In this document: positions 1-64,000 of the stretch, one piece after another
Numbering within the stretch: the first letter of the stretch is position 1
Layout of the letters: each line of letters begins with the position of its first letter
Assembly (NCBI GenBank): GCA_001724265.1
Contig: MEDY01000169.1
Span: forward strand, 1 to 64,000
Length of the DNA: 64,000 nucleotides
Reading direction: 5' to 3'
Source of the DNA: Rhizaria sp. SCN 62-66
Lineage: Eukaryota
Position numbers and translations under genes: made by a program
The notes under the pieces: generated by a model
The model's database searches: none
Told to the model about the DNA's origin: nothing
The model's input: the letters and a program-made list of their open reading frames with translations, nothing else

Positions 1-475
1 GTTTATATGTAAGGATACCAAGGAATATGCTCAATTATGCTGTATATCGAAGACTGTATTGAAGGGAAATAAAAATTAAGTTTGTACTTTCCAAGAAAAC
101 TGACTGTGAGCTGAAACTGCATAACGCGATTGTGGTGATTTGGCTTCGAGCCGTTGGCTCAACGGCTCTTTTTTTCTCGTGGCGGGCAGCGGTGGGCGGT
201 GCGAGCACAGGGCAATGAGCGATATTTTGTGATGAGCACTGTTGCATGCCAACTCCGTTAAAGAGAATGATAGACAACCATATGTAAAAATGCGTTTATA
301 TTGTCTTTTATCAGTCTGTTGATACTGATAAACACCTTGATTTTCTCTCTGTATACCTCCTCTTGTTATAGTTTCGACCGGCTCCACCCGCTCGCTCGCT
401 CTTTCCTTCAAAGTCATATCCCCGCTTTATCCATCTGTCACTGCCGCCAGGTTTCTGTGCTAACACGCTGCAGAA

Positions 476-2272
476 ATGTCAGCGAGCACCGCTGCCTTAT
501 CAGCAGCCGCGATGGCCGCCCACAGCGCGTCGCTGCTGAGTGAGAATGCAAGCATCAACAGCGTCTCCCTGTACTCCGCCGCGGCAGCCTCGTCTTCAAC
601 CACCGCTCGGACAGGCTTGCTCGGCGCTTCAGTTGGATCGTCTGGCGCCGCTGTGCCAACGAAGCCCACGATGACCGGCCGACTCCGTCGTTTTGGTCTC
701 GGCCCCGCGCAAAAGGCCCGCTTCGAGCCTTCTAACGACGATGAGCAGCAGGAGCCGTCTGGAGCAGATTCTGCTAACTCCATCGCAAACGCTCACAGCA
801 CGAGCTCAAACGCTGTTCACTCCGATGTCAGCAGCGACATTGGCGCTGCAAGTGTGATTCCGACCGCGTTTGCGTCAGTTTCTGCCGCAAACTCACTCTA
901 CGTCACCACTACTCGTGGCTCTGGCACTGGCTCCAACTCCAGCTCAACCTCCAGCTCCAGCTCCAGCTCCAGCTCCAGCTCCAGCTCCAGCTCCAGCTCC
1001 AGCTCCAGCTCCAGCTCCAGCTCTCGCTCTCGCACTGGTACTGGCTCTGGCTCTGGTGCTACCTTCAGCCCTATTCCGAGTCTCAACAGCGACTACAACA
1101 GCGGCGGCAGCAGTAGTCGCCTGTACACGATCCCGCCGATCACCGAGGAGGCCAGCAGTCCCGCCGACAACACTTCTCGCAACAACAGCAGCTCCCACCA
1201 GTCCGTGGTGCTGAGTCACCACAGCGCAAACTCTACCCCCGCTGCTCCTCACGCTGCTGCTGTCTCGAGCACGCACGCGGTTAGCTCTGCGTCCGCTCTC
1301 GCCAGCAGCCATCTCAGCAGCGCCAACGCAAGCGCAACTGCAACCCCAAGCACGACTGCGACCGCCACTGCCGCTGCTGCTGCTCCGATTGCAACTGCAA
1401 CTGCGTCTGCTGCTCCTGCGACGACCTCTCGCTCCACGCGCGGCGGTTTGCTGGCGCGTATGCAGGCTATCAGCAACAGCGCGGGCCTCAACAACAGTAT
1501 TAACAGCCACAACAACGGCAAGAGCCACAGCGCTAGCCCGAGCTCCATTGCGACGGCTGCTCCTGCTGCTGCGGCAGAAGCGAGCTCTGCCGTCCCCGCC
1601 GCTGCCAGCGGCTTACCTTCGAGCATCGTCTCGCAGTCGAGCAAGTCGGCTCCGCACGCCACGAAGAGCGACGGCTTAACTTCCTCCATATCAGTCGCCG
1701 CGCCCGCTGTTACGATCCCTCGCGGCGGCTTAACTTCCGCGAGCGCGGACCCGCACTACCCCTTGCCGACTCACGGCCACAGCTCGCTCACTGCGGCGGC
1801 GACTGCGGCTGCAGCGGCTGGCGCGGATGCAGCAGTGAGCCGGACGACAAGGGCGAAAGCTAAGCACGTGGAGGACGACGATTTACTGCCGATGTCGCCG
1901 CCGAAGCCGCCTTCGCTCCGTTACAACACCACCAGCAGCACTGCTAGCGCCGGCGCCAGCGCCAGTAACGCGAGTGCTAGTGCGAATGAGAGTGTTAGTA
2001 CCAGTACGAGCCGCCCTCTCTCTGCTTTGAGTCACGGCCAAGGAAGTACCACTGCCGTTGGGGCCGGTCTAAATAGGACGACCTCAGAGGCATCTGCTGC
2101 TAGCGGTGCTAGGCTCTTTGCTTTAGGCTCTGAAGTTAAGCCGCCTGGCAACACTGATCTCAAGTTTCTCGCGACCGAGCTGAAGCCGCCGTCTGCTGAC
2201 TTCAAGCCGAGGCACGTCTCTCTGCGCCACTTAGTTCCTTCCACGTCTTCGAGCAGTAAGAGTTCGAGCTTT

Positions 2273-2329
<57 letters not shown>

Positions 2330-4090
2330 GGGGCTCACGCTGGTGCGAGTGCTAGTGATGTTGCTGCCACTGCCGCAGCTGCTCCCGCGGCAGTTGTTGC
2401 ACATGATGCCAACGATAGGGCTAACAATGATGCTGCTGCTGCTGCTGGTGTTGTTCCCAAGAAGTCTCTACGTCCAATCGTTCCGAAGGCCACGGTCACT
2501 CCTAACGACACTGCTGCTGCGGCTGCTGCCGCGGCTGCTGCTGCTGCGGGCGCGATCACAAGCTCTACTGACTCTGCCACGGGTGCTGTGAATACGGCTG
2601 TCGACTTCTTCGCGGCTCACCGCGACGGCGAGTACTTAGAGGTCAACCGCACTAAGTACCTCGTGGCGAACGAGATTGGCGTCGGCGGCAGCTCCAAGGT
2701 CTACAAAGTGTTTTCCCGCAGCGGCACTCAGTATGCACTCAAGGTTGTGAACTTGCGTGGCGAATCGAAGGGCCACGTTGCAAATTACGAGGCGGAGATT
2801 CGCATGCTGCAGAAGCTGCGTAACCAGCCTCACGTGATCCAGCTGATCGACTCAGAGGTGGTGACTGTGAGCAGCACGAGTACCGACGTTAGTGAAAACG
2901 ACAAATCTACCGAGAAGCGTTCTGCTAACGACGACAGCGAAAGCGACGGCGACGAGGACGAAAATGGCCCCGGGAAGAACGGTGAAAACCAGTCGTTCGT
3001 GGATAAGATTTACATGCTGTTTGAGTTTGGCGCGATGGACCTGACGTATGTGCTAAGGCACCCAGCCGTGATGAAGCCAGTCAAGGGTCAAGGTGCACTG
3101 CCGCTGCACTTAGACGCCACTGCGGGCGCTGCGTACTCGGGCAAGAAGGTCGCGATGGGGCTGAACCGCGACCAAATCCGGTACCTGTGGCGTGAGATGC
3201 TCATGTGTGTCGACATGTGCCACAAGAACAGCATCATCCACCTGGATCTCAAGCCCAGCAACTTTGTCATTGTCGACGGACTCGTCAAAATCATCGATTT
3301 CGGCATCGCGAAGGAGATGGAGAAGGACGCCACCAGCGTTATCCGCGAAAGCCCTGTCGGCACTCTTAACTTCATGTCCCCCGAGTCTATTCTCGGCATG
3401 ATGGCCCCTCCATCGAGTGCTAGTAGCGGTGACGGTGAGAACAGCGAGCAAGTGCCGCTGTATAAGCTCAACCGCTCTGCGGATGTGTGGTCACTCGGCT
3501 GCATGTTGTACCAAATGGTCTACGGCAAGGCCCCTTTTGCGCACATCAGGGCGGACTTCAGGCTTAATGCGATCACGAACCCCCAGGTGAACATCGAGTT
3601 CCCTCCTCTGCCGAAGCACCTCAAGCGCTCTTGCAGGAACAACAACAACAACAGCAAGAGCAAGGCCAAGTCTGAGAACGATGTGATCGAGACTGCTGCG
3701 GCTGCGGATGACGAGGATGACGAGGACGATAAGGCTCTCAAGCATGCGATGTCGATCTGCCTGGACCGCGATCCCAAGACTCGTGCGACACTCATCACTC
3801 TGCTGCAACACCCCTGGTTCTTCGGCCATAACAACAGCAAGAATAACAACAAGAACAGCAACAGTAGTGCGTTGTTGACTGTGACTTCGCATGCGGTTGC
3901 GCTGGCAATGGCCCGTGCCGATCCCGATGATAACAACGGGAACGGCTCCGCAGCGGGTACCCGTGGGGGGGCAGATGTGCCGGAGGTTGTGAAGAAGGTA
4001 CTCAAGGGTATCACGGCGGCCGAGCGCGCTGATTTTGCGGGCTGGCTGCGTGAGATGCTTGGTGAGGTCATGTACGACGGTGACATGTAA
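476..4090 (+). CDS. MPS1: Mps1/TTK-family dual-specificity mitotic checkpoint kinase with long low-complexity N-terminus
   Basis: Single 1204-aa ORF ending TAA. Kinase motifs IGVGGSSKVYKV, YALK, HLDLKPSNF, DFGIAK, VGTLNFMSPE and DVWSLGCMLYQMVYGKAPF. GGSSKV, DLKPxNF and YQMVYG are typical of Mps1/TTK. Confidence 0.9.
949..1020 (+). repeat. (CTCCAG)12 hexanucleotide repeat encoding poly-Ser with alternating TCC/AGC codons
   Basis: Directly visible, inside the MPS1 N-terminal region. Confidence 0.9.
2273..2326 (+). repeat. (AGC)18 trinucleotide repeat (poly-Ser) in MPS1
   Basis: Directly visible. Confidence 0.9.
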
Positions 4091-4641
4091 CACTCACGCT
4101 CTAGCTTTGTGTTCAATCGTTGCATTCTGAGTGACGTAGGCACATGAGGGGGAGTAACTTTCTTGCTTGTGCTTAAATCTCCATCTGTTTTTGAAGAACA
4201 TTGTATTATTTGGTCTAGTTTGAGTATTTGTTTTTTTAAAATCATTATTTCATTGTTTATAGTCTTTATTAATTCTTTCTATGCATGTAATTCTCAAGTG
4301 ATCTAAATACACAACGTACTTTACAACTCTTCTTCAGTCGTAAAAATACGTCATTTTCGCTTCGTATCGAGCTTTCATTCGCTAATCGGGTTAATACATT
4401 TTCCATTGTATTTAAATAGTCCAACCTAATATTATCGTGGTCTCACATATTGTGTCAAAATCTATGACCAATTCTCACTCAAGCTGCGGATTGCTTCAAC
4501 AACATTGGACTTGAAGCCTAAGTCGCTCGACTCGCGCGGCCCCGATCGCCTCAAACGCACAGTCGCAGTCCCCTGACCACTCGCAGAGATCGACCCCACA
4601 TGCGGTTGCATATACGTATGGAAGCAAAATCGGCCGCTGCT

Positions 4642-7600
4642 TCAGTCATCGCTGTCGGCGCTCGCCTTGCCCTTGCTCTCCTCCAGCAGCTGCAGCTTGG
4701 CTTCCGCGCGCGCCATCGGGTGGTTCCGCACCTGCCCCGGCAGCGCCACGCGCATCTCGCTCAGCCGGCGCACCAGATCGTACATGATGTCCTTGTCATT
4801 GTCGCAGACGAACGAGTACGCAACGCCTTCCGCGCCGCCGCGGCCGGTGCGGCCGACACGGTGGGTGTACCGCTCGAACGCCTGCTCGCCTTCGGGCAGC
4901 TCGTAGTTGATCACGGCGCGGACGCCCGCGACGTCGATACCGCGGGACATGACGTCGGTGGTAACCAGGCAGCTCACTTCGCCCGTCTTGAAGGCGGTCA
5001 GGCCGCTCTCGCGCACATCCTACACGCGAGTTGCAAAAAAAAAAAGAAGACACAAAAAGCGAGGTACAAGAAGGAAGATAAGCGTGGATTGAAACAAAAT
5101 GAGGGTATTACACATGGTATACATGTACATTTAGGTTTTGCATACAAATATACGATTTTGTCGTAAATCCATAATATACAGCGCCAAGTCGCGTGTTTTC
5201 GTGATTGTTTTGCGACCTACCTGCGTCTTGCCAGAGTGCACGACCGCGACCGTGTGGATATTGGCGGGCATCTCTCCCTTGATGAAGCGGCCAATGCTGT
5301 CGACCGTGGTTTTGCGGTTGCAGAACACAATGATGGGACCGCGCTGGTATTGACGCAGCAGGGCAAGGAGACGGGAGCGCTTTTGCGAGTCGGTCGGCAC
5401 CCACTCGATCCTACAGAAATAGAAGAGAGAAAATTAAACGATATAGCACGAGTATGTTAGATTCAGAATAAGATAATACGTATTATATAAGAGAGTAGAA
5501 TGCGCGCAGAATATATCCATAGGATTGAGATATCAACGTTTTCTATACGTTGTAGAACGTACTTCTGAGTGACGCTGTCAGCGATCTTGCCGCCGCTGCC
5601 AATCGTGATCACAACGGGGTTGCGGAGGTACTTCCGCGCCATGACTTCGACATTGCGTGCCATCGTCGCCGAGAACATGATCGTCTGGCGGTAGTGGTGG
5701 GTGCTGTCCCATTGCTCTTCTTCGGTCGGACGCAGGTTCGTCGACGGCATGTGCTCCATCACACCCTGAAGCAAAGACAGAAAACAGTACATTTGAGAAC
5801 ATTTACATGAGATTCCGAATATGAAAATAAGATGAAACAAAAGTAAATCGTTCATTCACGCGATTGTCAAATAGTAAGAAAATAAAGCGTTGAAAGAATT
5901 GCCAAATCTGTGTTTTAGACGTCATTGTGGCTCATGTCGAAACGTACCTGAATCTGGTGCTCAAAGCCGAGATCAAGCATGCGATCAGCCTCATCCAGCA
6001 CGATATAGTTACACTGGTTCAGCACCACCATGCGCAGATTAATACACTCCAGCAAGCGACCCGGCGTGGCCGAGATGATCTCGCAGCCATCCCGCATCGC
6101 AACCGCTTGCTCGTCCAGTGACTGCCCGCCCACGAGCGACACGGCGCGGATTTTCGCGAACCGGCCGAAGCGGTTGCTCTCAGCCGTGGTCTGCTGTGCA
6201 AGCTCGCGCGTCGGCGACATGACGACCGCCCACGGCCCTTCGTCGCGCACGCTTTCGCGCCGGCTCTCGCTCTGCTTCAGGATGTACACGAACAGCGGCA
6301 GCAGGAACGCCAAGGTCTTGCCGGAGCCAGTCTCGGCGATGCCGACGACGTCGCGGTTCGCCAGCCCGACCGGCACGGCGGCACGCTGGATCGGCGACGG
6401 TTCCGAGAAATTCGCCACCGCGAGAGAGTCGAGCAGAGTCTGAGGCAGCGCGCTTTCCGCCCAGGAGCGCAGCGGCGGCGGCACTCGCACGCCCTTAGTG
6501 CTGATGCTAAACTGCTCGCGCAAGATGCGCCAGTCGCGGTCGGTCATCGCTGTGAGGCTCTTTTGCGACCAGTGTTGCGTGTGTACAAACGAGCGGTCCG
6601 TGCGCGCCTTGGCCTTGGCGGCCTTAAGCATCGCGAGTTTGACCATGTCGTGCTCGGATTGCAGTCCCATGACGCCGATGGTCGCCGCAGCGTTGTTGCC
6701 ACCGGTGGTGGGAACCATCGTGGTGTTGCTGTTGTTGCCAACACCGTTGCTGGTGTTGTTATTGTTATTGTAGGATGGTGACTGGTGGGCGATGGCAGAG
6801 GCGGCTTTAGCGTATTGTAACACGGCAGCGCTCACATTCGGGGTGACGCCGGCTAAGTGCCCGCGGCCAAACCCGGTAAGCGGCTGGTCCGCACCGCCCT
6901 TAGATGACCCGGAGGCTTGACTTAAGTACAGAGGATCGTGCTCTTGAAGCGTCGTGTCGTCACTCAAGTCCCAGACGGGGTTGAAGTTTTGCGAACCTTG
7001 CCCGCCCTGGTTCGAACGCTTGATCACCGCAGGAGCAGCCTTAGCAACAGCAGCAGGGGCAGGCTTCTTCGCATTCGCAGCGAGCGAGCTGGGTAAGGGG
7101 GTACTTAGATTACGGCCAGCCGCAGCGGTGGCAGCAGCAGCAGCAGCAGCAGTGCTGCCACCGAAAAGGCGGTTAATCGCGGCCAAGCCAGTCGCGGAAA
7201 TAGGGACTGGAGCAACACCACTTGCACCCGCACCCGCAGTCGTCGCCGCACTAGTGGGGTTTGCCTCAGAGCTCGAGCTGTTCTTGTTCGAGGTCGAGCT
7301 ATGAGCGCTCGCTCCACTATTGCTGTTGCCACTGTCAGTGAACATAACGCCGCTGTTGTTGTTGTTGGTTGCGCGGGACTGCAGCCGCTGCAGTGCGAGG
7401 GCCTGCCGTTCAGCTTTGGTCAAGTACACCGGTTTCGCGGCGGCCTCGGCGGCGGCGGTGGAGGCGACCGCAACGCGTGCGAGCACGGACGACATAACAG
7501 AGCCAGAGCCCGCCGCGTTGCTGCCGCTCGCGCTCCCCGCGGCACCGCTGATGGTCGCGCTGCTACCGCTCGCGCTCGCGGAAGTGTTGGCGGAGTCATA

Positions 7601-7678
7601 GTCACGATCGCGGTCGCCGCGGTCGCGGTTGCCGCCGCTGTCCGTGGCTGAGTAGTCGCTGTTGCGGTGATATGACAT
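4642..7678 (-). CDS. PRP28: DEAD-box splicing helicase Prp28/DDX23, 4 exons
   Basis: Exons 7678-5948, 5765-5563, 5410-5221 and 5019-4642 join in frame across GT-AG introns; ends TGA. Motifs HWSQKSLTAMTDRDWRILRE (Prp28-typical), AETGSGKT, PTRELAQQ, DEADRM, MFSAT and HRVGRTGR. Confidence 0.92.
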
Positions 7679-8735
7679 TCTCAAGACGGAATATGCACAC
7701 AGGGAAGAGCTGAGGCGCGTGTGGGAGTCCGAGTCAGTGGCGGAAGCGGTCGGTCAGAGTGGTGAAGAACGAAGCAGAGCTTTGAGTCTTGTTTTGTGGT
7801 GGTGAGCTTCGGTGAAATGCAGAGGAGTGCAAGTTCAATGCTAAGTAATGCCACGCAATTTACTAAAAGAAGGAGCCGTAGGTTAACACCGAGTGATGCC
7901 AGACGCCGATGGAGCGTTGTTGTAACGAGCTAGCTGCCGTTTTGTGCGGGTTGCGCTTGCGCTGGTCGATGGGACGAGGAGTTGCTAAGATACGTTGTGT
8001 CGCCCTGTAGATAACTATGAAGCGGTGCGCCAGTAGTCACACACAAAATAAAATTTCAAGTGTCAGGCGGTCAGCAAAGCTAGGAGGTGCCGGGTTCTGT
8101 TAGGAGTGCGGGAGAGCAAGGAAGATGGTGAAGGAGCGAGCGAGAATGCTAGTCAAAGTCGGCATGTGAAAAGAGGGGGTATCACGATATTTTCGTTAGA
8201 TCATACGCTGTAAAAGAAGAACAGATACACCTACAGTTATATACACCCAAGAAAACCATCGACATTCAAATAACACGATTCGATCTACGTGATCTCCTTC
8301 TGCAGAAATCCACGCAGACCGAGACCACCCAGCCACCAGAGCCGTTGTTGTCCTTGTGTGGTCACGCTCACATCCACTGTGTTTAGAGCATATATGACAA
8401 CCAACACAGTTTAGTCAATTAACAAAACTTCACAGCATCATATAAAACCGACGGAATTGTTCAAATTCAAGTGTTGTATTTGTTTGCAGGACTATACTCG
8501 AGCGATATCCGCCACATTCTACTTTTGAGATTTGTGAGTATACCCGACTGCAACAGCAGTAAGTCAATCTAAAAACATTAAATAGCCATATATGCTAGAT
8601 TTATCGCCAATATAATCAATTTTAATACCTCCAGGCCCTCATCTATAAATATACATATCTAAAACCTCTCCGCTTTGCTGCCATCAGACGATGTAAGTGT
8701 TGATACGTACTACCATCCTTAGTCTGACGAGCTAT

Positions 8736-9957
8736 TCAGATCCTCTCGGCAAGCTCAATCGCGACCTTGCACCCGACCTTGACAACTTGGCTAAACGCAT
8801 CATAAAACGGTGCCTCAAGCGCGTTATGAATGATCGCCGTCGACTTGTGCTCTTCTTCATCATCCCTGAACTGCACAAGCATCTTCCTCAGCGCGGCCTC
8901 CGTATCCCGCAGCTCCAGATCATGCACTTCGCGGATCTGATCGTTGTAGTGGCCCGCAATCACGTCCTCAACGGCCGCAGTGAGCGCCATCGCCATCTTC
9001 TCGCCGGCGAGCGCGGTAGCGGCGCCCGCGGCGTAGCCGGCGACGGACCAAATGGGCGTGAGCACCGTTGGGCGGACCTAACACACAAAATTCGGGGTTT
9101 AGCGGTATATATGTGAGTCGCAAGAAACTAATCGTAGATATAATATAGTAATAATGTAATAATGATTAAAATCATGTTTTGTTCTCTCTAGGTGTAATTA
9201 CGAGGATATATGCGCGTTTTAAGTTTGCGTACTTGGCGGGCAGCGAGGAGGTGCTCGAAGGCAGTCAGATGTTCCCGTTCCTGCTCCAGCATGTGCTGAA
9301 TGGCCTCTTGCGGAGTCTCACCACCGGGAGAAGTGCGAGAAGGGGCGTTGGGAGCCCACCAGTTGGGCAAGCGGGTCAACACAGCGAGTTGGCCCTATGT
9401 TCAAACACAACGGACACAAAAGAAGAACAAACCAGTCGCAAAAGAATGACAAAAGTGAGGTTCATGGCTGCAAGATAAACATAAATTGGCGTAAAACAAA
9501 ACTGAAAATAGATAATAATAATGTACATATCATACTGTCGAATTTTCGTTGTATGAACGTATACAGATGTTGTATGTTGCGATTTACGTACTTGGTAGAT
9601 GCGGAGAGCGCCGAGCTCACCAGCGTGGTCGACGCGAATGGTCCTCTCGAGATAGTCACGGTGCGGGGACGACACCGCGCGGTGCGAGGCAACGCCAGAG
9701 TAACGCAGCTTCTGACGCGGAGCAGATGCAGCGGCGACCGCGGCGGCGGCGGCCGCGGCGGTCGCAGAGAGAGGGACGGAAGCAGAGGCATGGTTTGTGC
9801 CGGTGTGGGTGTTGCTGGCGACAGTTGCCGTGGTGGATGAGAAGCGAGCAGGGGCACCGCCAGCAACGAGGATAGAGGCGGTACTACTAGTGGTGAGAGG
9901 CAGAGAGCGAGACGCTGAGAGCAGGGCTCGCATCGGGGCGGGACGAGAGAGAAACAT
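8736..9957 (-). CDS. COQ7: COQ7/CLK-1 demethoxyubiquinone hydroxylase (di-iron), 3 exons, with likely mitochondrial presequence
   Basis: Exons 9957-9592, 9394-9233 and 9077-8736; ends TGA. Motifs IRVDHAGELGA, IYQGQLAVL, EREHL, VRPT, AVEDVIAGHYNDQ and FRDDEEEH. The N-terminus is Arg/Ser-rich and lacks acidic residues. Confidence 0.93.
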
Positions 9958-10879
9958 CGCTCGCTCGATTCACTACAAAAGCCGACATCGAGATACGGTC
10001 GATTTAAGACACAATGAGCGAATGGTGGCATATAATAAAATGAAAATAGCTTTTAGGTCGCGGCATTGCCATAATTCGTAGTTTTATGCGGAATTCTCGA
10101 TTGTAGCGGGGTTAATTATCTGTGCATTTCTAATGAGCCACGTGACCGAGGATCTTCCTCTTCCAGTGACGTGACGACAGTAATGGTATTAAAATTAATA
10201 ATGACGTGTGCATCATATGCTGTCAGTTGTTCGTTAAAGTGTCTGCAACTGACGCAACCACCATTTATCATATTCATGCTACTGTATAATTTGCCACCTC
10301 TAGCGAAGTAATTAATATCTGTATGTTGATAATGAAATACGGTGCGGGAAGCAAGGGGAGGTTTGCGCAGCGCATACGGCGGATGGGACAGCACACACGG
10401 AAGGCGCGCAAAGAGCGGCGGCAGCAAGCAAGCAAGCAGGTTCAAAACAGCTTCAAGTGTCAAAACAGCTTAAACTGACAAATCAAAACATGGTATGCGA
10501 CAACAAAAAGCGAGAAATGAACGTGAGAAATGCAAGCTTTTTTATAACAAGACCACAAGCGTCAAAACATGAAAACAACGAAAAAAACATGAAACAAATC
10601 AATGGGCGATTGTTTTGAAGAAAGCATGACAAACAGATACGAACAAAGTATGAAACAAGCAGTCACACCTTATATTCAAGAGATAAGTCCATGACGACAA
10701 AAAGAAGAAGAAGAAAAAAAGGAAAGAAAAGAAAGCCAACAGCAGATAAGTATTAATGATAGTAATAATGCATAGTACTTCTTTACTAACGAATATAACT
10801 CAGTAGTTCCTTCACTCCAACGGGCTTACAACACACACTTGCGCATACAGTGTCGCGTAACGTAAGTACCCCCTTAGAC

Positions 10880-13800
10880 TTAGAGCATCCTGATAGTGCC
10901 CGACGCACCAGTGTTTTCCGTGTTTACGCTGGCCACCGAAGTGAGGTCATCGTGCCCCATAGACTCCCCAGCCCCGCCAGCTCCCAGGGTATTCAAACTG
11001 GCACTGGTACTGACACGCAGAGAGAGGATCTCGCCGGTGCCAGTGCCAGTGCTCGCGCCCGAGAAGGCTGACGGCACAGGCGCCAGAAGCCCGCTGTGCC
11101 CGCTGTAGCCGCTGTAAACGCTGTGGCTGTTGTATCCGCTCCCACTCTACATATTAGTGTTAAGCGCCTACAGAGAGTTCCCATCACTGTTAACAGAAGC
11201 ACCACCACCACCAAAGTCGCCGCCAGCGATGCCATCGTTGCCGTCCCCAGCCGCGCCACCGCCGGCGCCGCTGCCGTTGCCGTTAGCGCCGGCGCCGCCG
11301 TTGCCGAGGCCGAGCGTGTCGAGCATGTCGAGGCACCAGTTGTTCTTCTCGACCCAGACGTAGTAGCGCGCCATCTGCAGCGGAGTCATGACGCCGGAGA
11401 AGAGACGGTCCATCAGCAAGTTAAGCCGCGTCTGGTGCTCGAGCACATCGTTGCGCGCGGACGCGATCGTCTGGCACAGCCTGTGGTTGTGATAAGAAAT
11501 AGGTGAAGAATAACATGAAAGTCGCATTAAAAGTGTAAACGTGAGGTGAAAATGTGGTGTTTGACAACATATATGTTTAACATAAAATAGGGTTGAGTTC
11601 AGCGGATATAAAAGGCATACTAAATCGATGCCTTTTCAGTGATGATTCCATTGTCGCCTTCTTTCGTATGTGTTTGTCTTTAATGAAGTGACACAGCAAG
11701 GTAATGAGTGGTTAGTTTAACGTACCTCGTGAGCTCCGCGCGCTCGCTCCTGAGCGCGCCGCGGATGCTGTCGAGCTCCGCCAGTTGCGCCAGAGAGAGC
11801 CCGACCTCGGTGCACATGAGCGTGTACCACAGAGAGGAACTCGTGGTCGGAGCCTCGCCGAAGGTGTCGCTCTGGTCGATGCCCCACAGAGCGAACTTGG
11901 TCGCGAGGTCCGGGGTGGCGACCGAGAGCACGCGGGTGAAGGCGCCGTCGGTGAACGCCTGCGGCTCGCGGGCCTGGACCAGCACGCTCTGCATGGCAAG
12001 GGTCAGCTGCTGGGTCTGCACGTCGTCGAGAGCGGTCGTGGCGCTGATCTCGACAATGAACGCGAGCTGCTCCTTCAGAGACACCAGACTGCACAAGCAA
12101 GCAGGCAAGCAGGCAAGCAAGGGGAAACATGGCGAGAGCGAGTGGGTGATTTGGAAAAGAGAAGGAACAAAAGAGGAAAAAAAAAGAAGTTAGAAATTGG
12201 GGAAGTAAGAGACATGATAAGGCAAACACATTACGACCTATTCCTTTTGTTTTCGAGTGAGACATAAGAGCACGTACCGAGCTTCGTGCGCCTGGTGGCG
12301 CGCGGTCTCGAGCTGGCTCCAGGCCTGCACAGACTCGAGCTCAAAGCCCGGAGGCACAGCACTGCCGCTGCCGCCGCTGCCCGCAAAGCCGCCGCCCGCG
12401 CCGTTGCCACCACCGCCGCCGCCACCGTAGCCGCCGCCGCTGCCATCTCCGCCGCCGCCGTTGCCAGCCGCCGCGGCCGCCGCCGTGGCCGCCGCGGCCG
12501 TCGCGTTGGCCGCGGCGACGGCGTTGTTGGCATGGTTCAGCTGCGCGCGCATGTCCTCCAGCCGGGCAGACATGCGCTTGACCTTCTCCTCGAGATCCTT
12601 GACGTACATCTTCTTGCGGCGGCGGGAGGCGCGCGCCAGCTCGGCCTTGCGCGCAAGACGGAGCTTCGCCTTTTCGTCGGGCGTCATGCCCGCAGTCTCG
12701 GCCTCGTCGTCGAGGTCGATGCCGTCGAGTCCGCCCAGATCTAAATCGTCGTCCTCGCCCATGCTGTCAGCACCGCTGCCGCCGCCGCCGCCCCCGCCAT
12801 AGTAGCCGCCGCTGCCGCCACCGCCGCCGGAGCCGTAGCCCAGGTTGGGGGAGCCGTAACCAGGATTACTAGCAGCGGCGGCGGCGGCGGCCGCGGCGGC
12901 GGAGGAGGCGGCCGCGGCGGCTGCTGCCCCGCTGTTGCGGCGACCAACCTGAGTGAAGCGAAAAGGGAAATTCAAGGGATATAACACAGTGAGATAAAAA
13001 ACGAAAAACTAGATGTTCATGCTCTTTAAGTAAATATACAGTCACTAGTGATCACACAAACCCAACTCGCCTGCAATCTGACTAGTTTGAACATTGTTGA
13101 CAATAGATCTGCGTCTGCATAGAGACGTCGCGTACCTGTGGCGGGGCAGGCGAGCCGCGGCGCGACGAGGGGCCCGAGCCGCTCGCCCCGGCCTGGCCCT
13201 GCGACTGCAGATGCGAGTGCGGGTTGATGAGTTGGCTGGCCGAGGCGCCCAGCAGCACGGGCGGCGCCAGGTGCATCGCGTTGAGGCCAAGCGCCATGCT
13301 GCCGCCTAGACAGGAAGCAGAAACAAGAAAAAGCGAAATGCGGACAGAGTACACAATAAGCTCATACAACAAGATGACAAAAGACGATGATAGATCGCGA
13401 AGATTTCAAGAACAAACATAACACATGACACTGCAATAAGTATATAAAACAACAAACAAGAACATCAAGAGAGCGTATACGCGCGATATCGCGCCAAATG
13501 TAAATAAATAGAACGCACCTGGACTCTGGCTGCCATCGTGATACTGCCCCGTCCCGCCGCCCGCCGCCGACGACGACGCCGCGTTGCTCGAGGCCAGCGA
13601 GGACCTCGTGGTGCGGCCAGACCGCGTCTGCGCGTAGGGCGACGTCCCGCCCGCCGCCGCCCCTGCCCCAGTACTACTGCCTCCGGCCGCACCAGCGGCG
13701 GCGGCCGCAGCAACACCGCGAGTGCCTGCACTGCCGCCGGCGCTGCCGCCGTTGGTGGTGTTGTTTGAGAACGGCGACGAGGACCGTGGCAGGGCGTAGG

Positions 13801-15169
13801 GCGAGTTGTGCTGCGCGCCGTGCCGCGCGGGCGACGAGGACCGCGACGTAGAGGGCCGCATCGCGCCGCCACCGCTGCTGCCGGGACGGGGAACCGCGTT
13901 GGCGGCGACGGCGGCGGCAGTGGCGTCGTACTGCTGCTGGTAATGCTGCTGCTGCTGCTGATGTTGATGCTGCTGTTGCTGCTGCAGTGCGAACGCCTGC
14001 TGCTGCTGGTGGTAGGAGGAGAGTGCGCCGTTGAGCATCGCGTTGCCGGTGGCGGCGCTGCCACCGGGGCTGTTGCTCGTGCCCATGATGGCCCCCGCCC
14101 CCGTACTATGGGGCGAGGTGCCCGCGCTCACGATCCCGAACCCCGAGTGACCGTGGGCCGCAGAGGCCCCCGTGCCGAGGGAGCGTCCGCCCAGGGAGCC
14201 GACACTGCTGCCCGCTGCGGTGCCGGGGACGCTACTGCCGGCCACGGCGGCCGCGGCGGCGGCGGCGGCCGCGGCGGCCGAGGCGGGCGACGACGACATG
14301 AGCAACTGGGACCGGATCGACTGCAGATGCTGCTGCGCGGCGTGGGCGTGACTAGCGTGGCCGCCGCCGCCGACATTGGCGTTGGCGGTGGCCGTGGCGG
14401 CGGCGGCGGAGGAGTAGAGGAACGAATGCGCGGCCGACGGGCTGATGCCGCTCACCGGCGGTGGCGGCGCGTGAACGTGACCGTGGCTATGACCGTGGAC
14501 GCTAGTGCCGTAGGGGGGCGACACGCCCATCGGGACGCCGCCGCCGCCGCCACCGCCGTTGCGCTGGCCTTGCGAGTGACCGTGAGCAGGGTGACCGTGG
14601 CCGTGAGCGTGGTGGTAGACGGAGCCCGGAGGCAGGCCCGCGCCCGCGCCGCCGGCGCCGCCGGTGAGGCTGTGCATGGACCTAGGCAGCGGGTCCGCCG
14701 AGAGCTCGCTATGATGGCCGTGGTGACCGTGGGCGTGATGGCCGTGGTGACCGTGGGCGCCGGCACCGACAGCGCCGGCTCCGGCGGCGGCGGCGGCAGA
14801 GGGACCCGAGAGGGCGAAGGTCAGGTCGCCGTGGCCGAGCGGCAAAGGAGGATACTGGCCAAACCCTCCAGCACCGGCGCCGCCTGCGACGCCGACACCA
14901 GAGGCGGAGGTGGCGGCTGTGAGCTGCGCGCCGGAGCCGTTGGGGACGGCGGCGGCTGCGGCGGCGGCGGCGCGCATGGGGCCAAAGCCCTCGTCGGAGA
15001 TGGAGTGGGGGAAGGCGAGCATGTTGTCCATGCTGTTGCTTAGGGAGGCGTTGAGGCCGGAGAGCGGGTTGAGAGGGTTGACGCCGCCGCCACCGGAGGA
15101 CGCGTTGGGGGCGGGGCCGTTGAGCTCGGGCGAGGAGGGGAAGCCGCCCGTGGGGTAGAACGGGTTCAT
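10880..15169 (-). CDS. bZIP transcription factor, 5 exons; last exon contains two in-frame TAG codons (11170-11168, 11149-11147) and ends at TAA 10882-10880
   Basis: Exons 15169-13519, 13305-13136, 12948-12278, 12088-11726 and 11480-10880 are phase-compatible. Basic/zipper region RLARKAELARASRRRKKMYVKDLEEKVKRMSARLEDM; helical C-terminal region ending MTPLQMARYYVWVEKN. Under the standard code the gene would end at 11168. Confidence 0.8.
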
Positions 15170-16163
15170 CGGACCGGAGTGGCAGGACGACGCTCGCTGT
15201 CGCGTGCTGGAAAAGTCTTCCTGAGATACGAAAGAGGACTTGGAGTTAGCGCGAGAGTGGGTGAGGCGCAAAAATAGCTCGTATGAGCTATAGATGAGCT
15301 GTAGAGAGGACAAATTGTAAAATGAAATAAAAGAAATGAGAGTTATGGAGAGTGAGAAAGAGGTTAGAAAGGAATGGATACGTCGCAAGGGGGAACGGGG
15401 TGTCGTCGGCCAGTCTTCGCGTGGCATTCGACAAATCACTCTAGGCGAGCGTGTGCCGTGCAATAGAGACACAGAGAGTCCAGATTTGAACATGTGGGGG
15501 GTGTTGAATATGGCAAGGCAGTTGCATAGAAAAGAACTCTTATTGCGGACGGTGAATAGCTCTAAGCGAGACGGAAGAAGCGCTGGACTGGGCGAGAGAA
15601 TAAGGCCTTGATCAAAATACGAATCGGCACACAATTCGCCACAATCGCCGTTGAGCGCCTAAAAACCCGGATCAGGGTACAACGCCAAGTCGCTTGTCGT
15701 TCTATAAACTTAAGTCTCCTTCACGGGCGCTACCATAAACACTAATTCCACGAAAAAGTACGGCCACGAAAAACCTCTCGTGTTGGTCAATCGAGAAAAT
15801 GAATTGGTTTTTTCGGTTCTACGAAGGTGGGGGTAAGAATCTAAAAACTGCTTCAACAAAGCGGAACTTGTGGCGTCGCAAAGATGTGGCTTTATCTTGG
15901 CTATTTTATCGTCATAGTATCAGAAGTTCAACTTTCTAGAATATATACCCTGTTTTATATTTTTATATACAACTATATTTCTTAAATTGGTGTTCCTATG
16001 GCACAAGACCCTTCCAAAGTACTCACAGAGTTGTTACTCCTCCCAGTCTGCTCACTCCTACTCTTTTACTTCATCACTCACGTATGGTATTCTTCCTTCC
16101 CATTGATTCCCCGCAGCTAGGTTTATCTTAACATATCATCTGTCTGTAGCGTTCCAGAAGACC

Positions 16164-18504
16164 ATGTCAAGGTATGTTTCATTGATCTACACGCCAGTTT
16201 CCCTTCCACCCCCCCTTCCCTAACTCGCCTTCACACCCAATCTCACTCACACTCTTCACACACGTCGTGTTTTCTGTCGCAACCATCGTAGTTCCTGGGA
16301 GGCGGCGGCGTTTCACCCGTCGCGCCCCGTCCAGCAGACTTCCGCGGGCCGCTTCTGGGCCACCAGCGCGCCGTGTCCCCTGCGCAACCGCGCAGTCATC
16401 TCGACAAACTCTTCTCTCAGCGTGAGCTCTTCCAACCCCCACTCAGCCAACGGAACGAACTCCGCGACAAGCTCGAACGCGGACACTGTTGCGCACCGGT
16501 ACGACCCGTTTTCCGCGGCGGCGCGCGGCGTGGAACCGTCCCCGCTGCTGGCGCGGCCGCAGACGCCGCCCGATGGAGAGCGCCGGCTCATGGCGCTGCT
16601 GCCGCTCACTCGCAGGCGCTTCCTGCAGCTCTCAACAGCAGCCACCGCAGCCACAATTAGCACGGGGACTGGCGTCGGCTCTCGCGGCAGCGCCCGCGGG
16701 AGTAGATCTGTTTCTGGCACCGCAAATGCCGCCAAAAACAGCGCTTTGGAACGGACTATAATGCCGAGTACGAGCTCTAAGCCCCAACGGCAACAAGCTA
16801 GCAGCGGCAGTGGCGTTGGCGGGAGTTATAACGCCCGGAACACGTGGGGTGGCGCTAGCAACGCGGCCGCCACGAGTCCTGCCGCCACGGGTGGGTTCAC
16901 TCGGTTCGCTCACCCCAATAACAACAACAATTACAACAACAACGGGCAGCAAAACAACCGCAGCTCCGGAAACAATAGGAACAGTGCTCATAATGCTGCT
17001 GGCGGGCCCTTGCAGCAGGGCTATGCGCGCTCCGCCAGTCCAGACAGGGGCGCTCTCGTGCTTCCGTTGTCATCGCGACCAATGTCGCTCAGCCAACGGC
17101 CCGCGACCTCGGCAGCTAACGACTCAGCATCAGCGTACAGCAGCATCGACAACGCCAGAGTTTACGGGCACTCTGCTGCTGGTGCGAGGGGGAGTCAACC
17201 TGAAGTGAGCAGGCGTCCTGGCACCAGCGCTGCCAGCATGGGTACTGGGAGCGTGGGTACTGGGAACAGCAGCGTGCCTGCGGGGCTCAAAAACGACTTC
17301 TCGTTTGTGTTTTACCCGGATGTTGTCGTTAGCCGCCGTCAAGCCGCGCAGTCGCAGCTCCACAACAACGCCAGCGCCGGCGTTAACGGCAACACTCAGT
17401 CACAGGTGCAGTGCCAAGCGCAAGCGCAGAAGGCGCAGGCACAGGTGCAGCAATCACTGACTGGGTTTAGCTCGACTCAGGTGGGGGGTTTCGCTGCGTA
17501 TAACAGCGGCAACAACAACAATGATAATCATGTAAGTGCTCCGCAAAGTAGTGCACGTGCTGGCACAACACTGACATCACGTTCACAACTCTTTGCCAAC
17601 GCGGCCAATATCGACCGCAGCACAGATATGAGTCCCCATCATGCGACGACTGTCACCTTCGCTCACGCCGACATGACCGCTACCCCCACTGGCGCCGCGA
17701 TCGGTGCGAGCCTTAACCCCGGCGCCGGCGCCGGCGCTGCTCAGAGCGGCAATAGCGTAATTAACGGTGATATTGCCGCCTGTGGCGAAAGCAGGCGCTG
17801 GGAGCTGGCTCCAGGTGCCCCAGCTTCTCAGATTGCGAACTTAGGCCGCAGCTGGGAGGCGGTGGCGAAGGAGCGTGTCATGGTCCCGTCTAAGGGTGTG
17901 TGGCAACAGGCTAAGCAGGACTTGATCGCGCGCACGGCAGCGAAGCAAACCAATAACAACAACGGCTTCAATAACGCGGACGCTGACAGCCGAAATGCTT
18001 ACGAGATTGACCCGACTCATTGCAACAACAATGTTGAGGCTGATACCAGCAATGATGGCGACGCATCTAACATTGTAGCTGACGACGCTGTCGACACCGA
18101 GAACAATGGTGACAGTATTGGTGACTTTGGCAAGTATGCCAACAACGTCGAATTGCTGGAGCAACAGGGGGGGCAATTCGAGGAGGAGGGCGAAGACCAG
18201 ACCGTGAGCATCTTGGGTTCCAGTGGTTCTGGCGGTGGCTTTACTGACAACAACAACCCCAGCTTTATCTCTGCAAGCTCGTTCTACAACAACAGTGCTC
18301 CAGAAAGCAACCCGAACAGTGCCCGGAATGATACTTCTGCGCCAAATGCAAGTGCCAGCGCTAGCGCCGGTGTGAGCCGCGTGTTTTCCGATCCGCACAC
18401 CTCGTTGCCACCGCTAGTTATTGCATCGCCGTGCTTTGACACACATGGCACGGGGACTAACGCGGCCCATGTGTTACCGTTAGATGTAAATGCGTCTAGT
18501 ACAC

Positions 18505-18559
<55 letters not shown>

Positions 18560-21092
18560 TATCGATGTGAACCCGAACCCTAACGTGGAGAGCACCGGTG
18601 CGAACGATGGGAGTGGCAGTACGTTTGTGACTGCCCCCGTTGGCAAGCGTAGCAGAATCAGCAACATCGTCAGCTCGACCCCCCTCGCCGTCAATCTCAC
18701 TAGCACACCTCGCAACGACTGCAGCAGCGAGACCCCCGATGTAAATGTTGGCGCGAGCAATGTAAGTGCCCCCGCCGTGAGTATGGAGATGGTTTTCGCG
18801 CCTGCGTCGACTCCCATCGGCGCGAGCTACCACCACTTGAGGCACTACCACTCGGAGGCCACCAACAGCAACAGCAACAGCAACAGCAGTAGCAGCGGCA
18901 ACCTGAAAGTGCACGCGCAACAACAGCAGCAACAAGAGTCGTATTACCAGTTCAACGGCCCCACCAGTGCTAGCTCTGGCCCCGCTGCCGGCGCCGGTGC
19001 CGGTACAGGTGGCGCTCAGGCTCAGTTGCAGTCGCCGTCGCGGTCGCCGTCGCTGCTGCAAACGCGTTCGCAGTCCCAGTCGCAGGCTCCGTCACGCGAG
19101 CAGTCGCGCGTAGGTTCGCGTGTGGGGTCGCCGTCGCAGTCGCCCGCGCTGTCGCCCATGCAGCGGCGACTCCACTTCGCTGCGAACAATAACAATAACA
19201 ACAGCAACAGCAACAACAACAGCAGCTTCGCCAACAACAGCCATAGCAGCAGTCGTGGTTACTTGAGTCCTGTTAGCGCGAGCAACACGCCCGCGGTTGA
19301 CAATGCGAACCACTGTGCGAGCGCGAGCACCAGCGCCAGCGCTAGCAAGCGCAACAGCGTTGTTCTGCCCAGTGTGAATTTTGTTCGAGGTGAGAGCTTG
19401 CTCGCACTGCCACCGCAGGCGCAACCGCAGTTCACACAGACGCAGTCCCCGTCTCAAGTGCACGCACAGACGTACTTATATTCGCACTTACAGTTGCAGT
19501 CGCACTCGGCGAACCCGACTCCGTCGCCCTCGCCCGCGCCCGCGTCCTTTTTCACGAATCCCAACGCCAACTTCAGCAGTCTAAGTCCTCGCAACGCGAA
19601 CACCGCCAACGCAAGCGCTAACGCGGCCGTGAGTGCGGGTACAAGTGGGAATATGCCTGTGTTGAAGCACAGGAGCTCGCTCGCGGGAGGGTTGGTGCCA
19701 ACTCCCCGCGGCGCTGCCGCTGTCGCCGCCGCCGCCGTGTTGCTGACCGCCGCCGCCGCGGCCAACAACGCCGCGGCCGGCGCGAGCATTGTGAACAGCA
19801 ACATCAGCAGCAACCTCAGCAGCGGTGACAGCAGAAGCGACAGCGCGAGTGCGAGCGCGAATGTCGCGATGGGTGGCGGTGGTGGTATCTTGGCCCCGTC
19901 GGTGTCTGTGCTCTCGCAAAGACCGGCTGGGATCCTCGGGGGAAGTAATCCTTTTCCCCCGGGGACTAGCCACGCGCACCCGCTGAGCGGCGAGTCGCGG
20001 CCGGTCTCGCCGCATTTCGCGCTGGGACTGCGATCAGTCTCGCTGTCGCGGGGCCCGCTGGGGGGCCCGCTGCTGTCGCACTCGGGCTCGCAAGTCGTGC
20101 TGCATCCACAGCCGCACCCGCACCCGCAGGCGCAGCCACTGCAACAGCAGCCGCAGGGGCAGGCCCAGTCGCAGCTGCCGCAGGCGCAGTTGCAGGCGGC
20201 GCTGCAGCTGCAGGCGCATTCGCGGTCGCGCCGTGCCTCGCTTTTGCTCTCACCCTTTGCTGCGAGCCATAGCAATAACAATAACAGCAACAGCAACAGC
20301 ATGAACAAAGCTGAAAAGGTTGACAAAGACGGCTCGACTACTGCAAGCGCCCACATCATTCACGCAAGCATTGGCAACACCAGTGCTGCCAAGAGCAACT
20401 CAGACGACGCAAATACTGTCAACAGCGGCAGTCACGGCAAGAGTGATAGCAATAACAACAACAGCAGCGGCAGCAGTAGCAGCGGCGATCCGAATGATAA
20501 CAACGCTTTGCTGCTGCAACAGCGCCTCGCGGCGGCCGAAGCCCGCGCCGCCGCCGCTGAACACGCCCTTTTCAGCGCCGAAGCCGCCGCCGAGGCCGCC
20601 GAGGCCGCCGCCGTCGCCGCGGGCGCCGCCGCCGCCGCCGCCGAGGGCTCCGCGTCCGAGCTCACCGAGTCCGCGCTGGCGCTGCTGCGGTCCTACTCGG
20701 TCTCCGCGGCCGCCGACGGGGCGCGCGCGGCCGCGGCGGGAGCGAGGCGGGTCCGCGAAGCCGAGGCCGCAGCGGTCGCGGCGGCGGGGCGGGCGCAGGA
20801 CCTAGCGCTGCTCGTGGCCGCGGCGAGCGATAGTCTGGCCGTTAGCGAGGGCGAGCGCGAGCGGCTGCGCGGGGAGGCTGCGGCGGCGCGCGCGGCGGCG
20901 GCGGCGGCGGAGGGCGAGCGGGACGCGTGGGTGCACAAGTGGCAGGTGGGCGAGGATGGGGCGAAAGAAAGGGAACTTGCATTATCCGCGAAGCTTAAGG
21001 AGAGTGAGGAAGCGAGGAAGAAGCTTGAGTCCAGGCTCAGGGCCAAGAGAAACGTCACTGTCGAGGTGGACCAACTGCTGCAGTATACCTAA
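16164..21092 (+). CDS. Large low-complexity (N/S/Q/A) protein with C-terminal coiled coil; function unknown
   Basis: 1556-aa ORF 16422-21092 ends TAA and is open upstream to 16292. A putative micro-exon ATG TCA AG (16164-16171) joins in frame via a GTATGT...TAG intron (16172-16291). The C-terminus is Ala/Glu/Arg-rich and helical. The 5' end is uncertain. Confidence 0.65.
18507..18554 (+). repeat. (AGC)16 trinucleotide repeat (poly-Ser)
   Basis: Directly visible. Confidence 0.9.
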
Positions 21093-21856
21093 CTTTTTAA
21101 GAGCTTAATCGCTTGTCAGGAGTTGTGCGACTCATGTGGTGCACCAACACGTCAAGAAAGATTAGCAACGTTATTTAGATTAAGAATAGGATATCTGGTG
21201 AATACAAGGATGTTTTAATTTATTAGACGGAAACAAATTGTGACGTGCTGTGTTTAGTCTAAGATTAGATGTCGTTGTTGCAGTGTGGCTCGTCGAGTAA
21301 GTCAGTCAAGGCATGTTTATGTTGACTGTGCGAAGCGTGGATGTGAGAAAGATATTTTCACATGTGATTGCTCACGTGTTCATGAATTATTTTATTGTTG
21401 TTGTTGTTTTAACTGTACATGTATGTTCATTTCAGGCGATCGAAAAAATGAACGCCTAAATTCATACATATGTATACCGATTTGGAATGCCAAGTTAGAA
21501 AAAAAATGACCAAGTTGGAAATATAAGTGCTTTATTGGATAAAAAGATATTATTATAAATATCATAGTAGGTAACGTATGCTTTTTACAGATCAAAGCAA
21601 ATTAGAACTACAAATCATCGGTTAAAAATAAGTTAACACGCAATTTTAAGACCAAAACATGAGGAGAGAGCAAACTGTTATGAGCGACTTCTGAGCACAC
21701 AAAGCAACGTGAAATCAAAACAAAAGACGCAAAACCGCTATTATTCCAGGAGCACAGCTGTTCTCTTTCCATCTTTCACTGAAAATGACTGACGCTACAC
21801 TGCAGCTGTTTTGTCAATGTAAATGCAAGTAGTGTGCTGTTTGCTCGTTGTTGGTT

Positions 21857-22481
21857 TTACTCAGGCTGTTGCTGCTGAGGCCGTTTACGCAGCATCCGTA
21901 GCTTCGCAGCAATCACCGCACTTGCACTTGCACTCGCATCACCGCCACCACCGCCGCCGACAGCGCCGTTGTGACTGTTGTTCGCAGACGGCGGGCAATA
22001 GTTGCTGTTGCTGCTGCTGTTGTTGCTGCCGCTCTCGGAGGCGAGGATGCCGGCGGCGCTGCTGAGAAACGACGGCGGCGCCATGCCCGCGCTCTGGCCG
22101 GTCGTGTTGCGGCTAATGCTGTTCGAGCTGGCGTTGCTGTTGTGGGCGCCGTTGCGCGCCGACTGAGAGGGCGGAACAGAGCCGGATAAAGCCGGAGTAG
22201 GCGCCGTAATCACTGGCACTGGCGTGTGCGCGCCTGCTGCTCCTCTTGCCCCCGCCGCCGCTGCCGCTGCCGCCGCTGCTGCTGAAGCTGCGGTGGGCGT
22301 GGGGATGAAGTCAACCGCAGTGGAGGCGGCTGAGGGGTCGACGCTGGCCGGTGTGGCGGCACCGCTGGCAGCGTAGTTGCCGTAGTTGTAGTTGTAGCTG
22401 TTGCTGTTGCTGTGGCTCCGCGTGTGCACCGGCGTCGCGATGGGCGTGACCGGCGCGAACTGGCCGTACGACGCCTGCTGC

Positions 22482-22513
<32 letters not shown>

Positions 22514-25500
22514 GAGATGTGACGAGGCCCGCAGCAAAACAGCAGGAGCAGGAGCAGCGGCAGCGGCAGCATTGGCGTCGCCGCTGTTGCTGTTGGTGAA
22601 TGTTAACACATTATTAGCGCTCACGCTGCCGTGTCGCGGTGACGGCGTGTGCGGCCCTGCAGCAGCGCCACTGACCCGGTTGCTGTTAGAACTGTTCGCG
22701 CTACTGTAGTAACCGCCGTTTGTCCCGCTGTAGCCGCCGACAAGCGCTGCGCCAGAGTCCGACCCGTCCTCGTCCTCGTCCTCGTCGCGGTCGTTCTCGA
22801 AAGCCAGGACAGCGCTCGGGCCGTTGCTGTTGGCGTTGCTGCTGTTGCTGTTGTTGGCCGTGGTGGAGTCGGAGCTTTGGAACACGAACACATGCGCTTT
22901 GTCGCTGTTGCGGCTACTTTGCGGCTGTTGCTGCTGCTGCTGATGCTGGAGCTGCATCTGTTGTTGCTGCAGTGCCAGTGTTGCCGAAGCGGACAGCGCG
23001 AAAGAACCCGTCGCGGCCGGGTTGGCACCGCTGTTGCTGTAAGTAAAGGCAGGGCTTGATTTAGGGGTGGCGGCGCTTTGACTACGGTCACTCCTTGTTC
23101 TAAAAACAACAACAAACATACACAAAAATCGAGTAGATATACACAAAGATGAGCAATAATAGAACTGGATTCGAAATGTAAAATTATGATAGCCATAATC
23201 AATATATTCAATTCATAATGCACGAATTACAGTGTCGATGCTGCTTTAAAACGGTATTGACATACCCAGTGCCACTGTAGCCGGAGCCGTGACTGCCCGT
23301 GACAGCCTGGTGTAGCTGCAGCCGCCGCGCGCCGCTCTGTCCGGGCGACGGCGACGGGTCCACAGCAGCCCCCGCCTCCTTACTATGGGGGCTGTGCGGA
23401 AACCCACTGCTATTGCCGCCGACAGTGGTGAGGGAAGGTAGCAAACCACCGGGCGGCGGCAACGGACTGCCATTGTTGCTGTTGTTGCCGCTGTTGTTGT
23501 TGTGCGCGTTGACGCTGTTGGAGCTGGCCGGCGGCGGCAGAGGCAGGAAGGAGCCGAAGCTGTTTGTGCGGCTGTGAGAACCGAGGATCGCGCCGGCAGT
23601 GACCATACTCTGCGACCTATTATACCCAACATTGCTATGACTGGCACCGTTCGCATTGCTCATGTTGTAGTTGGCCACAAACGACGGGCTCTCGATGCTG
23701 AGCTGCGGCTGCTGCATGTACTGCGACGGGGCATTCTGCTGCTGCTGCGGCCCCTGCTGTTGCTGCGGCGGCGGCTGTTGCAGCGGCGACAGGTGCTGCG
23801 GGTGCTCGAGCGGACTACTGTTCGTGCTCAGGCTCGTGCTCATGGCGTTGCTGCTGCTCATATTCGCGCTCGACGCGGACAGAACCGCGTTGCCAGCGCT
23901 GCGGGGGGCGCGTTTGCGCAACAGCCGCAGCTGCATGGCCAGCTCTCTGGGAGTGCCGGGGCCGAGCGCGTTCCCACTTACACTCGCGGCAGAGGCGGTG
24001 CTTACATCGGCCGCGTCGCCGCTCGCGCCAAACGCCGCCTGCTGCTGCAGCTGGGTGTGTTGCTGTTGGTGGTGCGAGTTTGACTGATGAGTCGCCGGGT
24101 TTGACACGACTCGGGCCCTCGTCGGTGTGATCGGCGGCAGCGGCGGCGCCGACAGCGGCACCGCGTTAGAGCCACCATGCGCGCTTGAGACGGCAGCAGA
24201 AGAGCCGTACCGCTGTGGCGTCGGCTGCTGCACTGCGCTCACGTGACCATGAGTGTTAATATTGCTGTTATTGTTGTTGTTCGTGGTGGAGCTGGTCGTG
24301 CTCGATTCAAGCCCCGGTGAGCCCGAGGCCGAGATGGGCGTGCCGGCATAGTACGGCGACGACTCCGAGAACGGGGAGCCTGTGGCCGCGCGCGCGACGG
24401 GCGGCGGGATCAGGCTACGGCGGTAGATCTCGAGGTAGCTTAAGCCGCCGCCACCGTTGGCGTCGGCATCGTCGTCGGCGTCGTCGTCGCCGCTGTCATC
24501 GTCGCTGTGGCTTTGGTTAAGGTTGTTGGCGTGCGAGTAAGCGTAGCTATTGCGCCCCTTAGACGAGGCCTTCTGATGGCTGGGACCCTTAGCCCGTACC
24601 TTACCCCCCTTAGTTTTCGCGTTGCTCCCAGCAGACGAAGCAAGGTTCACGTCATCACAAACGTTGGGAGGGTTGGCGTCGTTGTTATAATAGCTCGTAT
24701 CGTCGTCGTCATCGTCGTCCTGATAGCCAATCGGGTTGACCGCCCCCCTCGTCGTGGTCGCAGTGGAGAGGCTGTGCGCTCTGTTAAGCAGGCTTTGGCT
24801 GTGGCCATGACTCGAGCTTGCGGCCGCGTTGTTGTCGTTTCGGGGGGGACTGGCGAATGCGCCGTCAAGCGAGTCCGTCTCGATGTCCCTCTCGCCGTCG
24901 CACTGATCGCCCCCTGCGCCGTCGCCCGCGCCGCCGCCAGCGCCGCGGACGCCTCTCATGCGGCCAGCCAGCACCGGGCTCGTCTCGCAGCTGCTGGGGG
25001 CGTCGGCGCCGGCGTTGCCGTGCGCAGAGTGGCCCTGCTTGGGCGTCGGCGTCGGCGTCGCGGAGGCCTGCTCGTCGGAGAAGCTGACCCGCGACCGGGA
25101 CCGGCCCTGGCGCGCATCCGCCCCACCCGTATTCCCAGTCGCAGCGGCCGAGGCAGCGGCAGAGGCGTTGCTTGGGCTGGCGCCGTAGGCGGTGTTGCTG
25201 CCCCCGCTGCCCGCGCTGTTGTTGCCGAGGAGGTGCGCGTTGTAGTTTGGCACGAAGTTGGGCGGGGGCTGCGTGATGACCGTGGGCCGCCGGTGCAGCC
25301 CTGGCGCACCGGCAGTGGCGACTCCACGCCGCTGCAGCGACTGCAGTTGCGCCTGCGCCTGCTTCGGCAACACCCCCCCGCCTTGCTGTTGTTGCTGCTG
25401 CTGAGACTGCGACTGGGTCGTGTCGTCGTCGCCGTTGCTGTTAAGCGTCGCCGTGACGTCGCACATGGGGTTCGCGAAGAGCTTGCGGCCCGTTGCGATC

Positions 25501-26032
25501 GAGGATGCCAGATCGGGGTCGGCGTCAATCTCACCACGAATCGAGCTATTAGGCTCAGCTCCCGTGACGCCGCCGCCGCTGCTCGTGCTAGAGCCGAAGG
25601 CGCGGGTCGTCTCCTCCTCCTCGTCGTCGTCGTCGTAAAACGTCCGGCGGCGGCCCCCGGGCGCGGTCGTGGCGTTGCTGCCCACAAAGCTGCTCTTGGG
25701 CGGCCTCGCGGCGGCGGCGGCGGCGGCGGGGGCGGCGGCGCTGACTCTGGGGATGGCACCGGCCTTACCTACAGTGACCTCATCGTTGATCACGGTGGCC
25801 ATGTTGAGCACGTTGGCGGTGGTGGAGCTGCTTCTGTTCAGCCGGCGCGCGCTGCGGGGGTTTTCGGGACTGCCCCTGGCCAAGCTCCCGCGAATGGGCC
25901 CTGGGCTCGCAGCGACGCCGTTAATGTTGTTATGATTACTTGCGCCGGCTCTCGCGGCGTTGGCGGCCGCGGCCGCGGCGAGCAAGGGTGCGGCGACACC
26001 GCCGCCCTCACCCTCAGCCTCTGCATTGCCAC

Positions 26033-26064
<32 letters not shown>

Positions 26065-28217
26065 GTAGAGTTCGCGTTGTTGCCGGCGACGGGGGCGGGG
26101 GCCGAGTTCCACTGCGGCCGCTTGGGACACACCGAGTCGAGGTCGCCGACCACGGCCTGCATCTCCCAGCTCCAGTCGCGCGACACCAGCAGCCTGAACA
26201 CGGCGGCGTAGCCGTTGCGTGCGTTGCCTGCGATCTCGGCCAGCGCCGCCGCCACCGCCGCCGAGCCCGCCACGCTGGAGCCGGCGACGACGGAGCTGAC
26301 CGAGGGCGCCAGAGAGCCGCCGCCGCCCCCGCCGCCGCCGCCGCCACCGCCGGTCACCGCGGCGGAGGCGGTGCTGGAAGAAAAGGTGCTATCGCTAAAG
26401 CTGAAGGACCCGCCGGAAGTTAGGCCGCCCCCGGAAGTCAAGCCGCCCCCGCCCGCGGCGCCCGCGCGATAACTGCCGAGCCCACTGCTATTGCTGTTGA
26501 TGAGGGTGCCGGAGAAAGAGCCGTTACCGCCAGCCGTCGCGCCCAGCGGGCCTGGGCCGGAGACGCCCGCAGCCTGGGCAAAGAGCGGCGCAAGGGCGGC
26601 GGCGACGGCGGCGGGGGCCAACGCCGCGGTGGCGCCCGTGCACGCGGGGTCGACCATTGGCAGCAGCAGCGCCAGGTCGAGCTGTGTCGCGGTCACCGCG
26701 AGGGCGGCGGCGGCGCTCACGTTGTTGCTGCTGCTACTGCTCAAACTCCCACCAGCCGTGCCGCCGAACACCGCGCTGCCGCCGCCGCCGGCGCTGAATG
26801 ACGCCCCTGACAGCGAAAGCGACCCATTGTAGCCGCCGCCGCCGCCACCGCCGGCGATGTTGTTGTTGCTGGCCCCGGGCATCGCGAGCGCGGGGCGCGG
26901 GTGGCCGTCCAGCTCCCCGGGCGCGAAGGTCCACGGCGGCGCCACGCAGGCCGCGGCCGGCGCGTCGACGATCGAGTGCAGCAGGATCACCGTGCGCGCT
27001 GCCCACAGGCGCGCCTCGGCGGCTTTGTCCTCGGCCAGGAGGCACACGCCGCCCAGCAGCTGGGCCAGAGCCACGTGCCGCGCCACAGACGCCGCCGCGC
27101 TCGCGCCGCCGCCGCCCGCCGCCGCCGCAGGAGCGTTGCTATTCGAGTTGGGGAGAGAGTTGGTGTCCGACTGCGAGGATTGCGTGGAGTTGGCGCTGGC
27201 TGCGGCGCTGAGCGTCGGCCGCCGCGACAGAAGCGAGCTGCCGCTGCGGCCCAGCCCCGGCGGGCCCCCACTGCCGCCGCCGCCGCCGCCGTCCCCGCTG
27301 CTGCTGTTGGCGCTGGCCGTAAGGGCCGAGGCGGTGGCGGCGTAGCCGGCCAGACTCAGTGGGTGCGGTAGATGCGCTAGAAGCATCTCGCCGTGGTGCA
27401 ACAGCACGCGGTAGAGCATCCACGACACGCCCGTCTGCTTGCCCGGCGACTTAGGGTCCCGCGACTGCAGCAGGAGCGGCAGAACGCGGCGCGGGGTCGA
27501 CCGCTCCGCGATGGCGGCGAGCGCTGCCGTTGTGTCGTCGGCCAGAAAGGCCTTGCTCGTTTCGGTCAGCTTGGCCAGCAAGGTGGGGACGAGGGTGGGC
27601 AGTTCCGAGTCGGCGCGTGGGCCGTAAACGGTGATCAGGCTGCGCAAAGTTACCAGGCCGGCTGAGGCGACCATGGACCGCAGGGAGCCTATACGAGAGG
27701 GGGGGGGGGGGGGGGGGGGGGGGAGGATGCACAGCGAAGTAGAGAAGCCAGACAGACATATGAGGGAATAAAACATTGATATATCCGTTGAAAAAGAAAT
27801 TATCTCGGTGTTGATATAATGTTATCGTATTAAGACAGCATATCAGCGAAATATATTCAAAGAGCAGAGCGGCGTACCGGCCGCGTTGAGCGCCACGGCG
27901 ATGCTTTGCTTGAGCACCGGCAGCACGACTGGCTTCGACGCCGTGTTGACGGCCGTGGCCTTGAGCCGCTGCATGATTTTAACCTGCACGCCCCACTGCG
28001 CGGCGGCGAAGGCGGCCAGCGCCGACTGCAGCTCAGGGGTCGCGCCGTAAGGAGGCTCGCTGGGCGCCTCCTTGGCGGCGGCGGCGGCGGCGTTAGACAG
28101 AGGCGTGCCGCCGCCGCCGCCGCCGCTGGAGGCGTCGCCTGAGCCGGCGGTGCCGTAGCGGCGGGCAGACGTCAGCGGGGTCATCGCCCCGCCCGCGGAG
28201 CGGCCGCGCGCGGACAT
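21857..28217 (-). CDS. TOG/HEAT-domain protein (CLASP- or crescerin/TOGARAM-like N-terminal TOG) with very long disordered C-terminus, 3 exons
   Basis: Exons 28217-27878, 27688-23266 and 23099-21857; ends TAA. HEAT-like helices with GSLRSMVASAGLVTL, LVPTLLAKLTETSKAFLADD and LAEDKAAEARLWA resemble the CLASP_N/TOG patterns LRS.V, SxxFI and D...EAR. Confidence 0.65.
27699..27723. repeat. G25 homopolymer (C25 on the sense strand) in intron 1 of the TOG gene, just upstream of the 3' splice site
   Basis: Directly visible; the acceptor AG is at 27690-27689. Confidence 0.85.
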
Positions 28218-29346
28218 TGCGCCGCTTTACCTGCCGCGAGAGTGAAGCGAGCGGTTGGGAGCAGCCTGTGCTGCGTTTTAGAGGCACGAAAGCTCAGGAG
28301 GTGGAGGCTGGGGCGGGGGCCCGCCTGGTGGGCTGGGGAAGCGCCAAAAAGAGGGGAACGGGTAGGTAAACGCGCTGGTAAGGTACCGGCCTAAGTCAGG
28401 CGGAGCGCGGGGTGGGATTTGTGGTGAGGGCGTTGGGTATAATGAGCTCTTGGACAAGAGCGAGACGCCTACTGAGAACGAGATAAAAAGAGAGGGTTTG
28501 AAGAGGAGGGTGAAGAGTTCACGAGTTGAGCCGAGTGTAGATAGTAGAAAACGCCAATGGAAATCTAAAAGCGTTCAACCTGGTTTACATGTAATTTGTT
28601 TCTTTGAGTTGGTGTCGGTGGAAGAGGAACGTGGACTCGACTCGAGACAAGTGTAGAAACGACAGCTGGCGTGTGCAGCTCACGCCACTAACGGCTACCA
28701 CGACAAATTCCATTGCATTAATAGGATAACCCATACCAGACCACTCCCTTCGTTAAAATGTAGCGACAACGACGGAACTTCCAACGCACACTAATCTCTC
28801 CAATTGGACTCGTCAGGGCTGGGCCTGACTTGCTCCTTGTCGTCTCTGCTGGCTGACCGACCGTGGGCTTGGCTGCGAGTCGGATCTAGCCGTTGGGTTG
28901 CGGGGCAGCAAGGCGAGGGACAACGGATGGAAACTTTGCAGAGATTATTTCTCTATACCCCTACATAAAAACAAAGTGATAATTAATTGTTTAAACTTTA
29001 GCTGAACGGGTGTATATGGTTACATGTTTAGTTTTCCTTTGAGCGATTGAATAGCCCAGGTATATGCGCATCAAGCGCGAGCTCGCCAAGAGAACGTTAA
29101 CTTCGCCTCACCTCTCCTCCTCCTTGCTTCCCTCGCCTACCGCAGACTTTCCCCGCCCAACAAGCGTTTTGACCCGTCACAGCACATCTGTTTTCTTACG
29201 CAGCGCGCGCCCGCGGCCCTCGCCTTGCGTTATCGGTTGTCCAGCGGAGCTTTTACGTTCCCTTCCCCAGCCCCCGTCCCTCTTCCACCTAGCGCTCCTC
29301 TCCCTCCGGCTTTGCCCGCTCACCCTCGCCGGTGTTCTCCTCCCCG

Positions 29347-32300
29347 ATGAGCCACACCGCTCTCCCCACGACTCTGCAGGGCGTGATGACGTCTTTCCGC
29401 ACGGCGGCGGCTGACCGCACGGCTGAGCTCGAGAGGACGGCCCGCGACCGGCAGGAGAACCTCAAGAAGCTCGTCGACACCTACGAGAAGTCGTTCCGGT
29501 ACGAAACAACTGCAAAACGCTGCCGCATCTTACTCACAAATCCCCCACTCCAATTTCTAATATGATCATTTGCTCACTTCTCTTTGTCTCATGTTTTTGT
29601 GTTGCTACACTGCGAAACGCAGGGACAAACTCTCCAAGGATGCCGCTGCCTCTGCCGCCGCCGCGCTCGCCGCCGCCGCCGCCGCTGCCGCCGTCCCTAT
29701 CCCTTCGTCGACCTCCCGCCTTGCGTCTCCCGGCGACGCCGCTGCGCGCCGTGCTAGCTTCCGCAAGCGCCTGTCTTCTGCTTCTGGCAAGCATTTCGTC
29801 CCCATGTCGGACCTGCCCCCTACCCCCACCAACGACGACTCCAGCAACAACAACAACAACAACGGCGGTAACGACGCGGATAGTCGCGAGAACGCTGCCC
29901 CGTCGCAGCACGCTGTTGTCGCCCACGCTCAGAAGATTTCCCGGCTCTCTGACGGCGGCCGCAACACCGCCAGCACCCAGCATAGCAACAACAGCAACAA
30001 CAGCAACAACACAGTCACTTTAACATCTGCCGCTGTTGCGACCGAGCCTGCTGCTGCTGCTGCTGAGCCTAAGCGTGGCCGCAAGGTCTCGAACGCCGCC
30101 GCCGCCGCTCCTGCTGCCCCTGCTGCTGCTGCTGCTGCTGCTGCTGTTGAGCCCAGGACTCGCCGTTCGATCGCCGCCGCCGCTGCCGCTGCCGCCGCCG
30201 CCGCTGCCGCGACCACCGATGCCTCTGTTGCTGCTGCTGCTGCCGCTGCTGGTGTCACTGCTGAGGCTGCTTCCGCTGCTGCCCCTGCTGCCGCAACCAA
30301 CGGCAAGCGCCGCCTCGGCTCCCGCGTCGGCCTCCCCACCACAAACGCTGACAGTAATAACTCTAGCACTGCCACCGAGGCCACTGCCGTGGCAGCCGCC
30401 GTCGCCCCCCTGGCAACCGCCCCCGTCGCAGCCGCCCCCGTCGCCGTCGCCGCCGCTAGCGGTGCCTCTGCCGCCGCCGCCGCCGCCGCGGCCGCCCGCC
30501 CCGGCGCCCGCGGCCAATGGCAGATTGGCGGAAGCCGGACTGGTCTCGCGGCAGCCGTCGCTGCCTCAGTCAACCCCACCACTCACACAGTCACTGCCAA
30601 CGCTGTCGCTGCCAATACTGTCCCTGCCGTTGCTGCCGCCGCGGCGACTGGCGGGGCGGCGATGTCTCGCGTCAGCAGCAGCCGCCTGTCGCTGCCTGCG
30701 CCCACGGTCACCCCGGACGACTGCGGCGACGGAGACAGCGACGGCGCCTCTTCCGGCAACGTCAGCTCCAGCAACACCACGCCGATGTCCCAACAGCAGC
30801 AGCATCAGCAGGCGAGTAGCGGTGGAAGCGTGGCGGTGATGACTGACGAGGCTGACCACGTCTCCGCAGCCACCAGCAGCAGCCGCAGCAACAGCAACAG
30901 CGGCAGTGACAGCGATGCGAGTGGGTCCGTTGCTTCCCCGACTGCGCACCTGGCCCTCTCTCACCCCCCCTCCCACAACAACAACAACAACAACAACAGC
31001 AGCAGCAGCGGCAACGGCAACGCCAGCGGCAATGTGGCTGTTCCTGCGCCGCCCGCGTCGCCGGTGGCTCCCAACTCGCACTCCCGCTCGCCGCCGCCCC
31101 CCACCCGCTTCCAGTTCAACAACAGCAGCAACACTAGCAACAACAGCAACACTGCGAGTGCAGTGACTGTGCCTCAGATGCCCCTTTCCCCGCGCCCCGC
31201 CCCCGCCGTCCCCGTCGTCGTCGCAGCTGCCGCCGCCACCAGTAGTAGCACGGTCACCGCCCCCACGGGAGTCACGAGTACCGCGAGTACCGCGGGTACC
31301 GGTGACGTGCGCCGGCCTCTGCAGGCGCTCGAGTTCCTTAAGCGCGCTCAGGCCTCCGAAACCGCCACCGTGAGCACCACGAACAGCAGCGCTGGCACTG
31401 GGACCGAGCCTTCTCACAGCATTTCCGCTGCCGCTACCGCTGCGCCTGCGCCTGCGGCTGCGGCGCCTCATGTTGCCCCCGTCGTGATGACGACGACGCC
31501 CGCCAAGGCTAACCAGGGAGGACTGCTGTCCAGCTTCGCGCGGCTCATCAAGTCGCCGCTCCGCATCATCGGACAGGTACGGTGGCATCTGCTGGAAACC
31601 TGGACATATCTTGTCTTAAATATCATATCACGCATATGTTGTCTTGAAGTTGAATTTAACACCAACCTACAATTATTATTTATGAATTTATGACGATTTT
31701 TGTATTCTAAATTATTTTGCCACGTTTTACTCACATTAACCCTGTCAATCTTCGTTTCTCCGGTATAATTCTTCGCAGAACCACGCGCAGGCGCAGACCC
31801 AGGCCCAGATCCAGGCCGCGGCGACCGCGGTGGCGATGGCGACGGGCGCGCCCGTCGTCATCAAGGGCGGCAACGTCGTCGTCGGCCCCGCCGCGACCGA
31901 GCCCGCCGCCCCCGTCATCCGCGGCGGCGGTGGTCATGCCAGCAACATGACTGTGGGCGTCGTCGGTGCCGCTGCGTCCCCCACGCGAGGCCTCGCTGCC
32001 AACGGCGCTAGTGCCGCCGCCCCGCGCCCGCCGCTGTCCCCGCTCGGCGCATCGCGCACCGCCGCCGCCGCTGCCGCCATTGGCAACGCTACTGCTGCTA
32101 AGGCCCCCGCTGTCGCTGCCACTCCCGCCCGCCCAGCCGCTGCCCCCGCCGCCGCCGCCGCTGCCGCTGTGAACCCGATGCGCACTCCCCAGCAGCAGCA
32201 GCAGGCTCCCACGCAGCAGCAGGTGCCGCTGATGCAGGACGACTACGCGGCGAACGTGCGCAAGTGGCTCCGCGAGGGCACGCCCGATGGTAAGAGCGAG

Positions 32301-32830
32301 AACAACTATGAGATCTCGGACGTCGAGGACTACAACCAGGTACGCAAAACTACCACACCATGTTACATGTTTACGCAATGAATTTATTTATTACTTTTAA
32401 CTCTCATTTGTTTCTGACGAAGTCTTTATCCGCAAGGGATCGACGCAAATTTTCGCGATTTCGTTTTATTGCTCACACTCTCACTTGCTCTCTCTGGTTT
32501 GTCTTTGCGTTTGCGCCGTTCTAGGACGAGGATGAGGACGACGAGGCCTCCCGCGAGACCGAGATGCGCCGTATGGCCAAGATGCCGACCTGGGCCAAGT
32601 CGATGCGCAACGTCTTCAAGTTGCACGCGGCCCAGATGACCGTGAACCCCGACGAAATCTTCCCCCCGCTTGAAGTCCGTTCGTGCGACTTGAACGAGAT
32701 CTTCCCCGTCGAGCGCTACAACCAGACGGTGCGGTTCAACCGCCGCACGTCGAGCGGTCAGTGGACGCTGGACCAGCTGCAGCAGGAGGAGATCGACGCT
32801 ACCAACCGCGCCCTCGGCATCCAGAAGTAA
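29347..32830 (+). CDS. INCENP: INCENP-like chromosomal passenger protein with C-terminal IN-box (Aurora B binding), 4 exons
   Basis: Exons 29347-29498, 29623-31576, 31779-32339 and 32525-32830; ends TAA. The C-terminus NYEISD...MPTWA...NPDEIF...CDLNEIF...RRTSSGQW matches the IN-box including the TSS motif. There is a short N-terminal helix. Confidence 0.85.
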
Positions 32831-33526
32831 AGTGTAGCCGCGTGAGTAGTTGTTGTTTTGAAGCTGCTTGACGACAATTTTTTATAAGTTGCTCTGTTTC
32901 TGTTTTTGTTTTTGTTTTGTGATGAGATGGAATTTAGAAACAACAAATGATTTCTTTTTATTTTCAGATGTGTGTTAACGATAATTTGATGAATGTATTT
33001 GATGTAGTTTAGAATATGTTTTAGGGTCTAGAAGAGCTACTCTTTAAAGTGTGCAATCCTGTTTGTGGTTATGTGTCAAGTAGAAAAGACGAGCTATGGG
33101 GAAATTTGGTTTTCACCTCTCTCTTATATCTTGCCATGTTATAGCAAAGCCACGACAGCAGCCCCACACCATGAGTTATCATACAAATAGAACAAGAATA
33201 ACAAACTCTATCAACGCTGGCGTCTCTTAAGTAGAGAGTTGAAAGTGGTGTATTCTAATCGTGAATAGGTATTTTGTGTGCTATTAAAAATATTAAGCAA
33301 TTGACTGATTGACAGGTGAGTGATGAGTTGCAGTTGTTACAAGAGTGTAGAGGTGTAAACATTTAGATAAATGAAAATAAAAACGTGTCCAAGACCACAA
33401 AGATGAAATCTTGCACTGATAAACAGAAAATACGATGTGATAAAAACACAATCTACATTACACTTCAATTTAAGTGATGTAGACATCCATATTGTTGCAT
33501 ATGCGCTTTTGTGTGGTCAGATTAGA

Positions 33527-34702
33527 TTAGATCATGTCCTGGTCTGCGTTGGGCGTGAGGATGATGTTGTCAATGAGGCGTGTGGTGTTGCTCTTAACGG
33601 CCACCGCCAGCATCACCGACCGGCCGCGCTTCACACAGTCAGCGCCGGCCCCTTTAGATCCGTCCTCCTTAGACGGGATGTCTGAGAGCTCGACCCCGGT
33701 GACGCAGTCGCTGAGAAAGACGTAGTCCAAGTGTTGGAAGGGGTACTTAGCCGCGGCCTCCTGAAGCGCCGCAGTAACAGCAGCCCTCACGCCACTCACG
33801 TCGACAACGTCACTCTCAGTCTCTGCAGTAATGCCCGTGTCGGTGTCGTTGGAGCGCGGCTGTAGCTGTTGTTGTTGCTTGAGTGCAGTGTGCCATGCCT
33901 CGCGCCCTTTGAGCAGCGCCTGGTAAATCACTGGTGCGGCCGCCCTCTCCGCCTCGCTAAGGTACACGTTGCGTGACGACATGGCGAGCCCGTCGCGCTC
34001 GCGGACCGTGGGGCAGATGGTGACCGTGAGCGGCATGTTAAGGTCGCGGACGAGCTTCTGCACCATGATGCTCTGGAGGCCGTCCTTTTGGCCGAAGAAG
34101 GCGCGGTCGGGCTGCACGATGTTGAACAGCTTCGTGACAACCGTACAGACGCCGCGGAAGAAGCCGGGGCGGCGCGTGCCTTCGCCCTTAAGATCGTCGG
34201 CACCCGCGGGGGTGACGAACATGGAGAAGTCATCGCTGTACATGGCGGCCGAGGTGGGGGCGAACACGGCGCTGGCGCCTGCGGCCGTCAGGCGCGCAAT
34301 GTCGCTGTCAAAGGTCTTGGGGTATGAGTCGAAGTCGTCGGTGGGCGCGAACTGGGTCGGGTTGATAAAGATGCTCACGATCTAGACAGCGTTTTGTGCG
34401 GAATGGGTGCGTTGGAGTTAAGTGAAGATTAGGGTCAGAGAAGTTTAGGGCTGTGTTTAAGGGGACATACGACATCAGATATAAATATAACATCACTTTC
34501 GGATAGAATCCAACTGCTTGTTTTGATAAAGTTCGATAATTTTACGTACGACGATATCTGTGGCCTTGGCTGCAGCTCGGGCGAGCGAGGCGTGTCCGTC
34601 GTGGATGGCACCCATCGTGGGGACAAAGCCAACGGTCTTGTTCTGCGCGCGCTGCGCTGCACGCCATTTGCGCACATCCTCAACAGTGCGAAGAATCTCC
34701 AT
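33527..34702 (-). CDS. panC: Pantoate--beta-alanine ligase (pantothenate synthetase), 2 exons
   Basis: Exons 34702-34550 and 34381-33527; ends TAA. Motifs VGFVPTMGAIHDGH, VSIFINPTQF, RPGFFRGVCTVVTKLFNIVQPD, FGQKD, DGLAMSSRN and TRLIDN. Confidence 0.95.
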
Positions 34703-35069
34703 CCTGAGTTTAGCCAGCAACGATGGTCGCGATACTTTACACGAATACGCCAAAGTTGACCCCACTTTTTGTGGTCAGGCCCTAACCAAAAATCCGTTTG
34801 TGGTGGGTTGGTTGGTGGAGACTCGCGGTTCTCAAAAAGTCGATCGAGTCGCGGTTGTGTGTGTGCCTCGAGACGTTAGGAAGAAACGGCCCATGATTTG
34901 CATGGTCTACCTCTCAACGGCCTGAACGTGATTTCTGCTATTATACGATTCTGATACTGGACAGGTCACGTTTTCTCTATTAATATAATTCCATCTTTCA
35001 CAGTGACCGTCTTGCCTCACTACGCGCGTGTGATTGATTGCCCGCTTTGCACTCTAGACAGGGAGCAGT

Positions 35070-38000
35070 ATGAAGCCGACCCAGCTCGTTCCCGCAGGGT
35101 GTCCCCCGAACAAACCGCACATTTTCGGGGCATCCACTGAACGCTTTGCTTACGCTGTCGGCAAAGTCGTCTTTCTCTACGACCTAGCCTCGTTCTCCTT
35201 CATCCAACTCGCATCTGCCCACACCGTACGTGTCAAATCAAAGTTGCTTGCAATTGCACAATGGTTGTATCTCAATGAAACAATTTGCTCTCGAAGCAAG
35301 ATTTAACTATGGCAAACCTAAGAACATTTTCAACGAATGACACTCATGTTTGCTTTATTACACTCCACTCTCGCCTTGCTTTGCCCGCTTGCCACCCCCA
35401 GAAGCCGATCTCTGCCTTGGCCTTCAGTCCCCACGCGCCCCGCACCTTCGTGACGGCCGGTCTCGACGGCCAGCTCTACCAGTGGTCCGCGGGCTCCGCC
35501 GCGCCCTGGGCGGACGGCGACGCGCCCCGTGTGGTGGCCGCGACGTCGCTGCCGGACCTGCCCATCGCACTTGACTGGTCGCCGTCAGACCCCGCGGCCG
35601 TGGCTGTGCTGCTCCGCAACGGCAGCGTCGTCGTAGCCAGCATCGACACCAGCAAGACCGTCGCCGCCGCCGTCACCGCCAACACGAGCGCCGCCGGCGG
35701 CAGCGCGCTGGCTGCCGCTGCTGCTGCTGCTGGCGGCGCCGCTGGCAAGGACGGCTCAATGTCCCCCATCACAAGCGCCGGCTCTGGTGCGGGCGCGAGC
35801 AGCGCTTCTGGCAGCCCTGCGACGGGGACTTCTGCCGGCGCCGGCGCCGGCGCCGCCGCTGGGGGCGTGACGCGTGGCCATGTGCGCCGCGAGTCACGCG
35901 ACTCACGCGGCTTATCTTCCGCCGCGCTCGCCGCCGCCGCCGCCGCCGCGGCCGCGGCCGCGCTCGCCGACATCCCTCTGGCGGAGTACGGCACTCAGCT
36001 CGCGGCGTGGCCAGGGCTGTGGTTCACGGAGCAGCCCGCGGGCGAGCAGGCCACCGCGCTGGCCTGGTCCCACCCCTTCCCCACCGCGTCCACCACCGTC
36101 CTTACAGACGCTAACAACAACAACAGCAACAACTCTGGTAACGCGAGCAGTATGAGCGTGGCGACTGCGCTGGTCGCCGCCTCCGCCGTGCCCGCCGCGG
36201 CCCCCGCCGGCCCCGCGGGGACCTACCTGGCGATCGGGTCGGCCTCTGGCGGCGTGCGCGTGTGGTCCCGCGCCTCGGGCGCCTCGCTGGCCCTGGCCCC
36301 GCCGCCGGCCGTGGCGGGCGCGCCGGTCAGGCAGCTCGTGTGGTCGCCGGCGTCCCCCGCGCTGCTGCTGGCGTTGTACCCGGCCGGGCAGCTCGTGCTC
36401 TACAATGCGGCCACGGGCGCCGTCGAGGTGGCGTATAAACAGCAGCCGAGTAACGTGGCCAGCGCAGTCTTCGTCCCCACTCTGCCCGGAGCGTTCCTGA
36501 CTTCCTCCACGAACCACACAGACGTGACGCTCTGGACCACGCAGGCAGACACGCCACAGGAGACCTTCCCGCTCTTCCCGCGCTCTCCCGGTACGTTTGC
36601 AATCAGGCTACACAAGAGAAACAAGTTTTCTCGTCGGGACAGCTTGTACAAGTCAAGACTGTCTTGGTGAGATGTCTTATTAGGAATATATATCGCGTTA
36701 GTTTTGTGATTTCGAATCTTTTTGTATTTTGTCATAACTAGGCACTTCATTTGGTGTTTTTTTCAACGTCGCTCATGTATCCCACTAAATCATTACTTTT
36801 GCTTCTTCCTGAATTGAAGGCCGCTCCGTGGCGGCGCTGCACAGCTACCCTGACCTGGCCCTGCCCCAGCGCCGCGCTGCCTGGGCCTCCGAGCTGGCCG
36901 CCTACCACTCCGCCGCCTCCGCCGCGGCTGCCGCCTCTGCCGCGGCCGTCGCCTCTGCCGCGGCCGCCTCCGCCGGCGCAGCTGGCGCCGGCTCTTCCGT
37001 AGGCCGTGGCGGCGGGACACCCAACACAGGCCGCTCGCGCAAGGAGAAGGACGCCGCCGCCGCTGCCGCGGCCGCCGCTGCCTCCGCCGCAGCCGCCGCA
37101 GCCGCAGCCGCAGCCGCAGCCGCGTCCCCCCAGTCGCCCTTCCCCCTGGCCCTCACCGCAGACGGGGCCGGAGGCGGGAGACTGTGCACGGCCGCTCCCG
37201 ACGTCACGCGCTCCCGAATCCTTGTTATTGCCTCCGACGGCGCCGTCTGCGAGCTCCACTACCCTTCCGCCGCCTCGGCCGCGAAGACGGTGACGATTGC
37301 CCAGAGCACGACGCCCGCGCACTCGAGCTCCGTGTTCGACGTGGCCTTCAGCCCCACAAGCGCCGATGTTTTCGCCACGGTCTCGCACGACGGCACGGCG
37401 CGTGTGTGGGACGCGGCGACGATGCAGCCCACGGCCACGCTGCGCCTGGGGCTGCCCGTCAGCCCGCGCGAGCTGCCCGAGACCCACCCCGCCGCCGCCG
37501 TCACCGCCGCTACTGTGGGCGGCAACGCGGTGCTCAACACGGGCGCGGGCTTCGGCGCATCGAAGGTCAACAACAGCAACAACAGCGGACACGCCAATCA
37601 GCAAGAGCAGTCTCCGTTCGCGCTCACTTTTTCGCCCCGCGCGATGACGAACACAAATTCGCACAACAGCGGTACGAGTAACGCGCTTGTTAGTGCCCGC
37701 GGCAATGGCAACGGCAACGGCAGCAACTTCTCTGCGACGACGAGTTTCCTCTCGAGCACGCTCTCAGGCCTCGGCGCCGCAGCCCCGCAGAACCTCGCCA
37801 ACATGCTCACCCACGGTGCGCAGAACAGCGGCTCCGGCTCGGGCTCTGCGTCTGCGCTGGCCGCGGCCCCCGGCGGCGTTGTCGCCGGTCTGGACGGCCC
37901 CGCCGCCGCGCTAGGCGCGGACGCCCAGTTCTCGCTGTCTTGGGCGCCGCCGCTGCTGCCCCACGAGGCGCGGCTGGCGACGACGACGAGCCAGGGCGAA

Positions 38001-41000
38001 GTGCTGCTCTGGCACTCTCAGACTGGCGCCTTGCTGGCCCGGCACACGCTCCACGCACGGCCCGCGCTCAAGGTGATCTGGGACCCCAGCAGCAGCGAGC
38101 GGCTCGTGTCGCTGTGCGGCGATTTATCGGTTCTGGTTTTCACGCCCGAAGGGCAGGTCACTCAGCGCCTCACCCACCCGCAAGAGGTGTACGGCGCCGA
38201 CCTCACTGCGCTCGCGCCGGGGCTGCTGGCCACGGGCGCGGCCGACGGCGTCGTGCGCATCTGGGACCTCAACAGCAACAGTAACGCCAACAGCAGCGGC
38301 GGGGCGACGAGCATCGCGAGTAGCGGCCGCCCGCTGCTGGAGCTGACGGGCCATACCGCGCGTGTTTTCTGCTGCAAGTGGTCGCCCCTCGTCCGCGGGC
38401 TGCTGGCCACGTGCGGCGACGACCACACGGTCAAGATCTGGGACGTCGCCCGCGGGACTTGTCTGGCGACGCTGACTGGCCACAGCAACAACGTCCGCGC
38501 CCTGCAGTGGAGCCACGAGGTGCCATACTTGCTCACCACGGGCGGCTGGGACGCCACGATCCGCTGCTGGGATGTCCGCGACTCGCGCTTGCTGACGACG
38601 CTGCCGTACCATCTCCAAGACGTGTACGCGCTTGCGTCCCACCCGGCCAAGCCGCTGCGCTACCTGTCTGCATCGCGCGACGGCACCGTCCGCGAGTGGA
38701 CCATGCGCGACGGCGTGTTCCGCGTGCTGCACGCGCAGGCCCTTGTCGCCGGCAAGCTCGACTCGGCGCTGTTGGCCACGCCCGAGAGCGTGCTCGTCGC
38801 GCTGCCGGACGCCAGCACGCTGCTCTGCGGAGCGCAGTCCAAGGCCCTCGTCGCCGCGTCGACCGCCGCCGCCGCCGCCGCCACCGCTGCGGCGACCTCC
38901 CGTCCCAGCTCCAGCTCGAGCAGCGCCAGCGCTAGCAGCGTCAGCAGTGGCAGCTCTAGTGTGAGTGCAGAGCAGAGCGAGCAGGTGAGCAAGTTCGCTG
39001 CGCTGGCGCGCGTGCACGAGTTCTTCTCCGGCTCCCTTGCCGTGGTCAACATGTGGGCACTAGCGGCTAAACTTATCGACCCCACGCTCGCACCGACCGC
39101 GTTCTCCAACCACGTCCACTCCTGTCTCGCTACTACCAACAACAATGGCAACAACTCTATTTCCCCGCAGTCCAACGCTGTCAGCTCTGCGACTGCGAGC
39201 GCGAGTGCTTCGCAGCTGCTGACTCAGCAGGGTCAGGTGATGCACGCGAATGACGTCCGCGCGTCACTGTGGGCCAAGGTCGCCGCGCTGCGCGACGAAG
39301 CCGCCCGCGCCGTCCGCGCCGCAGCCCCCATCCCCGCCGCCTTCTCCAGCGGCGGTGGCAACAGCAGCACAAGCGCCGCGGCGGCGACTGCGCTGGCAGC
39401 CGTGTCCCCGGCCTCTCTATTCTCCTTCTCCCCCGAGGCCCCGCTGGCGGCTCCGGTCGCCGACCCCGCCGCCGCGGCCGCACTGGCTGACGCCGCCGCC
39501 GTGTGCCTGCAACTGGGCAACCTGCTCGATTACTGCGAGATCCAGCTCCAGCTCGGCCGCTGGGAGCACGCGCTCGCGCTCGCGCCCGCCGTGGCGCCAG
39601 CCTACTGGAAGCACCTCATGGCGCTCTACGCGGTCCGCGCCACGGCCACCAACACGGCCGACGGCGTCGCAGTGCTGACCGCCTGCGGCCGCCCCGCCGC
39701 CGCCGCCGCGTACGCAGACGCGAAGCTCGGCTCCGGCCCCGCTGGCAGCCCCTACTCCGCAAACGTCACCTCGAACACTCTTATTGCTAGCTCGAGCTCG
39801 AGTGCGAGCGCGAGTGCTGCGAGCGTGACCGTGGGCGGCGCGTCCGGCGCCGTCAGCACGCGGCTTAACTTTGCGCTGGGCGAGGCGATGGGCGCATTCC
39901 CGTTCCCGCTTGACGACGACGCCGCGGGCGACAGCGCCGAGCTCGCCGCGCGTTTCGCCGCGGAGCGGGAGCGCAAAGTCACGGACGAGGCGCGCGACGC
40001 GGTGCCGGTGACGCCCGCGATGCTGGCTGCTGCCGAGGCCCACGCCGCGCTGCTGCTTGCGCGCGGCTGCCCCGTCCGCGCGGCGTCGGTCTGGCTGGCA
40101 GTGTCCGAGCCCGTTAAGGCCGCGCTGGCGCTGGTGCAGGGCGACGAGCCCCTGCTGGCGGCCGCGCTGTGCGGCGCGCTGCAGCTCGAGGGCGTGGACG
40201 CTGTGTGGCGCGAGGCGGCCCGCCGCTGCGAGGCGCTCTCGCTGTGGGACGAGGCGCTGCAGTGCCTGCAGAACCTCGCCGAGCCCGGGCACGCCATCAC
40301 TCTGCTGTGCGCGCGCTTCACTGGCCCCGCGCCGCGCCGCGCCGACCTCTACGCCAAGGCCGGGCTCTTCACCGTGGAGCACTACGCCACTGAGGGGCTG
40401 CGCGCCCTGGCGGACCTGCGGGGGCCTGCCGACGCCGCAGCCGCAGCCGCCGCCGCAGCAGCTGGCTCCAGGCGTGGCGGCGGGGCCGGCGGTCGCGGTC
40501 ACTCTTCCTCCTCCTCAGCCGCCGCCGCCGCGGCCGCCGCCGCCGCCGCGAGCGAGGGTGCGGGCGCCGAGCTGGTTGCGCGCCGCAGCGAAGTGCTGGT
40601 ACAGCTGGCGGCGGGGCTGCAGCACGCGGACGCGGCCGCCGCGGGCGTCGAGTGGCTGCAGGAGCTGCTGCAGCGGCCGCAGTGGACCTCGGCCGAGTAC
40701 AAGGCCTATGCGACCCCGCTGGCGGCGCTGCCGCTGACGCCCGCCGCCGCGGCCGGAATGGGGGGCGCGGCGCCGCTGCCGCCCGCGCTGGTGCAGAGCG
40801 TCATCGCGTTCACGAGCTATCTTGCGGCGCTCGAGGCTATTGTTGCAGAGGAGACGGATCTTGTGCCTTTCCTGATGGCCGCTACCACCACGGCCGCCAC
40901 CGCCGCCGCCGCCGCTGCCGCTGCCGCCGCCGCCGCCGCCAATGCCAACAACAACTCCAGCTCTAGCGGCGCTGGGAACAACAGCGGCCGCATCGGCTTG

Positions 41001-42242
41001 GGCAACACCGGAGGCGTCGGCCTCGGCGGCGCCCCTTCGGCCTACAGCGGCAGCAGCAACAGCGGCAATAGCTTGGGAGCCGCCTCGGCCGCCGCCGCCG
41101 CCTCGGCTGCGGCCTCGTTTGAGTTCCCCGTGCCGGTCCACACGCGGCGGCTGCAGGAGGCCACGGGCGTGGCGGGTCGTAACCCCGTCTACGCACGCAA
41201 GGTCCTTTCCGCGCTGCTGTCGGACCCGCAGACCAGCGCTAAGATCAAGGCCGCCGCCGCCGCCGCCAAGAAGCCGCTGGACTCCCACCCCGCCGTCCTC
41301 GCCGCCGCCGCTGCTGCTGCCGCTGCTGCCGCCGCTGCCGCTGCCGCCGCCGCCGCCGCCGGCTCCGGGGGCTCTGGGAGTGTAAGCGACGATGAGGAGA
41401 AGGCCGGCGGCCACGGCGTCCCGCGGCTCCAGCTCAGGGCCGCCGCCAACGCCAACGCCGCTGCCTCTGCCGCCGGTGCCGGTGGTGCCGGCGCGGGGCT
41501 GCCGGCGCCGCCGCCCGCGTCCGCGTCTGCGGGTGCGTCATCTCGCCACCAACTCCTCCTGTCCGCCGCCGCCGCCGCTAACGGCAGCGGCTCCAGCGTC
41601 ATCGCTGGCAGCGATCCTGCGGGGCCGTCGAACCGCGCCTTCTCGGTCAACAACGACCTCGGCGTCATCACTCTGAGCGCGGAGAGCGGCGCCGCGTCGG
41701 CGCCAGTGCTGCTTAGGTTCGCCCCCGCGGGCTGCGCCGCGCCGTGGCCGCAGGCGCCGTGCTTTTACGCGCCGCACCTCACGCCCGTGGCCGGCGCTAC
41801 GGTTGCCAAAACGCCTTTCTCGGGCTTCGCCACCTCCGCCGGCAGCGCCAGCGCCAGCGCCGGCAGCGCCAGCGCCAGCGGCAGCAGCGCCAGTGGCAGT
41901 GACGGCGGCCCTGGCGGGTTCCTGGTTGCGGCCAGCGCCCGCGTCCCGCCCCCGCTGACGGCGCTGCAGATGACGCTGGCGGCGACGATGGGCACACTCG
42001 TCCTCTCCGCCCGCGGTGTCTCGGGCCCCATGGCCCCGCAGCAGCCGCAGCAGGGAGGTGGTCGCGGCGCGGTACCCGTCTCGGCCGCCCCCGTGTCAGC
42101 CGTGACCGGCAAGGTGGTCCTGGGCGAACCTGTCGTGTTGGAGGACGGCGTCAGCGTCGTGTCCAGGGCGGAGGCGCTGACGCTGCTGCAGCGCATGCCG
42201 CTGTCGCCCACGCTCACCGGCGCGCTCTTTGCGCTCGTGTGA
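35070..42242 (+). CDS. WDR17: WD40-repeat protein, WDR17-like, 3 exons
   Basis: Exons 35070-35225, 35402-36590 and 36820-42242; ends TGA. Multiple GH...WD repeats. The N-terminus QLVPAGC...RFAYA, the central YCEIQLQLGRWEHALALAPAV..YWK and the C-terminus LEDGVSVVSRAEAL...PLSPTLTG resemble WDR17 as recalled. Confidence 0.8.
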
Positions 42243-42832
42243 AGTCGTTATCGCGATCGTTTATAGTTTGAAAAGTTCTACGTTGCTTTGTTTTTGTTTA
42301 GTGGGAAAGGTCTGAGTCCCCGTGAGGGCCATGATGGAGTTATGAAACAATAAAAATATGCTTTATTTACAATATTCGTTGTATTTTATGTTATATCTCA
42401 AATGCAGCAATGCATTGTCACGTTATAGGACTTAAATATGTACTCTTGTTGTGTTTTATGCATTTTGACTCAACGCGCATGCTTGCATTGCGGTCGAGCT
42501 CACCTCATTCTGAGGGCTGTCTTGTTTGGTTTAATACTCGATGGGGAATCAGTCAAATCAAATGTAAATCCCGTGGTGTATATTAAACGCAGCATGCTTA
42601 TGTAATTGCAATTAAGAAATCATCTAATATCGTATCTACCCCTCTCTATGTTCCTTACTCCGATCTCACTTTAGCCGAGACAAGCCGGACACAGACTCTC
42701 TCTCCTGCCTGTCACAGCCTTCGTCCTCACTCTCGCCGCTCATTAGCGGGCGCACTACGCTGGTTCACTCCGCGCTTATTCTGTGGCGCAACCGCAAGAG
42801 AGTCTGACCGCTTTTGCGCGCCTCCCGACGCG

Positions 42833-45800
42833 ATGTGGCTGCGCAGCCGCTTCTACCAGAACCAGGTACGGTGCCATCGCAAAACGTGGTGCATAGCCAC
42901 TATATCGTTGTTCCAATCAGAATAACTTGGCCGGAGCGTGTTTTTTACCACTTCCTATTTGGATGCTTCGTTTTATTCTGACGAGACCTACGTTTACCAT
43001 GACTCTATCCTTGTTTCTTTCTCCTGCCATCATCGATCTCACCAACACTCCCTTACCCTCCATCCATCATATTCCTTCCTACGCACCTCGGCAATGACTG
43101 TTACGATTCCCATGACTACCACAGGTGCCGGAGTGGGGCTCTGCGTACGTCCACTACGACGACCACCTGGTTTTACTGAGCAAAATCCCCCGCGTTCAGG
43201 ACGACTCCACCATCGGCCTCACCTCTGCCAAGCAAAACAACAACAACAATGCAGCGAATGGCGGGAAACAAGGCAGCGCTGGCCTCGGCAAGCGCTCTCT
43301 CTTCGGCGACTCCTTCTTCGCCAACAACAGCGGCGGCGGCAGCAACAGGGGCTACGGCTCCCTGGGCGGCCTCTCCACTTACAGCCTGAGCCGCAGCCGC
43401 CCCCACAGCCCCATCCCCATCCCCAGCCCCAGCGCCAGCCCAAGCCTCCAGACGCGGGCCAGCCAGCTCGGCCTTGCCCTTGGCGCCGGCGGCGGCGGAG
43501 GCGGCATGCGGGGCTCTGCGGCGGCCCGGGAATTTGAGGACGAGCTGAAGGAAATCACGCGCAACAACCCCACGGAGCGGTCGCCGCTGCTGCTGTCCCG
43601 CCGTTCACCGCGCGCGGGGCTGCGCGTCCTCGGCTCCACAGACCCCAATAATAATAACAGCATCAACAATAGCGGTGGTAGTGGTTATACGCTTGGTCTC
43701 AGTCAAATGAACGTGAGCGGTGATGCGAGTGGCAACAGTAGGTTTGAGTTGGATTCATATCGGCCCGCCTCTGCCGGTGCCAGCTATAGCCTCAGCAGCA
43801 GCTTTCAGAATAGCAGCAGCAGCAACAACAGTGCAGTTGGCTTTACTCTCGGCGGTACTACTACTCTGAGCAGTCTGGTAAAGCCTGTGTCTAGTCTGGA
43901 TACCTCGAACGCTGCGACGGCCACTGCCACTGCGACTGGCCCCGGCCTCGTCAAGCCCGCCCCGCCGTCCGTCCGCGGCAAGCGCCCTCTGGCCGACGTT
44001 GCGCCGCCGACCCGCGGACTGGCCCCGGGCACGCCGGAGCCGCACAACTGGCCCAAGCCCGCAAATAACAACTACAACAGCAGCAATCGTGGCGGCGCCT
44101 CGTCTCGGACCGCGACGCCGAGCCACAACTCCAGCAACAACAACGCTGCGAACCGCACTATCGCTGACGGTACTGTTTCTGCTGCCGATGCGACTGCGGC
44201 TGCGGCCGCGAGTGGGACTGAACAGGAGCACAGCAGCCCGAGCCGCGCGCTGGAGGAGAGCTTCCAGGCAGTGGCGACTGACGCGGCGACTGTTCGGCAC
44301 GACTTGCTGCCTTTCCCAGCCCTTGCACTGGGGGGACACAGCTCCCCCGCCCCTCACCACCAGCACGGCGTTGGGAATGTAAGTGCCCCATTAGTCCGTG
44401 TAAGCGCCTCGGCTAACGGCAAGTCCCCCTCCAGGCCCCCCTCCAAGCCCCCCTCCAGGCCTTCCTCTAGGCCTTCCTCTCGGCCTTCATCAAGGCCTTC
44501 GTCGAGGCCTCAGTCCCCGGCACTGGCCGCTCGCTCCCAGTCCCAGTCCCAGTCTCTGCAGGCCGCGACCCAGCAACTGTACCAGGGCTACTCCACCTCA
44601 CGGTCACCAAACGCTTCACCCCGTGCGTCCCCTCGGGCCTCTCCCAGGGCCTCTCCGAGGGCGTCCCCTCGACTCATGAGTACGGCCGGTACCCAGGGGT
44701 TCTATGGCAGCACCACGCACGGCAACGGCCACGGCCACTTCGGCGGCGGTACTGCGCTGACCCCGGGGCCCGCCCAGCCCGCCCCGCTGGTGGCGGTGGC
44801 CGCGGCCGCGGCGGGGGTTGCACGGCCCCACCCGGCCGAGTCGCGCTTCTGCACACTCTACCTCTCCGACATCACGCTCGTCGACACCTTCTTCGCCAAG
44901 ACGCGGGCCATGCTCGACGCGGAGCTGGAGAAGCTGCTCGACCGCTGCCTTAGCTACCGGGAGTGGCGCTCGCAACATCAGCTCCTGGCCGAGCAGCGCG
45001 CGCTCAGCACGGGCGGCAATAGAACAGGTGGGGGCATGGGCTCCACGGGTGTTGCTCACGGTCATAACAGCAACAACTACGGCTCCTTGTACCAAGCTGA
45101 TGCGGCGTATGATTGCAACAACAGCAGCTATCAGGCTGATGATGACCAGGGCCAGGATCAGGATGATGTGGCCGTGGGCGAATACGCTGAGAACGTCTCA
45201 CTGCTTCCTTCGCCTCTCGCCGCCACCTTTGACACGATCAACCTCGTTAACGACAGCGCAAAGAACCACAACAACATCACGAGGCGTCAGCAAAACCCTG
45301 CCAACCTCACTATGAACAACACCAGCAGTAGCAACTACGCTAACCTCAGCACCAACCCCTCAGAGCCGCCGCAAGACGCGTTCGTGGACGAGGCCGAGCT
45401 CAAGAAGGGCCTCCGCCGCGCCTTCCGCGAGCTTCTTCGCGGTGTGCAGATGCTCTCCGGCTACGCGCGGCTCAACTCTGCCGCGCTGTCGGCGCTCGCG
45501 GCTGCCCACGACGAGCGGTCTCCGCTGGCGCTGGAAACCGCGCTGCTGCAGCGGGTCGATGGGGCCGAGTTCGCGCGGTCCGAGTGGTGCGACTGGGCCG
45601 AGGCGTGCCTTACCAAGGCGTACGCGACCACGTTCGACACGAGCGAGGAGCAGGCCGAAGCCGCTCTCAGGGTGACGTCGTCGTCCTCTTCGGCGGCCGA
45701 CGCGGCGGCGACGACGTATAAAATCGGGTTCATCATGGGCATGAACGTGATCATGATCCTGGCGCTGCTTCTGCTCGCCGCGCTCGTGCCCGCCTCGCTG

Positions 45801-48698
45801 GCGTTTCCCTTCTTCAACGCCTCGGCGCCGCTTTTCCGGCTGGCCACCGTCATGGTCGTGTACATTTACTGCTGGGGCGGCGTCGTCTACGCGTGCGAGC
45901 AGACGGGCGTGAACCACGTCTTCGTCCTCGCCATGGACCCCCGGTCCGCGCTGTCTTCCCTCCGCGTCTGGCTGGCCGCGTCCACGCTCGCCTTCGCAAC
46001 CCTCGCGTCGGGGCTTGTTTGTTCGGTGCTCTATCTGAGGGCGTGGCTAGCGCAGGCCGCCGACATCGTCGAGACCACCGAGGACGCGACGCTGATGTTC
46101 GCGACCCCGACCATCGTCCACACGCTCACCTTCCTGCTGCTGGTGACGGCCGTCTTCGTCCCGGCGGACGTCTTTTGGTTCCCCACGCGGCGCTACCTAG
46201 GCCGCGTTTTCCGCCGCATCATCTTCTTCATCTGGATGCCCGTCTCGTTCGAGTCGACGTTCATCGCCGATCAGCTTTGCTCGCTGTCAAAGGTTCTGTT
46301 CGACATCGCTTACGCCTTCTGTTTCTATCTCTCGTCGTCGTTCCTGCCCGTCGTCGCCACCGAGGTCTGGCAGGCGCTCTCGGGCCAGTCTGATGACTCC
46401 GCGCCCTCAATCACCGCGGGCGCCGGCGAGCTGACCTGTCTGCAGTGCCGCCCCATGGTCAAAAACTTCCAGTGGGTGCTGGCCTTCGTTCCGTTCCTGA
46501 TCCGCTTCGGACAGTGCCTGAAGCTGGCGTACGCGCGTAAGGGCGACGCGCGGCACTTACAGCTCGGCAACGCATGTAAGTACCTCTCGGCCATCGCCAT
46601 GACGGCGACGGCGCTGATGTTCAAGAAGGCCATGACGACGCTGCAGATGCTGACCGCGAAGCTCGAGCTGCTGGGTGGAGAGGTCACGGCCGCGGCTAAC
46701 GGCGCCACGTCGCGTCTGTCCGTGTCGCAGTTTGTGGTCGACAAGGTCCATACGGCCGCCACCAGCATGGCCTCAAACGCCGCCGCCGCCTCCCCAGCCG
46801 CTGCCACCACTGCTTTTGCGGCCGCGACCGCGGTGAACGCAACTGCCGCTGCTGGCGCTGGCACTGCGCTGACGACGGCGGCCTCGGCGGCCGTGACGGC
46901 GCTGACTGCCGAGGTGGCCGAGGCGAGCCAGTGGGTGACTGTGCTGCGGCACCTGTTCCTGACTACCGCGATCGTCGCCACGCTCTTCCAGCTCTTCTGG
47001 GACCTGCGCTTCGACTTCGGGCTGCTGGAGCCCTCGGAGGCGTTTCCCTTCCGCAAGAAGTCCGCGCTGGGTTCCCGCGCGAGCCGCTACTACACTTTCG
47101 CGATCATCACCAACACGCTGTTGCGGCTGGCATGGATCGACACGCTGTTCCCGTCCTCGCTCGGCGTGTCGGTGCTGCGCGACGACCTCTTCCTGCTCTT
47201 CCTGCTCTGCCTCGAGGTGCTCCGCCGTGCGCAGTGGAGCTTTATCCGGCTCGAAAACGAGCATCTGAACAACGTGGGCGAATTCAGGGCCTTCCGCATC
47301 GAGATCCCCGCCGTGCCGCCGTTAGTTAAGCCGCGCGGCTCTACTTCCAGCTCCAGCGCAAGCAGCACGACGGCGGGCATCAGCGACCACTCCAGCAGCA
47401 GCAGCGGCAGCGACAACGATCACGACGACAGCCAGTCTGCGCTCAGCGCCGGCGGCAATGATCTGAGTAACACCCGCGTGGGCGAGTCCGACACGGACGA
47501 CACCGGTGACGACTTGATGAGCAGTGGCAGTGCGAACCGCACTCTGTTGCCCTCGATCGTGATCAGCAGCCCCACGCTCTACACTCCGACCCACGGTCAC
47601 CTCACCCCGACCCACGGTCACTCCCCTGCCCACGGTCACTCCGCCGCCGCCGCCGCCTCTGCCGCGGCCCACGGTCACGCGACGCTGAGTCCCGCCCACG
47701 GCCGCGCCCGCCGCGACAGCATCAGCGAGATCCTCGCCGACGGCTTCGGCATGGGGCTCGCCGCCGCCACCGCAACCTACGACGAAAGCGCCAACAGCAC
47801 GCCGCTTGCGCCGACCACCATTGTTAGTTCAAGCAGTGGCAGTGGCAGCGGCGGCAGGGCCAGGACCAACAGCGTTGGGGCGGCCAACGCCGCCGGCAGC
47901 TCGAGCTTAACTGCAGTCACTGCTTCCGGCAGCGGCCTCCCCAGCTCAAGCACCGGCGCCAGCGCGGGCGGCGCCAGTGTCTGCTCCAGCGCCGCCGCCG
48001 CTAGTGGCAGCGACTCTAGCACCGGCCGGTTCGCCGACGCGCTCTTCGCCACCCTCAACAGCAACAGCAACAACAGCAGCAACGCTCTGGGCGCCGGCTC
48101 GTACGCCAACAGCAGCTACGTTAGCAGCGTGGAGAACGACAGCGGTGGCGGTGCGAGCCTGGGTAGCGCGCTCAGTAACGCCCCCAGCGGCGCTAGCGGC
48201 GTCAGTGCACGCAGCAGCAACGCCCCCTCTAGCAACGCCCCCGTCATCAACACGAGAGCGGCGGCGTTCAGCCCCGGCAGCGTCACCATCACCGTCATTC
48301 CCAGCACGCTCAGCAGCAGCAGCAGCAGTGGCGGCGGTAGCGGGGGCGGTGGCTCAGGCCGGCCCCGCCGCGGCTCCGTGTCGACGGGCTCGGCGCGGCT
48401 GCTGCGGCGGGCTGGAGCCACCTTGCACCAGTGTGCGCAGACGGCGGTCGTCGTCGGCAAGGCCAAGTGCAAGTTCCTCGCGCTGCTGGCGCGGGCCAAG
48501 GCCAGAAAGCGCGCCGCGCTGGCCGAGGCCGCGCAGGCCGTTGCGGCGACGCAGCTGATGACTCAACAGTTACAGTCGCACTCTCAGTCTCAGGCCCAGC
48601 AGACACAGCCTCAGCCTCAGTCTCCACAGCTGTCGCTGTCGTACCCGCAGCCTCAGAGCAGTGGCGCGAATGGCGTCGAAGGCGTGAACAGGGGGTGA
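42833..48698 (+). CDS. SPX-EXS phosphate exporter family protein (XPR1/SYG1/PHO1-like), 2 exons
   Basis: Exon 1 (42833-42865, MWLRSRFYQNQ) joins exon 2 (43125-48698, VPEW...Y); ends TGA. EXS motifs GVNHVFV, FIADQLCSL, RFGQCL, NACKY, WDLRFDFGL, LRLAW and EVLRRAQWSFIRLENEHLNNVGEFRA, with several TM helices. Confidence 0.9.
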
Positions 48699-49772
48699 TT
48701 AATACGTTTGAATTCCTTTTTTCCAGATTATGTTCTAGATATGCAACGACTGAGGCTGACTGTGGTCGCCACTATGCCAGCAGAAAACAACTTTGTTTTG
48801 TTTAACCAAGATATGAAGATCTGCATTTTACTATTTTGATTTACCACATTGAATTTTATGCTCTTGATAAAAATAAATTATTTGAGTCATTTGTGTTTTC
48901 CAAATTGTGCATAGTTAGACGGAGTTACTACGTTAGATATGCGCCAATTCGCTGCAGCTAGTGACCGAGCGGGTGGTTTCTGGGAGATATCTCATGGATA
49001 GCGGTTCAATTCGCTATTAATATTTTGTGGCATGAAACATCACCCCAGAAAAAAGTTTATGTCAGCTGCATATTATCACTCAAGTGACTGTTTTGATGTA
49101 GGTCTGGTTAAGTATTGTGTTTGGCGCGACACATCTTGCTTATTCGATTTCGATCTCGACGCGAGATCAGCCTTGGACTAACGTAAACTAGAGGGCGATC
49201 GGGTCACGGGGAAGAAACCTCATTTTCACGTTATTATCGCTCGGGAAAAAGAAGGTCAAATAATTTTCTTGAAACTAAAATTAGTATAGTTTACAATTTC
49301 ATTGAAAGTAGCCTCATTGACGATCAAATTTCCAGGGAAACTTGGAAAGAAAAATCCCCATTGCAGGATGCTCCTTCTTATCCAAACCCGTTACCCCATA
49401 CTAATCTTTAAGATATGCCCTGTTATCCGTCATTAGTTTCGGTTAACACTTTCTGCATGAGCTTTTCCGTATTAGATCTTTTAGTTCTTCAACTTTCATT
49501 TTCGCACACTTTGTTTTCACGGCGCTGGGTCTCTTCGTAACCATGTAATCCTACCCGATGTGCCCCTGTCTCCCCCTACCTACACCTTAGCATCCCCGCT
49601 CATCCCGTTTCGCCCCGCTTTTTCCCCTTTTTTTCACGCCACTGCTTTCTCGCCTCCGTAGTTTCGACTCTTTTTCCTATAGTTTCTCTTTCTTTTTTCT
49701 AAGTTGCGCGCCTGTCTCACAGAGATCCAAGCGCTCTCCTACGTGGGACCGCGCGTGCAGCCCCGCCCTGCA

Positions 49773-49933
49773 ATGGAGTCCGCTCAAAACCCCACCAGCG
49801 CGCACCGCATCGGAGCCTGCGCCGCCATGCCACTGTTTTTGTCCCCGCAGGGCGCTTCCCCACCGCTGCCGCCAAGCTGGAACCAATCGCGCGCCTCCCC
49901 CACCTACCTCGACTCTGGCGCCGCCGCCACAGG

Positions 49934-49968
<35 letters not shown>

Positions 49969-52900
49969 ATGCGTCCGCCACCGCGAACCCAGCCAGGCGG
50001 GCAATGGCGCTAACGTACTCGTTGTCGGCGCAGCAGGGACAGCAGCAGCAGCAGCAGCAACAGCAGCGACAGACTGTCGGGGCGGTGGCGCGGCCGCAGC
50101 CGGGAGCGTCGCCGTTATCTCTCATCTCGCTCTCTGCGATCACAAGCCCCGCTGACGGCAATACCGTTCTTAGTCCCGCCGCTAACCTGAACCTTAGCGG
50201 CGTGAGCACTGACAATAGCGGTGGCCTTATGTTGAGCCGGTCAATGACTGGCGGTCATTTGCCGACCAGCTCAACCTTAGCGTCAACAACAACAACAACA
50301 ACAGTTACGACCACCAGCACAAGCACAACAACTACAACGACGACGACAACGGGCACGAGCAGCAGCATGAACACAAGCTCTAGCTTTGGCAGCAGCAATA
50401 ACAGCATCAGTAACGCAATGACCGCAGCGGGCTCCGCCGTCGCCTCCCCGCCAAACGCCAGCTCTGGCGCTGGCACTGGCGCTGGCGCTGGCACTGGGGT
50501 TGGGGTTGTCGCTGGCTTCCGTCCTCAGATGCAGGCTCAGTCGCGGCCGCAGTCACGCCTGGCCTTTGCTGCCTCTGTGGCCGCTGTCCCGGCGCCCACC
50601 ATTTCCCTCGCGCCCAACACCAGCCTCGGCATCAGTGCGGCGATGCACCACGCGCGCATGGCCGCCGTGTCCCCACTGATGCCGCTCGCCAGCACGGCCA
50701 ATCTGGGCACATTCGGCGTCGGCATTATTGGCATCGGCGCCAGCGGCGGCGGCAGCAGCGGTGTGAACGGGTTCATCGGCAGGCTTAGCAACGGCGTGGG
50801 CATTAGTAACATGAGCAACAATCTCAACAGCAGCATCACTGGCATCAGCGGTGCGGGTGTCGGGGTGCGGACTGCTGCACCTAGCCCCTTTGAGCCGCAC
50901 AGCGGCGGCAACACTCGCGTTGTAAGCGGCCACGGCCACGGTCACTCAGCTGCTCACGGTCACTTGCTCGGCCTGTCAGTCCCCCGGACCAACGAGAAGG
51001 ACCGGCACCGCATCGTTAATGCGCACGCAATCGGCCACAGCGGCGGCGGTAGTGGCGGCGGCGGGGCCAACAGCAACAGCCTTAACAGCAGCATTATCAG
51101 CGGCAGTGGCGGTGGCGGTGGCGGTCCGAGCAGTGGGTTAGGCTAGGGGCTGGGGCAGGGCGGTGCCCTGATGCTGGCCGGGCTAGGCCCTATGTCAGGC
51201 TACGACGGCGCCTCGCCAGTGCCCCTACTGCACGCCAACCACCCAAGCGCAAGCGCAACCCACGCCCGCATGGCCCGCGGCTACAGCAGCAGGAACAGCA
51301 GTAGACGCAGCAGCACCAGCAGCGCCAACAACTCGAGTGACGGCAACAGCAACAGTCCCTTGAGGTCGCCGCCGTCGCCGCTGCCGCTGCCGCAGCCGCT
51401 GGAGCTGCCGCTGACCCTGCCGCTGCCGCCGGTGACGCAGGGGCAGACGCTGCTGCCGCTGATGTCGCTGACGCATCTGACGCGGTCCCAGTCGCTGATG
51501 CAGGCTCAAGCGCATTCCCAGCCGCAGTCGCACGCTCAGTCGCCGCAGACGCCGCGGTCGCCGCGCTCGCCGATGGCGAACACTGTTGTGCCTGACGCCA
51601 GCAGTAACAACAGCGGCGGCAACTGGCGCAACCAAAGCGGCCGCAGCCGTGAGAGTCAGCAGTACGATTGCAATAACTGCAGCAGCAACCGCGGAAGTAA
51701 CCACGCCGCTCGCAGCAACGGCACTGGAAACGGCTTTAGGTCGACCGCTGCCGCTGCTGCGGCCGCGGCTGCTGCCGCTTCGGCCACTGCAAACCACAAC
51801 GCGACTGGCATCGCGATGTACGTGCCTCCCCGCCCCAGCCACGTCCACGGCCACGGCCACGGCCGCGGCTCCGGGAGCAACCTTGCGGACGCGTTGGCGC
51901 ACGCGGGCGACGACGGCAGCGGCGGCATCCGGGCGAGAAGGCGTGTGTTTCCCATCAGCACCGCGGACAGCACCTCAAGCCACAGCAACAGCAACATCAA
52001 AGACGACGCGTCTGCCTCCTTTGATGCGATGGCGGCTACCCACGGGCACCAAGCAGTCTCGTTTGTGCCGTTCTGCGGGTTTGGTACCGCGGTGCGCGTT
52101 GGATCTGCGCTTATCGCGTCTGAGTTCTCGCCGTCTGGGAGCAAAGAGAGCGAAAACAACAGCACCAGCACTGGCAGTGGTAACAATAGCAATGAAAGTG
52201 ACAGCAACATTCATCTTAACGGCAATAGTCGCTCTAACAGTGACGACTTCGACTCGAATATTGTCCCACTTAATGGTATTGTAACCGCTGGCAACACGAT
52301 GAATATATTGAGCAGTGGCGGCAGTAGCGGAAGCAGCCGCAAACGCCGCAGCCGCAGTCGTCACAATCGCGGCGAAAACGCTGCTGCTGGTGCAAATACC
52401 ATATCTGGCAACGGCAATAACATCCGCGGCAATGCTAATAAGATCGTGAACAGCTCTAAGGCTGGCCGCGGTGGCAATACTCCTAGCCACAATCATAGCA
52501 AGAGCAAGGATAGTCCCCGGTCAGCGTTCAAACGCACCCGCAACATCGTCAACAAAAGCGGCGCCGATTCGTCACACGTCTTGCCAAGTAGCGTGCACAG
52601 TCAAGCTAACGGCGGGGGCATGCATTGGAATATGAACGGCAGCTCCCATACCCAGAGCAGCTGCAGCAGCACGGGCGCGAGCAGCAGCTTTGCATCCCAC
52701 TACGGCTTTACTTTGCTACACAGCACGAGCACCGCTATTGGCGTTAATGGGAACGATAGTATCCGTAATGCTGCGCACATTGCGTCGTCGCAGTCGATGC
52801 CGCGTCAGCCGAATCACCAGCTCTCCAACGGCGCAAACGGCAACTCGGGCAACGCTAACAATAGTATGCCGTTATCGTCGTCGCTCCCGTCGCACTACGG

Positions 52901-55900
52901 CCACGGTCATGGCGCCAGACCCGACTCTCGGTCGAGCACTGGCGCTGGCGCTGGCGCTGGCGCCGTTAAGGTGGGCGCACCAGTGCCGAGCTCCCCATCA
53001 TCGGCCTCTGCAGCCGCTGTTGCCGCCGCGTTTGCTACGGGCCGCACCGGTGGCCCCGCCGGCGCCGCAGCCGCAGCCGCCGCTAAGAGCGCCGCCGCAG
53101 CAGCAGCCGCCGCCGCGGTGAAGTCTACGAGCCCGCGCCGGCTGGTGCGCGCGATGACCCCCGGCGGCGGCGGCGCCTACAGCCCGGTTCACGCGCAGTA
53201 TGCGGAGGGGCGGGGGGTGCTGGGCCCGCGCGCGCTGCGGTTCGCCCACAGCAACAGCGGCCTCAACAGCAGCGGACACGGCACCAGCGGACACACGGAT
53301 GGCGACGGCAGTGGCAACGCTGGTAGCACCGGGCAGAGCTTCGGTCAAGGCTATACTGACACTGGTGCTTCGTTTTTTTGCAGCAGCAGCAACAGTCTTG
53401 GCGGTAACGCGACTGGTGACGAGCAGCAGTTTTTCTACGAGGACGACGACAGTGATGACGATGACGACAAGGACGGGGACGCCTTTGGGGACACGCTTGC
53501 TCTCGCCGCAGCTGCTGCAGCGGCCGCTGATGCACTCGCCGACAACGTCGCTGGCGTTGCCTATAGCCAGCCAGGAACAAACAATTTCGACACCGGTCTT
53601 GCTGCGGGACTCCATGACAACCTAAATTCTTGCAAAAACAAGGCCGGCAGCGCTGTCGCCAGTCCGGTGGCCGCACAGATTACGCAGGGGCGAGGCCGCA
53701 AGCGCAACAATAGTCCTTGCAAGCAGCAGCAGCAACAACAGCAGCTGCAGAATAAGCAAAGACTAGCTGGCAACAACGACGACGACGACGACGACAATGA
53801 CAAAGATGATGTTGTTGTGACCACACCCAAGCTTGGTGTGAAACGCAGCCGGAAAGCCGACAGTATCAGCATTTACAGCAATGGTGCCCTGAGCGGCAAC
53901 GCTCATGGTAGCCGCAAAGCTGCTGAATTGGTCCCTGGTACTGCCCCACAGCTGTCGTCCCAGTCATTCTCGTTCGCGCGGTCACGGCAGCGGCCGATGC
54001 CGGTGCCTGACCTCGACATCGCAGACTCGGAGATGCAGTCACATCTGCTACCGCCGCCGCAGCATCAGGCGTTGCTGCCCCCAATCGGGAGCTTGCCGTT
54101 CTCAGCCTCCGCGCCAGCCTCAGCAGCGGCGGCGGCTGCCGCGGCTGCAAGGGCCCCGGTCGCGGCCGCGCCGACGGGCGCGACGCCAGTCGCGGTCACG
54201 GGGAGCCCCGCGCGCAACACGGCGTTCCGGGCCACGGCAGCCGCGGGCGTGTCGCCGATGCTGCCGCTGGGAAATCTGCGCCTGCTGCAGCAGCAGCGGA
54301 AGCAGAAGCAGGAGATGGAGCAGCGGCAGCATGAGCTGCAGCGGCAGCAGCAGCAGTTGCAGCAGCAACATCAGCGGCTGGGTCAGGTTTTTCCTGTTAG
54401 CTACGAGCAGCACCGCGCTCCCGGCATCGGGGCTGGCGCCCAGACTGACCGGGACCGGTTACCCAGCATTGCTGAGACCGCCAACGCTGCCGTCACCGTT
54501 GCCGCCGCCGCCGCTGCTGCTGCCGCTGCGACTAATAGCAATAGTCGCGCCCCCGCGTTTGCATATGGCCACTCGTCGCCGCACAGTCGCTTTGACGCTA
54601 CTACTTCTACTACTACCCACAGTCAGTCCTCAGCTTCCGGGCAGTCTGCGGCCCCCAGTTTCCCGGGCACTGTTGCCCACGGTCACCTCAGCCACGCGAG
54701 CGCGTATGGCCACGTGCCCAACGCGGATAACCGGCATTCGGCTGCGCTCTCGGCCCCTACACACAAGCTTGGCGAGTCAAATGCGGCAGCCCACCCCGCC
54801 AACGCTACTGCCAACTCGCGATTTGAGATTATTAACCGTAATAGTGATGCCAACCCTGGCTTGAGCTGGAATGAAGGCGACAACGTGCAGGGCAATAGCT
54901 TTTCTAGCGTGAACACGAACAGTGACGTACCAAGCACTCCTAAGCGCGCAGGCAGGCCGCCCAAGAGCCTTAGTCACAAAGGCATGTTTGACAGTGACAG
55001 CGCGCTGGTCGGCGGTGCAGGTGCGAGCTTTCTAGCAAACATGCGGAGTTTGATTACTCGCAGGTTTTCTGGCGTAAATACCCCTGATAACAATTGTAAG
55101 AACAACGACTCAAACGCAAACCAGTGCAAGATTAGCAGCAATGCAGATGGTGGAAGCAACGGCGACAACAGGGGTCAACGTATTGATGTCGCAAACCTAA
55201 ACCCTGATTATGAAAGCAACGGTGGCAGCAACTATAGCCGCAACGACCGCGCAGCAACAGGCCGTGTAGATGCCGGCCTTAACGCCACGCTCGCAGCCAG
55301 GAGCAACGATTCTCCCGCACGTGTTGCCATCGTCAATGACGCGGCTAGCGCGGCCAACGGGCACGCTGGCCGTCTCCCCGCCCCGGTGCCGGCGCCGGGC
55401 GTCGCTGTCGTTGATTACGTCGGTGGCTCGAACACTGGCTTGAACACTGGCGGCGGGGCTGGCGCAGATAACGTGTCCTTTGACGTCGGCAGTCTCGTGC
55501 CAAAGCAGCGCAGAAAACGCGGCACTGTCAAGCCGCTCAATGCGGTGTCGGTTGCGCTCGCAGTTTCTGCTGCAGAGGCTGCCGCAGAGGCAGTCGCTGC
55601 GACTGGGGCCGCGGCAGCCGCTGAATCTGCTACAGCTGCTGCTGCCGCTGCTGCTGCTGCAAATCGTACTGTGGCTAAAATTGCTCCAACTGATTCGGCT
55701 GAATATGGTTCTGTATCTGGTCGTAGCAGCATACAGGGGCTACCGCCGCCTACGCCTGTTTCTGTGTCAAACCGCGCCAGCGCAAACGACGCCAGTCTAA
55801 GTACACGCGCGAATGTAAGCGCTAGCGTGGGCTTGCTGTCCCAGGTTGGCACGAGTATCAGCGCAGCTATCAGCCAAGGCGCTTTCTATAACCCCAGCCC

Positions 55901-58529
55901 GAGCCGCCACAGTGCAAATGCGTACGCTAACAGCCACAATGCGGGTATCGACAGCAACGATAGCGCAAGGGCGGCAAGCGCAACTGCTCTCCGTGATTGC
56001 GTCGATGCGTTGAGCTCTCACGCACTCCTGGATCTGGGCGACGGCACCGCAGCTCTGGCCCGCAGCCTGAGTAGCCGCAATGGCACGAGCCGAGCGGATA
56101 GCGACGGCAGCGGCGGCTCTGTGTTTTACCTTCAGGCCGAGGATGGCGACGATGCTAATGGCGATCTCAGCGAGACACACAGCGCCTCTCACCGCGAGCA
56201 GCTAGAGCGACAGAACCACTGTGTGTCCCGTGATCAGCAGCACTATTTGCTGCGTGGATCTTAGCAGTTGCAACGGCAACAGCAGCAAGAGCAGTTGCAA
56301 CAGGAACAGCAGCAAGAGCAGCTGCAGCAGCAGTTGCAGCGGCGGGCGCAGCAGCAGGTTCAGCTGCAGCTCCAACAGCAGTTCGACCAGCAGCAACAGC
56401 TCTTTGAGCAGCAGCAGCTCCAGCATCAGCAAGTTCAGCGCCAAATGCAGCAGCAGATTAAGCACTTGCAGAAGCTGCTTGAGGAGCAGCAAAAGCAGCA
56501 GCAGCTCCAGCAACAGCAGCAGCTGTTGCAACAGCAGCGTCAACCGCAGGTCGACTCGCGCCGCAGCAGTTACGGGACTAATAGCGACAACTCCGAGTAC
56601 GTAAACAGCAGTAACACAACTAGCTATCCTGTAACAAGCAGTAGCAGTAGCAGTAGCAGCGGTCGCAGCACGAGGGTTCCCAAGCGGATCAGCAGCTTAA
56701 ACTCCAGTCGCAACAGCAGTCCCAGTTACAACCACGCTCAAAACCACGCTGGTACCGTTGCCATCAGCGCTGCAGCTGCCGCGGCGATTGTTGCTGGCGT
56801 AAATAACGGCCAGTTTCAGCTCAACCACTACTCGCATCCGATCGCCGACTCCACAGACAGCAGCACTGTCGCCTCCGCAAGCGCGGTCTTGGCCGGCACG
56901 GCCCACGGGCACGCGACTCACCGGCGTATTAGGTCCTCTGGCGAGACTTATAAGCGCTCACACGGTCGGTCCCCAAGCCCCGCGCGCAGTCACAGTGACG
57001 ACCATGGTTACAATCACGGTCACGGCCCCAGCCATAGCCATGTTTCCCACAGTTAGCTGAGCCACGGACACTCTGCAGCTGCTCACGGCCACTCAAAGTT
57101 GAGTCTCACCTTACCAAGCTACGGCCAAGACGCTGCAAAGCACCGACAGCAGCAGCGCGACCAAGCTCGCCCCCGCGATCGCAGTGACCGGGACCGCGCT
57201 AGCGACTGCGACCGGGAGCATGCGAACGTGCGCGGCCGTAGCAACGACCGGGCCCACAGCCGCGGACACAGCCGGGCCCACAGTCGCGAGCTCGGGTCGG
57301 GCCACGGCCACGATGAACGCGAGCACGCAGACCGTGGGCGTAGTGACCGTGGCCGTGAGCGCGAACATCGTGAGAGTGGTAATCGCGGCCAGAGTCACGG
57401 TAACCTACAACTCCACCCTCACGCACAGGGCCTGACCCACAGTCATAGTTATAGCAACGCGTACAGCCACTCTGCTCACGACCACTCTCCCGCGCACTCT
57501 GGTGGCGCGAACGATAGGTCTCCGCCGGGCCTGCGCCTGCACCTGCGCGCGCACTCCTTGCACTCGCAAGTCCAGCCTGTGCCTCAGTCGCCCGCCTTGC
57601 TTCAGCCCGCTTTGCCGCAGCCCGCCTTTGCTGCGGGCACGTCGATCGCCACCGCCATCAGTGTCAGCTCTAGCCCGGACTCGCTCGACGGCGCCAGTGC
57701 CGCTCGGGAGAACAACACTGGCGGCGCGCCGGGCGCAAGCACCGTCAGCAACGCTGTTGGCACCCCGAGCCCTCGGTCACGCCACGGTACAAACAGCGGC
57801 AACATCATCAATCGCGGCGGCGAGAACCCACTCAGCGTGAACAACTCGAAGACTGATGCAAGCTCTCCCCGCCTAAGCGTGGGAAACAACACCACGGACA
57901 ACAATAATATCGGTGCCATCATCGCTGCCAGCCGTCGCCACACTGCGGCTCAGCTCAGCGCCATCGACCGCGATGATGATGGTGATCATCATGGTTATGC
58001 CAGAGCCGCCAATATCGGCTTAAACAGCGCTGGCAGCCCTCGCGCTCAGGACACAGCAGCGGCTGGCGGTGAGGAGACGACTGATGATGCGCAGTCCGAA
58101 GGCTCGCTGGCCTCAGCCCTCGCCGTGTTTCTAAGGCAGCGGCACGAGCAGGAGCTGCTGCAGCAGCGGCATCAGCGTGAAGCGCAGACCCTGTGGCAGA
58201 ACCTCACCAGTGCGATCGCGGCCGGCAACGTGGGGGCCGGCAGCATCACTCAGGCTCTCACGGCCACCAACAGCGGTGCTGCCACGGCGACTGCGGCGGC
58301 GCGTGCCACGGCGGCAACGTCGTCCTCGGCGGTGCCGTTTCAACTGACACCCGACGCAACCGCTGCGCTTGTAGCAGCTGCCGTTGCAATGTCGACTGCT
58401 AACAATGCGAATAGCGCTGCGATGCGCAATAGGGCTTCTGATATCGGCAGTGTGGGTGTCAATGGCAATGCTGGGAGTGGTTTTGCTCTCGATACCACGC
58501 GTATCAGCAAGCAGTCTCAGCATCGATAA
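49773..58529 (+). CDS. ~2900-aa low-complexity/disordered protein containing three in-frame TAG codons (51144, 56262, 57054); ends TAA
   Basis: ORF-track ORFs 49704-51146, 51171-56264, 56268-57056 and 57099-58529 share one frame and are separated only by single TAG codons. Composition is uniform, with no AT-rich intron between them. No domain recognised; the start is uncertain. Confidence 0.7.
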
Positions 58530-59217
58530 TGTTGTAGCTTTGCGGTGTTGTTGAGGCTACGTTGTGTCCCAAGATCTTTTTGACAATATCATTATATCTC
58601 TTTTCCTTCCGATTGTACATGTTTTCCTTAACTTTGAATAAGTGTTTATTTCACTGAATTGCCGCATGTGGCGTTACGCTGATTTTAATCAATCCTAGTG
58701 GTGCACAGGTTTGTGTCTTCGCATTGTTGCAAGTCTGTACTCCGCGCAGCCTAGCAACGCTAGGCAATGTAACTTTCAAGTTGAACATATCAATCGTATG
58801 AGCACGCACGCGTGAAACAGACACTTTATTGAGAATAGATAAACGTAGTGTGTATGTGGCTCGCAAATAAACAAGAACCACTTGAAACAAAGCTCTTGAA
58901 AACAAACACAACATGGTTACAGCAGCACAGCTTTTGAAATAATAATAATAGGGACTGGCTCGTGCTGAGACTACGTTTAACGAGAGTGTGGGGAAAGGTG
59001 TGAAAAAGATAAGCCGCCACATTGGCCTGCCTTCAACTTACACATGCCAATCGAACAAAACAAGGGAGTTGAACGTCGATTCGTTCGGCTTCATTCAGTG
59101 ACTGACAGACACATCAATACAGAGAGGAAAACTGGTTGCACATGAAAACTTGTTGCGCACCCGAGCCCGTCGCGCACATCGCTCGCTCGCAGCGGACTGC
59201 TCGCGACAGCCTCCCTC

Positions 59218-60907
59218 TCACTTGCGGAAGCTGCGCACAATGGCGACGTAGGCGACCATGAACACGGCGGCGTACGTGCCCGCGACGGGCCACCACTGCT
59301 GGCGCTTGGCCCCCGCCGCCGCGGCCGCGGTCTCGGCGTCGACGTCGCCCGCGTGGGCATGTTCGCAGAGCGCCGGGGAGGCCTCGGCAATGCGCGCGCG
59401 CGCCCACTCCAGCGCGGCGTCCTTGTAGGGCACCGGGAGCGACGCGGAGCCGTCCGCGGCGGCGGGGGCGGCCGACGCAGCGGTTTGGCGAGCCGAGTCG
59501 ACGCTGAGAAGAGGGAAAAGCGAGAGAAAGTTGGCGAACAAAATAAACAGTGAGAATATAAAGACAAAAGACTATTTGTTTTCATGCATGAAAACAAAGG
59601 AATATTATACTGTACATAGCAATTGAAATATGTCATTGAATAAATCTTGTTTTAGTGTGAAATCAAGTGAAATCAAGCGTACTCGTCGTCGATCGAGTCG
59701 GGGTCGGCGGTCGCGGCCGCGGCGGCGGCGGCAGCGGCGGCGGCGTCGGGGGGCAGGGGCATGGCGTAAGAGTCGAGGAGGATGTTGCGGACACTGCGCT
59801 CGACGTTAGAGCGCGTCATGATGGAGAAGTCGGACGTTGCGGTGTAGTTGGAGATGTTCGAGTGCGTCAGAACACCTATACAGTGACACAAAAAGCGATA
59901 TAATGAGGAGGAAGCAAAGGCGATAAAACACAAAATCAAACATAGTGAGATTTAAACAAAGTGTGTGACCGTTATAACGTGGTTCTTCATTGAGGAATCA
60001 TAAAATCATACTGGATGCAAATAGCAACGGCGGTCTACGTACGGTGCGCGTGTGCGAGTAGCGAGGGGTAGAACTGACGCAGCACGGCGGCGAGCGGGTT
60101 CATGTCGCTGGCGTAGCCGAACGCGGCGACGGTGACGTAGGCCGCGGCCGTGACGTCGAGCGTGGAGATCTTGTCCACGGTGGCGCCGAAGAAGTACGGG
60201 TTATTGCCCAGGCGCACGGCCAGAGCGTGAAAAGCGTCGATGGCGTTGCCTGTGGCCGTCTCGAGCGTAAGCACACGCTCGCTGCGCAGGCGGTCCTTGA
60301 CGGCGGCGTGGCGCGCCCACTGCAGCCGCTTGCGGGCCAGGAACGACTCGACCCCCGCGGCGTAGGGGGACGGGGCGTCGCTTTGGTACTCGAGGAACAG
60401 CAGAGCCGTGGAGAGCTTAGAGGTGGACGATGTGCGGTAGGCGGCAACCTCGTTGCGCTCGGCAACGGTCAGTGGGGAGTCGAGGTTGTGCCAGTTCTGC
60501 GCGCGAGGTCGAAAACAGCAGTCAGAACAACCGGGGAAGTTAAAAGCATGTGAGTTGAGAGCGGTCAAGGGAAGAGCTTCGAGAAGTCTGTGTCGTGTGG
60601 AAGAGAAGCAGATGGCAAAACGCGCATGGGGGCAGATATAAATGGGACGTACACTGTTGAGGTCATCGATGATGGTCTCGGAGGGGTAGACAGCGTTCTT
60701 GTAGATGGCGACGGGGAGCGAGCCCGAGGCCGAGGCGGGCGAGGACGAGTAGGGCGACACGAGTACGGTGTGCAGGGGGGCCGAGGACGACGCGCTCTGC
60801 ATGCGCTGGGCGGCGATAAGGACGAAGAGCTCGGCCTCAAGGCTGGCGGGGTCGAAGGAAGGGATCCCCCACTCGGCGTGGGCCTTGATCAGCTGCAAAG
60901 GCATCAT
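59218..60907 (-). CDS. Metaxin/Sam37-like mitochondrial outer-membrane protein (GST-like fold, C-terminal TM anchor), 4 exons
   Basis: Exons 60907-60653, 60496-60043, 59875-59683 and 59503-59218; ends TGA. Motifs WGIPSFDPASL, SASGSLP and ALAVRLGNNPYFFG...STLDVTAAAY; C-terminal hydrophobic helix followed by RSFRK. Confidence 0.8.
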
Positions 60908-61412
60908 GGCGGACTAAAGAAACCAACGGTGTGATGCGGGGAAGCAACGGGTAGATGAGCGCATAGAATCCGACAACAAAAGGTAAATACAAAATCCCAG
61001 ATAGAGCATTGCGTAAGCACTTTACTCTAATTATACCAACTCTAAAATCTGCCACATGGACCTCGCACAGCTCTTTCCGAGAACGAAACTGTGACTGCCC
61101 GCGGCCTTGCTTGACGTGGCTTGATGGTCGCTGTGTGGGGGGTCCAGCTTTTTGCGAGCGCTCGTGGTGACATGGATGTTGGAATTTACGCAAGTGATTT
61201 TATACTTTAACTAACTCTATATTGTTCAACTCGATAATATATTGTTCAATGTTATCTTATGTGTATGAAATGTCAGCGTTACTATCTCAGGTATTCATAA
61301 ACGCTACTTATGCGCCGGTAATCACTAGAGGCCCGCGTAACACTATGTAAAACGTTGCTCAAGTCCATCGCAGTCAACTTCACTCGCACAGCTGCGGGTG
61401 CGCAGCGGCAGC

Positions 61413-62641
61413 TCACCTGGCAAAGCCCGCGTCGCTCTCGTCCGCCTTGCGGGGCTTCGGCAGCTCGCAGTCATAGTAGCAGCACCTCTCAACATCCGAG
61501 CTGCTACCCTCAGCAGCAGCGCTACTGTTACTGTTGTTGTTGTTATTGTTGTTGCTGTTGCTGTTGCTGCTGTTGTTGCTGCTGTTGTTGCGATAGAGCG
61601 GCACGGCGGCAACTTGCCCCAGGAGCGCGGCCGCGAAGCGGACCTGGTGTCCCTCGTCGACCTCGGTGAAGGCAGGCACATGCACAAACAACGAGTGCCA
61701 ATTACTATTCCTGCTGTTGGCGTTGGTGGTAGAAGTGTTAGCGTTGTTGGCGTTGCGTGAGTGGACGAGCGATGCGTAGTACAGATAGTTGCACAGATAC
61801 GATCCGGGGTCGTTGGTCACAATGCAGGGCGCCAGCACACTGTTGTCGTCGTCCTTCGCATCAATCGCGGACATCGCGGCGAGAGCAGCCCCCGGAGCCC
61901 CCATACCGCCAGTACTCGTCGCCTTGGCCTCGGCCTCCGTGGACTGAGCCCCAGCCCCGCCCTTGGCCCCAGCCTTGGCTTTGGCTTCGCTCTCGCACGT
62001 GCGCTGTGCAGTGAGCGCGGACACGATCGCGGGCACGCACAGCGAAGAGCAGAGCGCGTTGCCGCACCGGCCGCGCGCGGATGGGCTCACGACACACAGA
62101 TTCTCGCGGTACACGCCCACAAGCTCACTGCTGCTGCACTCAGTGTTGGTGTTGTTGTTGTTGCTGCTGTTGTCACTGCTGTCTCCCAGAGGCGCGGCGT
62201 CTGGTCCGGCGACCGGCGCCCCAGTCTGTGCGTCGACGATCCCGCCGCCCGGCGCGACAACACAGCCGGCCGAGTCTGGGATGGCGAAAGCGGCGTGGTT
62301 GTAGCCCCAGGCTTCGACGTGGAAGCGCGCGATGCCCTGGTAGACGCCGAAGTGGACGAACACGCGCACGGGCTCGCAGTCCGCACTGCCAGCGCTAATG
62401 CTCGAGCTAGAGTCAGGATCAGCAGTGTCACCTGTGTTGCTGCTGACATTAGAGTGACGTTTGATGTAGTCGTGGACGGCGAGGGCAGACACGGGCAGGA
62501 TCTCACGGGAACGCACAGTCACATGCGGCGGCAGCACGACCTTGCCCGTCAGACTCGCCATCGCAGCATCGTCAACTACACTGGCGCTGGCACTGGCGCG
62601 GGGATCAGCACTGGTCTCACTTGCACTCGAGCCGCCACCAC

Positions 62642-62675
<34 letters not shown>

Positions 62676-63032
62676 GCTCCGGGGGGGCTGGTGGCGTGCG
62701 GGGAGCGGGAGGTCGGTGGTGATGCCGGTGCATGGCGGCAGCGGGGGCGCCACGACCACCGCACTCGCGCTCGCACTCGCACTAGCGCAAGACGAGCTGC
62801 TGCTGCTGCTGCTGCTGTCGGCGCTGTTTTCAGCGGTTGTGTGTGTGTGTGCGTTGGTGGTGACGGGCGCGTGCGAGAGGAAAGAGTCGAGGTGGCGGAG
62901 GATGTACCCCGTGGGGTTGTGGATAACGCTGCCAAACGGGCCGAAAGCGGTCAGGTACAAGTGCACGGGGCGCGGGGAACGCGCGGCCGCGGCGGCGCCG
63001 GGCGCAGAGCATGCTGGCAAGGGGGCGCTCAT
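61413..63032 (-). CDS. Pyroglutamyl-peptidase I (peptidase C15) with low-complexity insertions
   Basis: Single-exon 539-aa ORF ending TGA. Motifs LTAFGPFGSVIHNPT, VHFGV...VEAWGYN (catalytic Glu), DPGSYLCNYLYY (Cys) and LFVHVP (His). Confidence 0.9.
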
Positions 63033-64000
63033 GGAGTGGCGCTGAGCAAGTAAGTGAGGAAAGAATGAGACGTATTAGCGTGATTGCGCATTGAAATGAG
63101 ATATGGCGATTGAATATAAAGTATATATTTAGTATTGTTTTGTAAAATGTGTGCTCTCAAGAAGTTAGAACGAGTTTGATGGCTGCAGAAGAGGAAATGT
63201 GTAGACTGGAGGCGGTTGTGGTCGGAAAGGCTCCGGTAAGTCAGGACGGACGCGTTTGGGAGGCGTAGTTTGGTTTAAGAAGAATAGTTCCTGTCAGTTC
63301 CGCTGGTAAGTCATATTAAATCGGTGTCAGGTATGGTAGAAGTGGGACATCTATCTGACGATAAGTGACACAAATGAACTTGAGGTCAAATAGCTGGAGG
63401 ATCTGTCTGTCTGGACAATCTGTCTGGACAATCTTTTTTCGGTACTGGGGAGCGAGGCTGGGCACTCAGTGCTCTAAGGGCTAGCTACAATACACCACGC
63501 AACTTCTCCTCTTTCGTCTTTGCAAGAAAATGCTGTGAAATCATCGTGGATCTTGTTAAGAAGTGCTGTAATACGTATTAATCGAGTGCATTTATTGATT
63601 CTAAAAGTGTAAGCTGCTGTGCGCCTGATATTGCCCTCAGATTGAGACTCAATATGGAATTGATCTTAGGGGTGCGACTTGCCTTGCTATATTAGGCTTC
63701 TACATCCGTATTATGCCAGCAGATGCTCGCTACAACCAGACATTTCTTATGAAAATGCTGATTTCTATTTATTTGCGACGATTATTTTTCATCAACAAAG
63801 TTCAACGCCCTCTTTCGTCGCATTCGCGCCCTTTACCAACTTAATACTTGTCAAACTCTCACAACGAACAACTACGACTATTTTTCTTTCTTTTCTGACG
63901 TGCCCACATTGTGTAGCCTCTACTGAATTGGTTCAGCACTTCAAACTTTACTAGCAACGCCCCAGTAGCTCTTCAATCGCTGCAATCGCGCGTGCTCTTC

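Follow-up and report, generated by a model that had tools for sequence, protein, structure and literature searches.

In the nuclear genome of Rhizaria sp. SCN 62-66, UAG is best read as a rare, disfavoured glutamine codon. The window, by which we mean the whole stretch of DNA analysed, comprises positions 1 to 64,000 on the forward strand of contig MEDY01000169.1 (assembly GCA_001724265.1). We consider it quite probable that UAG is read as sense, whatever the amino acid inserted, and we favour, with somewhat less confidence, a nuclear code in which UAG stands for glutamine and only UAA and UGA act as stops.

Gene models and in-frame TAG codons

All 13 gene models of the window close with GT-AG introns (22 in all, 120-259 nt in length, median 183.5), and their 16,380 sense codons include five TAGs: these are the five in-frame codons listed in the original prediction, each recovered at its position, in frame and with identical context. 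The predicted lack of internal TAA and TGA holds across all of these codons, and a sense reading of TAA or TGA was rejected, both being absent inside every exon. The 13 genes terminate in TAA (7) or TGA (6) and never in TAG; the sample is small, and if TAG is assumed to make up 20-30% of stops, 0 of 13 has a P value of 0.055-0.010. For the 11 genes free of TAG, our re-tally gave the same counts as had been predicted (TAA 5, TGA 6). The features needed here are as follows, with X4, X5, X7 and X8 being runs from other samples:

49773..58529, plus strand: intronless low-complexity gene of 2,918 codons with three in-frame TAGs, ending in TAA (the large gene)
51144..51146, plus strand: TAG 1, codon 458, between GLG and GLGQG; kept in X8 contig 50840-51219 with 0 differences
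56262..56264, plus strand: TAG 2, codon 2164, between RGS and QLQRQQQ; opens a polyQ stretch
57054..57056, plus strand: TAG 3, codon 2428, between SHS and LSHGH; polymorphic, CAG in X5, TAG in X4 and X8
57951..57953, plus strand: CAG (Gln), codon 2727; X5 has CAG like the window but X4 and X7 have TAG, making this a sixth TAG site
58527..58529, plus strand: true TAA terminator of the large gene, where the coding score falls from +0.13 to -0.33 and GC from 0.64 to 0.41
10880..15169, minus strand: five-exon bZIP gene of 1,151 codons with two in-frame TAGs and a TAA at 10882-10880
11168..11170, minus strand: in-frame TAG between NSL and ALN, 55 codons past the C-terminal domain's last conserved Trp
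11147..11149, minus strand: in-frame TAG between TNM and SGS
59218..60907, minus strand: gene with a GST_C_6 match, which we take to be metaxin-like; ends in TGA; selection control

The large gene matches no Pfam family at cut-off, its one sub-cutoff match (AAA_23) lying across a polyQ stretch. Beyond TAG 1 its frame stays open for 2,460 codons, while the other two frames hold 47 and 145 stops; a series of separate tandem genes in this frame was rejected, as there is no non-coding composition between the segments. When homologues were sought across TAG 3, the sole match was the organism's own cluster, whose two members match the window and begin past the TAG, and no outside homologue of the gene was found. 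In case of the bZIP gene, both TAGs lie in the last exon within a non-conserved C-terminal tail: most homologues end soon after the domain, and the tail is shorter than 55 residues, the distance to the first TAG, in 16 of 24. The next in-frame TAA or TGA lies 95 codons past the first bZIP TAG, compared to 4-69 codons past the stops of the 11 TAG-free genes. None of the conserved domains of the 13 genes contains a TAG, and none of the TAGs falls in a conserved column that can be aligned: the large gene lacks a domain and the bZIP tail is not conserved.

The original prediction that coding-like sequence continues after each TAG up to an AT-richer flank at the TAA was borne out, with coding score and GC dropping only at the TAA: the in-frame coding score after the TAGs is +0.08 to +0.14, against +0.09 to +0.25 for true last exons and -0.15 to -0.34 for true 3' flanks (11 of 11 below the post-TAG sequence). 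Hidden introns that would remove the TAGs were discarded: introns modelled across the TAGs reach 6.2 at best, whereas the 22 real ones score 7.6-18.7, and the modelled donors score at most 1.7 compared to at least 4.7 in real introns. Programmed stop-codon read-through fits the data poorly as well: the five sites display five different 3' contexts with none in common, and the large gene carries three to four TAGs in series, whereas read-through usually concerns one stop per gene. CARYYA is a read-through motif, and only 56262 resembles it.

TAG is rare, representing 5 of 696 glutamine-type codons (0.7%) and standing at 5 where about 115 would be predicted from a TTG:CTG-like ratio, a more than 20-fold deficit. 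Local GC3 is 0.68 around TAG and 0.78 around CAG, and the restriction of TAG to two of the 13 genes amounts to clustering with P=0.046 by glutamine share and P=0.020 by length. No tRNA was found in the 64-kb window and eRF1 is not among its 13 genes.

Variation between samples downstream of the TAG codons

Contigs of four of the 13 listed runs were compared with the window; the variants considered are the 40 listed of 108, their supporting contigs have a depth of 2-8 and are unphased, and holes in contig cover, including one at 56262, were counted as no evidence. TAG was seen in other samples at 51144 (X8) and at 57054 (X4, T retained), and swaps with CAG occur in both directions: TAG to CAG at 57054 in X5, and CAG to TAG at 57951 in X4 and X7. 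Among the 31 listed variants in the large gene there was no TAA, TGA or other nonsense change and no swap between TTG and TAG. In the polyA run X8, TAG is present at 51144 and one contig reaches 111 nt into an intron, so that this sequence may be DNA or pre-mRNA.

Downstream of TAG 1, 13 of 26 variants are synonymous where 7.7 were expected (P=0.017; two of the 13 synonymous steps sit in doubly changed codons), the amino acid changes are conservative (P=0.013; mean BLOSUM +0.38) and pN/pS is about 0.42. Below TAG 3 the corresponding figures are 12 of 22 against 6.7 (P=0.012), and for the X4-type variants on their own, TAG 3 being present in X4 as well as in the window, they are 10 of 17 against 4.9 (P=0.007). 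The two insertions listed in unique coding sequence each measure 3 nt, and the one clean 1-nt insertion is intronic. In the metaxin-like control gene all seven listed coding variants are synonymous; selection on the large gene is much weaker than this. Due to the enrichment in synonymous changes, the region beyond the TAGs looks translated. Thus, the predicted reading of UAG as sense, with UAA and UGA as stops, gains support from the CAG/TAG swaps and from purifying selection downstream, while the assignment to glutamine is to be taken as likely only.

The meaning of UAG and competing explanations

Glutamine is the likely meaning of UAG on these sequence data, and the two CAG/TAG swaps speak in its favour. 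The original argument for it from residue context turned out to be weak: over the five sites a context model gave Q minus L = -0.63 and hence no preference for glutamine over leucine, the GLG/GLG site is as good with leucine, and 56262 is the only site whose context favours glutamine. The model gave its highest sums to His, Tyr and Gly and has little power for leucine; in calibration, true Leu sets averaged -1.85 (sd 1.9) and true Gln sets 3.1 (sd 3.1). That only TAG is seen, and from CAG, is also weak evidence on its own, because simple decay predicts the same: it would give 71-79% TAG among new stops, with 65-77% of those from glutamine codons.

A sense meaning other than glutamine, most likely leucine as in the sainouroid rhizarian exLh and either shared with it or acquired in parallel, is a minority possibility that we nevertheless regard as a live rival, since the host is a rhizarian and the sole rhizarian nuclear case in print, in Filosa, is UAG=Leu (PMC5304391). 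GLG on either side of TAG 1 suits a Gly-Leu repeat, the context score lies nearer to true Leu sets than to true Gln sets, and weakly constrained sequence gains TAG mostly from CAG whatever TAG means. However, both swaps involve CAG and none TTG, and with leucine they would be non-conservative Gln-Leu changes in a gene whose other amino acid changes are conservative. Furthermore, exLh has many TAGs at conserved leucines (PMC5304391), whereas here there are none in conserved domains, and 56262 starts a polyQ run.

Under the standard code the TAGs would be nonsense mutations, with the large orphan gene decaying or truncated and the bZIP protein ending at its first TAG, its ex-coding tail now being 3' UTR. 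We consider this unlikely, even though decay predicts mostly TAG from CAG, the TAGs are clustered in two genes, the first bZIP TAG comes after the complete domain and 16 of 24 homologues have tails too short to reach it, the large gene lacks a domain and 13 terminators are a small sample. Against this, the excess of synonymous and conservative changes persists past the TAGs even between types sharing TAG 3, the 2,460 codons are free of TAA, TGA and frameshifts with insertions that keep the frame, and the composition breaks at the TAA and not at the TAG; several TAGs would also be needed in each of two unrelated genes within a single window of 64 kb.

Somewhat less probable again is an ambiguous or leaky UAG, at which eRF1 still causes termination in some cases while a weak or near-cognate tRNA allows read-through in others; genes would therefore avoid ending in UAG, and only those in low demand would tolerate it. 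The more than 20-fold scarcity of TAG relative to the TTG:CTG-like ratio and its location in regions of lower codon bias in only two genes would fit such leakiness, yet a full-length large-gene product would need three to four serial read-throughs while its distal end is under selection, and the five sites have no 3' context in common. Removal of the TAGs as assembly errors, hidden introns or by RNA editing is highly improbable: whilst 56262 has a NAGNAG-like context, and this site and both bZIP TAGs are known from the window assembly alone, other runs confirm TAG at 51144 and 57054, two runs from different studies carry the additional TAG at 57951, and no intron model falls in the range of real introns.

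For UAG as glutamine, a route can be proposed in which UAG was first lost as a terminator; a tRNA-Gln whose CUA anticodon differs by one base from that of tRNA-Gln(CUG) would decode it, and recognition of UAG by eRF1 would have been lost or weakened. This tRNA and eRF1 logic follows PMC5304391 and PMC11687900. Since CUA pairs with UAG and not with UAA, the meanings of UAA and UAG can split. TAG would now be born from CAG by C-to-T changes that are near-silent, and would remain rare and limited to disordered stretches under weak constraint, owing either to the youth of the change or to poor decoding of UAG. The genetic code would thereby have changed independently once more, in a way that is new and still variable between strains. 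Tentatively, we suggest that it is a UAG-only stop-to-glutamine change caught early in a GC-rich rhizarian: emptied as terminator, its refilling just begun, with CAG and TAG segregating both ways.

Placement of the organism and comparison with known codes

The organism appears to be a single-celled rhizarian eukaryote of wastewater reactors. Samples from wastewater and reactors contain the species repeatedly, with runs of small share left out of this habitat evidence. One gene served as the marker for its placement in Rhizaria:

4642..7678, minus strand: PRP28/DDX23 gene, ending in TGA

In the PRP28 tree, a single-gene tree with no alveolate row and no labelled sainouroid, a clade of 15 rows including Paulinella has a support of 99/99, and 20 rhizarian-side rows split from 21 others with 95/97; an AU test spoke against a position of PRP28 outside Rhizaria (p=0.003, for a group named after the tree was seen). 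By this sequence the organism is a rhizarian and not a fornicate, and the host is probably a filose cercozoan. The independent origin proposed in the original prediction is supported to this extent; a ciliate identity is excluded only indirectly, given the lack of alveolates in the tree.

Searches for relatives were negative. Alignment of the PRP28 exon against metagenomes gave 19 loci of 33-46% identity and no close relative, and the bZIP and COQ7 exons found no relative among contigs of viruses or genomes. Stray contigs of the organism were also sought by repeat pattern, which gave 10 genome loci and one viral locus; ORF listings covered seven of these 11, and those among the seven whose ORFs were listed were bacterial or phage. 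One bZIP exon had only bacterial matches in the ESM Atlas, all sub-0.9. The WD40 gene was rejected as a second marker: its matches are generic WD40 proteins, the top match being no orthologue.

According to PMC5304391 and PMC11687900, UAA and UAG are almost always reassigned together, with split meanings in a handful of nuclear genomes, mostly of ciliates. The code proposed here resembles that of Iotanema spirale, in which UAG alone is reassigned, probably to glutamine, with UAA and UGA as stops, and is the rarest glutamine codon (PMC5304391); there UAG occurs at conserved glutamine columns alongside an eRF1 T32G change. Iotanema is, however, a fornicate, and UAG makes up about 8% of its glutamine codons compared to 0.7% in our rhizarian. 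exLh (Sainouroidea, Filosa) belongs to the same supergroup and probably to the same broad clade, and as described in PMC5304391 it too has UAG alone reassigned, UAA and UGA as sole terminators and UAG use that differs between gene classes; its UAG encodes leucine, and 71 transcripts contain 384 TAGs, many of which occupy conserved leucine positions, whereas here TAG is very rare and swaps with CAG. The ciliates Hartmannula sinica, Trochilia petrani and Protocruzia tuzeti share the predicted code table (UAG=Gln), and in the first two UAG accounts for 18.5-31.8% of glutamine codons and occurs in 78-84% of genes, against two of 13 genes here (PMC11687900).

We found no UAG=Gln rhizarian in the open-access literature and bioRxiv; if the reading is true, it would within this scope add a further independent origin, raise the nuclear code changes reported in Rhizaria to two and be the first among them to glutamine. 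This suggests that screens of conserved columns could miss codes used so sparsely, and that standard gene callers truncate such proteins (P0125 is an example). Use of the new codon is widespread in the described cases, but in this species the codon is very rare and shows polymorphism: as CAG and TAG segregate among living strains, the route of reassignment could be readable from population data, making it testable if the stop was abandoned and then captured or passed through an ambiguous stage in between.

Gene models and in-frame TAG codons

The five in-frame TAGs fall in two genes, with coordinates and frames that agreed with the original prediction upon rechecking; these genes and the control gene used for comparison are:

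49773..58529 (+): large gene, intronless and of low complexity, from ATG 49773 to TAA 58529, with three TAGs in a single frame at 51144 (TAG 1), 56262 (TAG 2) and 57054 (TAG 3)
10880..15169 (-): bZIP gene, five exons, ending in TAA 10882-10880, its final exon holding two TAGs spaced by seven codons (11170-11168 and 11149-11147)
59218..60907 (-): metaxin-like gene, the control

The frame of the large gene is 2,918 codons long, and neither TAA nor TGA interrupts it; the gene contains no domain and gave no outside homologue in the single region searched. The bZIP gene has a Pfam bZIP_1 match (E=6e-5) below the cut-off. All 13 gene models in the window are complete with GT-AG introns and, as had been anticipated, their 16,380 sense codons include no TAA or TGA, TAG is rare (5, with CAG 555 and CAA 136) and termination is by TAA (7) or TGA (6), never by TAG. 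Family support was obtained for a kinase, WD40, GST_C_6, INCENP, COQ7, EXS, pantoate ligase and PRP28; MPS1, metaxin, XPR1, TOG-like and pyroglutamyl peptidase serve as provisional gene names.

The 22 introns of these genes occupy a narrow length range (120-259 nt), and 18 share a strong GTACG donor consensus. Long Ala/Ser/Asn/Gly/Gln low-complexity insertions enlarge nearly all 13 proteins, the kinase, WD40, EXS and INCENP-like ones among them, a style also seen in the JGI protein P0001, a PRP28 relative. The pantoate-beta-alanine ligase gene (PF02569, 33527-34702, minus strand) is intron-containing, here in a protist. At 27699-27722, a plus-strand G run of more than 20 bases, whose length may be unreliable, forms the polypyrimidine tract directly upstream of a minus-strand acceptor.

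Coding character and constraint downstream of the TAGs

A three-periodic coding model, for which the 11 TAG-free genes served as training set (with leave-one-out), gave the post-TAG segments +0.14, +0.13 and +0.13 in the large gene and +0.08 in the bZIP gene in the reading frame, with the two other frames at or below +0.01; for true last coding stretches the range is +0.09 to +0.25, for true 3' flanks it is -0.15 to -0.34. The change of composition at the TAA, noted originally, was confirmed: the score directly after it is -0.33 in both genes, and GC falls at 13/13 terminators, with a shift of at most 0.07 across each TAG. Removal of the TAGs by splicing was addressed by intron modelling, in which the best intron able to excise any TAG scored 6.2, under all 22 real introns. 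The post-TAG regions are coding now or were recently, the model alone not establishing present translation.

The large gene was found in bioreactor and wastewater metagenomes (11 datasets from 7 studies, 4 with at least half of its words). The comparison over 49300-61100 used contigs at a depth of about 2-8 from 4 of the 13 listed runs (X4, X5, X7 and the polyA run X8); 40 of 108 variants were listed, of which the large gene has 31 and the metaxin-like coding sequence 7, the other 2 lying upstream of the latter. TAG 1 is spanned by an X8 contig with no differences, while TAG 3 is retained in X4 (spanned) and X8 (25 letters from the contig end); X5 has CAG at this site. Conversely, 57951 is TAG in X4 and X7, from two different studies, and CAG in the window and X5, such that CAG/TAG exchange runs in both directions; with this recurrence, an artefact can hardly be credited. 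These two Gln/TAG changes among 28 are only a borderline excess over the 0.39 expected under neutral placement (P=0.055), and there are no further stop-creating changes among the 31 large-gene variants listed. The public protein entries P0125, P0150 and P0274 are products of this organism that gene prediction under the standard code truncated at the TAGs or began downstream of them.

Over 49300-58800, three listed X4 pieces match the window exactly as far as 52928, and from 54638 on X4 contigs diverge from it by about 1-2%; X5 pieces are by turns identical to the window and 2.4% different. Such a patchwork suggests that recombination has occurred, or that the population contains several alleles or strains. 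A short Gly-Ala/Thr repeat (50456-50500) seems to be common across the organism's genes or the community, since hundreds of other X4 and X8 contigs match it. One X8 contig extends 111 nt into an intron, and among the joints listed (101 further joints exist) none equals a window intron, so that the X8 sequence carrying TAG may be DNA or pre-mRNA.

Below TAG 1, random placement of the same base substitutions would make 7.7 of the 26 listed non-stop changes synonymous, and 13 are (P=0.017), with 7/26 and 3/26 in the shifted frames; the amino acid replacements are of a conservative kind (mean BLOSUM +0.38 vs -0.37, P=0.013). Below TAG 3 only, 12/22 are synonymous (P=0.012), as are 10/17 vs 4.9 of the X4-type variants, TAG 3 being shared by X4 and the window (P=0.007); sites were classed singly on unphased contigs and these overlapping tests form one line of evidence, not three. 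Seven indel rows were listed: two clean 3-nt coding-frame insertions (55235, 55274), a 1-nt intron insertion (59677) and four in repeat pile-ups, two of which pair as +1/-1 and the other two, in X7, as +2/+1; of this second pair X4 lists +2 alone (depth 3 of 3,374). Given that all 7 listed coding changes of the control gene are synonymous whereas pN/pS of the large gene is about 0.42, the large gene is under genuine though weak constraint.

Placement of the organism

The PRP28 helicase has a single clear relative, P0001 (68-71% identity). A quick tree used the window protein and 71 of 120 matches, and a careful tree 40 of those 71, leaving out redundant animals and several long branches. Window and P0001 fall within a PRP28 clade (support 99/99) whose sole named member is Paulinella chromatophora, followed by Plasmodiophora and Retaria, with the rhizarian side split from all others at 95/97; forcing the pair outside this side, a group named after tree inspection, was rejected (AU p=0.003). 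Judged from this one gene with long branches, in a tree without a labelled alveolate or sainouroid, the organism is likely rhizarian and probably a filose cercozoan. Amongst the eight bZIP-family clusters checked, the sole taxon-named homologue is from the rhizarian Leptophrys vorax. The bZIP protein shares with 24 homologues (one from Leptophrys) a C-terminal domain with a motif like TPxQxAxxYxWVExNxW and no Pfam match, possibly marking an undescribed transcription-factor family.

Meaning of UAG and comparison with known codes

The in-frame TAG feature is real. TAG stands in frame under selection, is unused as terminator in 13 genes and is exchanged in both directions with CAG. The original prediction of a sense codon gains from these results, with Gln as its probable meaning, although the contexts of the five TAGs, two of which had been read as favouring Gln, do not favour it in a context model (Q minus L = -0.63). 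Another sense meaning, mainly Leu, is considered unlikely; none of the five TAGs is alignable at a conserved column. Decay under the standard code would itself yield mostly TAG, which would make up 71% and 79% of the stops newly arising in the two genes, with 77% and 65% of these TAGs derived from Gln codons. The TAGs are also clustered beyond what even use would give (P=0.02-0.05). Taken by itself, the bZIP gene would fit a true stop, because its C-terminal domain is complete upstream of the first TAG and the tail is shorter than the distance to TAG in 16/24 homologues. However, the synonymous excess and conservative changes below the TAGs speak against decay, which we regard as improbable; leaky decoding of UAG appears quite improbable also.

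If UAG means Gln, a tRNA with a CUA anticodon, which differs from tRNA-Gln(CUG) by one base, would decode UAG but not UAA, and UAG recognition by eRF1 would be weakened, following the mechanism established in PMC5304391 and PMC11687900; a change in the GTS motif goes together with the code in Iotanema (PMC9161772). If TAG:CAG followed TTG:CTG, about 115 TAGs would be expected against the 5 observed, which lie in regions of lower codon bias, and hence either UAG has become available only recently or selection acts on it as a poor codon.

According to PMC5304391 and PMC11687900, UAG=Gln is known from Iotanema spirale and three ciliates, and UAG=Leu from the rhizarian exLh and three uncultured ciliates. 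Neither a rhizarian with UAG=Gln nor segregating CAG/TAG sites were found in searches of open-access papers and bioRxiv. The independent origin originally proposed, outside fornicates, gains from the rhizarian placement and stays at probable: this is probably a new origin of a known rare code. UAG use here is unusually sparse and polymorphic. The code would work like that of Iotanema, with UAG alone reassigned to Gln, and probably belongs to the Iotanema type of UAG-only codes.
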